Source: a virus. Taken from it: a stretch of DNA of 64,000 bases. Positions within the stretch are counted from its first letter, which is position 1. Every line of letters starts with the position of its first letter. The notes under the pieces were generated by a model. That model did no database searches, was not told the origin of the DNA, and saw only the letters and a program-made list of their open reading frames with translations. The position numbers were made by a program, and so were the translations under genes. The stretch lies in IMG/VR virus record IMGVR_UViG_3300031951_009873, positions 16,475 to 80,474 of that record; one strand, 5' to 3'. Shown here piece by piece: positions 1 to 64,000 of this stretch.

Positions 1-2
1 TT

Positions 3-905
3 GATAAGCATAAATTTAATAAAAACAAAATAATTTTTATAACTAATACTTCTAACATAAAAGAAATTTATGAAAATTATTTAAAAAAGTCACAATTATA
101 TTCATTTATGATTTGTGAGTCCATTAACTTTTACATTAGTGGTGAACCTGGTAAAAATATTGTACGGTATGAAAACACCACTAAAAACTATCTAGTAGAT
201 AAGATAGTAGAACATGATATGGAGTATTCCTTGGATATGTCTCCATCAAGTAATCTACGCAATAAACACTTCTTATGTATGAACAGAAATAGTGGTAGAC
301 TGCATAGACCCAAATTAATATTAAAATTAATACAAGAAGGAATATTTGATAAAGGATTGTCGTCTTTATTAAGGTCCGACGAATTTAATAGATTCTGCGA
401 AAAACCAGAAAATATAGATTATAAAACTAATATAAAAGAAAAGTATCCATTTGTGATAGATTATGAAAACGCAGATTATGTTGCGGGTATGCACAATTAT
501 TTCACAAAAAAAGAAATGTGGAATGATACTTACTTCTCGATAGTAGCAGAAAGTTGTATAGAAACAGGTCCGGTGTTTATTACAGAAAAGGTAGTAAGAC
601 CTATGATATATTTTCATCCGTTTATAGTTTATGGTAATCCAAACACGTTGTCAGAACTACGTAAACTAGGATTTAAAACTTTCCCAGAATTTTTTGATGA
701 AAGTTATGATTTAATTGAGAACGAAGATGAACGTTTATCAATGATTGTAGAAAATATAAAGCGTATAAGTAATATGACATTGGAAGATGTACATAAGTTA
801 TATAACTCTGTATATCCAAAATTAGTCCACAACAGAAATTTGTTAGCTAAAATGGCAAAAGATAATTTTGTTGGTAACAAGTTTTTAGATACTATAAATT
901 TATGA
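3..905 (+). CDS. GT10 (fucosyltransferase)-like putative glycosyltransferase, paralogue 1 (5'-truncated by window edge)
   Basis: Frame is open from position 3 to the ATG at 108. C-terminal motif ESC..FITEKVVRPMIYFHPFIVYG...GFKTF..FFDESYD is shared with four other ORFs and resembles the GT10 'ENS..Y.TEK' motif. Confidence 0.6.
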   Translation, partial: DKHKFNKNKIIFITNTSNIKEIYENYLKKSQLYSFMICESINFYISGEPGKNIVRYENTTKNYLVDKIVEHDMEYSLDMSPSSNLRNKHFLCMNRNSGRLHRPKLILKLIQEGIFDKGLSSLLRSDEFNRFCEKPENIDYKTNIKEKYPFVIDYENADYVAGMHNYFTKKEMWNDTYFSIVAESCIETGPVFITEKVVRPMIYFHPFIVYGNPNTLSELRKLGFKTFPEFFDESYDLIENEDERLSMIVENIKRISNMTLEDVHKLYNSVYPKLVHNRNLLAKMAKDNFVGNKFLDTINL

Positions 906-2335
906 AAGACATTTTTTTAGTGCATGATTATATAACACCGTATGGTGAGTTGGAAAACGGTTTGAATTTTGATTATTTTTATTCTTATATTGAAAAGGAT
1001 TTCAACAAATACCACGACATCATAGCCGATTTACAAAAAAAATATTACGATGGTGTCTCTGTATGGATTGGACAAGGTACTATCTCGTATGCAGTAAAGG
1101 AAGAACTATCCACATATGATGTATTTGCAAATAATCATAAAACCGATGGTGTGTATCTATATCCTATATCTCCATTTGGTGGAGCTAGTTGTGCGTTTGG
1201 AATAAACCATAGTTTACACCAGAACAGGTCATTTTTCTTTTTCATACCAGAGAAAACAAAATACTTAATTAGAACTTTAGAAAATTTCTACTTATTTATA
1301 AATTATTCCAACGAAGGTACGTTGGATACTAATTTTTTTGAAGTAATATATAAAGATGCAGAAGAATTCAATATTCCGTTCGAAAAAATAATATTCTGTA
1401 TATCTGATTATGATATAAAAATGAGTTTCGATGCTTGGTATCAAGGATATAAAAACAGACCAGATGTAAGTTCAAACATATCCAAAATCAAGATTTTGTA
1501 TCACACATGGTCATTGAGAGACAAGGCAAAGGAGTTTAAAAAAATATTAAACAACGAGGCCACGGTATTTAATCACAATAAAAACAAATGTACAGTCGTA
1601 ACAAAAGAAGAAGTTACAGACAAAATTGTTAGACAAAAACGATTTTTAATGTTGAATAGAAGATTAAGACCGCATAGGTTATACTCTATATTACTATGCA
1701 GCCATTTGAATTTGCTAAACGAGTTTTATATTTCTTATGATTTAAACAATATGGAAGTGTTTGAATTAGAAAAATCAATGTATACAACCGACCATCTTAA
1801 AAATGAATTTCCATTTGAATTAGTAGAAGAAGAATACAAAAAATTAAAGATGACAGCTCCGGTTAGTACGCTAGATTTTAAAAATTTACAAGATGTGTGG
1901 GGATTTAATTTTGAAGATAAACGAATTTATCAGCAATCATACATACACATAACTTCGGAAACTAATTTTTTTGAAAATGGTGGATATTTTTCTGAAAAGA
2001 CATGGAAACCCATCGGCCATCTCCAACCGTTCATTTTTCTTGGACCAGCAAATGGATTAAAAGAAATTAAAAAGTTAGGATTTAAAACATTTTCTCCATT
2101 TATAGATGAAAGTTATGATGAAGAAAGAAATAATGCAAAACGATTTAAAATGATAATAAATGAAATAGAAAGATTAGCAAAATTGCCATTAGAAGAAATT
2201 CATAATTGGTATCATTCTATTTTTGAAGATATTTTAATATATAATCAAGAGTTGTTTATACAATATGAAAATGATGACTTGATGAAAAATTTTTTCACTA
2301 AAAATCTGTTTGAGGTCTTGGATGTTAACACCTAA
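902..2335 (+). CDS. GT10-like putative glycosyltransferase, paralogue 2
   Basis: FLMLNRRLRPHR and ETNF..FSEKTWKPIGHLQPFIFLG..GFKTF..FIDESYD motifs. Confidence 0.6.
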   Translation: MKDIFLVHDYITPYGELENGLNFDYFYSYIEKDFNKYHDIIADLQKKYYDGVSVWIGQGTISYAVKEELSTYDVFANNHKTDGVYLYPISPFGGASCAFGINHSLHQNRSFFFFIPEKTKYLIRTLENFYLFINYSNEGTLDTNFFEVIYKDAEEFNIPFEKIIFCISDYDIKMSFDAWYQGYKNRPDVSSNISKIKILYHTWSLRDKAKEFKKILNNEATVFNHNKNKCTVVTKEEVTDKIVRQKRFLMLNRRLRPHRLYSILLCSHLNLLNEFYISYDLNNMEVFELEKSMYTTDHLKNEFPFELVEEEYKKLKMTAPVSTLDFKNLQDVWGFNFEDKRIYQQSYIHITSETNFFENGGYFSEKTWKPIGHLQPFIFLGPANGLKEIKKLGFKTFSPFIDESYDEERNNAKRFKMIINEIERLAKLPLEEIHNWYHSIFEDILIYNQELFIQYENDDLMKNFFTKNLFEVLDVNT

Positions 2336-3329
2336 TGTAAATAATGAATGGGGACAACTTAAAAAAATAATACTGGGAAGTTCTTTCGGTGCGCAAATTC
2401 CTACTACGAAGGATAAAGGACTGCATTGTGTAGATTACGCTCATTATACTGATGAAGAGTTTTCTACAATACCAACTGGTTCATATCCATTACAAGTCTT
2501 AGAAGAAACACAACAAGACTTAATGCAGATAGAACAAATTTTAACTGGATTGGGAGTCGAGGTATATCGTCCACCCTCTATTCCGAAAAATAGACCATTT
2601 AATGACTCGTATTATGATTATTGTCCACGGGATTCTATGTTGGTAATTAAAGATAAAGTTATAGCTACTCCTATGACATTACGTCAACGAAGAGATGAAG
2701 CGGACAAATACAGACAACTATTTACGCCGGAAAGTTGGGTAACCTTTCCAAAACCAGTTGCAGATGATAGCTTATATGACCGTAGTGATTTGTCGAGAAG
2801 TACGTTGATGAATACTGAGCCCGTATTTGATGCAGCAAACGTACTTAAAGCAAACTATGATTTATTATACTTGGTATCAAATACTGGAAACAAGGCTGGA
2901 GCTGAATATTTACAAAATTGGTTACACGACAACATATCAGAACACTATAGAGTACATCTTGCAGAGAATATATACGCATATATTCATATAGACACCACGT
3001 TTGTTTTCTTACGAGAGGGGTTGGTATTGACAAACCCAGCTAGAGTTAATGTAAACAACATGCCAGATTTTCTAAGAAGATGGGATGTATTAAATGCATC
3101 GGAACCATATCCGACTCAAGTTATGTCAGATTGGTGTCCGGCGTCACCGTGGTTAGGTATGAATATTTTGTCTATTAATGAAAAACTGGTTATGGTAGAA
3201 GAACACCAGATTATGTTAATGAAAATGTTAAAAAAGTTTGGAATTGAGTCAATACCAGTTAAATTACGCCACGCAAGAACATTAAGCGGCGGTCCTCACT
3301 GTATTACATTGGATATTGAAAGAGAGTAA
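2322..3329 (+). CDS. Amidinotransferase (glycine / inosamine-phosphate amidinotransferase family)
   Basis: NEWGQLK, YCPRD, VFDAAN (Asp), IHIDTT (His) and LSGGPHCITLD (Cys) catalytic motifs. ATG at 2322 preferred over the TTG at 2310. Confidence 0.92.
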   Translation: MLTPNVNNEWGQLKKIILGSSFGAQIPTTKDKGLHCVDYAHYTDEEFSTIPTGSYPLQVLEETQQDLMQIEQILTGLGVEVYRPPSIPKNRPFNDSYYDYCPRDSMLVIKDKVIATPMTLRQRRDEADKYRQLFTPESWVTFPKPVADDSLYDRSDLSRSTLMNTEPVFDAANVLKANYDLLYLVSNTGNKAGAEYLQNWLHDNISEHYRVHLAENIYAYIHIDTTFVFLREGLVLTNPARVNVNNMPDFLRRWDVLNASEPYPTQVMSDWCPASPWLGMNILSINEKLVMVEEHQIMLMKMLKKFGIESIPVKLRHARTLSGGPHCITLDIERE

Positions 3330-3333
3330 CCCC

Positions 3334-3362
3334 TTGACATATTTACAAAAAAGTATTATAAT
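3334..3362 (+). promoter_or_regulatory. Sigma70-type promoter (perfect consensus)
   Basis: TTGACA (3334-3339) - 17 nt - TATAAT (3357-3362), then AAGGAGG RBS before ATG 3391. Confidence 0.9.
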
Positions 3363-3390
3363 TAATTAACCTTTAAGGAGGGTAAGTGTT

Positions 3391-4173
3391 ATGAAAGAAT
3401 GGAAGTATATAACGACAGAAGAACAACAGCAAATGTTATTCGCATGGCGGTACATTGGTTTCGTTAATTTGGAACTTTTGACCGAAGAAGAAGTAGACGA
3501 AATAAACGAAGAAATGGATACACTTCGCCGTGCAAGAACAGGAACTACTTCACCCGATGGAAAGGTTTGGGGAGAATGGGATCCATTCTCATATCCACAC
3601 AAGTTATCTCCTAAATTAGCAAAGTTGTATTCACACCCAAAGATTCTTGAAGCATCAGAATTCTTAATGGGAACAGAAATCATCGGTATGCAAAGTTGGG
3701 GATATTTCAAGCCACCCGGACAGCTCGGACGGGATATGCATCAAAACGCATTCTATACTAAGTGTGGCCCAAATGAAATCATCAATGTGGCTATTGCACT
3801 AGATAACCATGACCCTGTGAATGGTGCGGTATGGAATTACGAAGGTTCGCATCTTCTCCCAGTACTTCCAATCGAAGTTGATGAAGAACGGACAAAGACC
3901 AATCCAGCATTCTGGCACAATGAACGCGGTAAGCCTTGTGTAATGCCAGAAGGACATGGGTTCCGAAAGATTGAAGGTTTCCAACGAAAGGGAACGATGA
4001 CTCTTCTTCACTCCCACGTTGTCCATGGCTCTGAACCAAATGTATCAAATAGAATGCGCCGTAACTTCATCGGCGGTTATTTGAAGAAGGGAGCACCTTT
4101 CGCTTCTGGAAATCAAATGAAGCGTGAACCAATCGATATGTACGCAATGCGAAGGGAGCATTGGGGGTTCTAA
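3391..4173 (+). CDS. PhyH-family 2OG-Fe(II) dioxygenase with atypical HxN motif
   Basis: YFKPPG..RDMHQN, IALD..D..NG, distal H in HVVHGS.PN.S.R.RR. Confidence 0.85.
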   Translation: MKEWKYITTEEQQQMLFAWRYIGFVNLELLTEEEVDEINEEMDTLRRARTGTTSPDGKVWGEWDPFSYPHKLSPKLAKLYSHPKILEASEFLMGTEIIGMQSWGYFKPPGQLGRDMHQNAFYTKCGPNEIINVAIALDNHDPVNGAVWNYEGSHLLPVLPIEVDEERTKTNPAFWHNERGKPCVMPEGHGFRKIEGFQRKGTMTLLHSHVVHGSEPNVSNRMRRNFIGGYLKKGAPFASGNQMKREPIDMYAMRREHWGF

Positions 4174-4174
4174 A

Positions 4175-5143
4175 GTGAAAGTATTATTAACTGGTGGTGC
4201 TGGTTATTTAGGTTCTATAATCACCAACAAGCTACTTAATGACGGATACGCGGTGACTGTGTTAGACTCTTTGGAGTTTAACCAGCTATCGCTGCTTCCG
4301 TATGTCAAAAATAAAAACTTTACTTTTATTTACGGTGATGCTAGAAATAAAACCATCCTTAAAAAATTAATAGAATCACACGATGTAATCATCCCGCTAG
4401 CAGCAAGAGTAGGATTTCCAGCGTGCGATGCTGACCCTCTTACCGCAACGCAACTGAATTACGAACAAATCGTTGATGTGGTTAAGTTTGCAGATGGTAA
4501 AGCTAAGATACTATTCCCAAATACTAATAGTGGATATGGAGTGGCAGAGGGTGGACAGGTTTGTAAAGAAACTAGTCCACTCAATCCTATTTCTCACTAT
4601 GGAGTAACTAAGGTAAACGCAGAACGATTCTTATTACAGAATAGTGATGCTATATGCTTTAGACTCGCTACTGTATTTGGTCCATCCCCACGAATGAGAA
4701 CCGATTTGCTGGTGAATGAATTCGTGTATAAAGCCATAACTGACAAATATATTGTATTGTTTGAACCACACTTCAAGAGAAATTACATTCATATTGAAGA
4801 TGTGGCAAATGTATTTTCATTTATGTTAGCAAATTATGACACACATAAGAACGAAGTATTCAATGTAGGATTATCTGATGCTAACTTGTCAAAGTTGGAA
4901 TTAGTTAATCTGATTAAAAAATATGTTCCAGATTTTGCTATAAGTGTTTCTGATTATTACGAAGACCCAGACAAGCGGGATTACATCGTATCTAACGAAA
5001 AGATTGAAGCAACCGGATGGCGTCCACAATATAGTATTGATGATGGTATCGTGGAACTTATTAACACATATAGAATGATTGTTCCTAGAATGTCATCTGA
5101 ATTTAGAAACGGATTTCCATTGGGATACGCAAACAATCTCTAA
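4175..5143 (+). CDS. NAD-dependent sugar epimerase/dehydratase (extended SDR)
   Basis: TGGAGYLG, YGVTK (YxxxK), RLATVFG. GTG start at 4175 follows the upstream stop. Confidence 0.9.
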   Translation: MKVLLTGGAGYLGSIITNKLLNDGYAVTVLDSLEFNQLSLLPYVKNKNFTFIYGDARNKTILKKLIESHDVIIPLAARVGFPACDADPLTATQLNYEQIVDVVKFADGKAKILFPNTNSGYGVAEGGQVCKETSPLNPISHYGVTKVNAERFLLQNSDAICFRLATVFGPSPRMRTDLLVNEFVYKAITDKYIVLFEPHFKRNYIHIEDVANVFSFMLANYDTHKNEVFNVGLSDANLSKLELVNLIKKYVPDFAISVSDYYEDPDKRDYIVSNEKIEATGWRPQYSIDDGIVELINTYRMIVPRMSSEFRNGFPLGYANNL

Positions 5144-5144
5144 T

Positions 5145-5696
5145 ATGAACTATAAATATACTCGCTGGAATGACTTTGAGGTTCGTCCATCAAAAGTATT
5201 TGGTGACGAAGTTCCTATGTTTTCTCCTACATCATATCAAGAATTTCGCGGGGAAATCTGGACCAGCTATCATTCTAAGTTCCATCCGATGAAGGATTAT
5301 ATTAGTTATATGACCGACCCCGTAATACACGATAGACATTCTCGGTCGTATAAAGGTGTATTGCGGGGACTACATTATGACCATAAAACTTGGAAAATGG
5401 TTCAGGCGCTAGTAGGTGACATTTATTTAGTGGTACTGGATGTTCGGGAAGATTCATTTACCTACGGAAAATGGGAATCATATATAATCTCAGAAGCCAA
5501 TAAAATGCAAGTACTTGTCCCACCTGGGTTCGCTAATGGCCATTATGCATTAACTGACTGTATATTTAGTTATAATTTATTTTATGACGGTGATTTTGTT
5601 GACGTAGATAAACAATTAGTTATCAAATGGAATGACCCCAAGTTTGGTATGGAATGGCCAACCTCTACCCCAATATTACAAAAACGTGATTCATAA
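5145..5696 (+). CDS. rmlC: dTDP-4-dehydrorhamnose 3,5-epimerase-like (RmlC cupin)
   Basis: SYKGVLRGLHY, VVLDVREDSFTYGKW, VPPGFANG, IKWNDP..GMEWP. Confidence 0.85.
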   Translation: MNYKYTRWNDFEVRPSKVFGDEVPMFSPTSYQEFRGEIWTSYHSKFHPMKDYISYMTDPVIHDRHSRSYKGVLRGLHYDHKTWKMVQALVGDIYLVVLDVREDSFTYGKWESYIISEANKMQVLVPPGFANGHYALTDCIFSYNLFYDGDFVDVDKQLVIKWNDPKFGMEWPTSTPILQKRDS

Positions 5697-6406
5697 TGAA
5701 AAGGTACAATCATGTATTATCTTTCGGATGTAGTTTTACCGAAGGTGGTGGGCTGGACTCACCAGAACATTATAGATATGTAAAAGGTAATTGTAATATA
5801 GGAAAAAGTACACTAAAAACATATATGTCGGACCACGCATATCCAGCGGTTTTAGCAAAACAATTAAAATGCGTTCACACAAATAAAAGTATTTCTCGTG
5901 CATCAAATGAATTAATTTTCAAAACTTTGTATGAAAATACAAAAAATATTTTTGATGGAACTGGATTATTAGTAACAATACAAACAACTATATTATCTAG
6001 ATTACTATTATACCTTGAAGATAATAAGCAATTTCAGACGGTTAATGGATTGTATGGTCCCGATTATATTCAACAATACTATGAACTATACATAAAACAT
6101 TTTTATAACGCAAAAATTGAATACGCAAAATTATTACAAAATATAGATGTGTACAGTCAGTATTTAAAAAATAAAAATATAGATTTTGTTTGGTTGTTAG
6201 GGGACACAGACGGAGAACCAGTGGTAGCAAACAAATATACGATACCATTTGAACATGAAAGTTTACTGTCATTTATCAGTAGTAATAAATTAAGAATATG
6301 CGATTTACCTAATAACCCGTTCGTTGATTATCATATTTCTGAACGTGGCCACGAAGTAGTTTCAGAAAAAATAATAAAGCATTTAGAGGAATATTATGGT
6401 TACTAA
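5696..6406 (+). CDS. SGNH/GDSL hydrolase-like protein, paralogue 1
   Basis: N-terminal FGCSFTEG, ASN block, C-terminal DYH. Confidence 0.65.
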   Translation: MKRYNHVLSFGCSFTEGGGLDSPEHYRYVKGNCNIGKSTLKTYMSDHAYPAVLAKQLKCVHTNKSISRASNELIFKTLYENTKNIFDGTGLLVTIQTTILSRLLLYLEDNKQFQTVNGLYGPDYIQQYYELYIKHFYNAKIEYAKLLQNIDVYSQYLKNKNIDFVWLLGDTDGEPVVANKYTIPFEHESLLSFISSNKLRICDLPNNPFVDYHISERGHEVVSEKIIKHLEEYYGY

Positions 6407-7028
6407 TTTAGAAAAATATCCAGTAGTCAGAGACATTTTACATACAACCGACGATTTAATTTTATTTGAAGATAAAATTGTACAGCATTGGGAAGATGGT
6501 AAGATTCGTGGTCCTGTTCATCTTTCGAATGGAAACGAAAGTCAGCTTATAGATATTTTCAAACGTATTAAAACAACTGATTGGGTATTCTCAACATGGC
6601 GTTCACACTATCATGCCCTACTCAAAGGAATCTCACCAGAGTGGATTGAATCGGAAATTCTTCAAGGTAAATCAATTACGCTATGTAATATAGATGAAAA
6701 GTTTTATTCTTCTGCCATAGTCGGAGGAACTCTTTCTATCGCTCTAGGTGTAGCCACGGCTATCAAGCGTGACGGCGGGAATGACAAGGTGTGGTGCTTT
6801 ATTGGTGATATGTCGTTTGAAAGTGGTATATTCTATGAAGTTCATAAGTACGCCAGAAACTTTGGATTACCATTATATTTTATTGTAGAAGATAATCATG
6901 TTTCTACTAATACACCAACAGAAGCCACTTGGAATTATACCCTACGGGATATTCCAGAGGATGTTATTTATTATAATTACAAGTCAAAATATCCTCATTA
7001 CGGCACTGGAAAATGGGTAGTGTTTTGA
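6396..7028 (+). CDS. TPP-dependent enzyme, PDH/acetoin-dehydrogenase E1 alpha-like (short form)
   Basis: GPVHLS.G.E, STWRSHYHAL, SAIVGG, TPP motif GD..FESG..YE...EDN. Confidence 0.88.
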   Translation: MVTNLEKYPVVRDILHTTDDLILFEDKIVQHWEDGKIRGPVHLSNGNESQLIDIFKRIKTTDWVFSTWRSHYHALLKGISPEWIESEILQGKSITLCNIDEKFYSSAIVGGTLSIALGVATAIKRDGGNDKVWCFIGDMSFESGIFYEVHKYARNFGLPLYFIVEDNHVSTNTPTEATWNYTLRDIPEDVIYYNYKSKYPHYGTGKWVVF

Positions 7029-7032
7029 GTTT

Positions 7033-8232
7033 ATGCGGTATAATTCTGAACAGCACAACTTTAAAAAATTTATAAAAGAGTGGGATACTGACTCCGAATA
7101 TGTTTTATTTGGGGCAAGTAAAGAGTGCGTTCAGTTTATCAGAAGTTTGGATTTGTTGATGGGAGAAGGAACGCTAAAGATAAAGTATATAGTTGACCAT
7201 AATCTTAAGAGTTCTACGACAGTTGACAGTATACAAGAAATAAGTTCATTCTATCGGCAGTCCAAGAAAATAGATAACAAACGTAATAACTTAAGATTAG
7301 TTCATATAGATGACTTTAATGATTCCGAAGCAAAGGTCATTATTACAACTGACGAATTTAGAAACGAGTATAAAAAGTACTTAGGAGAAAGAAACATAAA
7401 ATTTACTTGGTACAAAAATATAGCAGCTATTTGGCCGTTCGAACATAAAAACAAAGTCCACATATTTCAGACAGACATATTGGTTACGGAACGCTGTAAC
7501 TTGAATTGTTCTCACTGTAATATGTTTATACCGCATTATGAAACCCCCACACATAGAGATGCGGATATTATGATAAATGATATTGATTTGTTATTTACTA
7601 AGGCAGATTATGTAAGTATACTTCATCTGGTCGGAGGAGAACCGTTTTTATATCCTAACATAGATGCTGTGATTAAGCATATAGTGTACAATTATATCAA
7701 TAGAATAGATAAGTTTATTATCACTACCAACGGCACGGTCACTCCAAAAGATACCACTATGCAATTATTACGAAATAGTGATGTAATATTGAGTGTCAGC
7801 GACTATTCCAATAAACTAGAAAAACTTAAGACCAAAGTAACCAAAAACATAGAGAATTACCAGAACAATAATATCACACATTATGTTCGAAATAATATAG
7901 AGTGGTATGATTTTGGTGATTTACGAGTAAAGAAAAACCTACCAGAAGATGAGTTAATACAACACTTTGATAGCTGTACAGCTCCGTTCCGTGGACTAAA
8001 TGAAGGTAAATTCTACTATTGTCACTTGAACACCAGCGCGGTATTAACTAAATTGTTCCCACAAAACAACAATGATTATGTAGACTTAAAGTCGGTATCT
8101 CGGGAAGATTTTCTAAAATTTGATTTGGGATATACAAATTTGGGATACATTACATTCTGTGATAACTGTAATGGATGTAATACTGGAATAAAAATACCAG
8201 TTAGCTATGAAAAACAAGGGGTACGTCAATGA
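7033..8232 (+). CDS. Radical SAM enzyme with N-terminal Rossmann-like domain
   Basis: CNLNCSHC, GGEP, TNGT, C-terminal CDNCNGC. Confidence 0.9.
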   Translation: MRYNSEQHNFKKFIKEWDTDSEYVLFGASKECVQFIRSLDLLMGEGTLKIKYIVDHNLKSSTTVDSIQEISSFYRQSKKIDNKRNNLRLVHIDDFNDSEAKVIITTDEFRNEYKKYLGERNIKFTWYKNIAAIWPFEHKNKVHIFQTDILVTERCNLNCSHCNMFIPHYETPTHRDADIMINDIDLLFTKADYVSILHLVGGEPFLYPNIDAVIKHIVYNYINRIDKFIITTNGTVTPKDTTMQLLRNSDVILSVSDYSNKLEKLKTKVTKNIENYQNNNITHYVRNNIEWYDFGDLRVKKNLPEDELIQHFDSCTAPFRGLNEGKFYYCHLNTSAVLTKLFPQNNNDYVDLKSVSREDFLKFDLGYTNLGYITFCDNCNGCNTGIKIPVSYEKQGVRQ

Positions 8233-8702
8233 TTGTTATAGTTGATATTGACGGTACGGTTGGTACCCATAAGAAAAGAACTGAGCTAGCGACAGATAGT
8301 AATGGAGTATTTGATTGGGATATTTTCTATGCTCACGAAAATGTTATGTCTGATGAACCTATTTGGCAAACCATTTACAATGTTCGCCGGTATAAAAGTC
8401 AAAATTTTAAGATAGTAATGTTTACCGCTAGACCTGAATTTGTAAGGCGTTCTACTGAGGAATGGTTAAACTTGTATGATATACCATTCGATGAGTTACA
8501 CATGCGGAGCGCTGAAGACCATAAGATACCCGCGGTAGAATTAAAAAAGAAAATGTATGAAGCGTTTATTGATGATAGGGTGTTTTGTGCGTTTGATGAC
8601 AGAGATGAAATAATAGAACTGTGGTCATCATATGGGATACCAACATTTAAAGTAGATTATGAAATCGATAGATTACCAAACAAAATTATTACTGAGAAGT
8701 AA
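8229..8702 (+). CDS. HAD-family phosphatase (T4 PNK 3'-phosphatase-domain-like)
   Basis: DIDGT, FTAR, K, FDDR HAD motifs; no kinase domain. Confidence 0.85.
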   Translation: MIVIVDIDGTVGTHKKRTELATDSNGVFDWDIFYAHENVMSDEPIWQTIYNVRRYKSQNFKIVMFTARPEFVRRSTEEWLNLYDIPFDELHMRSAEDHKIPAVELKKKMYEAFIDDRVFCAFDDRDEIIELWSSYGIPTFKVDYEIDRLPNKIITEK

Positions 8703-9660
8703 AGATTTGCGAAGCCCCAAATCATTTGAAGATTTGGGGTACATATATTTTGGACCTTTATTGTTTAATTTTTTTGTTTGGCTGAAACGTGAAGTAAATG
8801 GTTGCGATAAAATTTTGTTTAATTCCAGAGAAGGATTTTTTCTTGAACAAATGTATAAAATGTTTCAAGAAAAATACCAACTGCCAGAGTCAGTTTACTT
8901 TAAAACTTCAAGAAAACTTTCCTCTATGGCAGCATGTTTTACTAGAGAAGATATATACAAAACATTTGAATTACATAGATATTCTGGTCATCTATCCAAT
9001 TTATTGAGAGATAGGTTTGGAATCTGTCCTAAAGTTGAACATGATTATGTATTAGATACACACATTACTACTCCTTTTTTAGACAATTATATAGATGAAA
9101 TTTTGGATAAGGCTAAATACTTACGTAATGAATACAGTACATACATTAGTAGTATAGTAGCTAATTCTAAAGACATTGTAATGGTTGACAGTGGATATCA
9201 AGGAACCACACAATACTATATTCAAAAGGCATATGGGTTGACATTTAAAGGTAGATATTTTACTTTTAAAGGTAACGAATATTTGAAAAATGTGTCTGGA
9301 TTCTATGATTTTAAAACAACTATGTTGCCAAAAAATATTATATTTTTTGAATCAGTTTTTATAGATAATGTCGGTTCTTATATAGACATAGTAAACGGTC
9401 AATTTGTAAATGAAAAACTTGAGGAACAAGTTCAATTCTTTGAAGAGAAAAAAGAAATAGTTCTAGGAGCACAACGGTTTATAAAAGATATGTTAGAGAA
9501 TAACATAGATATTGAGTATAACTCAGCCACATACTCAGACTATCTGTTTAGTCTTATGTGTACGAAAGATTTTATCAAAAACGTAGAGTTGATGGACATT
9601 TTTTATCACGATAACTATTATACTAGAGATAGTATTAAAAAAGTAATTGCAAAGGACTAA
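8659..9660 (+). CDS. Putative glycan phosphoribosyltransferase (gPRT/CriT-like domain)
   Basis: GY..FGPLL..F..WL, FNSREG, YFKTSR, PRPP-loop-like VMVDSGYQGTTQ. Resembles the non-HAD half of polysaccharide-cluster HAD/PRT fusion proteins. Confidence 0.6.
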   Translation: MKSIDYQTKLLLRSKDLRSPKSFEDLGYIYFGPLLFNFFVWLKREVNGCDKILFNSREGFFLEQMYKMFQEKYQLPESVYFKTSRKLSSMAACFTREDIYKTFELHRYSGHLSNLLRDRFGICPKVEHDYVLDTHITTPFLDNYIDEILDKAKYLRNEYSTYISSIVANSKDIVMVDSGYQGTTQYYIQKAYGLTFKGRYFTFKGNEYLKNVSGFYDFKTTMLPKNIIFFESVFIDNVGSYIDIVNGQFVNEKLEEQVQFFEEKKEIVLGAQRFIKDMLENNIDIEYNSATYSDYLFSLMCTKDFIKNVELMDIFYHDNYYTRDSIKKVIAKD

Positions 9661-9661
9661 T

Positions 9662-10849
9662 ATGAATACGTCTTTAAATTTTATATTCCTCAATGACACG
9701 TTGACAGCAAATGGAGATGGGTTATTCGGCACATCTGGACCATTTTTTAATTATATACAAAAGGAAAACTTTCAGTATAGCCTCAGTGGGACAATTAAAG
9801 ATGGGTGTAAAAATATACTACCGATTGAAATTTCCAAAGGCGGTATGGGAATTAAAGAAATACCTAACGAAATTTTTGATTTTGTCAATACCAATGACAT
9901 AAAGTTATTAATAATAAACTTAGCGGACCCGACTGCTAAGAATCAATATATACAGTGCCTAAATTATCTAAAGGATAGGCATTTGGATTTTGATAAATTA
10001 ATTTATGTAGATAGTAATTTACAATTATCAAAGCTTAAAACAAATTTTACCAATAAAATTTATACGTTTAATTATTTTATAGAAGAGGCAACGTGGACAA
10101 AGGATGGGTTTTATGACACCAATAATGATCTCGGGTATGTCAGTAAACATATAGAAGTAAGTGAATTAGACAACTTCAGAAGTAAAAAGTTTTTATGTTT
10201 TAATAGAAATATAGATAGAGCACATAGATTTGTTTTGTTATATGAATACATAAAAGGTGTATTTCATAACTCATACTTTAGTTTTCTCAGGCCTATAGAT
10301 TATTTTAAAGAAAATCAACACTTCATTGAAAATTATAATCAAACCATTTTAACAGAAGAAGATATAGATTTTTATAACCAAAAGCTTCCAATTGAATTGG
10401 ATACACAAAATACAGAAAAAAAGCATGGATTTTCAGTTACAAATACTTTGAAAAAAGATTTATTTTTAGATAGTTGTATTCATCTTGTTACGGAAACCAA
10501 ATATATAGATAATGAACTGTTTTTATCGGAAAAGATACTGAAACCAATATTAGGGTATCAGCCGTTTATTGTATTCGGACCTCATGGATATTTAAAAGAG
10601 CTAAAAAAATACGGATTTAAAACTTTTTCTGATATTTGGGATGAATCATACGATGACATAAAAGACCCAGTTGAGAGAATGAAATCTCTAATTTCTCTAG
10701 TAAAACAACTAAATAATAAGAGTATAGAAGAGTTGAATGATATTTATAGAAGTACGAAAGAAATCTGCATACACAACAGAGATTTGTTTTATAGTTTAGA
10801 GTTAGATACATTAAAAGTTATTTTTGAGGAAATACAAAATGAATGGTAA
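9662..10849 (+). CDS. GT10-like putative glycosyltransferase, paralogue 3
   Basis: FLCFNR..RAHR, VTET..FLSEKILKPILGYQPFIVFG..GFKTF..WDESYD. Confidence 0.6.
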   Translation: MNTSLNFIFLNDTLTANGDGLFGTSGPFFNYIQKENFQYSLSGTIKDGCKNILPIEISKGGMGIKEIPNEIFDFVNTNDIKLLIINLADPTAKNQYIQCLNYLKDRHLDFDKLIYVDSNLQLSKLKTNFTNKIYTFNYFIEEATWTKDGFYDTNNDLGYVSKHIEVSELDNFRSKKFLCFNRNIDRAHRFVLLYEYIKGVFHNSYFSFLRPIDYFKENQHFIENYNQTILTEEDIDFYNQKLPIELDTQNTEKKHGFSVTNTLKKDLFLDSCIHLVTETKYIDNELFLSEKILKPILGYQPFIVFGPHGYLKELKKYGFKTFSDIWDESYDDIKDPVERMKSLISLVKQLNNKSIEELNDIYRSTKEICIHNRDLFYSLELDTLKVIFEEIQNEW

Positions 10850-11822
10850 AAGGGTTCTGATTACAGGCGCCAACGGTTTAGTTGGTAACTACATGATTGC
10901 AAAATGTATAAACCGTGGGGCATTAGTTACCGCAGTAGATATTGTAGAACCAACTAATCAAATTAAACAATATAAAGAAAATTATTGGTATAAAGATAAT
11001 TATAATTTCATCCAAGCCGATTTACGTGAATTTAGTCAATGTAAAGAAGTCGTAAAAGGTCAAGATATAATATTTCATATAGCCGGAGTAAAGGGTTCCC
11101 CCAAGAGAGCGATGGAACAACCCGCAGATTACTTCGTCCCAATGTTACAATTTAATACCAATATGATGGAAGCCGCTCGACTCGAAGATGTCGAGTGGTA
11201 CGTTTTTACGTCTACCGTAGGCGTATACCAACCCGCAGAAGTATTCATTGAAGATGATGTGTGGAAGACCTTCCCATCAGAAAAAGATAAGTATGCTGGT
11301 TGGGCTAAACGTCTTGGGGAACTTCAAGCCGAAGTATACCAAGTATCCTATAATTGGAACAAAGCATCTATTGTCAGACCCGCCAACATTTATGGCAGAC
11401 ACGATAATTTTGGTCTAGAATCTACCGTTATCGCTTCATTAATTAAGAGATTGTTTGGCGAAAAGGAACACCCATTAGTATGTTGGGGTGATGGTTCGCC
11501 TATTCGTGATTTCATTTATGCAGGTGACGTAGCTGATGGTATCATCCAAGCATACGAACAACGTATCACACAACCAATCAATTTGGGTAGTGGAACTGGA
11601 GTGACGATTAAGGAACTTGCAGAAACTTTAGTGGAAATATATGAAGAAATGTACGGTGTTAAGGTTGCAATCGAATGGGATCCTACAAAACCAAATGGTG
11701 ATGCCAAGAGATTGATGAGTACTGAACGAGCAGAATCGTTTGGTATTAAACAAAAAGTATCATTAAAAGAAGGATTGAAAGAAACTATAGATTACTATCT
11801 AACACATTTTAAAGGGAAGTAA
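10839..11822 (+). CDS. NDP-sugar epimerase/reductase (GDP-fucose synthase / GDP-mannose epimerase-like SDR)
   Basis: TGANGLVG, RPANIYG.HDNF, WGDGSPIRDFIY, NLGSG; YxxxK region reads YAGWAK. Confidence 0.85.
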   Translation: MNGKRVLITGANGLVGNYMIAKCINRGALVTAVDIVEPTNQIKQYKENYWYKDNYNFIQADLREFSQCKEVVKGQDIIFHIAGVKGSPKRAMEQPADYFVPMLQFNTNMMEAARLEDVEWYVFTSTVGVYQPAEVFIEDDVWKTFPSEKDKYAGWAKRLGELQAEVYQVSYNWNKASIVRPANIYGRHDNFGLESTVIASLIKRLFGEKEHPLVCWGDGSPIRDFIYAGDVADGIIQAYEQRITQPINLGSGTGVTIKELAETLVEIYEEMYGVKVAIEWDPTKPNGDAKRLMSTERAESFGIKQKVSLKEGLKETIDYYLTHFKGK

Positions 11823-11825
11823 GTT

Positions 11826-12809
11826 ATGAATAAGACAGATAAGATTTTAGTTACTGGAGCTAGTGGATTTATTGGTTCACGTTTATTGAAGATGTTACAT
11901 GAAACCGGGTATACTAATTTACGTGCTACATCTTGGAATAGAGAATTACGTGATACTTTATCAGATATAGAACATATTAAGGGTAACTTACAAGATGCAG
12001 ACTTTTGTGAAGTAGTATCAAAAGACGTTGACGTAGTATTTCATTGTGCAGCTAATACGTCGAACGCTCTTGATACCAAGTTCAATCCTCTTCTTCACGT
12101 TACTCCAAACGTTGAAATGAATGTGAACCTTATGGAACAGAGTTGGAAGAATAAGGTTCGTAAGTTTATTTTCATCTCATCAAATACCACGTATCCAGAT
12201 ATGGGTGACATTCCTTGCAAAGAAGATACAAACGTTCAAACCCCAGACATCGTTCCAGTCTATAAAGCGGTAGGTTGGATGAAACGTTATTGTGAGACTT
12301 TGTGTGATTTCTTTTCTAATCAAATCCACAATCCTATGCAATGTGTAATTATCAGACCTTCAAACGCATACGGTCCTAATGACAAGTATGATTATGAAAA
12401 GTGTCACGTAACACCAGCTAATATCCGTAAGGTAGCAGATGGACTCAACCCAATTCCAGTTTGGGGTGACGGTACAGAAGTCCGTGACGTAATTCACGTT
12501 GATGATATGGTCAGTGGATTTATTACCGTGGCTGAAAAAGTAGACACCTATGACATTTATAACGTGTCGTATGGAGAGGGATATACTGTTATAGAAGTTT
12601 TGAATGCCATCAAGGAAATTGAAGGTAACACAAATCCAGTCAACTTTGTAAACAACAAGGCACCAATGATTCCAGTTCGATTACTTGATAACACCAAGTT
12701 AAAGAGCTTGGGATGGTCACCCAAGTATGACTTACGTAGTGGCTTGGCAGATGCATTGCGGTGGTACAAGGAAAACAAGCACCAATTCAACCCAAATTCA
12801 CAGCCATGA
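11826..12809 (+). CDS. NDP-sugar epimerase/reductase (GDP-fucose synthase-like SDR)
   Basis: TGASGFIG, RPSNAYGPNDK, HV.PA.IRK, VWGDGTEVRD. Confidence 0.85.
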   Translation: MNKTDKILVTGASGFIGSRLLKMLHETGYTNLRATSWNRELRDTLSDIEHIKGNLQDADFCEVVSKDVDVVFHCAANTSNALDTKFNPLLHVTPNVEMNVNLMEQSWKNKVRKFIFISSNTTYPDMGDIPCKEDTNVQTPDIVPVYKAVGWMKRYCETLCDFFSNQIHNPMQCVIIRPSNAYGPNDKYDYEKCHVTPANIRKVADGLNPIPVWGDGTEVRDVIHVDDMVSGFITVAEKVDTYDIYNVSYGEGYTVIEVLNAIKEIEGNTNPVNFVNNKAPMIPVRLLDNTKLKSLGWSPKYDLRSGLADALRWYKENKHQFNPNSQP

Positions 12810-13321
12810 GCTACAAAGATGAATTAACAAATGCTATGAAACTGTTGATGGATAAACCAGAAACAGTTTTCATCGGTCAACAAATCGTGTACTACGGTAA
12901 TCCTATGTCAAAAACAATTGAGGGACTACCAAAAGAACGAATGATAGAAACTCCCGTTATGGAAGAAACTCAGATGGGAATGACACTGGGTATGGCTATG
13001 GCTGGTAAATTAGTAGTAAGTTTCTATCCACGGTGGGACTTTGTAATTTCTGCGATGAACCAATTGGTAAATCACCTTGATAAGTACACACTTATGACCG
13101 GTAAAAATGTTCATGTGATTATACGTGTTGGTAAAGGTTCGGATAAACCTCTGGACCCGGGCCATCAACATAAGGCAAATTACATAAAGCCGTTTGGTGA
13201 AATATTAAAAACGATAACCTTACTAGATTGCACAACAGTAGAAAGTGTAAGAAAAAATTATAATACAGCAATAAACACACCAGGTATCTATATCATAAAC
13301 GAATATCCTGAGGTATATTAA
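12806..13321 (+). CDS. TPP-dependent enzyme, E1 beta-like (pyrimidine-binding domain only)
   Basis: VFIGQ, IETPVMEE.QMG..LGMA, RWDF...AMNQLVNH, PGHQH. ATG at 12806 overlaps the upstream stop. Confidence 0.85.
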   Translation: MSYKDELTNAMKLLMDKPETVFIGQQIVYYGNPMSKTIEGLPKERMIETPVMEETQMGMTLGMAMAGKLVVSFYPRWDFVISAMNQLVNHLDKYTLMTGKNVHVIIRVGKGSDKPLDPGHQHKANYIKPFGEILKTITLLDCTTVESVRKNYNTAINTPGIYIINEYPEVY

Positions 13322-13322
13322 T

Positions 13323-14192
13323 ATGCAAAATGGAATATTATTTTTAGGTGATAGTTTTACATGGGGAGAGGGATTAGAACTTTATTGTGATACACCTAAA
13401 TGGATTGAAGAACGAACCCAACAAAATGGTTGGCCAACATTATCAACTAAACAAGACGAAGATGGTATTCGTTTTCGTGAAGAAAATAGATTTTCTAGAT
13501 TAGTTGCTAATCATTTTGGTAAAATTGATTGTGTTAATGACACAAATGGAGGATGTGTAGCGGGGTATATTAATGTTGCACATAAGTTTTTATTTGATCC
13601 TGATATAAGAATTGACACCATTATTATTCAATTTTCTATACTTGACCGAGAGCCTATTCATGGAAGTTTTAGTTGTGTGTGTGACTTTTGTAAAGCAACG
13701 GGATATCATCGATATTTTGAACAAGTAGAACACGTTATAGCAGCACTTATAAATGGTAATTTAACTGATAATCAAAAAGAAGCTTTAATATTTTTCGAAA
13801 AAAAAACAAATAGAAAGGCAACTGACAACGATTTTTTAGATGCTCTTATTAATGTAAGAGGAATCTGGTATTCCAATTTAGTACATGATTTTTATGTCAA
13901 TCATATTTTACACTGGGAAGCTTCTGGGAAACGAAAAATATATTACATAGATTCATGGGATAACGAAACAAGTTATAAATTACACAATTCAATTATACCT
14001 ATAGATAAAAAAGGAATTCCTTTAATTGGAGAAGATGATAGAAAATATCAAATATGGACCAAGTGGGAGAATTCATTCGAATTTAAAAACATATCACAGC
14101 AGTTTGTGAAAACTGGAAACGGTCACCCTACATTAAAACAACATCAACATTTAGCAAAATCTATTATACAATTTTTAGAAGAAAGACAATAG
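13323..14192 (+). CDS. SGNH hydrolase-like protein, paralogue 2
   Basis: LGDSFTWGEG ... NGHPT. Confidence 0.65.
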   Translation: MQNGILFLGDSFTWGEGLELYCDTPKWIEERTQQNGWPTLSTKQDEDGIRFREENRFSRLVANHFGKIDCVNDTNGGCVAGYINVAHKFLFDPDIRIDTIIIQFSILDREPIHGSFSCVCDFCKATGYHRYFEQVEHVIAALINGNLTDNQKEALIFFEKKTNRKATDNDFLDALINVRGIWYSNLVHDFYVNHILHWEASGKRKIYYIDSWDNETSYKLHNSIIPIDKKGIPLIGEDDRKYQIWTKWENSFEFKNISQQFVKTGNGHPTLKQHQHLAKSIIQFLEERQ

Positions 14193-14205
14193 GAGAAATA
14201 GTATT

Positions 14206-14334
14206 ATGTTTAAGTTTATTAAAAAAATATACAATTCTTATTTAGAAAAGAAAAAAAAGAAGCAGTTAGAAAAATTATACAAAGAACGGTTAGAAGAATT
14301 AAGAAAGCGTGATCCGTTCGTGTACAAGCATTGA
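14206..14334 (+). CDS. Small basic protein (42 aa, ends RKRDPFVYKH); not in the supplied ORF track
   Basis: AGGAG RBS at 14191-14195; ATG 14206 to TGA 14334 fills the intergenic gap; MFKFIKKIYNSYLEKKKKKQLEKLYKERLEELRKRDPFVYKH. Confidence 0.8.
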   Translation: MFKFIKKIYNSYLEKKKKKQLEKLYKERLEELRKRDPFVYKH

Positions 14335-14340
14335 TATTAC

Positions 14341-15594
14341 ATGCATAATAAAGAAACGTTTTGTATATTGCCATTCGTACATTTCTACACCCAACCAGAC
14401 GGTGAGGTAAAGCCTTGCTGTATCGCAGGTGGATTTGACAATAAACAATCTTTGCGGGATAAAAATCTAGAGGATATATTTAATTCTGATGAATATAAAC
14501 AACTCAGAAAAGATATGTTAACGGGAAAACGTAACAAGATGTGTGATATATGCTATAAAAAAGAGGATGCGGGGGAGTTTTCCCCTAGACATAATTATAA
14601 TAACAATCTTACAATTGGTGGTCCATGTGAATGGACTACTCCCGTGATACACGAAGATTATTCTGTACCTATCGAGTTTCAGCATATCGATATTAGATTT
14701 TCTAATCTATGTAATTTTAAGTGTAGAATGTGTAATCATTCCTTTTCTTCCCATTGGTATGAGGATTCCCAGAAAATAAAAGTGGGAAATCATCATATAT
14801 ATGCGACAAACGAGAACACAAAGATAATAGAAGCAAGTAAAACAATTATCGAAGATTTACTACCGTACTTAAAAAATTTAAAGAGTGTATATTTTGCAGG
14901 TGGTGAACCATTAATTAATGAGAAGCATTACAACTTGTTGGTTTGGTTAAGTGAAAATTTAGAGGATACCAATGACACTAATGGATTGGGTGCTCGTAAA
15001 AAGTTATCGATGCACTATAATACCAACTTGTCAGTTTTGAAATATCGTGATTATGATTTTGTGAAGTATTGGAAGAAATTTAAACGCGTACACTTAGCTA
15101 TATCATGTGACGGAATCGGTAATGTAGGAGAATACCAACGAGTTGGATTTAATCATACTACATTTATAAAAAACTTAAAAGAATTACAAACATACGCAAT
15201 ATCAAAGTCAACAACAGGACAAATAGATAATATTTCGTATAGTTTTCAGTACACTACTACAATTTTTAACATAGAACACATATTTGAATTTATAAATTTT
15301 ATGATGGAAAATAAATTCATTGATAGTGAAGATTGTATTAATTTTTATTATGCATGGGGTCCATTGATGTCAGTAAACAATATGTCCGATACTGATAAAA
15401 GAAGAATTACGGATATGTTTACAAAAAATATAAATAATATTTCATCAGAGATTACAAAAAGTCAGTTGACGGCGATAGTAAATTATATGAATAGTTCACC
15501 TACACATGAAATCAGTTTACTTAATGAATTGGTTACAAAACTAGATGATTTACACGGAACCGATTACAAAACTATAACTAACATACGACTATAG
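14341..15594 (+). CDS. Radical SAM enzyme with N-terminal twitch/SPASM-like domain
   Basis: FCILPF..PDG.VKPCC..C..C N-terminal module; NLCNFKCRMC; FAGGEP; YNTN. Confidence 0.9.
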   Translation: MHNKETFCILPFVHFYTQPDGEVKPCCIAGGFDNKQSLRDKNLEDIFNSDEYKQLRKDMLTGKRNKMCDICYKKEDAGEFSPRHNYNNNLTIGGPCEWTTPVIHEDYSVPIEFQHIDIRFSNLCNFKCRMCNHSFSSHWYEDSQKIKVGNHHIYATNENTKIIEASKTIIEDLLPYLKNLKSVYFAGGEPLINEKHYNLLVWLSENLEDTNDTNGLGARKKLSMHYNTNLSVLKYRDYDFVKYWKKFKRVHLAISCDGIGNVGEYQRVGFNHTTFIKNLKELQTYAISKSTTGQIDNISYSFQYTTTIFNIEHIFEFINFMMENKFIDSEDCINFYYAWGPLMSVNNMSDTDKRRITDMFTKNINNISSEITKSQLTAIVNYMNSSPTHEISLLNELVTKLDDLHGTDYKTITNIRL

Positions 15595-15600
15595 AACAAA

Positions 15601-16539
15601 ATGAAATATATATTAGCTACGGGATGTTCATTTACAAACAATATAAGATTGAATCCAGATATACCGCAACAAGATACGGAACACAAAAGACGTTCTTGGC
15701 CGTATTATTTACAGCAAGAACTTGGAAATGAGTATTGTGTTTTAAATTATGGTGGAGCAACTAATGATAATGTGTCAATGTGTAGAATTATATTATATCA
15801 CATAAATCGTTTGTTGAAAGAAAACATAGACCCAAAAGATATAAAGATTATACTCCAATGGTCATCTGGTACTAGACAAGCAATTTATATGAGTAGACAG
15901 ATGGATAAATATTCTCATAGTATGGGGCACACATTGGTCTATCATAATAATTGGGAAACAACACCCGGAGTGTTTTATTTGACAGGTGGGTTTGACCCCC
16001 CGATGGGACCTGGTAGTGCAATAGAAAAATTTGGTATATATAATGCGATAAAGTACTGGCAAGCGGAAATTATGTGGGATAACCATATCAATACCGTTAT
16101 GCCTTGGTTAGAAATGTGGTTATTACTAGAAAAAACTTGTAAAGAATTGGGCATTGATGCGTATTACATGAATATGTGGGATAACTTTTCCCACCAATCG
16201 GAGTCCAATTTTACAAAAAATGGTAATAGCTTGCAGTTATATGGTAATCCAACCACAGATATTTGGATGGATAAAATTGAAGTTTTAAAACCATACCTTG
16301 ACAAGTTACCAATAAAGTCTGATAGACACTGGCATCATGAAAATTATAAGGGATTACTGGAATGGGCCATAGATACTAGAGATGATAATATACCTGTATT
16401 CCAAGAGTTCGATGAATATAAAGCAAAAACGTTTGAAGAGTATTTATATGCTACTGGTGGAAATTCGTGGGGACATCCTTCCGCTGAAATGATGGGAATA
16501 TTTGTTAGAACAGAACTTCTTAAGTTGATAAAATTATGA
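15601..16539 (+). CDS. SGNH hydrolase-like protein, paralogue 3
   Basis: TGCSFT, SWP, GATN, QWS, WGHPS. Confidence 0.65.
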   Translation: MKYILATGCSFTNNIRLNPDIPQQDTEHKRRSWPYYLQQELGNEYCVLNYGGATNDNVSMCRIILYHINRLLKENIDPKDIKIILQWSSGTRQAIYMSRQMDKYSHSMGHTLVYHNNWETTPGVFYLTGGFDPPMGPGSAIEKFGIYNAIKYWQAEIMWDNHINTVMPWLEMWLLLEKTCKELGIDAYYMNMWDNFSHQSESNFTKNGNSLQLYGNPTTDIWMDKIEVLKPYLDKLPIKSDRHWHHENYKGLLEWAIDTRDDNIPVFQEFDEYKAKTFEEYLYATGGNSWGHPSAEMMGIFVRTELLKLIKL

Positions 16540-18647
16540 ACTTATACAAAAAGAAATATCTATATGCGAATGGTTCTTCCGTGACTGCAGGTGGTGGGTT
16601 TGAACCAATAGAAAAAAGAACGGATGTACGGCCATTTTATGAACAAAAAGGAATCAAATTGCCCGATACACAAATTGAGTGTTCTTATCCTTATTTTATC
16701 GCAAAAAAATTGAATCTTGAACTAATAAACGAAGCTAAAAGTGGTAGTGGTATCGATAGATTGATACGAACCACCCTAGATTGGATATTAGCTAATGAAG
16801 ATATAGTAGACCAAACAATCTTTATATTAGAACCACAGGTTGGTATACGTCTAGATTGGTATGTTTTTGAATGGCAAGACTATGGTGTGTTGAACGCACA
16901 TAGGAATGGACAAGGAGAGTACCCGTTTACTCTGGTCAAAGAATATTTCGAAGACGATGTAGAGGAGCAAATCGACTGGAATCTAAAATATAAGTCAGCG
17001 ATAGATGGATATTTCTCTAATTTTTATGATCCAGATGAGCAATATAAATCTGAGTTCAAGCGATTAATATTATTTTTGGAATTTTTAAACAGTAGAAAGA
17101 TAGATTATCTTGTTTCAATGCCAAGTCATTTGGATTTTGGATTGTACGAACAGTTTAAAAAAGTTATTCCGAAAAAATGTAATCTATTTTATGCATTTAA
17201 AGAAGCAATAGCAAAAGCTTCTCCTAATGGTTGGGCAACAACCGGTCCTACTTGTGTATGGGAATATGCAAGATATTCTGAAATTTTAATATATAATGAA
17301 ACTGATAGTGAAGATAATCACATAGGTTACAAGGGAAATCAAATCGTAGCAGATATAATCACGGATTATATCAGATACAACAATTTCATCAAATATTATT
17401 CTGACAAACATTCGTATAATTTAGATGGAAATATCTATGTAAAAAATTTATCAATAAAGTTTGATAGAGTAGAAAATGTTGAAGATGCAGATTTTATATA
17501 TTTGGGTGATATGAACATATTCAATTATGAGCATGTACTCAGACATTCTGGTGTATTTCACAATATCGTAGGTTATAGTGACACATTCCAAAAAATGGAA
17601 GATTATGTAAAATCAGTTGATGAAACTTGGTCATGGTTGAGGGAAATCAATAAGAAGGGAAAAAGATTTTTTATAAAACTGTTTCATGAAAGAGTATTTA
17701 CAACAACATTTATACATTTTCTTGATTTTATGGAAAAAGAATATGGTATAAAATCTTCACAGATATGGTATCTGGACTGTAATATAACAGACTATCCATG
17801 TACTAATACTGTACCGTTGGAATTAAAACTTAGATCATTTGCTGCGTTAGATGCCTCAGAGGGTATAGTGGATGTAGATGTTTTTAATAAACCGGATGAT
17901 AACTTTAGAAACAAAAAACTAATTTCGTTGAATAATAAAGTTACCTTTAATAGATTGTTGGTATTTGATAGAATATTAAAAGAATACAATGACCACAATT
18001 TACTAAGAAAAGAGAACATAATTTCTATGAGAGAGGATGGTGGAGTAAATGTACCATCAAATGAACCTCTATTTTCTCGTAACTTGAAAAATGATATACG
18101 TAGGTATGCGGATATACAACTCCCATGGTATATTGATTCTTGGACCAGAGAAACACAACAAGTAAACGCAAGTGAAGTGTTATTGGATATTATAAATTAT
18201 CATAGACAATGCATATTTTCAATAACAAACGAAACGGAAAGACAATTATATTATGAATATGATATGACACGTGATTATGAACTGCTAAAAGAAATACAGT
18301 TCAGTGAAAAATGTATAGTGCCTATACTTGGGGGAGTATTTCCGTTCATCATAACCGATGGATTATTTTATAGAAATATGGAAAAAATTGGATTTGACTT
18401 TAGTTATCTTAAAAAGTTCTTTGACATAGATTATTTAACAAATACCTTAAGTCAAAATACAGAATCGGTTTCAAAAATAGCAAAGTTTGTAGCAAACACA
18501 TCTATTGAAGAATTAAACAAATTTAGAAAAGAAAACTATCACTATATTAAACATAATAGAAAATTATTATTAGATATTATGATAGGTGATTGCGGAGAAA
18601 CAGAATTGAAATTTTGGGAAAGGCTTAGTGGAAAAAGCCTACGATGA
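16536..18647 (+). CDS. Fusion: N-terminal SGNH-like domain (paralogue 4) + C-terminal GT10-like domain (paralogue 4)
   Basis: NGSSVTAGGG..SGSG..DNHIG..G in the first ~280 aa; KKLISLN..NR and ITNET..FSEKCIVPILGG.FPF..GFD in the C-terminal half. Confidence 0.6.
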   Translation: MNLYKKKYLYANGSSVTAGGGFEPIEKRTDVRPFYEQKGIKLPDTQIECSYPYFIAKKLNLELINEAKSGSGIDRLIRTTLDWILANEDIVDQTIFILEPQVGIRLDWYVFEWQDYGVLNAHRNGQGEYPFTLVKEYFEDDVEEQIDWNLKYKSAIDGYFSNFYDPDEQYKSEFKRLILFLEFLNSRKIDYLVSMPSHLDFGLYEQFKKVIPKKCNLFYAFKEAIAKASPNGWATTGPTCVWEYARYSEILIYNETDSEDNHIGYKGNQIVADIITDYIRYNNFIKYYSDKHSYNLDGNIYVKNLSIKFDRVENVEDADFIYLGDMNIFNYEHVLRHSGVFHNIVGYSDTFQKMEDYVKSVDETWSWLREINKKGKRFFIKLFHERVFTTTFIHFLDFMEKEYGIKSSQIWYLDCNITDYPCTNTVPLELKLRSFAALDASEGIVDVDVFNKPDDNFRNKKLISLNNKVTFNRLLVFDRILKEYNDHNLLRKENIISMREDGGVNVPSNEPLFSRNLKNDIRRYADIQLPWYIDSWTRETQQVNASEVLLDIINYHRQCIFSITNETERQLYYEYDMTRDYELLKEIQFSEKCIVPILGGVFPFIITDGLFYRNMEKIGFDFSYLKKFFDIDYLTNTLSQNTESVSKIAKFVANTSIEELNKFRKENYHYIKHNRKLLLDIMIGDCGETELKFWERLSGKSLR

Positions 18648-18648
18648 T

Positions 18649-19362
18649 ATGAAAGTACTATATTCCAATGGAGATTCCGTTATCTGGGGAGCAGAATTAG
18701 AAAACAAAACAGAGGAAAGATTTTCAAAGTTATTAGCAGATAAGTTGAAAATGGTTGATTGCAACAATGCTTCTGCTGGGGTGTCAAACGACTATATCTA
18801 CCGACAAACGATGAGAGATGTCTCTCATTGGTTAGACACTAAACAAATATGGAGTGAAGAATCTGATTGGGTCAGCGCAGATGAAATCCTTATAATTATT
18901 GGGTGGACCTCCCCTACCAGATTTGAATGGTGGAACGGACAACAATACATTCAAGAAAGATTGTGGACAGGATATGATAAGTGGGGCAATCCAGACTTAC
19001 ATAGAACTACAGAAGATGAGTTCGTATTGCATCAAACAGAACTTATTCCATCTTATATACGAACGCTAAACCATATTAATGCTTTACATGCATTTCTTAC
19101 AGTAAATACAATTCCTCATTATTTTTTCAATGTGTTCTATGAATATGAAGACTTATACGAACCAACGGATAAAATAGACACTTTTGGTAGAAAAAATTAC
19201 CAATTATCGACAAATTCTTTGTTAAAACTCACTCCAAACTCGTTTAGAAGCAAGACGATGTATAATTATATAAAGGAGAACGGGGGTGGATTTTTACCTA
19301 GAAATCACCCCGATAAACTGTCCCACAAGTTATGGGCGGAGTTTTTATTTAAGGAGGTTTGA
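18649..19362 (+). CDS. SGNH hydrolase-like protein, paralogue 5
   Basis: NGDSVIWGAEL, AGVSND.IYR, IGWT...RFE, RNHP. Confidence 0.7.
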   Translation: MKVLYSNGDSVIWGAELENKTEERFSKLLADKLKMVDCNNASAGVSNDYIYRQTMRDVSHWLDTKQIWSEESDWVSADEILIIIGWTSPTRFEWWNGQQYIQERLWTGYDKWGNPDLHRTTEDEFVLHQTELIPSYIRTLNHINALHAFLTVNTIPHYFFNVFYEYEDLYEPTDKIDTFGRKNYQLSTNSLLKLTPNSFRSKTMYNYIKENGGGFLPRNHPDKLSHKLWAEFLFKEV

Positions 19363-20993
19363 TGTACATAATTGGAATATCGTGTTTCTATCACGATTCG
19401 TCTATTTGTTTGTTCAAGGATGGTGAATTGGTTTTTGCGTGTGAAGAAGAAAGGTTTACTGGCAAAAAACACGATTCGTCGTTCCCCCACAACGGATTGC
19501 GTTACATATTAGACACGTACAAGATACGTTTAGATGAAATAGAAAAGTTTTGCTTCTACGAAACCCCAGCACTAAAGCTGGGCAGAATAGTCAAAAACTA
19601 CATCCGACATCCTATTTCGTCGTTTTCATTTACTAAACAATCCTTGATAAACTGGTATAAGAATGCCCAAACTCTACGAAAAGAGGTTGGGAATAATGTC
19701 TATTACCAGCCACATCATCATTCCCATCTATATTATTCGTACTATACATCTATGTTCAAAGATGCAGTAGTTGTATCGGTCGATGGTGTGGGGGAAACAG
19801 ATACCGCAACCGTAGCGATTGTCAAAGACGGTAAATTTACATTCAAACCACTAATGAAATACCCACAGTCATTGGGACTATTTTACTCTGCGATGACTTC
19901 GTTCTTAGGGTTCAAACCCAACAACGGCGAATATAAGTTGATGGGGCTAGCTGGGTTTGGTAATCCTCACATATACTACGACAGAGTTAGTAGTTTAAGT
20001 ATGAAACACTTTGTATGGGACAAGTCTAATGAAGTAATGTTCAATGAGAACTTATCAAAGGAATTAGGAATCCCAAATAGACTCCCAGAAGAAGAAATAT
20101 TACAAGTCCATAAAGATATTGCCGCAGCAACTCAACTGGTATACGAACATAATTTGTTCTCGTTGTTAGACCAAGTAGCCAAAGAAACCGATATCAGAAA
20201 CTTGTGCCTCGGTGGTGGATGTGCATACAACGGGGTGGCTAACGGTAAAATAAAGAACATCACTCCGTTTACAGAATTATGGATACCACCCGCTCCATCT
20301 GATGCTGGGTCGTCTGTTGGTGCCGTACTAGGATATTTACGACACCAAAATGGATTTGAACATCGGGTAAAAGAAACCCCGTTCCTAGGACCAGAATATT
20401 CTGACGAAGATATTATCAACCAACTACCAGGAGTAAAGCTAAAGAAAGTCAGTGATAGTAAATTATACGAACTGGTTTCCCAAGAATTACAGAAGGGGAA
20501 AGTAGTTGGGTGGCTCAGAGGTAAGTCTGAATTCGGTGCAAGAGCATTAGGGCATCGGTCAATCCTAGCAAACCCATTCATCGATGGAACCAGAGATAAG
20601 GTAAACAGTATCATTAAGAAGAGAGAAGGGTTTCGTCCGTTTGCACCTATGGTCCGCTATGATATTCAATCTGAATATTTTCACGAAGAGGACTATGTTC
20701 CGTATATGAACCAAGTGGTTAATGTCAAGGAAGAACATCGAAACTTATTGAAAGAAGTGTCAAATGTCGATGGTACGGCTAGAATACAGAGTGTGAAACG
20801 GGCTGAGAACCCTACCATCCATAAGTTACTTACGAAGTTCTCAGAAGTATCGGGTAATCCACCCATCCTATTGAATACATCATTTAATGTTCGGGGTCAA
20901 ACGATGGTCTTGACACCACGCATGGCATATGATACATTTATAAGTACCGATATTGGCGTACTAGTATTAAATAATTTTATTATAATAAAGTGA
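19359..20993 (+). CDS. O-carbamoyltransferase (NodU/CmcH/TobZ family)
   Basis: YHDSS, EEERF..KHD, HHHSH, VDGVGE, GGCAYN, DAG, EFGARALGHRSILA, KREGFRPFAP, LNTSFN. Confidence 0.95.
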   Translation: MMYIIGISCFYHDSSICLFKDGELVFACEEERFTGKKHDSSFPHNGLRYILDTYKIRLDEIEKFCFYETPALKLGRIVKNYIRHPISSFSFTKQSLINWYKNAQTLRKEVGNNVYYQPHHHSHLYYSYYTSMFKDAVVVSVDGVGETDTATVAIVKDGKFTFKPLMKYPQSLGLFYSAMTSFLGFKPNNGEYKLMGLAGFGNPHIYYDRVSSLSMKHFVWDKSNEVMFNENLSKELGIPNRLPEEEILQVHKDIAAATQLVYEHNLFSLLDQVAKETDIRNLCLGGGCAYNGVANGKIKNITPFTELWIPPAPSDAGSSVGAVLGYLRHQNGFEHRVKETPFLGPEYSDEDIINQLPGVKLKKVSDSKLYELVSQELQKGKVVGWLRGKSEFGARALGHRSILANPFIDGTRDKVNSIIKKREGFRPFAPMVRYDIQSEYFHEEDYVPYMNQVVNVKEEHRNLLKEVSNVDGTARIQSVKRAENPTIHKLLTKFSEVSGNPPILLNTSFNVRGQTMVLTPRMAYDTFISTDIGVLVLNNFIIIK

Positions 20994-21002
20994 GGAAGTG
21001 TT

Positions 21003-21407
21003 ATGAGTGAAAGAAAGTATTTGCCCACCTTAGCAGAGCTTGTGGATAGACTATCTATTTCGCAGCTGAAAGAAGTATTCATCCCACAACATAAGGGTGA
21101 GTATTCACAAGAAATTAAAGATATTGTTCACGATATTCAACTAGTACTGGACGAACAGCAAGGTGCGATTACCGCCGAAACTATTCGTGCTATTGTAGTA
21201 TTGGCACAGATGAATCTACACATTTGGCATAACGAATCAAACTATCGTAAGGGTATCAAGGAGGGTAACAATCTTGAACTTACCCACGGTATCAATGGTA
21301 TTCGTAACACCGCCAAGAACAAGATTCAAGAAATCGTTGGTGGTCGGAAGGACTACAAGATTGATTGTTTAGCGGCTGAATTTAAAGATTGGGAAATTAG
21401 CTGGTAA
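21003..21407 (+). CDS. Conserved helical hypothetical protein
   Basis: LAELVDRLSI.QLK N-terminal motif; GAGG RBS; packed in the operon. Confidence 0.6.
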   Translation: MSERKYLPTLAELVDRLSISQLKEVFIPQHKGEYSQEIKDIVHDIQLVLDEQQGAITAETIRAIVVLAQMNLHIWHNESNYRKGIKEGNNLELTHGINGIRNTAKNKIQEIVGGRKDYKIDCLAAEFKDWEISW

Positions 21408-21408
21408 C

Positions 21409-22365
21409 ATGAAGAAATATAAATATTTGGTAGTGTGTGGATGTTCGTTATCATACGGTCAGCACTGTCCTGCCAATCAAACTTATGCGAAATTATTAGC
21501 AGATAAGTTAGGACTGACACTAATAAATTTGTCTACTCCAGCTACTGGTTGGTACTCGGTGGAAACAAATATAACATCATTTATACAAAATAACAAAAGT
21601 ATACTTGATGAATGTTTTTTCATACTACAAAAATCAATGTTGGATAGGCGAGTGAACTACGAAGAGGTTTCTACATGTAGAACAGATGTGTGGGAAAAAT
21701 GGAACATAAAGTATATGTCACCTATCAATGTGTTATTTCATGGATTTAATGATTGGTATACATATTTTGGACAAGACAAAGCAAGGATATATACTACCAA
21801 AGATGTATCTATGTCTGAATTAGCAATATCAATTTTTCCAGAGCATAAGCGTTCTATAGACCGACATAATCAAGGTTCATTTTACTGGAAATTGCAAGAA
21901 GGCATGTTAGATGTACAAGCAGTTTTTGAGGAAATCATGTTACATTGGGCTATGCGAATAAATTCGTTTCACTTGTTCCTTAAAAATTTAAATCTTGACC
22001 ATATAATTGTTGATGGGTATTCTCCATTTTTGTCATATAAATTAAATTTTACAAATTATTATGATACCGACGATGATTACGAAATGGTAAAAAGATTCTG
22101 GTCAACCCAACCAACCACCACTCACGCAAATACTGACTTTATTTTTGATTTTAAAAATATAAAAGCAGGATGGATATTTGATTCTATAGATACAAAATAT
22201 AAGATAGATGACGTAGTACTTTGGGGATTGTATTTATTCAAGCAAATAGGAACAGCTTGGAATATCGATGGAGGTCATGCTGGACCGCTGGGCATGCAAC
22301 TGATAGCAAATACGATATATAAGAATCTATTGAATAAAGGTTGGTTTTTGCCGGAGAATACATGA
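21409..22365 (+). CDS. SGNH hydrolase-like protein, paralogue 6
   Basis: CGCSLSYG ... DGGHAG..G. Confidence 0.6.
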   Translation: MKKYKYLVVCGCSLSYGQHCPANQTYAKLLADKLGLTLINLSTPATGWYSVETNITSFIQNNKSILDECFFILQKSMLDRRVNYEEVSTCRTDVWEKWNIKYMSPINVLFHGFNDWYTYFGQDKARIYTTKDVSMSELAISIFPEHKRSIDRHNQGSFYWKLQEGMLDVQAVFEEIMLHWAMRINSFHLFLKNLNLDHIIVDGYSPFLSYKLNFTNYYDTDDDYEMVKRFWSTQPTTTHANTDFIFDFKNIKAGWIFDSIDTKYKIDDVVLWGLYLFKQIGTAWNIDGGHAGPLGMQLIANTIYKNLLNKGWFLPENT

Positions 22366-23087
22366 AGAAAAAATTATTAATAGGAGGATGTTCCTTCTCA
22401 CAGTATCAAGGCCCTCCAACAGAAAGTCGTAAACCAAAATGGAAGCCGTGGACGGATTTTTTGATGGACGAATTTGAAGAAAAATTTAAAATCATAAACC
22501 GTGCGCAGAGTTCATTTGGCCAAGGTATGATTGCGCAATCTATTGTCGAAGAATTAATAAGATACAATTTTGAAGTTGATTATGTAATAATACAATGGTC
22601 AGCTATAGGTAGGTCTTATTCATTGAATAAAAAAGATTTCATCGATAGAGTAGTTCAGCATGGAGAATTACAATTCGCACCACATATGGAGGAGTACGTT
22701 ACTGGTAAGCCAGAAGGGCAGGTAACAGGTAACAATCCTCTTATGGATGTGATAAATGAAACTTCTTCACATTTTTATACAGCATCTCTAATAAAAATAT
22801 TGATGACGAAGGCACTATTGGAAAACAAAAAGATTCCATACATAATGTTCTGGGGATGGCAGCAAATTACTACGGAAATTGAATACGAAAATAAAAAGAT
22901 AATAGATTCAATTTATGATGAAAATTTTTGGAGATTTAATGATAATGGTGGAATGAACGAGTACATAGTATCTAATTTAGGAAAAGAGATAGGATTGGTG
23001 GGTAAAGGTGATTTTCATCCATCTACCACTGGGCAAAAGTTTTTTTATGATAATATAGTTAAGTCTTGGAAGTTTTTATGGGAGTAA
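22362..23087 (+). CDS. SGNH hydrolase-like protein, paralogue 7
   Basis: GGCSFS, QWS...R, DFHPS..G. Confidence 0.65.
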   Translation: MKKKLLIGGCSFSQYQGPPTESRKPKWKPWTDFLMDEFEEKFKIINRAQSSFGQGMIAQSIVEELIRYNFEVDYVIIQWSAIGRSYSLNKKDFIDRVVQHGELQFAPHMEEYVTGKPEGQVTGNNPLMDVINETSSHFYTASLIKILMTKALLENKKIPYIMFWGWQQITTEIEYENKKIIDSIYDENFWRFNDNGGMNEYIVSNLGKEIGLVGKGDFHPSTTGQKFFYDNIVKSWKFLWE

Positions 23088-23287
23088 TAGAAACTAAGAA
23101 AAGAACTATGTTTAAAACTATTAGTTGGAGATTGGTTGCGATATTAAATTCATTTTTAATTTTAACTATGAACCTAACTACAAACAATTTACTCAATGCG
23201 ATATACATGAATATTACTGGGTTTTTTGTTTTCTATTTTTTTGAAAGAGTTTGGGCCAATATACAATATGGGAGATACATAGAGTGA
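23078..23287 (+). CDS. DUF2061-like small membrane protein
   Basis: ETKKRT.FKTISWR ... YFFERVW..I.YG; two hydrophobic segments. Confidence 0.8.
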   Translation: MGVIETKKRTMFKTISWRLVAILNSFLILTMNLTTNNLLNAIYMNITGFFVFYFFERVWANIQYGRYIE

Positions 23288-24483
23288 TATATGTTTTGGA
23301 TATAGATGGTTGGCCGTTCGATTCACAGTGGCCCAGTAATAAGGAACCATTTCAATATGTAACATTAGAATACTTTATTAAAGATTTTTTGTTTAAAGGG
23401 AAACAAATTGCGGTACATAAAATAGAAGGCAATAACAAAATTTCCCCAGAGGCTGTAGATAAAATACTGACAGAAAATACAGATATTAAAGTATTTGCCT
23501 GTAATTTAGATGCATTTGAAGACAAGCAGTCATTATTATTATATGATGAACAACTTTGTCAAAAATATCCGAACGTATTTTTTATATTTTTTTACCACGA
23601 ATTAGATTTTACATTTTTAGTAGACTCGACTAGCAAAGGTATAAAAAATATAAGTTATGTCGTTAATTCGTTCACTACAAATGATTATGAAGAACTTAAT
23701 AAAAAGATATTTCCATACTATGTTATAAATTCCTACCTACAGAAAAATTATGAATCGATGTACAGAATGTACCATCCGAACTATAATCTAAGAAAAATTA
23801 AGAAATTTAATTTTCTAAATGGCATACATAAACCGCATAGATTAGCTGCGTACGAATTGATAAAAACGCATAATATGTTAGATGATGGTTTCTTTTCTTA
23901 TTTAGATTACACAAAATTTTTAAAGAATGACCAACACAAAGAAACAACAGCTAACTGGTTGGACATAACCATAGAAGAACTAGAAACCAGATTATCTAAC
24001 CTTGAAGTTCCTTATTTGTTAGAAACATACGAACCAAAGAACCAACCTGGGGTATTTGCTGCACCGTTCTTAATTCCCTTTATATATTCTTGGCAAAGTT
24101 ATATTTCGATTACATCTGAAACAAATTATATAGAACGTACAAACGTGGTATCCTTATCAGAAAAATCATTTAAAGCATTCGCTGGGTTTAATATTCCATT
24201 GATATATGGACAACCCAATCTAGTTGAATATTTAAAAAAGTTAGGATTTGATATGTTCGATGATTTATTTGATAACACTGTTGTAAACAGCAAAGCAGAA
24301 ACATTAAGTAAACTGGATAGAAATTTACAAGTTATTAAAAATATGTCGTTAGAAGAATTACACAATTTCTATGTAAAAAATTACAATAGGGTACAAAATA
24401 ATTTTTATAATCTAATTTACAAAATAAAAGATAGACACTTTAACCAAATTCAACAAAATGTTAATGAAATATTCAATAAGTGA
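23284..24483 (+). CDS. GT10-like putative glycosyltransferase, paralogue 5
   Basis: FNFLNG..KPHR, ITSETN..LSEKSFKAF...PLIYG..GFDMFDD. Probable GTG start at 23284. Confidence 0.6.
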   Translation: MIYVLDIDGWPFDSQWPSNKEPFQYVTLEYFIKDFLFKGKQIAVHKIEGNNKISPEAVDKILTENTDIKVFACNLDAFEDKQSLLLYDEQLCQKYPNVFFIFFYHELDFTFLVDSTSKGIKNISYVVNSFTTNDYEELNKKIFPYYVINSYLQKNYESMYRMYHPNYNLRKIKKFNFLNGIHKPHRLAAYELIKTHNMLDDGFFSYLDYTKFLKNDQHKETTANWLDITIEELETRLSNLEVPYLLETYEPKNQPGVFAAPFLIPFIYSWQSYISITSETNYIERTNVVSLSEKSFKAFAGFNIPLIYGQPNLVEYLKKLGFDMFDDLFDNTVVNSKAETLSKLDRNLQVIKNMSLEELHNFYVKNYNRVQNNFYNLIYKIKDRHFNQIQQNVNEIFNK

Positions 24484-25090
24484 TTCGTGGGACTGGGTTA
24501 CACATTTTGAAAATACTATAGCAGAGTATTGTGGGTCACGGTATGCAGTTGCGTGTGATTCCAACACCAATGCAATACGACTTGTATTACACTATCTGGG
24601 TATACAAAATCAACGCATACATATTCCGGCGAGAACATATGTGTCTGTACCGAACCAAATTATACTATCAGGAAATACACCAGTATTCGTAGATATTGAT
24701 TGGCAAGGGTTGTACAATATTGGAAATACTTCTATTGTTGATGCGGCTACCGCATTTTATAAGGGAATGTACCAAGAAAAGTATACCATATTATCTTTTC
24801 ATCTTAAGAAAATTTTGAACATCGGAACGGGTGGTATGATTCTGACCAACGATAAAGAGTTTGAACAATGGGCACGCCCTATGATTTATGATGGTAGACA
24901 TAAGAACAAAATGTACGTTGATGACCAATTTGAGTGTGTAGGTTGGCATATGTATATGACTCCAGAACAAGCCAAGCGTGGATTAGAAATATTTCATTCC
25001 GACAAAATTAAAGATTGGAACTCTCCGTGTGGTGGAAGTTGGTTATACAAAGATTTACGAGAACAAAATGTTTTTAAGAGTTACGTATGA
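24464..25090 (+). CDS. Short DegT/DnrJ/EryC1/StrS-family PLP aminotransferase
   Basis: FE..IAEYCG..YAVA..S.T.A, P..TY.S, VDAA, SFHLKK (PLP Lys), GGMILTND; only ~208 aa. Confidence 0.8.
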   Translation: MKYSISDSWDWVTHFENTIAEYCGSRYAVACDSNTNAIRLVLHYLGIQNQRIHIPARTYVSVPNQIILSGNTPVFVDIDWQGLYNIGNTSIVDAATAFYKGMYQEKYTILSFHLKKILNIGTGGMILTNDKEFEQWARPMIYDGRHKNKMYVDDQFECVGWHMYMTPEQAKRGLEIFHSDKIKDWNSPCGGSWLYKDLREQNVFKSYV

Positions 25091-25434
25091 CAAATTTAGT
25101 TTATTTTTTCTATTCTCTGGGATTATTTATTTTAGGTTCATTTGGTCACTGGTATATTATGTATTGGCAATTTAAGAATCCTAATTGGATTAAAATGCCG
25201 ACGCCATACATACTAGCAGCAGCGTCCGCATTTTTCTGGATTTCCGCATCTCATTACGGGGTTAAAGCATTCAACGGTGAGATGTGGTCAAACAGATTTT
25301 TGTTTTTCGTTACTGGTATAATGGTAGCAGCAATACTTTATCCTTATCATTTTAATCAACCATTTACAGGAAAGACGTTTGTACAACTACTTCTTTCACT
25401 AACCATAATTCTTGTAAGTTTACTTTGGAAATAA
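25087..25434 (+). CDS. Small multi-pass membrane protein
   Basis: About four hydrophobic helices in 115 aa. Confidence 0.6.
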   Translation: MTNLVYFFYSLGLFILGSFGHWYIMYWQFKNPNWIKMPTPYILAAASAFFWISASHYGVKAFNGEMWSNRFLFFVTGIMVAAILYPYHFNQPFTGKTFVQLLLSLTIILVSLLWK

Positions 25435-25435
25435 T

Positions 25436-26140
25436 ATGAAACAAAAACTATTTCATTATGGGTGTTCGTTCACAGAAAACATTCGTTCATTTAAACTACA
25501 TAACTTGTTTACGGACAAGTATGATTATCATAATCACGGTTTAGCTAGTTCCGGTAACGGATTGATTTTTGATACTTTTAAGAAAACCGCAGAATCAGAT
25601 TCTATAGCTATTTTACAGTGGTCATCTCTTACTCGTCCTCGGGATGAAAATTATAAAATATTAGAAACGTCTGATAATCCATTGTATGATTATTTGGAAG
25701 AATGGTATGGTACCTTATCCGAAGCAAGAGAATTTTCCAATAAAAATAATATAAAACTAGTACAGTATATTGGATGGGCTGAGTGGAAGGACTCTGAGTT
25801 AAACGATTATCATAGAAATAAACTTCAATCGTTTGGTATACATTGGTTTAAGTCTAAAAAGCAGTGGGACATAATTGCATCAAATTGTTTTCAATTTGAG
25901 GATCCTTACGAATGGAGTTCTCCTCCCAGACAGTTACCAGATGGAGAATATTTCCTTTGGTCAGATATAGAATGGGGCGGCATGAGTGAATGGATTAGAT
26001 CAAATATAGAGATACACGATAGATATAGGGGATGGACGGATGACACAGTTGCGGGAACCACATATTATGACCCGCACCCATCGGAGTATGCTAGTATTCA
26101 GTTTATAAAGGAATTTTTATTAAAAACATTGGAAATGTAA
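25436..26140 (+). CDS. SGNH hydrolase-like protein, paralogue 8
   Basis: YGCSFTE, SSGN, QWS.L.R, DPHPS. Confidence 0.65.
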   Translation: MKQKLFHYGCSFTENIRSFKLHNLFTDKYDYHNHGLASSGNGLIFDTFKKTAESDSIAILQWSSLTRPRDENYKILETSDNPLYDYLEEWYGTLSEAREFSNKNNIKLVQYIGWAEWKDSELNDYHRNKLQSFGIHWFKSKKQWDIIASNCFQFEDPYEWSSPPRQLPDGEYFLWSDIEWGGMSEWIRSNIEIHDRYRGWTDDTVAGTTYYDPHPSEYASIQFIKEFLLKTLEM

Positions 26141-26141
26141 G

Positions 26142-26939
26142 ATGAAAACTATACTTTCTATTGGTTGTTCTTATGCTCTTGATTTAAATCAACACTATAA
26201 AAAAACTAGTACGCTTAGATTTTCATATGATGGTGCCTCGATAGAAACAATACTGGAAATGGTTAAGTATTTAGAAAGTACGGAAGAGCACTCAACTGAA
26301 AATTGGGTTGTGGGTATAACTCAAATAGGTAGATTGAATAAACAAATTCCAAAAGGATTAGAATGGCAATCTCCAACATTAATAAAACCTAGAAATTTAT
26401 TTTTCGACAAAGACCATAAATGGTGTTTTTTCTCGGAAGGACAAGAAGAAAAAGAAATGTCCTCTAATTTTTCATCAGAGTGGTGGAAAACCGAACATAT
26501 CTCACACGTTTCCAAGCCAATAGAAGAACACATTAGAAATTATCTGAATGCTATTGTTGAAATACAAAATATTTTGAAAGATAAAAAATTTGTAATGTTT
26601 TTGATGAATAATACATTAGATGGTTGGGTTTATAAAAAAGATGGTAGATTATCACATATATATTCTGAATATAAAGGTTTCGACATACCAGAATTTAATG
26701 ACACATTCACATTAGAAAAGATATGTCCCAGAGAGTGGTCTAATATAGATTTTAGTAAATTTTGTTTGTATGAACACATGCAAAGTAAGTTTGGTGGGCT
26801 TGATGAATACACTATACACAAGTATGGAGTAAATCATTTTGGTACGTATCAATCGGCGGATAAAAATGTATTTGGACAACATCCTATACACGAAGCACAA
26901 TGGAATTTTTTCAATGAGGTCATAAAACACAGATTATGA
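26142..26939 (+). CDS. SGNH hydrolase-like protein, paralogue 9
   Basis: IGCSYA, GAS, TQ..R, GG..EY, GQHP. Confidence 0.55.
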   Translation: MKTILSIGCSYALDLNQHYKKTSTLRFSYDGASIETILEMVKYLESTEEHSTENWVVGITQIGRLNKQIPKGLEWQSPTLIKPRNLFFDKDHKWCFFSEGQEEKEMSSNFSSEWWKTEHISHVSKPIEEHIRNYLNAIVEIQNILKDKKFVMFLMNNTLDGWVYKKDGRLSHIYSEYKGFDIPEFNDTFTLEKICPREWSNIDFSKFCLYEHMQSKFGGLDEYTIHKYGVNHFGTYQSADKNVFGQHPIHEAQWNFFNEVIKHRL

Positions 26940-27721
26940 TAAATAAAAAAACAGAATGGGATTTTAATAAATCCGAATATGGATTTGGCAGAACTAAAAT
27001 TGATAATTTCTTGGACGAAAACACCGTTCGGGCTTTATATGAAGAATGTGTAAACGCACCAAAGGGCGGATGGACTGTGTTTACTCGCGCGGGTTCTCGT
27101 ATGGAAGAGTTTAACGACTTGATTTCTTTACCGACCGCACACAGGATTACATATGATATTATGCACTCCGGTGAGTTCTTATATGAACTAGAACAAATGA
27201 CTGGTATCGTTGGATTACTACCAGACCCACATTTAGTTGGTTCGGGATATTCGATTATCAGAAATGGTAACACACTTGGGTGCCATTACGACTTTAACTG
27301 GAATGACCGTATCCGATTACATAGAAAATTGACATCATTGTTGTACATTACCCCAGACTGGCAAGACGAATGGGGTGGACATATTCAATATTATGATGAT
27401 AATATAGATGTTAATCCGAACGCAAAACTAATTGAATCGGTGGCACCAAGATTTAATAGATTTGTTATCAACGAGAATATTAAGCACGGACCATATCACA
27501 GAGTAAGTGCGGTAAATGCACCAGATGATATTGGTCGGTGTGCTATCAGGTTCTTCTATTATATCAGTACTTCTGATCCAGATAAAGACAATCCACCACA
27601 CAGAAGTACTTATAAATCCAACGAATATTCACATCACAAGCTATATGAAGAAGAAACTTGGGATGGGCATTTCGTAGGAAATGGCGGGGAAGACTACGGA
27701 TATAACCACACGAATAAATAA
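26936..27721 (+). CDS. 2OG-Fe(II) oxygenase (prolyl-hydroxylase-like)
   Basis: LLPDPHLVG.G, HYDFN, LLYITPDW..EWGG, P.FNR, YHRV, R.AIRFFYY. Confidence 0.88.
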   Translation: MINKKTEWDFNKSEYGFGRTKIDNFLDENTVRALYEECVNAPKGGWTVFTRAGSRMEEFNDLISLPTAHRITYDIMHSGEFLYELEQMTGIVGLLPDPHLVGSGYSIIRNGNTLGCHYDFNWNDRIRLHRKLTSLLYITPDWQDEWGGHIQYYDDNIDVNPNAKLIESVAPRFNRFVINENIKHGPYHRVSAVNAPDDIGRCAIRFFYYISTSDPDKDNPPHRSTYKSNEYSHHKLYEEETWDGHFVGNGGEDYGYNHTNK

Positions 27722-28368
27722 TGTATTGTGTTTTCCACTTACCGAGAACAGGCTCAAGATATTTACACAGTTTAATTAATAGTAGCTTGTCATATCTTGA
27801 CCCAAGACACATAGGTACACATTTAGAACCATTCAATCCTGAGTTCAACACTTTAAATGATATTGAACATAAGTTTGAAGAGTTCACTAATAACGAACCA
27901 CCGACAACCGTGAAAATGGTTATCAATCATTATCCGTGGTTAGCGGATAAATTCATACAGCACCAAAAATACACTACGATTTTTATAAAACCTTTAAATT
28001 ATAGAAAACGTTTATTGAAAGCACTGGTAGAAAAACATTTCAGAACATACAGTAACGGAACGAATAGAAAGGATGTAAGAGAGCCATTTGTGGGTAAATT
28101 AAAGTTTTCTGATGAATTAATAGAAGAACGTTTTTTTCATTACAAACTTCATATGGAATATGAAACACGATGCGACTATGTTTTTTATGATGAGTATTTA
28201 TTCACGCATACAACTGACGTATTAACTAAATTGAATTTACCATTAGTTACTACAAGATATAAACGGGTGGCACCATACTATTCAGATGAAGATATGCTAG
28301 AAAATATTGATGAGTTCAACAAACAATACGATAAACTTAGTGTAAAAATTTTTGGATATGTTGTATGA
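27721..28368 (+). CDS. Sulfotransferase-like protein A
   Basis: 5'-PSB-like loop HLPRTGS.YL, EPFNP; paralogue of 28963-29598. Confidence 0.6.
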   Translation: MYCVFHLPRTGSRYLHSLINSSLSYLDPRHIGTHLEPFNPEFNTLNDIEHKFEEFTNNEPPTTVKMVINHYPWLADKFIQHQKYTTIFIKPLNYRKRLLKALVEKHFRTYSNGTNRKDVREPFVGKLKFSDELIEERFFHYKLHMEYETRCDYVFYDEYLFTHTTDVLTKLNLPLVTTRYKRVAPYYSDEDMLENIDEFNKQYDKLSVKIFGYVV

Positions 28369-28946
28369 TAACAAATGAATTGTTAAAAATAGAACGTATC
28401 AAACCTACTGATATGGTAGGTATAATGTTGTCTGGTGGAATGGATAGTGCATTATTATTATATCTACTAGCTAAAAATTTAACTAATCAAATAATTCCGT
28501 TCACTGTTCCAAAAACAGATGGTGCGAAACATTACGTCGTACCGATTGTTACGTGGGTAAATAATAAACTAAATAAAAACATACCAGAACCACAGTTGAT
28601 AGGAAATCCATCAGTATATCATTCTCAAATAATAAACCATTCTTTAAAGGAAATAGAAGAAATGTACGATGTTTTATACTTTGCAGGAAATTCATATCCA
28701 GAAAATATATTGCCTGGCGGACCCAATCGTACTAAAAGAACAAATTCCAAACATTTACAACCATTTTTTGAGTTATATAAAACAGATATCTTACGAGGAT
28801 ATATAACTTATGATATAATGGATTTAATATTACTAACTCATACGTGCACAGAATTAGAATATGGTAGATGTAATGTCTGTTGGCAATGCAAGGAAAGAGA
28901 ATGGGCCTTCAAAGAACTAGATATATTAGACAGAGGGATACAATGA
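28365..28946 (+). CDS. QueC-like PP-loop ATPase A
   Basis: MLSGGMDS; C-terminal THTC..RCNVCWQCKER Zn motif. Confidence 0.8.
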   Translation: MITNELLKIERIKPTDMVGIMLSGGMDSALLLYLLAKNLTNQIIPFTVPKTDGAKHYVVPIVTWVNNKLNKNIPEPQLIGNPSVYHSQIINHSLKEIEEMYDVLYFAGNSYPENILPGGPNRTKRTNSKHLQPFFELYKTDILRGYITYDIMDLILLTHTCTELEYGRCNVCWQCKEREWAFKELDILDRGIQ

Positions 28947-28962
28947 TAATAGAGATATTAAT

Positions 28963-29598
28963 ATGTATTGTATAGTTGCATTACCTAAAACTGCTTCTAC
29001 ACTTACATGGCACATAATTGATGACGCACTGAAACGAAATAATTTAAACTGTGATTACGGAGATATAGAACCATTTAATCCATATAATAAAAATTATACA
29101 CCTAGATTAGAAAACCAAGAAATTATTTATCAACGTTTGTTGATTAGTAAACCGTTACCATTGATAAAATTATTAACTAACTATAACTACAATATATTTA
29201 ATTGGTTTAATAATTCACCGTATCAATTGATTTTTTTAAAACCAAAAAACATTAGAAAACAAATACTTGGTTCATTAATAGGCAACGTGACAAAAAATTA
29301 TTTTGGTATAAGAGAAGAACGATTGGAGTTGAAAGGTAAGTTAAAATTTGAAAGATATAAAATAGAACAAAAAGTGTTCGCATACAAAAAACATATGAGA
29401 CTAGAACGATTCTGTAAATACAGTTTTTACGATACAGAAATCATAACCAATCCAAATTATTTATTAGAAACTTTAAAGTTACACAAAACAGAAACAGTAT
29501 ATAATAATTACACACTACCAATTATCAGCGATGATGATATGTTAGAAGATATTGATGAGTTTAATAAACTATATGAGGAGTGTATTAATACATTATGA
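28963..29598 (+). CDS. Sulfotransferase-like protein B
   Basis: LPKTAST, EPFNP, GKLKF, DDMLEDIDEFNK; colinear similarity to 27721-28368. Confidence 0.55.
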   Translation: MYCIVALPKTASTLTWHIIDDALKRNNLNCDYGDIEPFNPYNKNYTPRLENQEIIYQRLLISKPLPLIKLLTNYNYNIFNWFNNSPYQLIFLKPKNIRKQILGSLIGNVTKNYFGIREERLELKGKLKFERYKIEQKVFAYKKHMRLERFCKYSFYDTEIITNPNYLLETLKLHKTETVYNNYTLPIISDDDMLEDIDEFNKLYEECINTL

Positions 29599-29816
29599 CA
29601 GTTCATATAAAAAGACATATTGCAAAAGCAATTACATATAGAATAGTAGGTACCTTGACAACATTTATTATTTCGTATATATTTACGGGTAGTATATCTC
29701 TATCATCCGCGATAGGGGCCACAGAATTAATAGTCAAACCCGTCAATTATTTTTTACACGAACGGGCGTGGTATAAGTGGATTAAATTTGGTCTTACTAA
29801 TAAGAACGAGGAATAA
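29595..29816 (+). CDS. DUF2061-like small membrane protein
   Basis: KRHIAKAITYRIVGT ... YFLHERAWY. Confidence 0.85.
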   Translation: MTVHIKRHIAKAITYRIVGTLTTFIISYIFTGSISLSSAIGATELIVKPVNYFLHERAWYKWIKFGLTNKNEE

Positions 29817-29819
29817 TAT

Positions 29820-30584
29820 ATGAGAATTTTGGTTATGGGATTGCCTGGGTCTGGAAAGACTACATTATCTAAGGTATTGGCGGAAAAGTTAGATGCCGCT
29901 TACTTCAATGCAGACGAAGTACGGAAACAGTTCAACGATTGGGACTTTTCTGAAACTGGTCGTAAACGTCAAGCATATCGGATGCGGGAACTTTGTGATA
30001 TGTCAGAAACGTATCATACGGTGGCAGATTTTGTCTGTCCCACAGAAGAAACCCGTGAACTCTTCTTACCAGATTTTATTGTGTTTATGAATACAATAGA
30101 TGCTGGGAGATTTGAGGATACCAATAGAGTGTTTGAGGTACCCGAAAAGGTAAATGTATTGGTGAATGGATGGATAGACACAAATACACAAGCAGATATT
30201 ATCATTGAACAAATCAAGAAAGTGGACGTACATTTTGGTTGGCAGAATCCTACGGGACTGATGATTGGTCGGTTCCAACCATTCCACGATGGGCACTTGA
30301 AGTTATTTGAGACTATCTTGGAGAAGGAAGGTCAGGTACTTATTGCGGTCAGAGACACCTATAATACCGACGAAAAGAACCCATTCAATTATGTGGAGGT
30401 TATCGAAGGAATCCACAAGAAGCTGGAAAATAAGTACCGTGGAAAATACTATATAATGTCTGTCCCGAATATCACTGGGGTCTATTATGGTCGGGATGTG
30501 GGATATAAAGTCGAGAAAATCAATCTGGACCCACAAACTGAATCGATTTCTGCTACCCAAATTCGGAAGGAAATGGGGAAGTAA
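29820..30584 (+). CDS. cysC: Adenylylsulfate kinase fused to an HxGH nucleotidyltransferase domain (candidate compact PAPS synthase)
   Basis: MGLPGSGKTT, NADEVR, DFS..GR, ADFVCP, FE.P; C-terminal IGRFQPFHDGH ... ISATQIR. Confidence 0.8.
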   Translation: MRILVMGLPGSGKTTLSKVLAEKLDAAYFNADEVRKQFNDWDFSETGRKRQAYRMRELCDMSETYHTVADFVCPTEETRELFLPDFIVFMNTIDAGRFEDTNRVFEVPEKVNVLVNGWIDTNTQADIIIEQIKKVDVHFGWQNPTGLMIGRFQPFHDGHLKLFETILEKEGQVLIAVRDTYNTDEKNPFNYVEVIEGIHKKLENKYRGKYYIMSVPNITGVYYGRDVGYKVEKINLDPQTESISATQIRKEMGK

Positions 30585-30586
30585 AC

Positions 30587-30596
30587 GATATTTATT
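30587..30596 (+). promoter_or_regulatory. Phage-type GATA(T/C)TTAT motif (putative late promoter), possibly giving a leaderless mRNA
   Basis: GATATTTATT ends 3 nt before ATG 30600; the same motif occurs in six other intergenic gaps. Confidence 0.55.
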
Positions 30597-30599
30597 AGT

Positions 30600-31166
30600 A
30601 TGCAAGTAAATGTACCTGCGAATTGTGAAAGAATAAATGTTTTGTTTTCTGGAGGGGCAGATAGTTCACTATTGGCGTATCTGTTGATAAAGCAAAATAC
30701 TGATATACCGATAGTTCTTCATTTTATGAAACATAGGCTGGATTTTCAGAGTCCACACATGACTAACTGCCACAATTGGTTAGAACGACATTTTAATAAG
30801 AAAATTTTGTTAAATGGATGGGGAAAGACATTTATTAGACAAGCAGTTGAAATGATACTCATAGACTTTCCAGGATATGTGTATAGTGGGTGTAATAAGG
30901 TTCCTGAAAACGTATTTGTTCCAACGGTTATTATTCCGTACGATACCCCGCCGGTACGTGGTACTGAATATAATGAGTTTCATAAACGTCCGTTCATAGA
31001 AATGTTAAAGCCAGAGTTATATAAAATATACCAGAAAGAAAATATTTTAGATTTATTTAATCTATCTTTTTCTTGCGGGGCTCCTGTAAAAAATGAAGAT
31101 GGAGTAAATGTTCCGTGTGGGGGTTGTTTTTTCTGTATGGAACGCGTATGGGGAATGCAAAGTTAA
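30600..31166 (+). CDS. QueC-like PP-loop ATPase B
   Basis: LFSGGADS; SFSC...PCGGCFFCMER. Confidence 0.8.
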   Translation: MQVNVPANCERINVLFSGGADSSLLAYLLIKQNTDIPIVLHFMKHRLDFQSPHMTNCHNWLERHFNKKILLNGWGKTFIRQAVEMILIDFPGYVYSGCNKVPENVFVPTVIIPYDTPPVRGTEYNEFHKRPFIEMLKPELYKIYQKENILDLFNLSFSCGAPVKNEDGVNVPCGGCFFCMERVWGMQS

Positions 31167-31189
31167 TTATACACTAGTTTGGAGATTTT

Positions 31190-32689
31190 ATGTCTGTATA
31201 TAATGTAGTTTACACCGGAGACACATCAAATCTTGTTACCAGTCTTACCTCCGCAGGTATCACTGTTAACAAAACATTTGAAGCTCTTAAGGTTTTAAAT
31301 GTTACCTCGGATAGTTCTGATTTTTCTCAATTTGCACAAATACTTGTAGTTGAGGAAGATATAGAAACCACGCCTGTGTTGGGTGCTTGGGCATTAAATA
31401 GAGTAAACAGTAAGATGTTACCTATGAGAAATGTATATACCCCAAGAAATTATGGCGATAACGTGGTTGTGTATGTTGTGGACTCCGGTATCGACTGGAC
31501 ACATCCAGAACTAACACATCTTACTCCAAACAATTTATATTCATATGATGAAAATTTCCAAGACATTATAGGTCACGGAACTGCTATTGCTAGTTTAGTT
31601 GCGGGAATGGTAGTGGGTGCATCTAAGTACGCCGTCTTAAAATCAGTAAAAATTCAAAGTGGAGTTCCCATACCAGTTAGTGATTTATTAACTGCGTTCA
31701 ATGTAATACTTACTGACCACAATGTAACTCCAACAGTTGTAAAAGTTGTAAACTGTTCGTGGTCAGTTGCAAAAAGTCAAATTCTTGATTTAAAAATTCA
31801 AGAATTGAAGGACGCGGGATTGGTAGTAGTTGCGTCGGCAGGTAATACTGTGTCAGATGCAAACTTACTGTCTCCTGTGGGATTAAACACCGTAATAGGT
31901 GTTGGTGCATGTGATGCATACGACAGAGTAATTAACTGGGGTCCAGCTGCAGGGTCAAACTGGGGGCCTGATGTAGATATTACTGCGCCAGGAATAGATG
32001 TAGAATATGCAAATGTTTCCGGTGGACTTATGTTGGGGTCAGGTACATCATTTGCGGCAGCTCTAGTTAGTGGATTAATCTGTCAATATATCTCCGCATA
32101 TCCAACAAAAACAGCAGCAGAAATACAAAGTGAATTCCTTGCCGCAGGTTTGCCGGATATGTTGTTTAGAAACGAAACAATATATGGTACTACCCCCAAT
32201 CTTTTAGCACAAGCTCTAGCACACGAAGAATTATTCACTTCACCGACACAAGTTTATTACAAAATACAACGTGGAACGGAATTGATTATTCCTATAACCG
32301 TGTTATCTCCTGCAGTAGCCGTACGTATCGATGATATTTTATTTGGTACACACGTACGAGATTGTTTACCGTGGGTGACTAGAAATAGTAATGGTGAGTT
32401 GGTAGTTTCACCACCAGCAGATTTGTTAGTTGGTGGGTATCGTATGTTTTTAGAAGCATTAGATGAAAACAATCAATCGTTAGAGATACGAGGAATTCGT
32501 TTTGGTGTGTACAATATAGACCCTAATGAAGTGGATTCAAGTGAACCAGATCAATATTATAGTCATCAAGAAGATGGTACAGTTGTAGTTCGTTTGGACG
32601 CATGTGTGTCTAGTTGTTTTGATACGTGTTCTGAAAGTTTCAAAGAAGGTCAATGTGCTTGTATTGGTGGTGGATGTAGTACTTTTTAA
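31190..32689 (+). CDS. Subtilisin-like S8 serine protease with prodomain, Ig-like region and Cys-rich tail
   Basis: VVDSG (Asp), GHGT (His), SAGN, SGTSFAA (Ser); C-terminal CVSSCFDTC...CACIGGGC. Confidence 0.9.
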   Translation: MSVYNVVYTGDTSNLVTSLTSAGITVNKTFEALKVLNVTSDSSDFSQFAQILVVEEDIETTPVLGAWALNRVNSKMLPMRNVYTPRNYGDNVVVYVVDSGIDWTHPELTHLTPNNLYSYDENFQDIIGHGTAIASLVAGMVVGASKYAVLKSVKIQSGVPIPVSDLLTAFNVILTDHNVTPTVVKVVNCSWSVAKSQILDLKIQELKDAGLVVVASAGNTVSDANLLSPVGLNTVIGVGACDAYDRVINWGPAAGSNWGPDVDITAPGIDVEYANVSGGLMLGSGTSFAAALVSGLICQYISAYPTKTAAEIQSEFLAAGLPDMLFRNETIYGTTPNLLAQALAHEELFTSPTQVYYKIQRGTELIIPITVLSPAVAVRIDDILFGTHVRDCLPWVTRNSNGELVVSPPADLLVGGYRMFLEALDENNQSLEIRGIRFGVYNIDPNEVDSSEPDQYYSHQEDGTVVVRLDACVSSCFDTCSESFKEGQCACIGGGCSTF

Positions 32690-32715
32690 AATATGTATAA
32701 TATAACAGTTATTAT

Positions 32716-33141
32716 ATGATACGAGTGTATACCGGAGGAACATTTGATTTATTTCACTATGGTCATATGAACTTCCTCCGGCAGTGTTCTGAGTTAGGTG
32801 ATGAGGTGATAGTGGCATTAAACACTGACGAGTTCATAGAAAAATATAAAAATCAGAAACCTATACTGTCATACGCAGAACGTTATGAGAGTTTAATGGG
32901 TTGCAAATATGTCACTCGTATAGTAAAAAATTTGTCAAGTGAGGATAGTAAGCCCACCATCTTGTCAGTACAACCTGATATCATTGCAATTGGAGATGAT
33001 TGGAAACATAAAAACTATTATAAACAAATGATGTTTACTGAAGAATGGCTTCGAGAACATTACATTGAATTGGTGTATTTGCCATACACCTCTATTATTT
33101 CTACCACTATTTTGAAAGAACGTATTAGGTATGGAAAATAA
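32716..33141 (+). CDS. tagD: Glycerol-3-phosphate cytidylyltransferase-like (TagD family)
   Basis: YTGGTFDLFHYGH, LNTDEF, ER, IGDDW, YLPYT..ISTT. Confidence 0.85.
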   Translation: MIRVYTGGTFDLFHYGHMNFLRQCSELGDEVIVALNTDEFIEKYKNQKPILSYAERYESLMGCKYVTRIVKNLSSEDSKPTILSVQPDIIAIGDDWKHKNYYKQMMFTEEWLREHYIELVYLPYTSIISTTILKERIRYGK

Positions 33142-33880
33142 AATTGCAGTTGTTATTCGTGGACAGTTCAGAACTTGGAATTTTTGTAAACATCAAACAT
33201 TTCACGTATTTGAATCTCGCTATCCAGAAGTTGACTGGTATTTTATGTCCTGGGAAGATAGTGTCACAGACTCACAATTAGAAACACTGCAAGAAGATTT
33301 CAAAGACAGAAATGCCACAATAAAAATACTTGTTCGTGATGAAACTGGAAATAATTCTTGGAATTCTCAACGTCGGTTAGGTTATGAATTACTAGGTAAA
33401 ATGGATGCCTACACACAAATATTTGAAATGCGCCCAGATGTTTATTTGGAGATATCTGACACTCAACAATTTCCAAGTAACAACACACAATGGTATGTTA
33501 CTGGCCTGAGAACTAGAGAAGAAGTGTGTAGGGAATCTGATAGATACATTCGACGAGTAAAGACCAGCATCAACGATTGGTTCTATGTGCAAAATCCTCT
33601 CATGTTCCAAAAATTCACTGAGTCATATACAGAGTCCATGAAATTGGAAGGACCACGGGCACAACTAGTTGATGTGGCTCTAGGAAACAACATAGAGATT
33701 ACTGACATCTCTGATGTAGTGACCCCATGGGTGCTTCGTCCCACATACACGCCCAACGCACTATTTGGTCATGAAAAATTATGGATGGGGATGGCCAGCA
33801 AAGAAAAAATAAAATTGTTGGAATCTTTGAATATTCAGATACAAGATTATAAAACTAATAACAGGTTTATTAGTATATGA
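33131..33880 (+). CDS. Hypothetical protein, possible glycosyltransferase-like
   Basis: KIAVVIRGQFRT N-terminus, MRPD and NDWF motifs typical of a viral glycan-cluster family. Confidence 0.4.
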   Translation: MENKIAVVIRGQFRTWNFCKHQTFHVFESRYPEVDWYFMSWEDSVTDSQLETLQEDFKDRNATIKILVRDETGNNSWNSQRRLGYELLGKMDAYTQIFEMRPDVYLEISDTQQFPSNNTQWYVTGLRTREEVCRESDRYIRRVKTSINDWFYVQNPLMFQKFTESYTESMKLEGPRAQLVDVALGNNIEITDISDVVTPWVLRPTYTPNALFGHEKLWMGMASKEKIKLLESLNIQIQDYKTNNRFISI

Positions 33881-34788
33881 AATATGAAAGAAGCATTTTG
33901 ATAAGAAGAACTTTACCAACTGTTGAGTTTGCACCAAGCTATTTTGGGCAGGTGTTGAAATTTCCACACCAAGGTGTTAGAAAATTTCACAATAACTATG
34001 ATAGTGAACGCTATCAGGATGTTGTAAAATTAGTTAGTGATTTGGAGATTTCTGAAGAGATATGGCCATATTATCACCTCGAAGAAGACTTTTACAAATA
34101 CAACTCTTTTGGTTATCGTACTTATGAATTGGATGAACTACAAAAATCTTTTGATATTGCTATAGGTTGTTGTTGTGTGGAGGGGTTAGGGTTAAGGCAG
34201 GAAGAAACCTGGGTACACCATTATGAAAAAAATACTGGCAGACAACTTGTTAACTTAGGAAAAGGTGGTACTGGATCAAACTACATTAATATAAACTTAA
34301 CTGCCTGGTTGAGTCATCGCCGGCGTCCAGACAGAGTTATCATTTTTTGGTCAGATCCAACCTCTAAAACAGTGTTTCGTGATAATGGTGATTTTACTAC
34401 ACTGCAATTTGGAAACCAACGTATACATCCAGTGGTTACTGATGGTGATGAGAACATAAATAAATGGTACAAAGCTGAACTACAAGACCGAGGCATTTCC
34501 AGTAATGAATTTGTCTTGACATATATGAGCACAAATGTTATGTTACACAGTAGTGGTATAGATGTTAGAAACTTTTTTCCTAGCATTTATTGGAAAGAAG
34601 AAGATGTAAGAAGTATAGAACAGTTCACCAACACCCAAGCTCACTATCTGGATTACAACAATGTTAGTGGCGGGTGGTCCTCTTTTCGTGATTATCAATA
34701 TTTTCCTTCATCTGACATGACTCATCATGGTTGGCAGCATCAAAAACCAATAGCAACTAAAATAGGTGAAATTTATGAAAATACCTGA
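33877..34788 (+). CDS. SGNH hydrolase-like protein, paralogue 10 (Cys in the nucleophile position)
   Basis: YKYNSFGYR, IGCCCVEGLG, NLGKGG, DMTHHG. Confidence 0.6.
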   Translation: MKYERSILIRRTLPTVEFAPSYFGQVLKFPHQGVRKFHNNYDSERYQDVVKLVSDLEISEEIWPYYHLEEDFYKYNSFGYRTYELDELQKSFDIAIGCCCVEGLGLRQEETWVHHYEKNTGRQLVNLGKGGTGSNYININLTAWLSHRRRPDRVIIFWSDPTSKTVFRDNGDFTTLQFGNQRIHPVVTDGDENINKWYKAELQDRGISSNEFVLTYMSTNVMLHSSGIDVRNFFPSIYWKEEDVRSIEQFTNTQAHYLDYNNVSGGWSSFRDYQYFPSSDMTHHGWQHQKPIATKIGEIYENT

Positions 34789-35014
34789 TATTAAAGAAAT
34801 CATTACCGCTTGGCATCATGCAGCCAACCCTACACCAGAACAACGAGAATTGGCTGAGTATCGTGGTTCTATTTGTGAGAGATGTGAACATAAAGAGTTC
34901 CGAACACTTATCAGATTCTATGTGTGTGGAGCATGTGGGTGTCCAATATCAAAGAAAATATACAGTCCCAAACCAGGCCCAGAAGCTTGTCCTAAAGAGA
35001 AGTGGGATAAATAA
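34775..35014 (+). CDS. Small Cys-rich zinc-finger-like protein
   Basis: R..ICERC....CGACGC....K....CPKEKW. Confidence 0.75.
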   Translation: MKIPDIKEIITAWHHAANPTPEQRELAEYRGSICERCEHKEFRTLIRFYVCGACGCPISKKIYSPKPGPEACPKEKWDK

Positions 35015-35033
35015 CGTAATTTATTAGTATTGC

Positions 35034-35043
35034 GATATTTATA
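35034..35043 (+). promoter_or_regulatory. Putative late promoter motif
   Basis: GATATTTATA upstream of structural ORF 35072. Confidence 0.6.
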
Positions 35044-35071
35044 CTAGTACACTTTAAGAGTAAACCACAGT

Positions 35072-36508
35072 ATGGGATTCATAAACCAATTCTCACGCAA
35101 CGTAAATACACGGACAGAAACCGTCATCTCTAAAGATGCGGGGTCACCTGATATTGCAAGTTCCTCGCTCCAAACAATGGGTGGGGCATTTGTGTTATTG
35201 GATGCCAAGGTGTCCACAAACCCACCAGTACGACTTAGATTATATACAGATTCATCCAGTATGGTTATAGATGCTAACCGTGCAGCTGGAAACTTTAATC
35301 TTTCCCAATCTGTAGGATTAATTGCAGATATCAATCTCACCACAACAGAAAAACTAGTATTTGCACCGCCGGTAATCGGACACACCAACGCTGGTGGGGA
35401 GGTGTGGTATAATCTAAGTGGGTCAGGGTTACAAAATGTTACCCTCACTACCTACGCTTTAAGTAATATAGGTGACAGTGAAGATAACAAAGAGGCTATT
35501 CATATCAGTGGGTCACAAGTATTGGTCACAGGTGGGTCGATATACGGAGTTAGTGGAAGTATTACCACCCCAAAGAGTTTTGCAATCTTGAAGGCTAAGG
35601 GTACTTATAATTTCAATGTAGACCAACAATGGGAACGTGGGCTCGCATCGTTTGATCTTGATGGTTGGGAATTTTGGCAAACTCGTTCTCTAACAAGTGA
35701 ATTACACACAACCACTGACCCAACAAAAGTAACCCAACAATTCCCAGAAATTCCAGTCGGGTCTACATTATATGCTGGACAAATTGCAACACGTACCGGA
35801 ACATTCTGGAAAGATGGTAATTTCTACTACTTACCGGTAGACGTAGGAAATGTGTATAGAATTTCTGGTTGGGTATATGGCACGTATGATGGTACTGCTA
35901 ACGATACATTATTTGGTAACTATGATATTGGATTTTTAGTCATCGGCGCAGATGCTGGAAATAATCTAATACCCGATTATACCTTTGCACGAACCGCTCC
36001 TGCTCCTCGTTGGCAATATGTATCTGCCGACTTTACCGTTGGAGCAGGTACTTCATCTTTGGTTGTTGGAACATTTATTGATGGACCATATCCAGCAGGT
36101 TATGGATACGGTGCACCAGTATGTACCTCCCCAACGTATGATTTTCAACCAATGGTATGTCCTGGATACGCTTGGTATACTGGATTTACCGTAGAAAATG
36201 TAACTGATTTTGCTAGTAGATTACGACTATATTCTACGGATATTGAAGATGTACCTTTAGCAGAACAAATCAGACCGTTCGGAAATGTTCCAAACTCTGG
36301 GTCAAAACTTATCGCTGATATGATGTTTGATTCTGCAAGTTATCATTATCCGTTAGTTCCTGTATTGGAAGGATTTACTTGGGAAGACCCTAATTATAGT
36401 CCTGGTGTCAACCGTACCAGTTACATACTAGAAAATTTATCTGCGGTAGCCACAGTATATTCTGGTTCATTAAACGCAGACCTTACCATTTATAACTTAG
36501 AAGATTAA
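35072..36508 (+). CDS. Putative virion protein: duplicated RLRLY domain with inserted carbohydrate-binding-like domain
   Basis: Two RLRLY...LIAD repeats; aromatic-rich insert with YRISGWV and WQYVSADFT (CBM4/9-like). Confidence 0.5.
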   Translation: MGFINQFSRNVNTRTETVISKDAGSPDIASSSLQTMGGAFVLLDAKVSTNPPVRLRLYTDSSSMVIDANRAAGNFNLSQSVGLIADINLTTTEKLVFAPPVIGHTNAGGEVWYNLSGSGLQNVTLTTYALSNIGDSEDNKEAIHISGSQVLVTGGSIYGVSGSITTPKSFAILKAKGTYNFNVDQQWERGLASFDLDGWEFWQTRSLTSELHTTTDPTKVTQQFPEIPVGSTLYAGQIATRTGTFWKDGNFYYLPVDVGNVYRISGWVYGTYDGTANDTLFGNYDIGFLVIGADAGNNLIPDYTFARTAPAPRWQYVSADFTVGAGTSSLVVGTFIDGPYPAGYGYGAPVCTSPTYDFQPMVCPGYAWYTGFTVENVTDFASRLRLYSTDIEDVPLAEQIRPFGNVPNSGSKLIADMMFDSASYHYPLVPVLEGFTWEDPNYSPGVNRTSYILENLSAVATVYSGSLNADLTIYNLED

Positions 36509-36511
36509 CCT

Positions 36512-36775
36512 ATGCGTTTTTATCCATTTGGGTCCAGTTCGCTAAACCAGATATATAATACTACACTTGCGACCACTGCCTCGTTGTCAACTTATGCAGC
36601 ATCTGCGAGTTTCGCAACACGCATACTCAGTGCATCGTTTGCAATTTCTGGTTCACGTGGAATTGCTGGTACAGACGGTAGTTGTAGTTTCACCCCAGGA
36701 CTTACAGGCGACATAGGAATTCAAGGAATTGGTGGTTCGGCTGGTGGGGTATCCTTAGCAGTAGGAGTACCATAA
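36512..36775 (+). CDS. Small Ser/Thr/Ala-rich collagen-like virion protein
   Basis: MRFYPFG N-terminus; G-X-Y runs GSRGIAGTDG and GLTGDIGIQGIGG. Confidence 0.55.
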   Translation: MRFYPFGSSSLNQIYNTTLATTASLSTYAASASFATRILSASFAISGSRGIAGTDGSCSFTPGLTGDIGIQGIGGSAGGVSLAVGVP

Positions 36776-36776
36776 C

Positions 36777-37331
36777 ATGCAATTTTATCCGAATACTATC
36801 TCCGTAAATGAAGTAGCATTTGCTGTAAGTGCTAGTATCGCTAGATCCGGCTCACTTATTGAAAAGTTTGCTGCTGTACCTATAACCGCAAGTTTGGCAT
36901 TAAATATAAGAGGGTCAACTGGAACTGCGGGCACTAACGCAGGACCAATATCTGGGCCAAAGGGGGCACAAGGACAACGAGGTGTAACTGGTCTGCGTGG
37001 AGATAGCGTATATCTTCTCTCCAGTTCATGGCATGATGAAAGTAAAGGTGGGGCTTCTTGTTCATCAGCACCAGCAAATTGTTATCCGTATGATTTCTGG
37101 CCATCCTATAGAGTAGGAGGAGTCAGATTCTGCGACTACAGTGGTGTTTATATTACGTATTATAGTACAGATCTTACTTTGGGAGCAGGAAGTCCAATGT
37201 TCTATAATGAGGTGTGTACGAATCCTGCGCTTGACCAGAAACTTGGTGCATATCAGATTGAACAAACAGTATACAACACAGATGCAAACGGCGACTTAGT
37301 AATAGTAGGTTCATGCGAGCAATCACTATAA
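36777..37331 (+). CDS. Collagen-like virion protein with Cys-containing C-terminal head
   Basis: MQFYP N-terminus; GPKGAQGQRGVTGLRG. Confidence 0.6.
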   Translation: MQFYPNTISVNEVAFAVSASIARSGSLIEKFAAVPITASLALNIRGSTGTAGTNAGPISGPKGAQGQRGVTGLRGDSVYLLSSSWHDESKGGASCSSAPANCYPYDFWPSYRVGGVRFCDYSGVYITYYSTDLTLGAGSPMFYNEVCTNPALDQKLGAYQIEQTVYNTDANGDLVIVGSCEQSL

Positions 37332-37343
37332 AATAATTTAAAT

Positions 37344-37844
37344 ATGTCATACTATTTTCCATTCGGTGGTAGTCAAGCAACTACAACACAGAACATAAGT
37401 CATTCATTATCAGCAGCAACCGCTAGTGCACCAACGTCAAACAGTACCACAGCAATTACTGCATCTTGGGCAGCAACAACTAAATTTACACCAGAATCGG
37501 GGTTTGCTGGGTTAAATGTAACTTTGGAAGGATGTCAAACCGCTTCAGCTGCAAATCCGTCATTACTGGTATCTGGTGCTACTGGAAATCAAGGACCATC
37601 GGGGTCAAACGGAACTAATATACTAACGTGTCCAGATGGTACTGTTCGGTGTATGGCGTTAGAACCTTCATTATCCGCACAGTTTTTTATTGGTGGTATA
37701 CGAGGTGCGAACTATAATGTCCCATCGGGGTCACAGTATAGTATTGTCTGTATGCAAATTCCAACCACCTGTAGCGCAGCACAAGCATTAGCTGGTTGTC
37801 CAGATTCCTTGTATATACCTACTCCACGACCAAGCATCCCTTGA
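37344..37844 (+). CDS. Ser/Thr-rich collagen-like virion protein with Cys-rich C-terminus
   Basis: MSYYFPFGG N-terminus; GATGNQGPSGSNG; six Cys. Confidence 0.55.
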   Translation: MSYYFPFGGSQATTTQNISHSLSAATASAPTSNSTTAITASWAATTKFTPESGFAGLNVTLEGCQTASAANPSLLVSGATGNQGPSGSNGTNILTCPDGTVRCMALEPSLSAQFFIGGIRGANYNVPSGSQYSIVCMQIPTTCSAAQALAGCPDSLYIPTPRPSIP

Positions 37845-37869
37845 CAAATAATAAACTATATTTTAAATT
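37841..37869 (+). promoter_or_regulatory. Sigma70-type promoter (weaker -10)
   Basis: TTGACA (37841-37846) - 17 nt - TAAATT. Confidence 0.5.
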
Positions 37870-37896
37870 TAATTAAACACCAACAAAAGGTAATTT

Positions 37897-38121
37897 ATGG
37901 CACAAACGGTTCCACTACCAACAGCATTACGTAGTTTAATTGAAAGTAATAATCAATTATTAAAAATGTATCAATCTGATTTGACTAAGCAAGTTATGCA
38001 AGCAAATGAAGAAATGATGCGAATGTTGAATCTTAACCCAAGTGAGGGGTGGAGATTAGATTTAGATAGTCTCACATATGTCAAGGTAGAAAATACTGAT
38101 GCTACATCAGTCAGCGAATAA
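37897..38121 (+). CDS. Small hypothetical protein
   Basis: 74 aa ORF with AAGG RBS, overlapping the next gene. Confidence 0.6.
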   Translation: MAQTVPLPTALRSLIESNNQLLKMYQSDLTKQVMQANEEMMRMLNLNPSEGWRLDLDSLTYVKVENTDATSVSE

Positions 38122-39985
38122 CGCGATACTGACATTCGGGAAGTTCAGAGGACACTCACTCGCCCACATATATTATAATAATCAGTCATACCTAACTTGG
38201 ATGACGCAGACTGTCGGGATTCCCGAAGTCTGGAAAGAAGCGGCGACATTGACTCTTAAAGGTGAAGATATCTCGCACTTAAAGATAGCGAGAACCAATA
38301 ATCCGACTGTCACCAATACACCACAAACATCTACAGATACCACAGTTACTATTCATTTAAAGGATAGTAAAACTGCGGTTGTTGTTATGCCATATAATCC
38401 CAACTTGATGGCAAAGTTCAAGTATGAAGTGGATGGTCGGAAATGGAACGGGGAAGAAAAGTGGTGGGAGTTTCCTGCGGTACATCTCCCCAAAGCATTT
38501 AATGTATTCGGTCCAACCAATATCAAATGTGATGACAAGGTATTGAACTTACTGGAGAAACTCAAAGACCGCCGTGAGGATTTAGACGAAATACGTGTGA
38601 AAGAAGATGTAGAATTTGACATTAAGGGGATGCAACTCCAACTCTATCCATACCAGAAAGTCGGTGTCAAGTTCGTCGAACGAGCAGATGGTCGTTGCTT
38701 GATTGCCGATGCGCCTGGGTTGGGTAAGACTGCACAAGCTATTGGATTTGCCCAACACAAGAAACTCAAAACCATTATCGTCTGTCCTTTATCAGTCGTG
38801 GTCAATTGGAAGCGTGAAATCAAAAAGTTCACGGGCAAAGATGCCACCATCTGGGATAGTAAGAGTTATGATGGAAAGCTGTCGAATCAGTTCCACATCG
38901 TCCATTATGATGCGGTCGGTAAGGTGGTCAATGATTTACGAAAGCAAGAGTTTGACCTGCTGGTATGTGACGAGGCTACCTATCTAAAAAACAGACAAAC
39001 CATCAGAGCAAAGTCTATTTTAGGTTCTTATAAAGAACGACGAAAATATCCCGGCATTAAAACGAAGTACTGCTTATTCCTCACTGGTACTCCCGTGATG
39101 TCTCGTCCAATCGAAGCGTTCGCTTTGTTGAACTTCCTTGACAAAGAGCGTTTCAATAATTTCTTCCACTTCACCCAACGATACGGTGGATGGAAAGGAG
39201 AAGCCCCCCGTAATCTCCAAGACTTGCATGACCGTACAAAGGATTTGGTTATCCGCAGAAAGAAAGAACAAATATTGACGGAACTTCCAGCAAAACAACG
39301 CAATGACTTGTATGTGGAATTGACGAAGGACGAACAAAAGCAGTACAAGGAATTATTAAGAGAAGTCTTTGGTCGTTGGAAGGTGGAGAAACCTACCATT
39401 GGTCACATGCCAAAGATTCAAAGTTTCTTGATTGAAAAGAAGATTCCACGGTTGGTGGAGATGGTGGATGAATTCTTAGATAACGATAAACCTATCCTCA
39501 TTTTCAGTAATTATCTTGCTCCATTGAAGTTCTTGGCTGAACAATACGGAGATAAGGCGGCAATGTTGACGGGTGAGATGAATAGTAAGGAACGTCAACA
39601 TACTATTGACCGATTAACCAAGGGTGAAGCAAAAGTCGGACTATTCAGTTTGATGGCAGCAGGTATGGGTATTGACGGACTCCAACATCAGATAGATACA
39701 GTTGTTTTTCTCAATTGTGATTGGGTTCCCGCAAACCACGAACAAGCAGAGGACAGAACCCACCGCATCGGTCAAAAGGGTCAAGTTCAAGTCTATTATA
39801 TGTTATGCGCCGATACCATTGACGAATATATGCGGGATATCCTTAAAGAGAAGCAGCAGGTGGCAGACTTGGTGGTGGACGGGGCGTTGGTCACCCCAGA
39901 ACGGTCAAAATCGTATTTTAAGGAGTTTGTCAGTAAAATAAATCAGGTTTATAAGCAGGATATTTCTACTAAAAACGTGGAGTAA
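38099..39985 (+). CDS. SNF2/HARP-family (SMARCAL1-like) helicase
   Basis: LYPYQ, ADAPGLGKT, CDEA, LTGTP, QAEDRTHRIGQ; N-terminal LTFGKFRG..YL.W small domain. Confidence 0.92.
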   Translation: MLHQSANNAILTFGKFRGHSLAHIYYNNQSYLTWMTQTVGIPEVWKEAATLTLKGEDISHLKIARTNNPTVTNTPQTSTDTTVTIHLKDSKTAVVVMPYNPNLMAKFKYEVDGRKWNGEEKWWEFPAVHLPKAFNVFGPTNIKCDDKVLNLLEKLKDRREDLDEIRVKEDVEFDIKGMQLQLYPYQKVGVKFVERADGRCLIADAPGLGKTAQAIGFAQHKKLKTIIVCPLSVVVNWKREIKKFTGKDATIWDSKSYDGKLSNQFHIVHYDAVGKVVNDLRKQEFDLLVCDEATYLKNRQTIRAKSILGSYKERRKYPGIKTKYCLFLTGTPVMSRPIEAFALLNFLDKERFNNFFHFTQRYGGWKGEAPRNLQDLHDRTKDLVIRRKKEQILTELPAKQRNDLYVELTKDEQKQYKELLREVFGRWKVEKPTIGHMPKIQSFLIEKKIPRLVEMVDEFLDNDKPILIFSNYLAPLKFLAEQYGDKAAMLTGEMNSKERQHTIDRLTKGEAKVGLFSLMAAGMGIDGLQHQIDTVVFLNCDWVPANHEQAEDRTHRIGQKGQVQVYYMLCADTIDEYMRDILKEKQQVADLVVDGALVTPERSKSYFKEFVSKINQVYKQDISTKNVE

Positions 39986-39986
39986 G

Positions 39987-39996
39987 GATATTTATA
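39987..39996 (+). promoter_or_regulatory. Putative late promoter motif
   Basis: GATATTTATA upstream of the tail module; AGGAG RBS at 40021. Confidence 0.6.
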
Positions 39997-40030
39997 TAGG
40001 TGGTAAAACCAAATAGTTTAAGGAGTTATT

Positions 40031-40783
40031 ATGGCAGAATACAATTTCCCGACAGAAACGATAGACCTTCCAAGTGGTGGGAAGTTCTATTCTGAGGGGA
40101 GTCCGTTACGAAGTGGAAAAGTCGATGTCAAGTATATGACCGCTAAGGAAGAAGATATCTTGACCTCGACCAATTTGATTCAAAAGGGTGTGGTCATTGA
40201 CAAATTGATGGAAAGTTTGATTGTCACACCAGGCGTCAAACCAGATGATTTATTGATTGGGGATTTAAATGCAGTAATGGTTGCCGCTCGTATTTTAGCA
40301 TACGGGAAGGAGTATCCAATTCAGTTGGTCTGTGGTACCTGCGTAACCAAGGTTGACCATAACGTTGACTTATCGAAGTTGGAAACCATTACCCCAGATA
40401 TACCAGCAGAAAACAGTGAGTATCAAGTCACTTTACCAACTGGTGTTGTAATTACATTTAAGTTATTGACTCGCGGTGATGAAAAGGATATTCAAGCAGA
40501 AGTTGAAGGAATGAAGAAGTTTAACAAGTCAATTGAAGGAGATTCCACTACCCGATTGAAGTATATGATTACTTCGGTTAATGGAAACAGTGACCGTAAA
40601 GTAGTTCGAGAATTTGTTGATGCAATGATTATTCGTGATGTACGAGCATTTCGTGAACACTATAAGAAGGTTTCTCCAGATGTCAACTTTGATTTAGATA
40701 TACAATGTTCTAACTGCGACGGTACAATTAAAGCGAGGATGCCCTTTGGGGCAAACTTTTTTTGGCCTGACTTCGGAACATAA
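40031..40783 (+). CDS. Baseplate-hub / tail assembly chaperone (T4 gp26-like)
   Basis: LPSGG.FY, MTAKEEDIL, GD..A.M..ARI..YG, two CxxC; directly upstream of the tape measure gene. Confidence 0.75.
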   Translation: MAEYNFPTETIDLPSGGKFYSEGSPLRSGKVDVKYMTAKEEDILTSTNLIQKGVVIDKLMESLIVTPGVKPDDLLIGDLNAVMVAARILAYGKEYPIQLVCGTCVTKVDHNVDLSKLETITPDIPAENSEYQVTLPTGVVITFKLLTRGDEKDIQAEVEGMKKFNKSIEGDSTTRLKYMITSVNGNSDRKVVREFVDAMIIRDVRAFREHYKKVSPDVNFDLDIQCSNCDGTIKARMPFGANFFWPDFGT

Positions 40784-40967
40784 GGTCGATATCCACAAGA
40801 CGTTGTTTACAATGGCGTATTATAGTAATGGAGCGTTTGATTTCCAACAAGTGTATAATATGCCGGTCTATTTACGAACCTTCCATATGAAACAATTGGA
40901 AGATGCAAAAACCAAAGAAGCAGAAGCGGTAAAGTCGGCACAAAAAAGTAGACCTTCAAAGAGATAG
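40758..40967 (+). CDS. Chaperone C-terminal extension (gpGT-like), probably reached by a +1 frameshift at T7
   Basis: Overlapping frame FFGLTSEHK..VYNMPVYLR lacks a good own start; slippery TTTTTTT at 40757-40763. Confidence 0.6.
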   Translation, partial: FFGLTSEHKVDIHKTLFTMAYYSNGAFDFQQVYNMPVYLRTFHMKQLEDAKTKEAEAVKSAQKSRPSKR

Positions 40968-40970
40968 CAC

Positions 40971-42677
40971 ATGGAAGAAGATTTTGAACAAGGTAGTTCT
41001 GCTATACAAAAATTAACAGACAGTATTCTTGCACTGATGAACGCAAATAAGGAAGCTGAACAAGCTGCATTAGACCGTGCCAAAGAAGATAAAGAAGCCT
41101 CAGAAAGAAAAAAGAAAGAAAAAGAAGTTGATGATAAGTCTAAAGCTACTAAAAAAGAGTTAATTGAAGCAACTAAACGATTGGGATCAGAGTTTCTAAA
41201 AATCGGTGAAGCTGGTATTAAGTTTGCATCCACAATAGGAACCAGCGCAACCCGTGGTATAGAATTAGAATTCCGAAACAGAGCAGCGGTTGTCGCCCAA
41301 ATATTAAAGTTGGATGCAGACCGAGCAGTATCTCTTGCACAACAACAAGCAGCTCAACAAGCACTGACCGATACCTTTATCAGTACCCGTGAAGGATTTC
41401 AACTTAGTGCAGACGGTACTAAAGCATTCGCTGCAAATCTTAAGGGTGGGTTCAAATCAGAATTCCAACTTACCAATGAATCTCTTCGTGCCTTAGTTAC
41501 CACGGGAATGGCAACGGAAGCACAATTTGAAAACTTCCGTAAAGCAAGTGGTCGAGCAAGTCTATCCTCTGGTCAATTCGCCAATATTGTTAACAAGAAT
41601 ACATTATCATTCTTATTATATGGACCTAAGTTCGCAAAAGCAGCTACCGATGCAGAACGCTTAGGAATTAGTTTAGCAGGAGTTCAAGCCGCTCAAGAAG
41701 GATTGGTCACCAATCTTGATGGTACGATTGATACCGTTGCACAACTTAATCAGCTTGGAGCACAAGTAGATTTTGGTACATTAGTCAGAGTTGCTGAACA
41801 AGAAGGACCAGATGCGTTGATGGCATATGCTAGAGCAACCATTCCAGCAAATCTCCTACAAAGTACCAGTACTCGTGCGCTCTTCAAACAATTAGGTATT
41901 TCCGCTGAAGATTTCTTAAAAGCTGGAGGTCAACAAAAGAGTGCAGCAGAATCTATTGAAGAACAAATGACAGAAGCAGCAAAGAAAACTAATAACTTTG
42001 GTGCAACACTAGTAGCGATTGGTACTAGAGCCTTTAGTCTATTGACTACCACATTTGGAGGAGTTGCTATTGCTGGATTCGCAGCAGCTAAAGCACTGTT
42101 GGCAGTGGCTCGCTCTGGTGGATTAAGTTCACTTGGTAGGTCTATGGGTTTCGTTTCTCCTATGGGTGGACTAGGAAGAGTTGGAGCTATGTATAGAGCT
42201 ACTGGGATGTTGGGCACCTTAGGTGCAGCCGGTGTTGGTATAGGTGGTGGAGCAATGCTAGGAAATGCTTTGGGGGGAACCACAACAGGTAGTACTATTG
42301 GTTCATTAATCGGTACAGGTCTTGGTGCATTCTTTGGTCCAGCAGGTATGATGGTTGGTGGTGCATTAGGTGGAGCAGTAGGAGGATATTTAACTAAAGC
42401 AAACGACATGTTCTCCGCTGGGTATGGTAAACGAATGTTGGTCACCCCAACCGGCGCATTTGCAATGAATAACGCAGATGATATTATCGCCGGTACTAAT
42501 CTTTTCCCGAAGGGATCACTAAACGCTGGTTCCAATAACTCTGATTTGGTTCTCAAGGTTGATAGTCTTATTACCGCATTATCGAACGCAACTACGACAA
42601 TTAATGTTGGTGGTAGTACACAAACGGTTCCTCGTATGCAATTGGTTGGTGTGTACTCTCGTAACGAAGTGAGATAA
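40971..42677 (+). CDS. Tape measure protein
   Basis: Ala-rich helical protein with a Gly-zipper region; position after the chaperone pair and before baseplate genes. Confidence 0.7.
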   Translation: MEEDFEQGSSAIQKLTDSILALMNANKEAEQAALDRAKEDKEASERKKKEKEVDDKSKATKKELIEATKRLGSEFLKIGEAGIKFASTIGTSATRGIELEFRNRAAVVAQILKLDADRAVSLAQQQAAQQALTDTFISTREGFQLSADGTKAFAANLKGGFKSEFQLTNESLRALVTTGMATEAQFENFRKASGRASLSSGQFANIVNKNTLSFLLYGPKFAKAATDAERLGISLAGVQAAQEGLVTNLDGTIDTVAQLNQLGAQVDFGTLVRVAEQEGPDALMAYARATIPANLLQSTSTRALFKQLGISAEDFLKAGGQQKSAAESIEEQMTEAAKKTNNFGATLVAIGTRAFSLLTTTFGGVAIAGFAAAKALLAVARSGGLSSLGRSMGFVSPMGGLGRVGAMYRATGMLGTLGAAGVGIGGGAMLGNALGGTTTGSTIGSLIGTGLGAFFGPAGMMVGGALGGAVGGYLTKANDMFSAGYGKRMLVTPTGAFAMNNADDIIAGTNLFPKGSLNAGSNNSDLVLKVDSLITALSNATTTINVGGSTQTVPRMQLVGVYSRNEVR

Positions 42678-42680
42678 TCT

Positions 42681-44474
42681 ATGGCAACCTTAGCAGACCT
42701 ATTTAACGAAAAATCTCAGGACATCTATAAAAGATTTTCTCCAAGTTCTGACCAGTTCGTAAGAGTCAAACCAGATACCGAAGGAGTCTTTGGTAGTCGT
42801 AGTCGTATCAAGAATGACAATCGTTCGGTCCCTACTATATCTGTACTGCGTGACACTCAACGAGTCAGTAAATTTTTGGCGTCTGCCGAGGGTGTGTTAT
42901 TTTTAACTAAGCAGGCTTTACTACAAACTGGAAATACTTTCGTTAATACAAAACTGTACAATCCAGCATCTCCATTATTAAATGTTGTGCCGTTCTTACA
43001 TACTAGACGACACATACCAACACAAGAAGTCACCGGAGCTGCATCTGGACTACTACAGAATACTACAGTAAATAATGTAACTAGTAAGTTTATTATTAGT
43101 GGTCAACTTCAAGCATTGTCTACTGGCGGCCGCGGATTACTACCTACGATTGGAAGTATAGCAAAAACTTATGTAGCAACACAATTAAAAAACGCAGCTA
43201 ATACCATAGTCCCCTTACCACAGACTTTCTTAGGTTCTAGACCAGAATATAAAGTATTTACCGATGCAATTGGACCTATGGTGTTCGCTCCTCAACCGTT
43301 AGAACAACGAGGTAAAGTATTAACCAGTTTAACTGCTAATGTTAAAGATGTGGTGGTATCAGCCGCGCGTAAAAAAATAGTATCTGTTGCTACTGCAGCG
43401 TTAAATCGTGCATTACCAAAATCATTAAGAAATAATATTCCTTTACCAATACCACTTTCAAGCGAACCACAAAAAATCCCCACATTTGTAAAGGCTGCCA
43501 AGGACTTTAGAAAAAACTTTTATGATAGACAACTAAGAAAATTTAGAGGAGACTCTACAAATAGTAGACTAAAAAACAAATATTTTTATGAAAGTGATAA
43601 TGGTTTTGCTGATACGGACGAAAATCCAAGTACCAAAACATTTGGTACTGCAAAACCTACATCATATTATCCAACTGATAACGGTTTAAAATCAACATTA
43701 AAAGACCCATATAATATTGCTCCATTCGTACCTGCCTCTGAAGAAAATACCATTAGTTACAGAAAAATAATAAAAGAGCAAGATAAAAATACAGATATTA
43801 TACGATTTATATTTTCTGATGTAGATGGTAACAATCCCGTATACTTTCGTGCATTACTATCATCTATTAAAGAGTCAATCAAGCCTGAATTCAATGAACA
43901 ACGATATGTCGGTCGTACCGAACGATTTGTAACTTATGGTGGTGTAAAGCGTGGTGTGAATTTAACATTCAATATCGTGGCGTTTTCACCAGACGAACGA
44001 GATGGTATGTGGACCAAAGTAAATTATCTATCCGGTTTAACTTTTCCAAAAGAAATAAAAAATGGATTTATGGTTCCGCCTTTGTTTAAAATTACTATCG
44101 GTGGTATTTACGATAACCAACCATGTTATATTGAATCTTTAGACTATGATTTCTTGGATGAAAGTATTACATTTGATATTGATAAAGAAGTACCATTTGC
44201 AATTAATGTTACAATGCAACTGAGTATTCTTGAAAAACGTAGTAAATTCTCAGACAGTCCATTCTATAAGATTACAGAAGATGCTAGTAAACTAGGGATA
44301 GAACGATTGGGGTCTGCCGCCACTACAACTGCTATAGCTGCACGACCAAATACCGCAGTGGCCCCACCTAAAAGTTTGGGTTCGTTGATTACTCCAACTA
44401 AGTTTCCTACCACTGGACCGACTACTGGAGAAGGGTTTGTATTACTAGATGAAAGTGGTCAACCTATTCCTTAA
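42681..44474 (+). CDS. Baseplate / tail-tube initiator-like protein
   Basis: C-terminal FRA.LSSI.ES..PEFNE..YVGR.E.F.TYGG..R...TF...PP...ITIG..Y...PC.I.SL domain. Confidence 0.6.
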   Translation: MATLADLFNEKSQDIYKRFSPSSDQFVRVKPDTEGVFGSRSRIKNDNRSVPTISVLRDTQRVSKFLASAEGVLFLTKQALLQTGNTFVNTKLYNPASPLLNVVPFLHTRRHIPTQEVTGAASGLLQNTTVNNVTSKFIISGQLQALSTGGRGLLPTIGSIAKTYVATQLKNAANTIVPLPQTFLGSRPEYKVFTDAIGPMVFAPQPLEQRGKVLTSLTANVKDVVVSAARKKIVSVATAALNRALPKSLRNNIPLPIPLSSEPQKIPTFVKAAKDFRKNFYDRQLRKFRGDSTNSRLKNKYFYESDNGFADTDENPSTKTFGTAKPTSYYPTDNGLKSTLKDPYNIAPFVPASEENTISYRKIIKEQDKNTDIIRFIFSDVDGNNPVYFRALLSSIKESIKPEFNEQRYVGRTERFVTYGGVKRGVNLTFNIVAFSPDERDGMWTKVNYLSGLTFPKEIKNGFMVPPLFKITIGGIYDNQPCYIESLDYDFLDESITFDIDKEVPFAINVTMQLSILEKRSKFSDSPFYKITEDASKLGIERLGSAATTTAIAARPNTAVAPPKSLGSLITPTKFPTTGPTTGEGFVLLDESGQPIP

Positions 44475-44486
44475 CTAGACTCATAT

Positions 44487-44744
44487 ATGGAACGATATAC
44501 TACACCATTAGAAACAGATACTACTAAAAAGATTCCATACTATAAGACGGTGTTACCAACCTCAATTCCGTCTGAAGATATTCCATTCTATTATGTCGTT
44601 CAAGACGGTGATAGATTGGATACTTTATCTTATAAGTTTTACAACACCACAGAAAATTGGTGGATGTTGGCAAAGGCTAATAACTTAGCAAACGGTAGTA
44701 TGGCAGTACCTATTGGTACCAGACTTTTTATTCCAAATATCTAA
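44487..44744 (+). CDS. LysM-domain baseplate wedge protein (gp53-like)
   Basis: VQDGDRLDTLSYKFY....WWMLAKAN....G.RL.IP. Confidence 0.85.
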   Translation: MERYTTPLETDTTKKIPYYKTVLPTSIPSEDIPFYYVVQDGDRLDTLSYKFYNTTENWWMLAKANNLANGSMAVPIGTRLFIPNI

Positions 44745-44745
44745 T

Positions 44746-47700
44746 ATGGCACAAGTTAATGATGCACCGTGGAGTGCTGCGTTTATCGTTTGGGTGGTAA
44801 ATGAAGCAGCAAGAAAAGAAGGTGTAACCGGACTTACATTCCCAACTGGACCAAACTTTGTTGCTCACGTTGAATACGCTAATGCAATTCGTCGTGGAGG
44901 ATTTCCATGGAAAGCCCTCAAACCAACAAACTTTGGTGTACCTATTAAATTACAACCTGGCGACATCGTAGTAATCAATCGTGCGAACAACAATTTAACA
45001 TTTGATGGGTGGGATAGAACTACTGGATGGGGCGGGTTTAGTCATGGAGATGTTGTAATAGAAGATAACGACGGTCCAGGTTTTACAATAATTGGTGGTA
45101 ACTTAAGCAATAGAGTACGGTCTGACACTAAATACGGACTAGGAAAAGCATTCGTTGTACTGCGGCCAAATAATATAGCACACGGTAATATTATACGAGA
45201 TGTTGCGAAAGCAGAATTAAAACTTTGGGAAGATAACAAATGGATAAGTGAAAACCAAGCAGGCGCTCGTGAACGTGTAGCATTATATTGGAACACTTCC
45301 GGATTACCATACATCCCATCTTCTGCGTTTACTAACCCAGGAGGAGTAACCCCACGACAAGCACCAGAGTCACCAGCCGCTATCTCACCATTTATTGAAT
45401 CACTTGAATCATTTCATCCAAATATTCAATACGAACTAACACGGCGCAGAGTATCGGCAGAAACGGCGAATACATATATGCCGTTTGTCAAACTAACATC
45501 GTTGTCAAGAGTATTGCCCGACAATTTACCAGACGGACAAACTTCGGCATACTGCCCTTCACTTGGTATACATGGTCAAGATAATATATCTTTCGATGAT
45601 ATTTACCTACCAAAAAGTAATAAAAGTATTATAGGATACGCAAGAGCTGGTGCTAATGGGGAAACTACCGTACCCGTGGTTGTGTCTGATTCAACAAGAG
45701 ATGCAGCAAATATTCCTATACCTGGAATTACTCAATTCACTGTTGAGCGCAGTACTGCGGGTCCAATGGGAGTACGTGGTGGATTGGTAAAAGCTGATTT
45801 AAAAATAGTTGCATATTCTATTGGACAAGTAGATACACTACTTAGATATTATTTACGCCCTGCTACTAGATTAGTTCTTGAAGTAGGTAGAATGTCGGCT
45901 AATCAAAAAGAAAAACAAATAAAACAGTTTGACTGGAATTTACCAGAATCATTCATTAGTGATTACTTCAGTAAATTTATTAAAAGTCAGCGTCTACAAA
46001 ACGCCTTTATCAAAGAATATATTTACAACAATAATGGTAATTATGAAGCCTTTATTACTTATGTAGTGAAATTTAATCTTAAGTATAATAAAAACAATAC
46101 TTTTGAAATAGACTTAACATTACACTCGGTTCAACAATTTGAAGTAACAACAAAACACACCGCGGTACAATCTAGTTGCCCAAGTCCAACGAAGGCATGC
46201 GATGTAATGGACATTCAAGAGTATTTTAATGGTGCATATGATTGGAAAAACAATTCGTTTAGTAAACTGATGTCACGATATCAAAATGATATAGATTGGG
46301 GTGCTCAAATTGTACCAATAAAAAATAAAGATACTAATGAAGTTGGTGCGCAAAGTACTCAGGCGGGAACTAGAGAAAATGAGTATTATGTATCGTGGAC
46401 ATTTTTTGTAGAAAAAATATTAAACGATAGAGAATACGGTATTGCTGCTATGTTGGGAGATAGTACATCTGTGGGAGCACTATCAGACTTAGCATTATTA
46501 CGACCTGTAGCAAATCCAACTGGATCGTTTGAATCTGGACTAATTTCAAATCAATGTGGATACCATCCAAATTTAAGATCGGTAAACCCAGGCGTAATGA
46601 TTATTTACAATCCAGAAGCACAAATAAGATATGAAAAATCAAAAGATAAAGGCATATTTGAAAGTGTTAAAAATGCGGCCGCATCCGGCTCAAAAGAAGT
46701 AAGCGATGCGTTAAAAGTTAGTTCCTTAGCACAACAAATCAGTGGGTCATCTGTCCCATTTACCAACACACTAAATAAAGTAAATACTGTAGCGGGTGCA
46801 AGTTCATTAACAAATGGTGTGTGGTTAAATACCCAAGCAATTAAGCAAGCATTTACATCCACCGATACAATTTCATCCGCAATAAGTTCATTGTTAAGTA
46901 TGATGAATTCGGCAACAGAAGGTTACTGGAATCTTCAATTATACTCTACTGATGTGAAGAACCCAGGCCTCCATGTGATTGATATGGGACTGTCGAAAGA
47001 ACCAAAATTACTTTCCAAGCCTTCACTTGGTATTGATAGAGAAGAAGCAGAAACAAGTAATATTCTGAATAGTATTACTGGTATAACTCCCGCTCGTTAT
47101 CGCGGTGACAAAGAAGATGAACCTAAATACATCTACATGTTTAATCGAGGTACAAAATTATTTGACGATGGGGAACTTGGTAGTGAATTAATTGACTTAA
47201 ATGTAGAATTTAATTTACCACAAGTAATCGCAGTACAAGCTATTGCTAACATTGGTGGCCCTGCACAAAAACCACTGTTGTCATCTATTAATGTAAAAGA
47301 ATTACAAGAAATTAGTCTTATCAAAGGATTATATACATCATGTGGTGATTCGGCAGACGATGCTAGCTGCGAAAGTGACGAAATAAGAAAGCTCCGTGCA
47401 CAAATAAGCGAAGCTGAAAGTGCCAATCAACGTGCACAGGGGCTTCGAGCCCCTAGTATATTCGCGGGAGATGTTAGTACTCAACTTGCGTTAGCAATAA
47501 ATCGTGATATAGCATCAACAAATCTTAGAACTCTTCAAGATCAGTTAGATGCAACAAAAGCTGGTCAATTTAATCCAAATTTAGTAGGAACCGTGCGAGA
47601 ATATGCAAGTTTAGGTACTGCTTTAGAATTAATAGAAATCAATCCATCTCGTATGATGAAGGAATTAAATATAGACTCGGTATCAGGTACACCTACTCCA

Positions 47701-48138
47701 CGCAGTCCTACCCATGCATTTAACAGTTCTAACTTGACAAAGACCGTCATTGATATCACACTACCTGGTATCGGTGGTATTGGATTATTCCAGAGCTTCT
47801 TGGTAGATAGAATTCCATCAATCATAACCAGAGGATTCTATGTAGTTACAAAAGTGGTACATGAGTTTAGTACACAAGGTGGATGGATTACTAAAATTCA
47901 AGGACGCTTTAGATTTAAACCGGAGGGTACAGAAGATGCTCCTGTTATCACCACATCCACAGGTGCTACAGTACCTTCTGTTCCCGCTGGCCAAGCAGCA
48001 AATCCAATGGTAAGACGACCAACATTAAATCAAGCTGCGTCTAACTTTAGACGTGCAACTGTTACACCTCCACTTGGTGGCGGAGCCACAACTTTTGGTG
48101 AATTTTTAAACAATAATAATCCAAGGGGTAACAGATAG
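44746..48138 (+). CDS. Baseplate hub protein with N-terminal DUF2272/CHAP-like domain
   Basis: PWSAAF, PGD, SHGDVV, IGGN; hub-like body with C-terminal ITLPGIGG..FQSF.VD.IP....F.VTKV.H....GW.TKI.G. Confidence 0.65.
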   Translation: MAQVNDAPWSAAFIVWVVNEAARKEGVTGLTFPTGPNFVAHVEYANAIRRGGFPWKALKPTNFGVPIKLQPGDIVVINRANNNLTFDGWDRTTGWGGFSHGDVVIEDNDGPGFTIIGGNLSNRVRSDTKYGLGKAFVVLRPNNIAHGNIIRDVAKAELKLWEDNKWISENQAGARERVALYWNTSGLPYIPSSAFTNPGGVTPRQAPESPAAISPFIESLESFHPNIQYELTRRRVSAETANTYMPFVKLTSLSRVLPDNLPDGQTSAYCPSLGIHGQDNISFDDIYLPKSNKSIIGYARAGANGETTVPVVVSDSTRDAANIPIPGITQFTVERSTAGPMGVRGGLVKADLKIVAYSIGQVDTLLRYYLRPATRLVLEVGRMSANQKEKQIKQFDWNLPESFISDYFSKFIKSQRLQNAFIKEYIYNNNGNYEAFITYVVKFNLKYNKNNTFEIDLTLHSVQQFEVTTKHTAVQSSCPSPTKACDVMDIQEYFNGAYDWKNNSFSKLMSRYQNDIDWGAQIVPIKNKDTNEVGAQSTQAGTRENEYYVSWTFFVEKILNDREYGIAAMLGDSTSVGALSDLALLRPVANPTGSFESGLISNQCGYHPNLRSVNPGVMIIYNPEAQIRYEKSKDKGIFESVKNAAASGSKEVSDALKVSSLAQQISGSSVPFTNTLNKVNTVAGASSLTNGVWLNTQAIKQAFTSTDTISSAISSLLSMMNSATEGYWNLQLYSTDVKNPGLHVIDMGLSKEPKLLSKPSLGIDREEAETSNILNSITGITPARYRGDKEDEPKYIYMFNRGTKLFDDGELGSELIDLNVEFNLPQVIAVQAIANIGGPAQKPLLSSINVKELQEISLIKGLYTSCGDSADDASCESDEIRKLRAQISEAESANQRAQGLRAPSIFAGDVSTQLALAINRDIASTNLRTLQDQLDATKAGQFNPNLVGTVREYASLGTALELIEINPSRMMKELNIDSVSGTPTPRSPTHAFNSSNLTKTVIDITLPGIGGIGLFQSFLVDRIPSIITRGFYVVTKVVHEFSTQGGWITKIQGRFRFKPEGTEDAPVITTSTGATVPSVPAGQAANPMVRRPTLNQAASNFRRATVTPPLGGGATTFGEFLNNNNPRGNR

Positions 48139-48139
48139 T

Positions 48140-49627
48140 ATGACAACCCCATATAGTAATCGACCAAAAATTACACAAATTGACATAAGCAATGGGTATG
48201 TCACCAGATATTTTGTACGCAATGTTTCGACGAGAATGGTGACCGAAATAGACAAAAAGCAATATGAGGCATTCAAGAATAACGTATTGTATGAAAAGTT
48301 AGAATTACAATGGAATATCTCTGGGTTTGCAAACGATATAGTATCAACGGACAATAAAATTATTTATGGTACTAAGCATAAGAACTCAGTAATCATAGAA
48401 TTTTATAACAGAAAGTTACCAGGACTGTCCAGACTATTATCAAATCCGTTAGAATATTTTCAAGGTGTTACTAATACTCCGGTTGTTCCTCCTATAGAAA
48501 CAAAATATAACGAAGACGAAATTGGTAGAGCTGTCGAACCATTTGTTGAACCCACAAGAGAAATTCGTGAGTATTCGGCGGATTTTGAGTTGAAATTTAC
48601 ATATCTGTCAAGTGGCTCATCATTAACACAACGTCCAGATGCAGTATCATTAGATTATAAGACAACCTATACATTAGGTCCAATTGCTATATCATCTGGT
48701 AGTGATGGATTGTTTGAACGGGTATGGAAAGTATGGGGCGAAGAAGATGCACTTACAGGAACACATAGTGTCTGGTACGCTATTGAAAGTGCATCAAGTT
48801 GGTCATCGGACTCCGCATCATTGTTCACATACACGGGAACTTCGAGTATAGAACTTGATGCTGCGTTTGACCAAAGTGGTAGATTGTATGTGGTGACGCA
48901 AAGATATACGGGAAGTGCGTCAGAAGTGTGGCTATACTTCTATAACCCACTCGAAACTGGCTTCGTATTTAATAATTTAGGATCAGGAAGAACTCCACGT
49001 ATGTCGCTTGATAACTGGAGAGATACGACTGATTCAGATGTATTGGTGTTTTATGTAGATGATACTCAAAATAAAATTAAATATCGGGCACAAAAAGATA
49101 GATTTACCGCCTCCTACGATACACCGATTAATACAACAGAAAATACTTATATAGAAAAGGTAGGATTCGGTGCGGATAACAGATATCGGGTAACATATGT
49201 AGAACGTAATACTAGTACAGGCAAATATGAAATAAAACAATTGGCTACTTTACTATATCCGTTCCCGATGACCACCGAAGCATATATGTTAACAGGTAGT
49301 TTCTTAAGTATGTCACTTATTGACACGCTCATAACTACCAGTATCGATACAGAAGCGTATACCTTAACCGGTAGTTTCCTAAGTATGTCAATTATCGATA
49401 CAGTGATAACTCCTAGTATCGATACAGAAGCATATATCTTAACCGGTAGTTTCTTAAGTATGTCACTTACCACGCCAGTGATAACGGTTAGTATCGATAC
49501 AGAAGCATATATCTTAACCGGTAGTTTCCTAAGTATGTCAGCTATAGATATTTTAGTTACTAGAAGCCTAGATGAAGCATATATGCTAACCGGTAGTTTC
49601 TTAAGTGCATCAATAATAACAGTATAA
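48140..49627 (+). CDS. Chimeric tail protein with C-terminal 25-aa tandem repeats
   Basis: N-terminal GYVTRYFV domain; central GPIAI..GL..W / AFDQSGR / SDVLVFY / YRAQKDRF domain; five EAYxLTGSFLS repeats. Confidence 0.6.
   Translation: MTTPYSNRPKITQIDISNGYVTRYFVRNVSTRMVTEIDKKQYEAFKNNVLYEKLELQWNISGFANDIVSTDNKIIYGTKHKNSVIIEFYNRKLPGLSRLLSNPLEYFQGVTNTPVVPPIETKYNEDEIGRAVEPFVEPTREIREYSADFELKFTYLSSGSSLTQRPDAVSLDYKTTYTLGPIAISSGSDGLFERVWKVWGEEDALTGTHSVWYAIESASSWSSDSASLFTYTGTSSIELDAAFDQSGRLYVVTQRYTGSASEVWLYFYNPLETGFVFNNLGSGRTPRMSLDNWRDTTDSDVLVFYVDDTQNKIKYRAQKDRFTASYDTPINTTENTYIEKVGFGADNRYRVTYVERNTSTGKYEIKQLATLLYPFPMTTEAYMLTGSFLSMSLIDTLITTSIDTEAYTLTGSFLSMSIIDTVITPSIDTEAYILTGSFLSMSLTTPVITVSIDTEAYILTGSFLSMSAIDILVTRSLDEAYMLTGSFLSASIITV
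49274..49624 (+). repeat. In-frame 75-bp tandem repeat, about 5 copies
   Basis: Units start at 49274, 49349, 49424, 49499 and ~49571; core GAAGCrTATAyvTTAAChGGTAGTTTCyTAAGT. Confidence 0.95.
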
Positions 49628-49646
49628 AACAATATAGGAGTAGTGT

Positions 49647-50654
49647 ATGAACAAGGCACCAGCAATTATTACACCAGAGCGGATAGTAGAAAGTACCCAA
49701 CATATGGGATTTCACGGTCATTTTAATGTCGAATTAATTCATAAACCAACTGGATTACTTAAACGAAAATTACAGTTTAAAAATCTAATAACTACTGCAG
49801 GTCTTAATTGGATAGGTGCGGGGTCTGGTGGAAGTTCTGGTTGGGACATTTCCTTCAATCGCGGGTCGTCCGCCCATACAGCAGTGGGTACAGGTACAAC
49901 GACCCCGACCATCGGCGACACGGCACTTGTAGCACAAGTATTTCGTACCAACTCAACAGGAGTACCTTCAATATCACCAACATATGGATTCGCAGACGAT
50001 TATTCATACGCATATGTGGAGCATACGAGAGTGTTTCTTCCTGGATCAGGATCAGGTAATTTGACCGAGGTAGGAATTTTCAACGCTTCTTCAGGGGGTA
50101 CTATGTGGACTCGTCAACTCTTTAAAGATGAGTTTGGTGCTCCTACTACAATTATTAAAACAGACGATGATGAACTACGTATCACGTATCAATTGCGACT
50201 CAATATTTTAACCACCACACAGGACACTACTCAAACCATAAAAAGTGTATCACGTGATCTTAGTACAAGAGCGTATGATATAGATGCGAGCGGTAGATGG
50301 GGAGCTACTAGTAACGCAAGTTGTGTGATAAACAGTATTGGACAGAGCTGGCGCACGGCTGGATCTGGTATTCTATATAGTGCTTCTGCCATGCCGGCAA
50401 TAACTGCGACACAAACAGGAACGGGTACAGGTAATAGTACTGGATCGTTTGCAGCATATACAGCCCCAGAAAGATTTAGAGATGGTACATATATATGGAA
50501 TCCTGGACTTGGAAGTTTAGATATTGGCAGTGTTATTTGGGGAAATAGTAACTGGGGAACCCCGCCAATCATTACTACGATAAATCCAGCGGTTAACAAA
50601 ACCGCTAGTGAACGATTTACATTTGTTGGTAGATTCTCATTTGGTTCCGTATAG
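49647..50654 (+). CDS. Tail / tail-fibre-base structural protein
   Basis: NLITTAGLN, AVGTGTT.P...DT.L, GNLTEVG, TR.L.KD..G.PT.I.K...L...Y; AGGAG RBS. Confidence 0.65.
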   Translation: MNKAPAIITPERIVESTQHMGFHGHFNVELIHKPTGLLKRKLQFKNLITTAGLNWIGAGSGGSSGWDISFNRGSSAHTAVGTGTTTPTIGDTALVAQVFRTNSTGVPSISPTYGFADDYSYAYVEHTRVFLPGSGSGNLTEVGIFNASSGGTMWTRQLFKDEFGAPTTIIKTDDDELRITYQLRLNILTTTQDTTQTIKSVSRDLSTRAYDIDASGRWGATSNASCVINSIGQSWRTAGSGILYSASAMPAITATQTGTGTGNSTGSFAAYTAPERFRDGTYIWNPGLGSLDIGSVIWGNSNWGTPPIITTINPAVNKTASERFTFVGRFSFGSV

Positions 50655-50657
50655 TAT

Positions 50658-50954
50658 ATGATTGATGTAAATGATTGGAATACTTCGTCGGTAAACTTTA
50701 CTTCCAGCTATACATTTAAAGATACCGCGTTACCAACGCCATATAAGGTAGTTGCTTATGATAACCTATTCGTATCCTCCTCTGGCGTACAGAGGCCAGA
50801 CGCAGTAACCTATCCAAAAATAATAGGAACACCATACACTTCGCTTAGAGTGAGGAATAAACAAAGTATCGGAATGTACCTTGATTTTACTATAAACAAT
50901 GCATATGATGTTATTTTAATAGATACTCTTGACGTATTTTTCAACAACTATTGA
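50658..50954 (+). CDS. Hypothetical protein (shares QRPDAV with ORF 48140)
   Basis: 98 aa ORF filling the gap; SSGVQRPDAV versus SGSSLTQRPDAV. Confidence 0.5.
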   Translation: MIDVNDWNTSSVNFTSSYTFKDTALPTPYKVVAYDNLFVSSSGVQRPDAVTYPKIIGTPYTSLRVRNKQSIGMYLDFTINNAYDVILIDTLDVFFNNY

Positions 50955-50979
50955 CAAATCAACTGACTCATACTATATT
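50951..50979 (+). promoter_or_regulatory. Sigma70-type promoter
   Basis: TTGACA (50951-50956) - 17 nt - TATATT (50974-50979). Confidence 0.8.
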
Positions 50980-51007
50980 TAAATTATAATATATTATTGA
51001 GGAACCA

Positions 51008-52285
51008 ATGGTTATTACAAATCTAGACGATATTACAAAACTCACCAACCGCTTACAGGAAGAGACTGCGTATGTCTATCCCGTGGCGGTTGATGCGTTT
51101 TTACATCCTGTCCAGAATAAGTTGTCCTCGCTCCATTTTCGATTTGACGATGGAACATTCTATACTGTATCGGTCAATCATCCAGATGCCCCACACTTTG
51201 AGATTGACCTTTCTCATGCGTATAAATTGGTCACTCTACATCAAAAGGAACTCCGACATCTGACCAATACGTTTGATGGAATTACATCATATGCAACCAA
51301 TGTCATTGATTTGGCAACGATGGTACATCTCAACAATGATGTGATTCCGTTATATCGTGAATTCTATACGATGGGTATTCATCAGATTAAGAACCAATTT
51401 AAGTTTAAGAATCTCCACTATAGTATCCCGTTGACTTCGTGGGTAGAAACGGCAGAGGCATTCCTCCAACATTGTGAACATCTTTACAAACGATATGAGT
51501 CCACAGAACTCGACCCGGCGTTTCAATACATTAATCAACTGACTATTCCTACTTTGGGTAATATTGAAAAGTCTGGAATTCAAACGACCGATGGGTTGGT
51601 ATATTCCGATTACAACATCTATACGTCTACGGGTCGTCCAAGTAATGCTTTCGGTGGTATCAACTTTGCCGCTCTGAACAAGAACGATGGAAGCCGTGAG
51701 AAGTTCGTTAGTCGGTTTGGGGAGAACGGCACTCTTGTTCAGTTTGACTATGAAGCGTTCCACTTACGATTGGCAGGAAAGTTGATGGATTATTACCTAC
51801 CCCCCACATCACTTCACAAATATCTCGCTCAACAATATTATGGTAACCTTACTATAACCAAAGAGCAATATGAGGAGTCCAAGGCTAGAACATTCGCCTT
51901 GATGTATGGTCAGTCCGACGATACGGGTGGTGTAGAGTTCTTCCAAAAGATTAAAGGATATTCCTCCAAACTGTGGGATGAGTACTGTCAGAATGGATTT
52001 GTATTGTCAGGAACGGGTCGCAAAGTGATACTCACCGACCCATCCAAGAACAAAGTATTTAATTATATGATGCAGTTGACAGAAACCGAAGAAGCCATCC
52101 AACGAGTCAACAAAGTCAGCCAATTCCTTAATCGGGTGATTCTGTACACCTATGATGCAATTCTACTGGATGTCCCGAATAATGAATTACATTTAATGGA
52201 CAAAGTGGCTGAGATATTGAGTGAAGGTGGGTTCCCTATTCGGCAGTATCGGGGTCACAATTATAATGAGTTAAATCTTATTTAA
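51008..52285 (+). CDS. Compact family A DNA polymerase-like protein
   Basis: TSTGRPS, motif A FDYEAFHLRL, motif B SKARTFALMYG, NY.MQ..E, motif C YTYDAILL. Confidence 0.8.
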   Translation: MVITNLDDITKLTNRLQEETAYVYPVAVDAFLHPVQNKLSSLHFRFDDGTFYTVSVNHPDAPHFEIDLSHAYKLVTLHQKELRHLTNTFDGITSYATNVIDLATMVHLNNDVIPLYREFYTMGIHQIKNQFKFKNLHYSIPLTSWVETAEAFLQHCEHLYKRYESTELDPAFQYINQLTIPTLGNIEKSGIQTTDGLVYSDYNIYTSTGRPSNAFGGINFAALNKNDGSREKFVSRFGENGTLVQFDYEAFHLRLAGKLMDYYLPPTSLHKYLAQQYYGNLTITKEQYEESKARTFALMYGQSDDTGGVEFFQKIKGYSSKLWDEYCQNGFVLSGTGRKVILTDPSKNKVFNYMMQLTETEEAIQRVNKVSQFLNRVILYTYDAILLDVPNNELHLMDKVAEILSEGGFPIRQYRGHNYNELNLI

Positions 52286-52310
52286 AATGTAGTGTTATTG
52301 AAGTAAATTT

Positions 52311-52320
52311 GATACTTATA
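52311..52320 (+). promoter_or_regulatory. Putative late promoter motif
   Basis: GATACTTATA upstream of ORF 52352. Confidence 0.5.
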
Positions 52321-52351
52321 AGAAGTTGGTTAACAGTCTTACGAGTATTAT

Positions 52352-52753
52352 ATGAACGAAACTCAATTGTTATGCACCTTTATAGCAGCTGATAAGTTGG
52401 ACGAAAATGTAAACTTAGTGAAGTATTCCTATACATTAGCGTTCAACAACATATATGTTTTAGAAAATGTAGATGACCCAAATCAATTAATTTTGACCTA
52501 CAATATTGTTGCGGGTTCATTAAAAGAACATTATGCACCACCAGCTTCAACTATATCAGTACATAGAAAGAAACAAACAAATACAATATACACCATTAAT
52601 GCATTAAACGCATTAATTGCAAGTAAGAACGGCGGTAAGATAGATAAGTCCTATAAGATTGATTGGGATGAATTAAAGAATTCTATTTTAGTAACCGCAC
52701 ATGGCCAATTAAAAATCGTTAAAACCAAAATAAAAGAAATATTAAACTTCTAA
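52352..52753 (+). CDS. Conserved phage hypothetical protein
   Basis: QLLCTF...TYN...TISVHRKKQTNTIYTINALN. Confidence 0.7.
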   Translation: MNETQLLCTFIAADKLDENVNLVKYSYTLAFNNIYVLENVDDPNQLILTYNIVAGSLKEHYAPPASTISVHRKKQTNTIYTINALNALIASKNGGKIDKSYKIDWDELKNSILVTAHGQLKIVKTKIKEILNF

Positions 52754-52764
52754 TCAAGTAGGAC

Positions 52765-52793
52765 TTGACAAACTAAACGCAGGGTAGTATACT
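52765..52793 (+). promoter_or_regulatory. Sigma70-type promoter
   Basis: TTGACA (52765-52770) - 17 nt - TATACT (52788-52793). Confidence 0.85.
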
Positions 52794-52857
52794 TCTTCCT
52801 ACTTGGGTATACTACAACATAAACACCCATTAAACACTTTTAAACGAGGTAAACAGT

Positions 52858-53649
52858 ATGGCGCTAGACATCAATGCATTAAAGAGTAAGCTTAACAGTT
52901 TCAAGCGGACAGGCGGTGGGGACCGCGATACCGCTATCTGGAAGCCGAAGGAAGGAAAGACAGTCATCCGTATCGTCCCGTGGAAGGATAACCCCGAGAA
53001 TCCCTTTATCGAACTCTACTTCCACTATTTGGGCAACAAGACCCATCTCTCACCACTATCATATGGCAACCGTGACCCGATTGCGGAGTTTGCTGACGCA
53101 CTGAAGTCAGACCAGACCCGTGACCCGAAGGAGCGTTATGCCGAGGCTCGGCCGTTCATGCCGAAGCTTCGTACCTATATCCCTATCATCGTTCGTGGTG
53201 AAGAGGATAAGGGTGTTCGGTTCTATTCGTTCGGTAAGACGGTCTATCAGGAACTTCTTTCGTACATCTCTGACCCTGATTACGGGGATATCACCGATGC
53301 GAAGACTGGCCGTGATATCGTAGTTGAGTACATTCCGAAGGAGAAGTCTGACACGAATTTCGCCAAGACTTCCGTAAAGGTCAAGCCCGCTCAGACTCCG
53401 CTTTCCTCTGATTCCGCTCAGATGAAGATGTGGATGACGGAACAGCCGGATATCAAGGAACTTTACACCGAGCCAACTTACAATGAGCTGAAGGTCACGC
53501 TTGAGAAGTATCTTGACCCAGATAATTCGGTTATTACTCCAGCCCGTGAGGCTGAGGCTCCCAAGTCTGAGACTGCCACGGCTGCAGCACCAAAGGAGAA
53601 TGTCAAGAACGCAGTTGATGCGTTTGACGAGCTGTTCAACGATAATTAA
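52858..53649 (+). CDS. Single-stranded DNA-binding protein (T4 gp32-like)
   Basis: WKP..G...IRIVP, PF.E.YFHY, FGKTVY, DITD...GRD, acidic C-terminal AFDELF. Confidence 0.85.
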   Translation: MALDINALKSKLNSFKRTGGGDRDTAIWKPKEGKTVIRIVPWKDNPENPFIELYFHYLGNKTHLSPLSYGNRDPIAEFADALKSDQTRDPKERYAEARPFMPKLRTYIPIIVRGEEDKGVRFYSFGKTVYQELLSYISDPDYGDITDAKTGRDIVVEYIPKEKSDTNFAKTSVKVKPAQTPLSSDSAQMKMWMTEQPDIKELYTEPTYNELKVTLEKYLDPDNSVITPAREAEAPKSETATAAAPKENVKNAVDAFDELFNDN

Positions 53650-53654
53650 TTAAC

Positions 53655-53712
53655 CAAAGACACGCTGTGTGCTGGGTAGCCTCAAAACTACCCAGCGCCT
53701 GCGTGTTTTGTT
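53655..53712 (+). terminator. Long intergenic hairpin (terminator or processing site)
   Basis: GCTGGGTAG (53671-79)/CTACCCAGC (53688-96) plus outer CACGC/GCGTG, followed by TTTTGTT. Confidence 0.55.
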
Positions 53713-53727
53713 ACATAAAGGAACCAT

Positions 53728-54888
53728 ATGGCAAAAGAAACAAAAACAAAGAAGTCAAGTCCATCAGCTGACCGCGATGAACTGGCACAAGTTATCGCAG
53801 ATAGCTTGAATAAGTTGTACAAGGATGGTCAAGTCGCCTATTTCCTTGACGGGGAAGAGGAGACTCCTACTGATTTAACTGATTTTATCTCGACGGGTAA
53901 TACGATGTTGGATATCGCAATCAGTAATCGTCCGAATGGTGGTATTGCCGCCGGTCGTATTACTGAACTGACTGGATTGGAAGCATCTGGTAAATCATTA
54001 GTCGGTGCACAACTTATCGCTACCACACAGAAGCGAGGTGGTGTTGCGGTTCTTATTGATACCGAAAACGCGGTGAACGATGAGTTCTTCCAAGCAGTCG
54101 GTGTTGATATGAAGAAGTTAGTGTATGTTCAACACGATACGGTCGAAGATATCTTTGATTCTATCGTGAACATCATTGAAAAGGTCAGAGCCGCAGCGAA
54201 GAAGGATAAGTTGGTCACTATCGTTGTTGACTCTGTTGCCGCCGCTTCTACCAAGACGGAAATGGCTGCGGACTTCAATAAGGATGGATACGCAACTGCT
54301 AAGTCTATCATTATCAGTAAGGCAATGAGAAAGATTACGAATCTTCTTGGTCGTGAAAAGATTGCACTGGTGTTCACCAATCAGTTACGTTTGAAGATGA
54401 ACGCTCCTGCGTTCTCTGACCCGTATACAACCTCTGGTGGTAAGGCAATCGGATTCCATGCTTCAACTCGTATCCGTCTGTCACAGATTGGTAAGTTGAA
54501 GGATTCAGCTGGTAACATCATTGGTATCACCACAAAGGCGGTGGTCACCAAGAATCGTTTGGGTCCGCCGTATCGTGAAGCTGAATTCAATATCTACTTC
54601 AATCGTGGTATTGATGATTACAGTAGTTGGTTGGATGTCTTGAAGGAAAACGGCATCATCAAGCAGTCTGGTGCATGGTATTCTTACAACGATGAGAAGT
54701 TCCAAAGTAAGGAATTCCCATCATTCCTCGAAGCTGACCAAGAACGGAAGGAAGCGTTGTACGAGAAGATTTGTGACGCACTCATTATGAAGTACGAGAA
54801 GGACTTCGACCCATCTGCGGTTAACAAGGAAGCCGCAGAGGATGAGGACGAAGTATCACCATCTAAAAAGCAATTACTAAATGACTGA
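53728..54888 (+). CDS. recA: RecA/UvsX recombinase
   Basis: ISTG, GRITE..GLEASGKS, IDTENA, VVDSVAA, FTNQLR, TSGGKA..FHAS, KNR..PP. Confidence 0.97.
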   Translation: MAKETKTKKSSPSADRDELAQVIADSLNKLYKDGQVAYFLDGEEETPTDLTDFISTGNTMLDIAISNRPNGGIAAGRITELTGLEASGKSLVGAQLIATTQKRGGVAVLIDTENAVNDEFFQAVGVDMKKLVYVQHDTVEDIFDSIVNIIEKVRAAAKKDKLVTIVVDSVAAASTKTEMAADFNKDGYATAKSIIISKAMRKITNLLGREKIALVFTNQLRLKMNAPAFSDPYTTSGGKAIGFHASTRIRLSQIGKLKDSAGNIIGITTKAVVTKNRLGPPYREAEFNIYFNRGIDDYSSWLDVLKENGIIKQSGAWYSYNDEKFQSKEFPSFLEADQERKEALYEKICDALIMKYEKDFDPSAVNKEAAEDEDEVSPSKKQLLND

Positions 54889-55921
54889 TTTATTGAAGGC
54901 GTTTAATGAGATGCAGTTTGACAGTAAGGACATTGGGTATAACTCCCGTGTCCTTATTGTTGACGCATTGAATACGTTTATGCGGAGTTATGCTGCAATT
55001 CCTACATTAGATGAAGATGGAAATCATATAGGTGGAATGGCTGGATTTATGAAGTCATTGGGATATGCGGTAAAAACATTCAAGCCCACCAGAGTAGTAC
55101 TCGTATTTGATGGTAAAGGTGGGTCACAAAGACGCCGAAAGATATACAAGGATTACAAGGCAAATCGGAAGCCACCAACCAGATTGAATCGGCAGTATGA
55201 TATGACTACCGATGAACAAGAAAAGGAAAACATGAAGTGGCAGTTGGTGTCACTTGTTGATATGGTGGAATGTTTACCTGTATCTATTCTTGCCTTAGAC
55301 AATGTAGAAGCAGATGATGTGATTGCCTATATGTCAGAACTGGTGACAAAGAATGGTGGGAATAGTATCATCTATTCTACAGATAAGGACTTCTTACAGA
55401 TGGTCAGCGAGTCGGTCAAGCTGTACAATCCCGTCAAGAAGAAAACCTTTGATATAGATGTGGTACTGGAAACATATGGTGTACATCCAAGTAACTTTGT
55501 ATTCTACAGGTCACTTCTTGGCGATAAGAGTGATAACATTGATGGAATCAAGGGAGCTGGAGAAAAGACCGTACTGAAGTATCTTCCAGAATTGGCTGAT
55601 GCAAATGTTGAGGTCAATCTGGATTTACTTGAACAAAAATATGTTGATATTAAAAAGAAGCCGAAGTTAGTAGAAAACATACTGGATAATACCAGTATAG
55701 TAAATAGAAATTTGCAATTAATGAATTTGCATGATGTGGATATTAATATTGATGCAAAGATGAAAATATTACATAAATACGAAGAAGGTTGCCCTCCACT
55801 TCGGAAGGCAGACTTGACAAAGCTGATGTTTAAGACTAAGATTATTAGTAGTATACAAAACTACGATGAATGGATTACATTTTCCTTTGGCACTTTAGCG
55901 AGATATTATGGTAAATCATAA
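54881..55921 (+). CDS. 5'-3' exonuclease / flap endonuclease (PolI N-terminal / T4 RNase H-like)
   Basis: VDALN, VFDG, YKANR, EADD, STDKD, GDKSDNIDGIKGAGEKT. Confidence 0.95.
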   Translation: MTDLLKAFNEMQFDSKDIGYNSRVLIVDALNTFMRSYAAIPTLDEDGNHIGGMAGFMKSLGYAVKTFKPTRVVLVFDGKGGSQRRRKIYKDYKANRKPPTRLNRQYDMTTDEQEKENMKWQLVSLVDMVECLPVSILALDNVEADDVIAYMSELVTKNGGNSIIYSTDKDFLQMVSESVKLYNPVKKKTFDIDVVLETYGVHPSNFVFYRSLLGDKSDNIDGIKGAGEKTVLKYLPELADANVEVNLDLLEQKYVDIKKKPKLVENILDNTSIVNRNLQLMNLHDVDINIDAKMKILHKYEEGCPPLRKADLTKLMFKTKIISSIQNYDEWITFSFGTLARYYGKS

Positions 55922-57290
55922 GCAGTATGATAAGAATGTAGACACCCTAGCAAAGTTTGGGCCGAGCTTTCAAGCAAAAGCCGTAGCGGCAATGTTGAAC
56001 TCGCCAGACTTTGTTGCCCAATCGTTTGATGTTATCAACCCAAACTATTTTGAGTTGGAAGCTAATCAATGGATTGTGGAAACGACTTTAGAATATTTCG
56101 ACGACTATAAGGTTCTTCCGACTTTGGAAGTCTTTAAGGTTGAAATGAATAAGGCGGTCAAGGATGATACGTTGCGTACATCTATCGTTGAATCGCTCCG
56201 TGGTATCTTCCAGAAGATGAAGGACAACGATTTGGATTACATCAAGGACAGCTTTGTTGATTTCGCTAAGAATCAAACATTGAAGTCAGCAATTATCAAA
56301 TCAGTTGATCTGCTTCAGATGGGTCAGTATGGTGAAATCAAGACCATCATTGACGGAGCGATGCGTAGTGGTCAACCCAAGACCGTTGGTCACGATTGGA
56401 AGAAGGATGTTGAGAAGCGACTTGCTAAGGACGCCCGTGATACGGTACCGACTGGTTGGGATGCACTTGATTCACTTATCGGTGGTGGGTTGGCTGGCGG
56501 TGAACTTGGGGTAGTTATCGCTCCGTCTGGTGTCGGTAAGAGTTGGGCACTTGCCACGATTGGTGCAAACGCAATACAAAAGGGCAAGAAGGTTGTTCAT
56601 TATACGCTCGAATTGAATGAGAATTATGTCGGTCTACGATATGATACGATTTATACGGGTATCGAGCCTGGGAAGATTCCAGAGCATCCTGATATGATTA
56701 AGGAGCTGGTCGAGAATATTAAGGGTGAGATTATCATCAAGTATTATCCCGCTCGTACGATTACATCACATACGATTCAAGCACACATTCAACAGATGGC
56801 ATCGTTGGGGTTCAAGCCAGACCTTATCATCGTTGACTACGCAGACTTGATGAGTGCGAACGCTAAGACTGATGCACGATATCAAGAGTTGGGTGCGGTC
56901 TATGAAGAACTCCGTGGATTGGCTGGCGAATTGCAGATTCCTATTTGGACGGCTTCACAGACTCAACGTAGTGCATTACAAGATGAAGTCATTCAGGCGG
57001 ACAAGATTGCAGAATCATATAGTAAGATTATGACAGCCGACTTGGTACTCTCAATCTCACGGAAGCTAGAGGATAAGGTTCATAAGACTGGACGTGCCCA
57101 TATCATCAAGAACAGATTTGGTGCTGATGGTCAGACCTTCCCGATGATTATTGACGCAAGTGTAGGTAAGATAGAGATTTACGACGAATCCTCTGCCAAG
57201 GGGATTATGTTGAAGAAGCAGATGGAAAATGGTGAAACGGTTACGAAACAGAATCTAGCAAAGAAACTATTAGAAATGGATTTAGAGTAA
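55908..57290 (+). CDS. dnaB: Replicative DnaB-like helicase (gp41-like)
   Basis: PTGW..LD, APSGVGKS, TLEL, IVDYADL, TASQ, KNRFG. Confidence 0.95.
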   Translation: MVNHKQYDKNVDTLAKFGPSFQAKAVAAMLNSPDFVAQSFDVINPNYFELEANQWIVETTLEYFDDYKVLPTLEVFKVEMNKAVKDDTLRTSIVESLRGIFQKMKDNDLDYIKDSFVDFAKNQTLKSAIIKSVDLLQMGQYGEIKTIIDGAMRSGQPKTVGHDWKKDVEKRLAKDARDTVPTGWDALDSLIGGGLAGGELGVVIAPSGVGKSWALATIGANAIQKGKKVVHYTLELNENYVGLRYDTIYTGIEPGKIPEHPDMIKELVENIKGEIIIKYYPARTITSHTIQAHIQQMASLGFKPDLIIVDYADLMSANAKTDARYQELGAVYEELRGLAGELQIPIWTASQTQRSALQDEVIQADKIAESYSKIMTADLVLSISRKLEDKVHKTGRAHIIKNRFGADGQTFPMIIDASVGKIEIYDESSAKGIMLKKQMENGETVTKQNLAKKLLEMDLE

Positions 57291-57332
57291 AAATATCGTT
57301 GGGTAATCACCGTATTTTTCATGTAACATCGT

Positions 57333-57342
57333 AGTATTTATT
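57333..57342 (+). promoter_or_regulatory. Putative late promoter motif variant
   Basis: AGTATTTATT upstream of the RNR gene. Confidence 0.4.
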
Positions 57343-57377
57343 TAACCCCAACCCCTAACGATTTTGGAGCAAGCAGT

Positions 57378-59228
57378 ATGCAATTAGAATCAAAGATATT
57401 ATCGGAAATCACAACGTTTATGAAATATGCGAAGTATCTTCCAAAGAAGCAACGTCGAGAAACATGGAAAGAACTCGTTGATAGAAATAAAGCAATGCAC
57501 TTAGAGAAGTTCCCTAAGCTTGAAAAGGAAATTGAAGATGCGTATAAATTTGTCTACGATAAGAAGATACTTCCTTCCATGCGCAGTTTGCAGTTTGCTG
57601 GGAAACCAATTAACATTAATAACGCTCGTTTGTATAATTGCTGCTTCCTACCTATTGATCACACTGACGCATTCTCAGAAGTCATGTTCTTGTTGCTCTC
57701 AGGAACAGGGGTCGGATATTCCGTACAAAAGTATCATGTAGAAAAGTTACCAGAAATCACCAAGCCCACAAAGTCACGCCGTTACTTGGTCGGTGATAGT
57801 ATTGAAGGTTGGGCAGATGCAGTGAAGGTGATGATTACTGCATACATGAAGGGTAAGGCTCTTCCAATTTATGATTTCAGCGATGTTCGTCCAAAGGGCG
57901 CATTACTCTTGACCTCTGGTGGTAAGGCACCTGGTCCAGAACCGCTCAAGGATTGCTTACACAATATCCAAAAGATTTTTGACCGTAAGCAAAACGGTGA
58001 AAAGCTCAGTACCCTCGAAGTACACGATATGTTGTGCTTTATCGCTGATGCAGTTCTTTCTGGTGGTATTCGTCGTTCGGCAATGATTTCGTTGTTTGAT
58101 TTGGACGATGATGATATGTTGACCTGTAAGTTCGGCAACTGGTGGGAAACTGCCCCACAACGCGGTCGCTCAAACAACAGTGCGGTTATTGTTCGTCACA
58201 AGATTGAGAAAGAAGTATTCTTGGACCTCTGGAAGAAGATTGAAATGTCTGGTTCTGGTGAACCTGGCTTCTTCTTTACGAATGACCCAAATTGGGGATT
58301 AAATCCTTGTGCAGAAATTTCACTTCGTCCGTTCCAATTCTGTAACTTGACTACCATCAATGCTGGTGATATCAAGGACCAAGACGATTTCAACGCACGT
58401 GCGAAGGCAGCAGCATTTATCGGCACACTACAAGCAAGTTATACAGATTTTCATTATTTGAGAGACATATGGAAGAGAACAACAGAGAAGGAAGCACTCA
58501 TCGGAGTGTCGATGACGGGTATAGCTTCTGGCACCGTCCTGAATTTAGATATGAAAGAAGCAGCGAACGTGGTAAAGGAGGAGAATGCACGTGTGGCGGA
58601 AGTGATTGGAACCAACAAGGCTGCAAGAACCACAACTGTCAAGCCAGAAGGCACCTCGTCACTAGTATTAGGAACTTCCTCTGGCATTCACGCTTGGCAT
58701 AATGACTTCTATGTTCGTCGTGTCCGTGTTGGTAAGAACGAAAGTATCTATCAATACTTGATTGACAACCATCCAGAAATCGTGGAAGATGAATTCTTCA
58801 AGCCAAAGCAACAAGCAGTTATCTCTGTTCCACAAAAGGCTCCGAAGGGCGCAATCACTCGTCAAGAATCTGCACTCGACTTACTCGGTCGTACCAGTAA
58901 GGTCTGGAAGGAATGGGTAAAGGCTGGTCACCGTAAGGGCGAAAACAAGAATAATGTATCCGTGACTGTCACCATCAAGCCAGATGAATGGGTTGGTGTT
59001 GGGGAATGGATGTGGAACAATCGTGAAAACTTTACAGCATTGAGTGTGCTACCTTTCAGCGACCACAGCTACATGCAAGCACCGTTCGAAGATATCGACG
59101 AAGCACAATACAACGAAATGGTTGGTCACTTACATAAGATTGACTTGACCAAGGTAGTTGAAGTCGAAGATAATACCGACCTCGCAGGTGAAGTTGCTTG
59201 TGGTGGCGGTGGGTGCGAGGTCCAATAA
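57378..59228 (+). CDS. nrdJ: Class II (adenosylcobalamin-dependent) ribonucleotide reductase
   Basis: RRETW, LPSMR, YNC, GGIRRSA, NPCAE, CNL, TTVKPEGT, C-terminal ACGGGGC; no NrdB-like partner nearby. Confidence 0.85.
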   Translation: MQLESKILSEITTFMKYAKYLPKKQRRETWKELVDRNKAMHLEKFPKLEKEIEDAYKFVYDKKILPSMRSLQFAGKPININNARLYNCCFLPIDHTDAFSEVMFLLLSGTGVGYSVQKYHVEKLPEITKPTKSRRYLVGDSIEGWADAVKVMITAYMKGKALPIYDFSDVRPKGALLLTSGGKAPGPEPLKDCLHNIQKIFDRKQNGEKLSTLEVHDMLCFIADAVLSGGIRRSAMISLFDLDDDDMLTCKFGNWWETAPQRGRSNNSAVIVRHKIEKEVFLDLWKKIEMSGSGEPGFFFTNDPNWGLNPCAEISLRPFQFCNLTTINAGDIKDQDDFNARAKAAAFIGTLQASYTDFHYLRDIWKRTTEKEALIGVSMTGIASGTVLNLDMKEAANVVKEENARVAEVIGTNKAARTTTVKPEGTSSLVLGTSSGIHAWHNDFYVRRVRVGKNESIYQYLIDNHPEIVEDEFFKPKQQAVISVPQKAPKGAITRQESALDLLGRTSKVWKEWVKAGHRKGENKNNVSVTVTIKPDEWVGVGEWMWNNRENFTALSVLPFSDHSYMQAPFEDIDEAQYNEMVGHLHKIDLTKVVEVEDNTDLAGEVACGGGGCEVQ

Positions 59229-59533
59229 TGCAGGAACTCACGTTACAAGAATTTGAAGAAAAGTTGGCATCCAAGGAACCCTTTGTTGTAGATTTCTGGG
59301 CTCCTTGGTGCCCAACCTGCATCGAAATGTTACCTATGGTAGAAGAGATTGCTGGTGAGTCGGATATCCCATTCTATAAGGTGAATGTGGATGAACAACC
59401 AGAGCTGAAAGAAAAGAATCGTATTAAGGCAATTCCGATGTTGATGTTCTACAAGGAAGGTCGAACACGGGAATTCTTATATGGGAAAAACGAGAAGTCT
59501 AAGATTGAACAGAGGTTGAATCGTATTAAGTGA
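59228..59533 (+). CDS. trxA: Thioredoxin
   Basis: VDFWAPWCPTC, KVNVDE, IP; ATG overlaps the RNR stop (TAATG). Confidence 0.9.
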   Translation: MQELTLQEFEEKLASKEPFVVDFWAPWCPTCIEMLPMVEEIAGESDIPFYKVNVDEQPELKEKNRIKAIPMLMFYKEGRTREFLYGKNEKSKIEQRLNRIK

Positions 59534-59540
59534 GGTTACT

Positions 59541-59936
59541 ATGATAATTCAGTTAACACCTGAAACATTTTTCGAAAGTGTATTTATCGAAGGTCCATTA
59601 CATGTGGTGATGCACTATGGTGAAACTTGTGGTCCGTGTAAAATTACTATGCCACACTACGAAATTTTAGAACAACATTTTTCTCAGTATGATATTAAGA
59701 ATGTTAAGTTTTATAGATTCCATCATTGGCAGCCAGAATATAAACCATTTATTGAAGAGAACAATTTAAAAACAAATGGTGTACCAACATTCCGATATTA
59801 TTATATGGGTGAAAAGTTACACGAAGTTACCGCATCATATAAAGACCCAAACGATATGAAAAAAGTTGTTATGGAAGTTATAGAAGGAATAGAACAAACA
59901 ATGGGGAGTTTTGATTTATATGCCACTACAAATTAA
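59541..59936 (+). CDS. Thioredoxin-like protein
   Basis: TCGPCK, GVPTF. Confidence 0.8.
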   Translation: MIIQLTPETFFESVFIEGPLHVVMHYGETCGPCKITMPHYEILEQHFSQYDIKNVKFYRFHHWQPEYKPFIEENNLKTNGVPTFRYYYMGEKLHEVTASYKDPNDMKKVVMEVIEGIEQTMGSFDLYATTN

Positions 59937-60345
59937 GTTACTATCAGAATTTGCAAAGTTACCACAAAAGGCACATAGTGGGGATTTAGGATATGATTTA
60001 TATGCAGATTCACCGGCAGCAATATTTCCACACGAAACGAAGGTCGTTAAGACAGGCATCGCTATTCAATTTCCTGCAGGATTTGGTGGATTCATCAAAG
60101 ACCGCTCCTCTGTGGCTACGAAGAAAGGATTGTTTACTGTGGCTGGGGTTATTGATAATGGGTATATTGGTGAGATTTGTATAGCGTTACACAATGGCAC
60201 TGACAGTCTCATCCACGTAGCTCCAGGCGAAAAGATTGCACAATTGGTGTTGATTCCAACCGTCAACTTTGAAGTGACCGAAGTAGATGAAGTGGTATCG
60301 GCAGACCAACGTGGTGACGGAGGGTTTGGTTCGACGGGAACTTGA
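59920..60345 (+). CDS. dut: dUTPase (trimeric)
   Basis: GYDL, DRSS, GVIDNGY.GEI, IAQL, RGDGGFGSTG. Confidence 0.97.
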   Translation: MPLQIKLLSEFAKLPQKAHSGDLGYDLYADSPAAIFPHETKVVKTGIAIQFPAGFGGFIKDRSSVATKKGLFTVAGVIDNGYIGEICIALHNGTDSLIHVAPGEKIAQLVLIPTVNFEVTEVDEVVSADQRGDGGFGSTGT

Positions 60346-60353
60346 TACTTATA
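60344..60353 (+). promoter_or_regulatory. Putative late promoter motif
   Basis: GATACTTATA upstream of ORF 60388. Confidence 0.5.
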
Positions 60354-60387
60354 GGAAACCCCTAACCGAGATGTCGCATGAGAGTTT

Positions 60388-60777
60388 ATGTCACGGCGTA
60401 AGAATGGTAAGAAGGTTTCACAAAGTAATACAATAGAAACAAAGGTTGCGACAATATTAGAATCAATGAATGTCCCGTTTGAACAACAAGTAACAATTGA
60501 TAGATACACCGTAGATTTTTTGGTGGATAAGAAGTATATTGTAGAGTGTTATGGTGACTTTTGGCACTGTAACCCTCATCAGTATACTTCTTCGTATTTT
60601 AATAGAGGTAAAAAGAAAACCGCAGAGGAAATCTGGGAACGAGATAATCAGCGGAAAGAACAATTCCAAAAAATGGGTTATAAGTTCCTTTGTCTATGGG
60701 AAAGTGATATCCGTGAAAATCCCAAAATTGTGCGGTCCAAAATAAAAAAGAATATTAGACTTGACAATCAGCAATAG
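60388..60777 (+). CDS. Vsr/DUF559-like PD-(D/E)xK endonuclease
   Basis: IE..V...L, YTVDF, VECYGDFWH, D..R, GY..L.LWE. Confidence 0.85.
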   Translation: MSRRKNGKKVSQSNTIETKVATILESMNVPFEQQVTIDRYTVDFLVDKKYIVECYGDFWHCNPHQYTSSYFNRGKKKTAEEIWERDNQRKEQFQKMGYKFLCLWESDIRENPKIVRSKIKKNIRLDNQQ

Positions 60778-60789
60778 ATTGCGTATATT
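60761..60789 (+). promoter_or_regulatory. Sigma70-type promoter
   Basis: TTGACA (60761-60766) - 17 nt - TATATT (60784-60789); GGAGG RBS at 60801. Confidence 0.8.
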
Positions 60790-60810
60790 TAAAGTCTGAC
60801 GGAGGATATA

Positions 60811-61092
60811 ATGGTTTTTATTTGGGTATTTATATTTCAAGTATTATTCAATATTTTTAAAGTATTAGAAATAAGGTATACGCTACATCACCAAGTACGC
60901 CAGCTATTGATGAATTCAATCTGGATAAACTTAGTGGCACTGGCGTCTACCTTTTATTCTATTGATGCCCTCTTGAAAGGGAACTTCACAGTGATTATAT
61001 TCTATATAGCAGGAAGTGTGGTAGGAAAGTATATTGGTATGAAGATTGATGTAAACGACAGAGGTAAGCATGTATCAAGCGATTTATATTGA
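60811..61092 (+). CDS. Small membrane protein
   Basis: Three hydrophobic segments, Y..G...G.Y.G motif; GGAGG RBS. Confidence 0.65.
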   Translation: MVFIWVFIFQVLFNIFKVLEIRYTLHHQVRQLLMNSIWINLVALASTFYSIDALLKGNFTVIIFYIAGSVVGKYIGMKIDVNDRGKHVSSDLY

Positions 61093-63583
61093 GCGAGGGG
61101 AAGGCTTCGGAAACGATACGGTACATCTATGGGATGACCAGATGGGATATAAGACTGTCCCGTATCGTAACTTTGACTATGCCTATAAGCCAGACCGTAG
61201 TGGTAACTTTATCAGTATGACTGGTGTGAAGTTGGCAAAGGTCAAGCGCTATAAGCGAGATGACCCAAATCTATTCGAGAGCGACCTTCCTCCAGAGACT
61301 CGCGTTCTGACTGACCTATATCTCAATGAGGACAATGTTTCCCAAGGGCATAAGACGATGTTCTTTGACATCGAAGTGTCTATGGAAAACGGTGTGCCGA
61401 ATATTGAGAATCCCAACAACGAGATTACATCTATCGCCGTTTATGATTCGGTGACCCAAGAGTATTCCGTGTTGGTATTGGATAAGGCAGGATATCAACC
61501 CAGCCGTGAATATGATAATGTCAAGGTCGTGATGTATACTTCTGAAACCGATTTGTTATATGGGTTCTTGGACCTGTATGAGCAGATTGGTCCGACGATT
61601 ATTACGGGTTGGAATACTGATAATTTTGATATTCCCTATCTCTATAATCGTATCAAGCAGCAGTGTGGACCAAACACTGCTGGTCGCTTGAGTCCGATTG
61701 GAAAAATTAAGTATTCTCAATTCCGAGGAAGATATCAGATTGCTGGTGTATCTTCTCTTGACTATTTGACCTTATATAAAAAGTTTACCTATACCCAACA
61801 GCCCAACTATCGGCTGGATACGATTGGTCGATTGGAAGTCAATATGGGTAAGGTTGAATATGAAGGGTCATTAGATGAATTGTTTCGTACTGACTTGGAA
61901 AAGTTTATTGAATACAATCTTCAAGACGTTCGTATCATTGTGGAGATGGACAAGAAGCTCAAGCTGATTGAGTTGGTTCGTGGTATCTGTCATTTGGGTC
62001 ACGTGTCATACGAAGATTATTGGTTCAGTTCAAAGTTCTTGGAAGGAACCATCGTAACCTATCTTCACCGTAAGGGTATTATCGTGACCAACAAACCAGC
62101 TGGCGGTCGTGAGATGATGGACAATAAGATGGAGAATGATGATGAAGGATTCGCTGGTGCCTTCGTCAAGGAACCTATACCTGGGTTGTATGAGTGGGTG
62201 TATTCTCTCGACTTACAATCGCTGTATCCGTCTATCATTATGAGTCTCAACATTAGTCCAGAAACCAAGATTGGATTCGTGACCAACTGGAATGTAGACA
62301 AGCATGTTAACGAAGAGTTAACCGAATATCTCATTCGTGGAACGACTGACGAGCAGGTTGTCAGATTGAGCCGTGAGGCATTCTTGAAGTATATGAAACT
62401 CGAAAGTTTGATGATTAGTTCGAACGGTGTCTTGTATAATGGAAAGGTCGTGGGGATTATTCCAGAAGTTCTTGACCAATGGTTCAAGGAGCGTGTCGAA
62501 TATAAGAACTTGATGAAGAAGTATAAGAATGAAGGGAACGTAGAGCAGGCCGAATACTATGACAGACGCCAACACATTCAGAAAATCTTCTTGAATTCTC
62601 TGTATGGTGTGCTTGGTCTTCCCATCTTCCGTTTCTTTGATTTGGATAATGCTCTTGCCGTAACCGCATCTGGTCAAGATGTGATTAAGAAGTCTGCGGC
62701 ATTTGCAAACAATCTCTATCAACACAAGCTACAAACCCAAGAAGACTACTGTACCTATATTGACACAGACTCTTTGTACTTCTCTGCGACTCCGCTGGGG
62801 AATGGAAAAGAATTCACTATCAAGTTGGCTCGTGCGATGGAAAAGAAGTTGAACGAATATTATGATTTGATGGCAAAGGATTTGTTCTTCTGTGACAAGC
62901 ATCGGTTATATATCAAGGGTGAATCGGTGGCAGAGACTGCGGTGTGGATTGCCAAGAAGCGATACACGATGAATGTGGTATACGATTTGGAATCGAACCT
63001 TGATGTCGCAAACAAGATGAAGGTCAAAGGATTGGATGTTGTTCGTTCATCATTCCCACCAGCCTTCCGTGACTTTATGAATAAGATGATGAAGGATATC
63101 TTGAATAAGGCAACAAAGGAAGATATTGACCAGAAGGTATTAGGGTTCCGTGATTCGATGAATAGTATGTCGTATCTGGAAGTCGCCCGAAACACGGCGG
63201 TCAAGAATATCTCTGAATATGATTTGAGAACTGGTAAGCTCAACGACTTCCGTAAAGGAACTCCAGCCCACGTAAAGGCGGCAATCACCTATAATTCGTT
63301 GTTGAAACATTTCAAGATTGAGAATAAGTATGAACGGATTTCTGATGGGGAAAAGGTCAAATGGTTGTATCTAAAGCAGAATCCGTGGAATCTAGAAACT
63401 GTGGCTGTCAAGGGATACAATGACCCCCAAGAAATCGTTGAACTAGTAAATACTTATATTGACTATAATGCATTATTTGAGAACGAACTGCAGAAGAAAC
63501 TGGAAGATTTTTATTCGGCACTAAAATGGGGTAATATACCTACCGAAGTTAATCAGAATGCTCAGGAATGGTTTAGTTTTTGA
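61070..63583 (+). CDS. Family B DNA polymerase
   Basis: Exonuclease FDIEV, GWN..FDIPY, YN..D; polymerase DLQSLYPS, K..LNSLYG, YIDTDS, KKRY, VKG. Confidence 0.98.
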   Translation: MYQAIYIERGEGFGNDTVHLWDDQMGYKTVPYRNFDYAYKPDRSGNFISMTGVKLAKVKRYKRDDPNLFESDLPPETRVLTDLYLNEDNVSQGHKTMFFDIEVSMENGVPNIENPNNEITSIAVYDSVTQEYSVLVLDKAGYQPSREYDNVKVVMYTSETDLLYGFLDLYEQIGPTIITGWNTDNFDIPYLYNRIKQQCGPNTAGRLSPIGKIKYSQFRGRYQIAGVSSLDYLTLYKKFTYTQQPNYRLDTIGRLEVNMGKVEYEGSLDELFRTDLEKFIEYNLQDVRIIVEMDKKLKLIELVRGICHLGHVSYEDYWFSSKFLEGTIVTYLHRKGIIVTNKPAGGREMMDNKMENDDEGFAGAFVKEPIPGLYEWVYSLDLQSLYPSIIMSLNISPETKIGFVTNWNVDKHVNEELTEYLIRGTTDEQVVRLSREAFLKYMKLESLMISSNGVLYNGKVVGIIPEVLDQWFKERVEYKNLMKKYKNEGNVEQAEYYDRRQHIQKIFLNSLYGVLGLPIFRFFDLDNALAVTASGQDVIKKSAAFANNLYQHKLQTQEDYCTYIDTDSLYFSATPLGNGKEFTIKLARAMEKKLNEYYDLMAKDLFFCDKHRLYIKGESVAETAVWIAKKRYTMNVVYDLESNLDVANKMKVKGLDVVRSSFPPAFRDFMNKMMKDILNKATKEDIDQKVLGFRDSMNSMSYLEVARNTAVKNISEYDLRTGKLNDFRKGTPAHVKAAITYNSLLKHFKIENKYERISDGEKVKWLYLKQNPWNLETVAVKGYNDPQEIVELVNTYIDYNALFENELQKKLEDFYSALKWGNIPTEVNQNAQEWFSF

Positions 63584-63591
63584 TATTTATT
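63582..63591 (+). promoter_or_regulatory. Putative late promoter motif
   Basis: GATATTTATT followed by a GC-rich hairpin CGAGCC..GGCTCG (63608-63631) before ATG 63649. Confidence 0.5.
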
Positions 63592-63648
63592 TATTCACCC
63601 CTAGCGTCGAGCCACCCACAGACGGGGCTCGGTTATAGAGACTCTCCT

Positions 63649-64000
63649 ATGAGAAAATTGTTGGAAATTCTTTTAGCAACTGCGATGTTGTCTACCTCCG
63701 CTTATGCGCAAATCACCAGCGGAATCCTTCGTGGTACTGTTAAAGATGTTACAGGTAGTACAATTGAAAATGCAAATGTTGCTGTGGTCTTTGTTCCAAC
63801 CAATCAACGAATTGTTACGAAAACGACAACAGAAGGTCGGTTTACATTATCCAACTTAAAACCAGGTGGTCCATATACCGTATCGGTGACCGCACTGGGG
63901 TTCCGTCCAAAGTCCTCTGATAATTTAACGGTTCGTTTAGGTGAAGCAACAAGCACAGATATTGAGATGGAAAAGATTGTTGTAGTATTAAATCAAGTAT
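63649..64000 (+). CDS. Secreted protein with carboxypeptidase-regulatory-like N-terminal domain, probable TonB-dependent receptor (Oar/SusC-like); 3'-truncated, not in the ORF track
   Basis: MRKLLEILLATAMLSTSAYA/QITSGILRGTVKD..G..I..A.V....PT......T..EGRFTLSNLKPGGPYTVSVTALGF; signal peptide with AYA cleavage site; frame open to the window end. Confidence 0.75.
   Translation, partial: MRKLLEILLATAMLSTSAYAQITSGILRGTVKDVTGSTIENANVAVVFVPTNQRIVTKTTTEGRFTLSNLKPGGPYTVSVTALGFRPKSSDNLTVRLGEATSTDIEMEKIVVVLNQV

Follow-up and report, generated by a model that had tools for sequence, protein, structure and literature searches.

Gene islands of the kind described here are known from aquatic myophages as the 'host recognition cluster' (HRC) and as 'LPS' clusters, and the equivalent islands of pelagi- and cyanomyophages have been interpreted as serving host-surface remodelling (PMC7029224, PMC7824862), while a secondary metabolite has been proposed for a cyanophage cluster (PMC7824862). 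Viral glycosyltransferases that place multi-sugar glycans on DNA have, by the account given in PMC12619734, been published by Pyle et al. 2024. The locus studied here, carried by an uncultured freshwater T4-like jumbo phage contained in lake metagenomes from 14 studies, matches the published aquatic-phage clusters (PMC7029224, PMC7824862) and is therefore not new in kind. We consider it very likely that its enzyme block builds and tailors glycans with soluble enzymes, and this part of the preliminary description is well supported; the acceptor would, more tentatively, most likely be the phage's own fibre proteins, that is, virion-fibre O-glycosylation.

The window (the whole stretch of DNA analysed, 64,000 nucleotides) belongs to a contig covering about one third (~33%) of the phage genome. 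Between positions 3 and 35014, where a low-GC run ends, all ORFs lie on the + strand, neighbours overlap or are separated by a few bases, and only two intergenic gaps reach at least 40 nt, bearing out the co-oriented, tightly packed run described earlier. Its proposed size of ~35 kb and 45 genes was too small: the block comprises 47 genes over ~39.8 kb, the first of them 4.8 kb upstream of the window, and this upstream stretch holds a GT-A-like gene, two genes without assignment, a probable methyltransferase and a third twitch radical SAM gene. The term 'phage island' was overstated, since a complete relative has the same genes scattered over its genome. Enzyme identities come from searches of Pfam, NCBIfam and PDB. 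A core of ten genes (a twitch radical SAM enzyme, three GT-B-fold transferases, three SDRs, an RmlC-like epimerase and split minimal ThDP E1 alpha and beta subunits) is found at ~45 of 78 IMG/VR loci, on large environmental phage contigs. Its sugar-donor enzymes are as follows:

4124..5143, + strand: NDP-sugar epimerase/dehydratase (SDR), core (Pfam Epimerase, E 3e-31; NCBIfam)
5079..5696, + strand: RmlC-like 3,5-epimerase (cupin), core (Pfam PF00908, E 4e-33)
6396..7028, + strand: minimal ThDP-dependent E1 alpha-like subunit, core (Pfam E1_dh, E 5e-16; TIGR03182, E 5e-26)
10824..11822, + strand: GDP-fucose-synthase-like SDR, core (86-92% conserved between contigs)
11826..12809, + strand: second GDP-fucose-synthase-like SDR, core (family searches)
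12761..13321, + strand: minimal E1 beta-like subunit, core (Pfam Transket_pyr; NF006667, E 4e-12)

Profile searches thus confirm the three SDRs, the RmlC protein and the split E1 pair. The E1 beta-like protein consists of the pyrimidine-binding domain only, and the E1 alpha-like protein shares 44-46% identity with the fused form of cyanophages S-SM2 and P-TIM68. In the pathway that we propose, a host NDP-hexose would be converted to a 4-keto-6-deoxy sugar and epimerised, the E1 pair would add a two-carbon branch from pyruvate, a reaction of the kind that has been put forward for AviB1/AviB2 and YerE, and the SDRs would reduce the branched product. Between G000 and the complete 288-kb relative G005 the donor-pathway enzymes are 63-88% identical, whereas the GT-B enzymes reach just 31-46%, a contrast in sequence identity that suggests a fixed donor with diversifying acceptors or linkages.

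Cytoplasmic transfer of the branched sugar and of other sugars would fall to the GT-B enzymes. BLASTP and alignment unite five ORFs in one paralogue family:

3..905, + strand: GT-B-family paralogue g012 (BLASTP to the other paralogues, E 1e-12 to 1e-31)
902..2335, + strand: GT-B-family paralogue g013 (BLASTP, alignment)
9647..10849, + strand: GT-B-fold protein g023, modelled member, core (AF2, pLDDT 92.6)
16536..18647, + strand: fusion g030, SGNH-like N-terminal and GT-B-family C-terminal domain (BLASTP, alignment, motifs)
23251..24483, + strand: GT-B-family paralogue g037 (BLASTP, alignment)

The full-length g012 product has 459 aa, its gene starting 474 nt upstream of the window, and in G005, G006, G008 and G009 the core module ends with a g013 homologue. 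The preliminary description had called these five proteins GT10-like and had let its proposal depend on their having a GT-B fold. The AF2 model of g023, the one member modelled, has this fold, with a GT-B enzyme as every top Foldseek and VIA match (Z 11.1-10.4), whereas membership in GT10 is unsupported. The two best VIA matches are the T4 DNA glucosyltransferases (beta, Z 11.1; alpha, Z 11.0), tied with fucosyltransferases and others, which is a caveat for a fibre acceptor. The family has no sequence match in Pfam, PHROG or PDB; g023 matches 12,913 cluster representatives at E<=1e-3, and across the genomes of 185,579 prokaryote species the patterns of its subfamily have two matches, both on short MAG contigs, so that these transferases appear to be virus-specific.

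The glycan would then be decorated by SGNH-fold, amidino-, carbamoyl- and ribosyl-adding enzymes. Variable cassettes of SGNH paralogues, amidinotransferase, carbamoyltransferase, 2OG oxygenases, aminotransferase, HAD phosphatase partnered by a phosphoribosyltransferase-like protein, PP-loop ATPases, kinase-nucleotidyltransferase and cytidylyltransferase surround the core. The remaining genes of the run are:

2310..3329, + strand: StrB1-type amidinotransferase (PDB 1bwd, StrB1, E 1.8e-77, full length)
3391..4173, + strand: PhyH-type 2OG/Fe(II) dioxygenase (Pfam PF05721, E 3e-19)
5696..6406, + strand: SGNH-like paralogue, variable cassette (motifs)
7033..8232, + strand: radical SAM enzyme (Pfam Radical_SAM, E 1e-11)
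8229..8702, + strand: HAD phosphatase, PNKP type (Pfam PF25109, E 5e-20)
8659..9660, + strand: candidate glycan phosphoribosyltransferase-like protein g022 (ESM Atlas model)
13323..14192, + strand: SGNH-like paralogue (GDSFTWGEG ... GHP motifs)
14341..15594, + strand: N-terminal twitch-domain radical SAM enzyme (NCBIfam NF033640, 304 bits, cut-off 170)
15601..16539, + strand: SGNH-fold protein g029, modelled member (AF2, pLDDT 89.9)
18628..19362, + strand: SGNH-like/DUF6071 paralogue (motifs; Pfam DUF6071, E 2e-5, below cut-off)
19359..20993, + strand: NodU/CmcH-type carbamoyltransferase (Pfam N- and C-terminal domains, E 3e-60 and 4e-58)
21003..21407, + strand: conserved 134-aa protein g033, no assigned function (74-84% identity between contigs)
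21409..22365, + strand: SGNH-like paralogue (motifs)
22341..23087, + strand: SGNH-like paralogue (motifs)
24458..25090, + strand: short (210-aa) DegT/LegC/PseC-type aminotransferase-like protein (Pfam PF01041, E 3e-24; NCBIfam)
25436..26140, + strand: SGNH-like paralogue (motifs)
26142..26939, + strand: SGNH-like paralogue (motifs)
26936..27721, + strand: P4H-type 2OG/Fe(II) oxygenase (Pfam PF13640, E 1.5e-12)
27721..28368 and 28963..29598, + strand: paralogue pair, no assigned fold (paralogy, E 1e-27)
28365..28946, + strand: PP-loop ATPase, weakly QueC-like, between the pair (weak matches)
29820..30584, + strand: P-loop kinase fused to HIGH-type (NMNAT-like) nucleotidyltransferase (PDB NMNAT, E 9e-7)
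30600..31166, + strand: second PP-loop ATPase, weakly QueC-like (PHROG 1550, E 1e-8)
31190..32689, + strand: subtilisin-like S8 protease (Pfam PF00082, E 1e-26)
32716..33141, + strand: TagD-like cytidylyltransferase (Pfam PF01467, E 2e-21)
33131..33880, + strand: protein without assigned function (among the last three genes of the run)
33877..34788, + strand: SGNH-like paralogue (motifs)
34766..35014, + strand: Cys-rich 82-aa protein (last gene of the run)

The amidinotransferase (DYCPRD, HID and GGPHC motifs kept; catalytic Cys, His and Asp conserved), the carbamoyltransferase, the two 2OG oxygenases, TagD and the short DegT protein had all been named correctly; in G005 the counterparts of the DegT-type protein and the P4H-type oxygenase are 75% and 85% identical. 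Both radical SAM genes noted earlier are present, but the block has four, among them a paralogue of the twitch enzyme upstream of the window (L001:14586-15998); both QueC-like genes encode PP-loop proteins of weak QueC likeness. The sulfotransferases, and with them a 'sulfated' glycan, are unsupported, as the paralogue pair to which the name was given finds no backing for it in PDB or PHROG, and an APS kinase or 'mini PAPS synthase' is likewise unsupported. The S8 subtilase was missing from the earlier list. The g022 product has no match in Pfam, PDB or PHROG; its ESM Atlas model resembles (TM 0.84-0.90) a bacterial domain fused to HAD hydrolases, Capsule_synth or RgpF. The ten SGNH-like genes stand, by fold for one and by motifs for all: each of ten ORFs has G-[CDS]-S close to its N-terminus and, towards the C-terminus, an invariant His, and the top 50 VIA matches of the g029 model are all SGNH/GDSL proteins (Z 12.6-9.0), with viral DUF6071 as the nearest Atlas clusters. 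The fusion g030 links the SGNH and GT-B families. The SGNH-like gene at 5696-6406 is missing from co-occurring relatives (contig joint 5659->6395 in three runs), and the radical SAM gene at 7033-8232 with the next two genes forms another variable cassette (joint 7026->10070 in three runs).

This inventory also raises the improbable alternative of a soluble product, either an aminoglycoside-like pseudo-oligosaccharide or a glycosylated modified peptide, with an effect on the host or rival phages. Aminoglycoside pathways use DegT-type aminotransferase, RmlC, SDR, carbamoyltransferase, phosphatase and kinase enzyme types, all of which occur in the block, and its amidinotransferase is nearest to StrB1 of streptomycin synthesis; the radical SAM enzyme at 7033-8232 weakly matches peptide maturases, the S8 protease lies within the block, and the SGNH fold matches include CgnD from crocagin synthesis. 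The proposal made for the cyanophage cluster (PMC7824862) is a precedent. Family searches, however, revealed neither a cyclitol synthase or NRPS/PKS nor a precursor-peptide gene that could be recognised, no exporter is present, six transferases and ten SGNH paralogues seem a large number for a single small molecule, and the conserved place behind fibre genes is left unexplained.

Promoter motifs bear on the other readings:

3334..3362, + strand: consensus sigma70-type promoter-like site TTGACA-N17-TATAAT, 29 nt upstream of the PhyH gene
35035..35043, + strand: ATATTTATA motif, 29 nt upstream of the next gene (35072-36508)

Six intergenic sigma70-type matches include those upstream of the island's first gene (g007), g015, the helicase, gp32 and g069, whereas four of the five contig copies of ATATTTATA sit 29-35 nt upstream of fibre gene g005, its neighbour g003, baseplate gene g060 and the unannotated g054. 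The copy at 35035..35043 marks a switch to the structural-type motif, and by promoter type the island groups with early/replication genes and not with structural genes; virion decoration would account for early-type promoters no better than DNA modification or host take-over would. In DNA hypermodification, which we regard as highly improbable, hydroxymethylated phage bases would be glycosylated and the glycan decorated, so that restriction is evaded. The leading T4 matches of the GT-B model, the weakly QueC-like PP-loop genes with a weakly QueE-like radical SAM gene, and the multi-sugar DNA glycans of Pyle et al. 2024, as represented in PMC12619734, are consistent with this. A hydroxymethylase was not found in the contig, however; in the complete relative, the sole thymidylate-synthase homologue with a strong match carries canonical ThyA motifs, the second is weak (19.9 bits) and has no counterpart in the window, and replication genes of the ordinary kind and a dUTPase gene are present in the window. 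To our knowledge, branched deoxysugars, amidino or carbamoyl groups and ten esterase-fold proteins are without precedent on DNA.

Host-surface remodelling, somewhat unlikely in our estimate, would have the transferases act at the inner membrane face on undecaprenyl- or lipid A-linked intermediates, with the host flippase and ligase exporting the altered glycan and superinfection by competitors being blocked. Function during infection suits early-type promoters, cassettes differ between relatives that occur together, a pattern like that of serotype loci, and this is the published interpretation of the HRC and 'LPS' clusters (PMC7029224, PMC7824862), inside which S-SM2 and P-TIM68 hold the fused E1-pair homologue. 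Borrowed LPS genes should have cellular relatives, and the near-absence of g023-subfamily patterns from prokaryote genomes, in a family lacking Pfam, PHROG or PDB sequence matches, speaks against this reading; moreover, the heavily altered glycan must pass host exporters within a lytic cycle. Convincing transmembrane segments are absent from all ORFs of the island, G005 lacks any multi-pass protein resembling a flippase, polymerase or PGT, and an initiating phosphoglycosyl transferase, flippase, polymerase and ligase were not found in the contig and complete relative. O-antigen glycosyltransferases are soluble or peripheral too, so missing membrane proteins are compatible with a host lipid-linked acceptor; and the absence of an exporter, described earlier for the window, holds just for the contig, ~33% of the genome, and for one complete relative.

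Virion-fibre O-glycosylation, our preferred reading, can be likened to flagellin and mucin-type O-glycosylation and to the virion glycosylation of mycobacteriophages and giant viruses. Two Ser/Thr-rich, collagen-like tail-fibre genes lie directly upstream of the block and outside the window, which corrects the preliminary description. They encode 210 (g004) and 79 (g005) G-X-Y triplets, in which X and Y are almost only Ser, Thr or Ala, with no Pro; together the 289 proline-free Gly-Ser/Thr-Ser/Thr triplets would offer hundreds of hydroxyl groups as acceptors. The elaborate virion glycan coat proposed earlier is partly supported: it gains from the GT-B fold, the triplets and fibre synteny, its sulfation and GT10 elements are unsupported, and the promoters group with replication genes. 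As to synteny, the ten-gene core recurs always downstream of large fibre genes on many IMG/VR contigs, and the island lies behind tail-fibre genes in three diverged phage groups: in close relatives G001-G004; after fibres 717-2436 aa in length, of which several have an S74-type C-terminus, in G005, G006, G008 and G009; and after a 4522-aa and a 687-aa ORF in the 382-kb G007. Such synteny may only reflect a hypervariable region that gathers accessory genes, as in the HRC (PMC7029224). The core is present in G005 although this phage is without a collagen-like fibre. G005 additionally carries two GT7-like transferases fused to ConA-like lectin domains, an architecture that recalls the lectin-bearing polypeptide GalNAc-transferases.

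The window spans positions 16475-80474 of one virus contig of 80,474 bp, on which every gene lies on one strand and whose completeness is put at 33% by CheckV. The genes 3' of the sugar island encode an SNF2 helicase, a T4-type baseplate protein, fibre-like proteins, gp32, UvsX and a 5'-3' exonuclease, as well as a DnaB-like helicase, ribonucleotide reductase, dUTPase and a family-B DNA polymerase (PolB) that is 44% identical to the polymerase of Microcystis phage Mel-JY01. The T4 baseplate protein, gp32, UvsX, DnaB-like helicase and PolB together mark a T4-like myophage. With a completeness of 33%, the contig represents part of a jumbo myophage of this type with a genome of roughly 240-300 kb, and not an 80-kb phage devoting half of its genome to sugars, a reading that was rejected. 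Near-identical DNA of this phage is found in lake and freshwater metagenomes from 14 studies, and a megablast search of window positions 1-25000 against 50,697 phage records gave no match.

The preliminary description placed the sugar genes in one co-oriented, tightly packed run of about 35 kb and 45 genes. The run is real and tightly packed, and it is longer than described, comprising 47 ORFs over about 39.8 kb, from base 11670 of the contig, which is 4.8 kb ahead of the window, to window base 35014. The part outside the window holds a small gene of unknown function, a GT-A-like gene, two more unknowns (one with a methyltransferase-like motif recognized by eye) and a gene for a twitch radical SAM protein. 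The G+C content of the island is 34.2%, against 41.4% for the rest of the contig (window 1-35014 versus 35015-64000; Mann-Whitney p = 7e-7). Some island genes are 74-88% identical to those of a relative with 31% GC whose polymerase is only 50% identical; taken together, the low G+C and the high identity of these genes suggest that sugar genes have been exchanged between phage lineages.

Among 78 IMG/VR loci with relatives of the GT-B proteins described below, about 45 have a ten-gene core in common, in the order twitch radical SAM, GT-B, SDR, RmlC, E1 alpha, GT-B, SDR, SDR, E1 beta, GT-B. In G005, a complete relative of 288,673 bp with terminal repeats and a PolB 50% identical to that of the phage under study, this core lies at 112-123 kb, and the remaining island genes are dispersed at 68, 177, 217 and 248-274 kb. 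Because the same genes are scattered in this complete genome, the 'island' is a lineage-wide gene set that the phage under study has gathered in one place. Between the two phages, identity is 63-88% for the donor-pathway enzymes, 31-59% for the replication proteins and 31-46% for the GT-B enzymes. In three lake sequencing runs, a comparison that rests on contigs, the contigs of co-occurring relatives join across window positions 5659-6395 and 7026-10070; the SGNH gene at 5696-6406 and the block of radical SAM, HAD and g022 genes, absent from these relatives, therefore behave as presence/absence cassettes.

The five proteins that had been called GT10-like are true paralogues of one family, and their GT-B fold is borne out by an AF2 model of one member; membership of GT10 is not, as the Pfam GT10 model finds no match. 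The model (window 9647-10849; pLDDT 92.6, pTM 0.90) shows the two Rossmann-like domains of a GT-B fold, and the Foldseek matches at E<=1e-3 and the top VIA rows are all GT-B enzymes. The best VIA-align rows tie at Z 11.1-10.4 and include the T4 beta- and alpha-glucosyltransferases, a Rickettsia glycosyltransferase, Helicobacter and plant fucosyltransferases, FUT9, a chlorovirus glycosyltransferase and EXT1. GT10-type structures (5zoi, 7yro, 8d0o and 9s6a; Z 10.8-9.9) have the lowest rmsd, and structures of this type are tied within Z 11.1-10.4 with T4 BGT, T4 AGT, the Rickettsia GT, the PBCV GT and EXT1. Pfam scans of the five paralogues were empty, PF00852 (GT10) had no match at E<=10 in the contig, in three of its closest relatives (G001, G003 and G004) or in G005, and the family has no PHROG and no sequence or profile match in the PDB. 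The C-terminal domain has a conserved SEK...P...G..PFI motif that is consistent with the binding of nucleotide sugars by these candidate transferases. By profile search the family comprises 12,913 cluster representatives (clusters of 50% identity, E<=1e-3), tandem double forms included, and many double forms of 740-1018 aa occur elsewhere. The GT-B protein has 274 near-length metagenome homologues, and tblastn found no match to it in 50,697 phage records. One subfamily, that of island gene g023, is almost absent from prokaryote genomes; the term 'virus-specific' applies to this subfamily, as the prokaryote scan used two peptide patterns specific to it.

The island also encodes ten SGNH-like paralogues, which carry G-[CDS]-S near the N-terminus; the Gly and a His in the C-terminal region are invariant and the Ser nearly so, and the Asp preceding the His is not invariant. 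Among 40 homologues, G8, S10, H292 and Asn49 are invariant and Asn57 nearly invariant. The profile of these proteins matches GDSL and TesA chains (E 4e-4 to 7e-3), and their nearest Atlas clusters are viral DUF6071 proteins. For a model of one member, g029 (pLDDT 89.9), the best 50 VIA entries are all SGNH/GDSL proteins (Z 12.6-9.0), and Foldseek gives SGNH matches only, all weak; carbohydrate acetylesterases and the peptidoglycan O-acetyltransferases PatB and OatA are among the structural matches. Gene g030 (window 16536-18647) fuses an SGNH-like domain to a GT-B-family domain and, because both are joined in one gene, ties the two families to one pathway.

Many of the remaining assignments were confirmed, namely the three SDRs, the RmlC-like cupin, E1 alpha and beta, the carbamoyltransferase, the PhyH- and P4H-type oxygenases, the HAD phosphatase, the short DegT protein and the cytidylyltransferase. 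The amidinotransferase likewise stood: it matches StrB1 (1bwd) with E 1.8e-77 over residues 9-338 and AGAT with E 1e-34. Its DYCPRD, HIDTT and GGPHC motifs, which we take to be those bearing the catalytic residues in StrB1 and AGAT, align with the StrB1 motifs, and its sequence places it close to StrB1. The curated cut-off for the N-terminal twitch family, NF033640, is exceeded by two radical SAM proteins, of which one is encoded outside the window. Proposals involving sulfate fared less well. The supposed sulfotransferase pair (beginning at 27721 and 28963) has no Pfam, PDB or PHROG match, and the gene read as a minimal PAPS synthase (29820-30584) appears by sequence to be a fusion of a P-loop kinase, whose better-scoring matches are generic kinase families rather than APS_kinase, to a nucleotidyltransferase domain that matches NMN adenylyltransferases and not sulfurylase. 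This domain content resembles that of NadR, and by analogy the protein may act in NAD salvage rather than in the sugar pathway. For ribofuranosylation, a PRPP-dependent transferase domain works with a HAD phosphatase, as in Hib Bcs3 (PMC10299916). The protein g022 (8659-9660), which follows the confirmed HAD phosphatase gene, has no sequence match in Pfam, the PDB or PHROGs, and its Atlas model resembles (TM 0.84-0.90) a domain that bacterial proteins of capsule type carry fused to HAD hydrolases, indirect support for a candidate phosphoribosyltransferase. The PP-loop protein found nothing in the PDB sequence and profile search, and eight of the ten island proteins searched have no PHROGs family. 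A subtilisin-like S8 protease (31190-32689) is also present among the sugar genes; fibre maturation and peptide processing are possible roles for it.

Two fibre genes lie directly upstream of the island, in the stretch L001, before the window.

Fibre genes upstream of the island
L001:4279-9138, strand common to all genes, 1,619 aa, weak match to the T7 tail-fibre N-domain
L001:9209-11410, strand common to all genes, 733 aa, S74 chaperone domain at the end

They contain 210 and 79 Gly-X-Y triplets, respectively (289 in total), whose X and Y positions hold, with few exceptions, Ser, Thr and Ala, and never Pro. Formation of a collagen triple helix by such proline-free triplets could depend on modification. 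The order from fibre to island is kept in the four closest relatives. In more distant relatives, for which fibre position was read from longer stretches of four records, the module of G005, G006, G008 and G009 lies 3' of fibres 717-2436 aa long, of which several have a C-terminus of S74 type; fibres and module are separated by a methyltransferase gene, a GT2-like gene and a pair of GT7-like genes with fused lectin domains. In G005 these two GT7-like transferases, each with a ConA-like lectin domain, occupy 109048-111914 (L094:9048-11911), and a 717-aa BACON-domain protein is encoded just upstream. Beyond the fibres, G006 (66387-70697), G008 (29141-33449) and G009 (107727-111976; together L109, L115 and L119-L120) carry a GT-B gene like island gene g037 and a conserved 1,052-aa ORF, so that transferase genes bracket the fibres in these three relatives. 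A related module in the 382-kb phage G007 stands behind ORFs of 4,522 and 687 aa; right behind this module is an array of seven radical-SAM paralogues, kin to the twitch family (255531-269228; L113-L114). No collagen-like or large Ser/Thr-rich ORF occurs in the 10-kb flanks of the 78 loci, a result that is uninformative as the island itself fills these flanks.

Two kinds of promoter-type site occur in the contig. Six intergenic sites match the sigma70 consensus (TTGACA-N17-TAnnnT) 22-65 nt before gene starts, where the share of intergenic DNA predicts about 0.3 such matches. The word ATATTTATA stands 29-35 nt before four genes and has no other intergenic copy in the contig. Generic promoter and terminator scans performed at chance level, and the top intergenic matches alone were used.

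Promoter-type sites before gene starts
L001:11609-11637, sigma70-type, before the island start
3334-3362, sigma70-type, before the PhyH gene
37841-37869, sigma70-type, before the helicase gene
50951-50979, sigma70-type, before g069
52765-52793, sigma70-type, before the gp32 gene
60761-60789, sigma70-type, before g080
L001:1721-1729, ATATTTATA, before g003
L001:9172-9180, ATATTTATA, before fibre gene g005
35035-35043, ATATTTATA, before unannotated g054
39988-39996, ATATTTATA, before baseplate gene g060

The second word is a candidate late-promoter motif of the lineage. In G005 it occurs 48 times, 35 of them intergenic, ahead of genes of all classes, and the sigma70 consensus is absent from the intergenic DNA of that genome. 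The T4 late-promoter word TATAAATA was rejected as the late motif, all four of its copies lying inside genes. By promoter type, the island would group with the early genes.

The preliminary description proposed that the phage builds an elaborate glycan coat on its own virion. That the acceptor is a fibre or another virion protein is plausible, and we hold it with somewhat less than even confidence. In the fullest form of this reading, which we put forward tentatively and with considerable doubt, cytoplasmic O-glycosylation by the phage would be directed at its proline-free (Gly-Ser/Thr-Ser/Thr)n fibres. The glycan would be branched-chain and bear guanidino, carbamoyl, ribofuranosyl and O-acyl groups; virus-specific GT-B and SGNH families would build it, and it would both stabilise the triple helix and form a receptor-binding or shielding surface. 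Several observations point to a cytoplasmic, virus-specific acceptor: (i) a hydropathy scan found no membrane protein in the island; (ii) a crude Kyte-Doolittle scan found no initiating phosphoglycosyl transferase, no flippase or ABC permease and no polymerase or ligase in the 80-kb contig or in the 288-kb G005, nor any transporter-like protein in the latter; (iii) the g023 subfamily is almost absent from prokaryotes, as judged by the two patterns; and (iv) Ser/Thr fibres adjoin the island. Against a simple 'late virion' reading stands the split between sigma70-type sites and ATATTTATA, which puts the island with early genes.

An acceptor in the host envelope, which we judge rather unlikely, would agree with the published reading of the host recognition cluster (HRC), a hypervariable block of 34-45 kb in the structural region of pelagimyophages and cyanomyophages that contains fibres, glycosyltransferases, deoxysugar genes and radical-SAM cassettes and is read as changing the host O-chain (Zaragoza-Solas et al. 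2020, PMC7029224). The lack of membrane and transporter-like proteins favours a cytoplasmic acceptor instead. The phage under study, also a T4-like aquatic myophage, resembles the HRC phages in type, and its island resembles the HRC in gene content, being a large variable block with tail fibres, several GTs, deoxysugar genes and radical-SAM cassettes that vary between relatives. The HRC was described from gene annotations, has GT8 as its main GT family and is defined by its position between VrlC and the neck protein gp14 (PMC7029224). Unlike it, the island has an unnamed GT-B family, ten SGNH-fold paralogues, an amidinotransferase and a split E1 pair; moreover, the phage under study is from freshwater, whereas freshwater fonsimyophages are without such genes (PMC7029224).

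A soluble product, which we consider distinctly unlikely, would be in line with one of the two roles, capsule decoration or a secondary metabolite, proposed for the clusters of sugar, carbamoyltransferase, 2OG and HAD genes in jumbo cyanophages (Iyer et al., PMC7824862); the fibres adjoining the island speak for a virion acceptor. 

These 'LPS' or secondary-metabolite clusters occur in jumbo cyanophages such as P-SSM2, S-SSM7 and S-SM2 (Sullivan et al. 2005, PMC1079782; Iyer et al. 2021, PMC7824862) and have in common with the island paralogous NAD-dependent epimerase/dehydratases and cupin isomerases (PMC7824862), together with HIGH nucleotidyltransferases, kinases, HAD phosphatases, 2OG oxygenases, NodU-type carbamoyltransferases and several GTs. 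In contrast to the island, they comprise 10-24 genes with cellular-type GT families (e.g., GT11), and tblastn against 50,697 phage records found none of the GT-B family in them. A fused homologue of the E1 pair, 44% identical to the island E1, is present in S-SM2, and another lies within such a cluster in cyanophage P-TIM68. Sugar branching is the chemistry proposed for the E1-type pair AviB1/AviB2 of actinomycete antibiotic clusters and for the ThDP enzyme YerE. Like AviB1/AviB2, the island E1 alpha/beta pair has no E2 or E3 and sits among 4-keto-sugar enzymes; unlike these and YerE, its subunits are minimal (210 and 186 aa), encoded 5.7 kb apart and viral, and their branching activity is predicted.

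Glycosylation of DNA is neither supported nor excluded by the gene content, and we regard it as improbable, as we do any acceptor of a further kind. T4 enzymes are among the tied structural matches of the GT-B model. No hydroxymethylase was found in the contig, a 33%-complete fragment, and PF00303 is absent from it and from G001, G003 and G004, all of them fragments; in the complete G005 there are two matches, a canonical ThyA-like gene and a weak one of 19.9 bits.

For the reading preferred here, a virion acceptor, precedents exist. In chloroviruses and in mimivirus fibrils, virion proteins are glycosylated by soluble virus-encoded transferases. The same holds for mycobacteriophage virion proteins, as far as the work of Freeman et al. 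2023 is represented in PMC12619734. The island resembles these systems in its soluble cytoplasmic transferases that have no lipid carrier or exporter, in GT genes beside structural genes and in Ser/Thr-rich segments on exposed virion proteins. It differs in that those systems comprise two to about ten genes and have chemically proven glycans, whereas the island is known from genes alone, has an enzyme set at least four times larger and has promoters that differ from those of the structural genes. A further parallel is offered by the flagellin O-glycosylation islands of Campylobacter, large blocks of about 50 genes with soluble enzymes and paralogous families, which make amidino-decorated rare sugars that are placed in the cytoplasm on Ser/Thr of an exported filament protein. 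The phage island similarly has LegB/LegC/PseC-like matches and PP-loop amidotransferase-like genes. It differs in that no nonulosonic-acid synthase is among its Pfam assignments; the likeness is one of logic and not of homology. In gene content the island is a large, unusually elaborate form of a known kind of phage island.

Large aquatic myophages devote 10-15% of the genome to such blocks. A glycan located on the fibres would mean that abundant phages of fresh and marine waters rely on sugars made by the virus, and not on protein surfaces alone, to recognise their hosts and to escape host defences, and the published 'LPS gene' reading would have to be revised. If fibre O-glycosylation is true, no virus would be known to have a more elaborate system for glycosylating protein, and the system would be common in both lakes and oceans. 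Independently of its target, the block contains candidate enzyme families, namely the GT-B family of about 13,000 clusters without a Pfam or PHROGs profile, the viral SGNH/DUF6071 proteins, a putative minimal split ThDP sugar-branching enzyme and the N-terminal twitch radical SAM proteins. The last of these had a single source among the 50,697 phage records searched by tblastn, Ralstonia phage RsoM2USA, with none in the cyanophage clusters. In this cultured 344-kb phage, the region 215949-219688 (L106:14007-17746) holds the twitch radical SAM gene (41% identity) between genes like g009 and g010 of the contig, all annotated as hypothetical, and the phage also encodes a carbamoyltransferase. RsoM2USA could be used in the laboratory as a model of part of the system.

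Follow-up and report, generated by a model that had tools for sequence, protein, structure and literature searches.

A phage kinase–nucleotidyltransferase fusion as a candidate minimal PAPS synthase

We analyzed a 64,000-nucleotide stretch of viral DNA (the window; positions 16,475 to 80,474 of IMG/VR record IMGVR_UViG_3300031951_009873) and found, in a T4-like marine phage, a protein of 254 residues in which a trimmed APS-kinase-family kinase is linked to a minimal HxGH nucleotidyltransferase (NT). Judged from its sequence and genomic company, the protein is probably a two-step sulfate-activating enzyme that feeds the adjacent sulfotransferase-fold proteins. We also lean toward a broader proposal: that the NMNAT-derived domain of ~110 residues represents a third, unrecognized class of ATP sulfurylase besides Sat and CysDN; that, with its APS-kinase partner, it makes the PAPS on which SAR11 and SAR86 sulfotransferases draw; and that marine and plant-pathogen phages carry the two as a portable one-gene PAPS synthase for glycan sulfation during infection. 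We found no paper describing the fusion as a PAPS synthase.

The fusion gene and its neighbors

Between 26936 and 33880 the genes run in one direction at intergenic gaps of -11 to +26 nt, and the ORF positions given in the preliminary description agreed with our re-check (Table 1). The joining of an APS kinase to an HxGH nucleotidyltransferase at 29820 was borne out by Pfam matches (AAA_33 at 31.5 bits and PF01583 in the N-terminal half, CTP_transf_like at 30 bits over residues 148–193), by the fold and by the motifs GLPGSGKT at residue 7, FHDGH at 155–159 and ISATQIR at 243–249. The fusion is no chance ORF, since it matches phrog_10255 over its full length (E 1.5e-59), has thousands of metagenomic homologs and is strongly conserved in both halves.

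Table 1. Features of the locus, in window coordinates
Feature	Position	Strand	Basis or remark
Sulfotransferase-fold protein A, 215 aa, loop LPRTGS	27721..28368	+	Fold, motif
QueC-like PP-loop ATPase 1, 193 aa	28365..28946	+	PF06508 at 28.1 bits; phrog_1550
Sulfotransferase-fold protein B, 211 aa, loop LPKTAST	28963..29598	+	Paralog of A, motif
DUF2061 small membrane protein	29595..29816	+	PF09834
Candidate minimal PAPS synthase, kinase–nucleotidyltransferase fusion, 254 aa	29820..30584	+	phrog_10255 member; model pLDDT 89
N-terminal domain, residues 1–138, trimmed APS-kinase-family P-loop kinase	29820..30233	+	PF01583, profile search, Foldseek, VIA
C-terminal domain, residues 142–254, minimal HxGH nucleotidyltransferase, candidate new ATP sulfurylase	30243..30584	+	PF01467; function from context
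QueC-like PP-loop ATPase 2, 188 aa	30600..31166	+	Family/PHROG matches

Two sulfotransferase-like genes had been noted just upstream, and the predicted fold and a PAPS-binding-type loop support this assignment. Proteins A and B are paralogs (34% identity, E 1e-29) with no match in Pfam, NCBIfam or PHROG. The whole of a confident predicted model (pLDDT 92) can be aligned to sulfotransferases, matching Stf0 (1tex, Z 10.9, 176 aligned residues), heparan sulfate (HS) 2-O-sulfotransferase (3f5f, Z 10.8, 197 aligned) and many SULTs near Z 10; kinases score similarly but span only residues 1–173. The Atlas neighbors are Stf0 and Sulfotransfer_1/_3 clusters (0.95–0.96). Where a Walker A GK[ST] would stand, both proteins have a loop of the 5'-phosphosulfate-binding type (typically P-[KR]-x-G-[ST]-[ST]), LPRTGS in A and LPKTAST in B, which lies at residues 7–12 and is nearly invariant in the family. 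Of the 78 ORFs in the window that reach 100 aa, no others carry a P-[KR]-x-[GA]-x-[ST] loop in the N-terminal region. A Pfam-verified SAR86 sulfotransferase carries a comparable loop, LPRSGTT, and in hhalign the phage family and the SAR86 Sulfotransfer_3 align over the loop alone (probability 5%). The conserved R95/R97, S111 and H144 are candidate 3'-phosphate-binding or catalytic-base residues.

No other neighbor accompanies the fusion in so wide a range of phages as the small DUF2061 gene (PF09834 at 72.6 bits, cut-off 23.1), which adjoins it in nine viral loci, distant ones included. In Flavobacteriaceae, 59 of 63 DUF2061 loci adjoin cysH/cysD-class genes, an independent link between the phage gene and sulfate activation that also gives DUF2061 a context. 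QueC-like ATPase 1 also occurs in two sister loci (L003, L006), and ATPase 2 is conserved downstream of the fusion in four (L003–L005, L007). The absence of any CysH or sulfite-reductase-type gene among those seen fits sulfation rather than assimilation. The description of the module as self-contained was too strong, however, because the window does not account for sulfate uptake or for removal of PAP.

The two halves of the fusion

The kinase half belongs to the APS-kinase family, as had been proposed. Its PF01583 match covers residues 3–80 at 22.8 bits, a small margin over the cut-off of 21.1, and bacterial orthologs score 21.8–56 bits. In a family profile search, APS kinases matched best (2yvu, E 4e-8), with many CysC/PAPSS kinase domains near 1e-5, and APS kinases also held the top Foldseek ranks. 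VIA gave Z of 16–16.8 against APS kinase/CysC structures, with 16.8 for both 2yvu (rmsd 2.3, 134 aligned) and 4rfv (rmsd 1.8, 123 aligned), compared with 14.9 for gluconokinase, 13.2 for shikimate kinase and about 11 for DPCK structures. We searched for the APS-kinase substrate motifs DGDxxR, GF(S/T)xxxR..RR and F(I/V)SP by alignment to 2yvu and found most of them kept, as N-A-D32-x-x-R35, W-D-F43-S-x-x-G-R48-x-R50...R54 and F-V-C-P74, with one position altered, Asn replacing the first Asp of DGD. A full-length domain with the C-terminal lid was not found, the ~135 residues matching profile positions 5–90 of 152 only.

Known PAPS synthases and Sat–CysC fusions (human PAPSS1 1x6v, Aquifex 2gks, Thiobacillus 3cr8) likewise hold an APS kinase and an HxxH-type adenylyltransferase in one polypeptide, and their kinase domains align with that of the phage at Z 15.9–16.1; they are, however, 546–630 aa long. 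The NT had been taken for a stripped-down Sat, and we reject that identity: in 2gks, 3cr8 and 1x6v the family profile picks up the kinase domains alone and not the Sat parts, and PF01747 gave no match in the NT at E up to 0.1. The NT comprises about 111 residues with nothing else attached, and the N-terminal PUA-like domain and roughly 380-aa catalytic unit of Sat were not found in it; nor did we find a Sat gene in the phage's own genome fragment. H156-x-x-H159 and an invariant G224-R225-(D)-V-G-Y after the fourth strand can be set alongside the HxxH and GRD loop of Sat, with the caveat that GxD at this position is common throughout the HxGH nucleotidyltransferase superfamily.

By sequence comparison, the NT is an offshoot of the NadM/archaeal-NMNAT branch. 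Among solved structures it comes closest to NadM 2qjt (E 2.9e-9, Z 10.4) and the archaeal NMNAT 1f9a (Z 10.0, 31% identity), and it has in common with these and 1ej2 (Z about 10) a Rossmann-like core and the motifs GRFQPFHxGH (GRFQPFHDGH at 150–159) and (I/Y)S(A/G)TxIR. It nevertheless scores far under the cut-offs of the NMNAT families TIGR01527 (40.2 vs 181.2 bits) and NF002243 (43.4 vs 127 bits). The main alignments end at residue 214–220, with only the ISxT stretch realigning, and 109 NT residues fall inside positions 1–135 of the 164-residue chain 1f9a_A. The region from the fourth strand to the ISxT motif is missing, and in the alignments to NMNATs the NMN-binding segment and the C-terminal helical subdomain are absent. 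Across the NT family there is no variation in the HxGH and ISxTxxR motifs or in several arginines. Other matches were weak, over the full domain to PPATs (3do8 E 0.12, NF001985 E 2.7e-4; 4nah at Z 10.1 in VIA), or marginal, to NadR (8x7f E 0.001, 1lw7 E 0.045).

Genomic context in phages and marine bacteria

Comparative genomics ties the small domain to APS kinase and sulfotransferases: the kinase and NT lie directly beside sulfotransferases, of different families, in four independent settings. In the T4-like phage and its sisters, the sulfotransferase-fold genes adjoin the fusion. In a divergent phage group (L009–L018 and L037), only 5 nt separate the end of a Sulfotransfer_3 gene (64–68 bits) from the fusion that follows, and in one member, L014, a Sulfotransfer_2 gene comes just after the fusion. 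In SAR86, a sulfotransferase–kinase–NT operon was present in all eight genomes fetched and is evident by coordinates in 10. In the fourth setting, five marine loci carry TPR-sulfotransferases 25–43 nt from a fusion of reversed order, in which an NT (44–54% identical) precedes a canonical, full-length CysC; in three such fusions (P0280, P0358 and P0406) the CysC scores 212, 194 and 139 bits against PF01583, and the arrangement recurs across several metagenome sources. Many phage loci, such as those of Xylella phage Sano and Stenotrophomonas phage DLP_6, have no recognizable sulfotransferase next to the fusion.

The kinase–NT unit has a cellular origin. SAR11 and SAR86 encode kinase and NT as two overlapping genes, and phages usually carry them fused. 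To our knowledge, both groups have long been described as lacking sulfate activation. We sampled 51 SAR86-order and 41 Pelagibacterales genomes, whose completeness is only 75–80% or more. In the SAR86 order, a strong Sulfotransfer_3 match was found in 23 of 25 pair carriers and in 3 of 26 noncarriers (Fisher p 3.6e-9, uncorrected and ignoring shared ancestry). Across the same 51 genomes Sat was found in one, CysD/CysH-class genes in one and AprA in none, and no pair carrier had a detected Sat, CysD or AprA. The pair is dispensable in this order, half of the genomes being without it.

In Pelagibacterales, the pair occurs in 28 of 41 genomes and strong CysD in five, all of them pair-less, so that the two do not co-occur (statistics that again ignore shared ancestry); four of the five CysD matches adjoin a CysNC-like gene. 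CysDN/CysNC apparently does the same job, and there the two systems replace each other, each co-occurring with sulfotransferases. CysD is a PP-loop ATPase powered by the GTPase CysN and has no relation to an HxGH nucleotidyltransferase, either in fold or in mechanism. Of 34 sulfotransferase-bearing Pelagibacterales, 31 have either the pair or a CysD system. The SAR11 pair sits among C1/DMSP genes and not beside sulfotransferases. Each order has two pair carriers with no detected sulfotransferase, and three sulfotransferase-bearing genomes with neither the pair nor a known sulfurylase. The pathway gap filled in SAR86 and the mutual exclusion with CysD in Pelagibacterales favor the PAPS-route reading; for SAR11 and SAR86, which carry sulfotransferases and, in the genomes sampled, mostly no Sat, CysDN or AprAB, the unit would explain the supply of PAPS.

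Proposed route and competing explanations

Under the preferred reading, sulfate would attack the ATP alpha-phosphate in the HxGH domain, yielding APS and pyrophosphate, a step we propose without appeal to Sat homology. NMNAT-type enzymes perform the same chemistry with a phosphate nucleophile, and loss of the NMN-binding segment may leave room only for a small anion. The kinase, from its family membership and conserved substrate motifs, would then phosphorylate the 3'-OH of APS to give PAPS and pull the unfavorable sulfurylase step forward, the same two-step route and coupling as in other sulfurylase–kinase fusions. The two adjacent sulfotransferase-fold proteins, from their fold, motif and context, would consume the PAPS; the likely sulfate acceptor is a glycan from the surrounding sugar-modification island, and DUF2061 may be a membrane partner of sulfate activation. 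Phage genes annotated "kinase" or "adenylylsulfate kinase" are usually read as sulfur-assimilation AMGs; if the route is correct, they would instead belong to a sulfation system whose probable targets are glycans of the surface or the virion, which would affect host range and adsorption. That the phage owns a route from sulfate through APS and PAPS to a sulfated product was already suggested in the preliminary description, and it is comparative genomics that supports it. An NT that makes APS would constitute a new enzyme family for a central reaction in the metabolism of sulfur; the fusion would then be the smallest PAPS synthase known and could serve for in situ PAPS regeneration in biocatalytic sulfation.

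The alternative that survives best, though we think it rather unlikely, accepts the kinase as a true APS kinase and gives the NT another role in PAPS metabolism, as a regulatory or ATP-binding module or in other nucleotidyl transfer, with APS supplied by an unrecognized host route. The lack of Sat signal and the kinase-only homologs in Ralstonia phages phiRSL1 and RsoM2USA are consistent with this, and the few sulfotransferase-bearing genomes with neither pair nor known sulfurylase suggest that another APS source may exist. The SAR86 carriers without Sat, CysD and AprA point the other way, and the invariant motifs and arginines argue for catalysis. The NT is moreover bound to APS kinase in two fusion orders and in a translationally coupled pair, as true sulfurylases are.

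We consider it very unlikely that the protein is a reversed NadR-like enzyme of NAD+ salvage, with the NT an NMN/NaMN adenylyltransferase and the kinase of nucleoside or ribosylnicotinamide type. The NT's top matches in sequence and structure and its GRFQPFHxGH signature would suit such an enzyme, NadR also fuses an HxGH adenylyltransferase to a small P-loop kinase, and NAD+ reconstitution by phages is an established counter-defense theme. NadR, however, has the opposite domain order and an RNK kinase, whereas the phage kinase is nearest to APS kinases. The NT remains at 40 of the required 181 bits, and because its NMNAT alignment stops at residue 218 and it is short (~111 aa against 168–181 aa), the NMN-holding segment and C-terminal subdomain are missing. 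It keeps company with sulfotransferases, canonical CysC and DUF2061 and in no case with NAD genes, and canonical NadD is present in carriers and noncarriers alike.

The chance is slighter still that the unit activates another small anion or makes another 3'-phospho-adenylyl donor (from selenate, phosphite or a carboxylate) for the neighboring P-loop-fold transferases. The phage kinase is indeed divergent and trimmed, and only their fold marks the phage transferases as sulfotransferases; yet the unit adjoins bona fide Pfam sulfotransferases in SAR86, in the second group of phages and in the NT–CysC loci, the reversed fusions use canonical CysC, and DUF2061 associates with cysH/cysD. The presence of CoaD, CoaE and NadD in carriers, and the dispensability of the pair in half of SAR86, weaken the rival readings further. 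Least probable is a CoA-synthase-like pair of phosphopantetheine adenylyltransferase and dephospho-CoA 3'-kinase, which would perform identical chemistry, adenylyl transfer followed by 3'-OH phosphorylation, and could draw on the weak full-domain PPAT matches of archaeal type: the context holds no CoA genes, the kinase is closer to APS kinases than to DPCK (Z 16.8 vs about 11), and all five carrier genomes tested have canonical CoaD and CoaE.

The fused kinase and nucleotidyltransferase

The 254-aa fusion protein joins a kinase half (residues 1–138) to a nucleotidyltransferase (NT) half (residues 142–254), and its neighborhood is laid out exactly at the ORF positions of the preliminary description. 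We found thousands of full-length homologs in metagenomes. Phages of Xylella, Xanthomonas, Stenotrophomonas, and Clavibacter carry homologs of 46–49% identity annotated as "kinase" or hypothetical, and the whole protein matches phrog_10255 ("kinase"; E 1.5e-59). An alignment of 30 members showed strong conservation across both halves; a Megablast search with positions 27000–33000 gave no match among phage records.

Features of the module and its surroundings, in window coordinates
Feature	Position	Strand	Length (aa)	Characteristics
Sulfotransferase-like ORF	27721–28368
QueC-like PP-loop ATPase	28365–28946		193
Sulfotransferase-like ORF	28963–29598
DUF2061 ORF	29595–29816
Fusion	29820–30584	+	254	GLPGSGKT Walker A at residue 7; FHDGH 155–159; ISATQIR 243–249
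QueC-like PP-loop ATPase	30600–31166		188
Subtilase	31190–32689			Peptidase_S8, 94 bits; Cys-rich C-terminus
Cytidylyltransferase	32716–33141

The domain identities are established at the level of family and fold. Pfam placed P-loop kinase families at residues 3–82 (AAA_33, 31.5 bits; APS_kinase, 22.8 bits with a cut-off of 21.1). APS kinases were the top solved-structure profile matches of the family (2yvu, E 4e-8, followed by many CysC and PAPSS kinase domains) and, for the confidently predicted model (pLDDT 89), took the top Foldseek ranks for the whole fusion, with kinase matches filling the list. For the kinase half, VIA Z scores were 16–16.8 for APS kinases, 14.9 for gluconokinase, and ~13 for shikimate kinase, Kti12, and PSTK. 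An alignment to 2yvu shows the motifs on the substrate side (D32/R35, F43, R48/R50/R54, and F-V-x-P) preserved, with Asn in place of the first Asp of DGD; the domain has been cut down to ~135 residues. On the predicted model and the family profile, we assign this half to the APS-kinase family.

The other half is a minimal HxGH nucleotidyltransferase, with a Pfam CTP_transf_like match at residues 148–193. It had been proposed to be a stripped-down Sat-type ATP sulfurylase. At the sequence level this did not hold, because the Pfam search gave no PF01747 (Sat) match to the fusion and the profile matches bifunctional Sat-kinase structures through their kinase domain only. For residues 142–254, the 50 VIA matches listed include no Sat catalytic domain, but kinases fill that list and it barely probes this half, so that structural similarity to Sat may exist; the match to 1x6v (244 aligned, rmsd 19.1) carries no meaning for the NT half. 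We infer instead a candidate PAPS synthase with a sulfurylase half from a different family. A full-text literature search found no description of the NT domain as a sulfurylase.

Against a sulfurylase stands the fact that the characterized NT relatives are NMN adenylyltransferases (NMNATs). NadM and archaeal NMNATs are the closest solved structures (2qjt, E 2.9e-9, Z 10.4; 1f9a, Z 10.0, 31% identity), with PPAT only slightly behind as a structural match (Z 10.1), and NMNATs supply the best NCBIfam models for this half, at 40–43 bits far under the cut-offs of 127–181. Judged from the alignment, however, the domain is not a normal NMNAT, since the match breaks off around residue 218 and resumes only at the ISxT stretch, and the length is ~111 aa against 168–181 aa. 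A role as housekeeping NMNAT was rejected because NadD-like genes occur in SAR86 genomes both with and without the kinase–NT pair; NadD itself was present in four of the five carrier genomes tested. CoA synthesis is dismissed because all five contain CoaD and CoaE.

Cellular relatives

A species-genome scan returned 509 relatives, chiefly in Pelagibacteraceae, SAR86, and soil Alphaproteobacteria. The SAR11 and SAR86 loci examined hold two ORFs, a kinase of ~136 aa and an NT of ~130 aa overlapping by 8 nt, and the fused form is found in soil Alphaproteobacteria and phages. Searching exhaustively with only the NT domain as query (1456 representatives, E up to 1e-3), we repeatedly found reversed fusions, from several marine sources, in which the NT lies N-terminal to a canonical full-length CysC (P0280, P0358, and P0406; PF01583 at 212, 194, and 139 bits). 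Full-length TPR-sulfotransferases lie 25–43 nt from these reversed fusions in five loci and 1.7 kb away in two. The coupling of NT and APS kinase is conserved in three architectures, and the unit adjoins sulfotransferases in four independent settings.

Among 51 SAR86 genomes at least 75% complete, 25 had the pair and 26 a strong Sulfotransfer_3 match: 23 had both, 2 the pair alone, 3 the sulfotransferase alone, and 23 neither (Fisher p 3.6e-9, uncorrected for shared ancestry). Coordinates place a sulfotransferase 140–270 nt upstream of the pair on the same strand in 10 genomes, and all eight loci fetched showed an operon of Sulfotransfer_3 (135–158 bits), kinase, NT, and 2-hydroxyacid dehydrogenase. 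Sat was found in 1 of the 51 genomes, a real CysD/CysH-class match also in 1, and AprA in none; AprAB as the source of APS in SAR86 was rejected.

The 41 Pelagibacterales genomes at least 80% complete contained the pair in 28 cases, Sat in one, and a strong CysD (176–200 bits) in five, all five lacking the pair; four of these CysD genes have an APS-kinase domain 1.5–2 kb away, within a frame of 613–639 aa (CysNC-like). Pair and CysD are mutually exclusive, co-occurring in 0 of 41 genomes (p 0.0017, uncorrected for shared ancestry), with the reservation that this table and that for SAR86 both contain exceptions and the genomes are incomplete. Of 34 sulfotransferase-bearing Pelagibacterales, 26 had the pair, 5 CysD, and 3 neither. 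The carriers are without known APS-forming enzymes. Gene neighborhoods in SAR11 (C1/DMSP genes) gave no clue to function.

Several side observations concern these loci. The last gene of the eight SAR86 operons (L119–L126) always encodes a 318-aa D-2-hydroxyacid dehydrogenase, and most have, ahead of the sulfotransferase, a 183-aa ORF whose N-terminus resembles a signal peptide and which matches no family; the two may be clues to the operon's sulfated product. In a complete SAR86 genome (G002), a membrane protein of PF03601 (YeiH family; L052:7052–7951) lies directly upstream of the pair and may be relevant to sulfate supply, the family carrying the NCBI name putative sulfate exporter. In another form of the pair, present in SAR11 genomes G057, G063, G065, G067, G069, G073, and others, the kinase frame is longer (166–199 aa) and matches only profile positions 1–98 to 1–120, and kinase and NT lie ~60–150 nt apart without overlapping.

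Sulfotransferase-fold genes and phage loci

The window belongs to an 80-kb viral contig, estimated to be about one third complete, of a T4-like myovirus with gp32, baseplate, family-B polymerase, UvsX-like, and DnaB-like genes. The module sits inside a large sugar/glycan-modification island (positions 1–35000) with three NDP-sugar epimerase/dehydratases, a dTDP-sugar isomerase, a DegT aminotransferase, a carbamoyltransferase, two radical SAM enzymes, PhyH and 2OG oxygenases, a cytidylyltransferase, and many ORFs without a family match. All genes at 26936–33880 run in one direction with gaps of −11 to +26 nt, and a promoter/terminator scan of 23000–35500 found nothing exceeding chance.

The two upstream ORFs, described earlier as sulfotransferase-like, are paralogs (34% identity, E 1e-29) from a small family restricted to phages (29 homologs). 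Fold and loop bear the description out; membership in a known family does not, neither ORF matching Pfam, NCBIfam, or PHROG. The model (pLDDT 92) matched sulfotransferases along its entire length (Stf0, Z 10.9; HS 2-O-sulfotransferase, Z 10.8; many SULTs, ~10), P-loop kinases covering only residues 1–173. Where Walker A would sit, the ORFs have LPRTGS and LPKTAST, which show the pattern of the loop that binds PAPS in sulfotransferases, and they are the only window ORFs of at least 100 aa with such an N-terminal loop. Language-model neighbors, a lead only, were Stf0 and Sulfotransfer_1/_3 clusters. The family profile gave just a faint guanylate-kinase match in the PDB (E 0.09), and hhalign comparisons with SAR86 Sulfotransfer_3 and phage Sulfotransfer_2 were not significant.

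In divergent phages (L009–L018 and L037), the fusion is ~46% identical to that of the window and a Sulfotransfer_3/_1 gene (64–68 bits) stops 5 nt before it; L014 has an additional Sulfotransfer_2 right after. The remaining phage contexts are mixed, and many loci have no recognizable sulfotransferase. The fusion is also carried, annotated as "kinase" or hypothetical, by two cultured plant-pathogen/soil phages, Xylella phage Sano (L001) and Stenotrophomonas phage DLP_6 (L002), beside a MazG-like gene or an Fe(II) oxygenase and Ser/Thr phosphatase, and with no annotated sulfotransferase nearby. Both are tractable test systems.

A candidate route to PAPS and the adjoining genes

As a candidate PAPS synthase, the fusion is most simply explained by two steps: the NT half would join sulfate to ATP-derived AMP, giving APS, and the kinase half would convert APS to PAPS for the neighboring sulfotransferases. 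The phage's own sulfotransferases, recognized by fold, would then use PAPS, presumably on a glycan acceptor, and the DUF2061 and two QueC-like genes might also take part. New here are the operon in SAR86 and the lack of AprA, CysD, and Sat in that group, the finding that pair and CysD exclude each other in Pelagibacterales, the NT–CysC fusions in reversed order, and the linkage of DUF2061 to cysH/cysD.

DUF2061 adjoins the fusion in nine viral loci, including distant ones with DUF2061 on the opposite side. In a coordinate tally covering 61 genomes of Flavobacteriaceae, PAPS_reduct-family genes stand ~0.1–1.3 kb away on the same strand at 59 of 63 DUF2061 loci, usually in the order DUF2061, a ~210-aa CysH-like gene, and a ~305-aa CysD-like gene (e.g., G122:C1:2025704–2027271; genomes G097–G156). 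As the regular first gene of cysH/cysD-type operons, the uncharacterized DUF2061 is given a sulfate-activation context. Among the 120 longer DUF2061 proteins listed we found only tandem DUF2061 and no kinase fusion, and in the literature DUF2061 was found only as a Fur/iron-regulated hypothetical protein. One kinase–NT homolog has DUF4118 joined at its N-terminus (P0284) and another a hydrophobic C-terminal tail (P0113); taken with DUF2061, these membrane elements hint at membrane association of the family.

The QueC-like ATPases flank DUF2061 and the fusion and are kept in the sister phages L003–L007. No 7-deazaguanine genes were seen near them, and their matches to PAPS_reduct/CysD models (E 0.06–0.07) amount to the shared PP-loop only. 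The subtilase gene follows the module and has the same position in L003, L004, L005, and L007.
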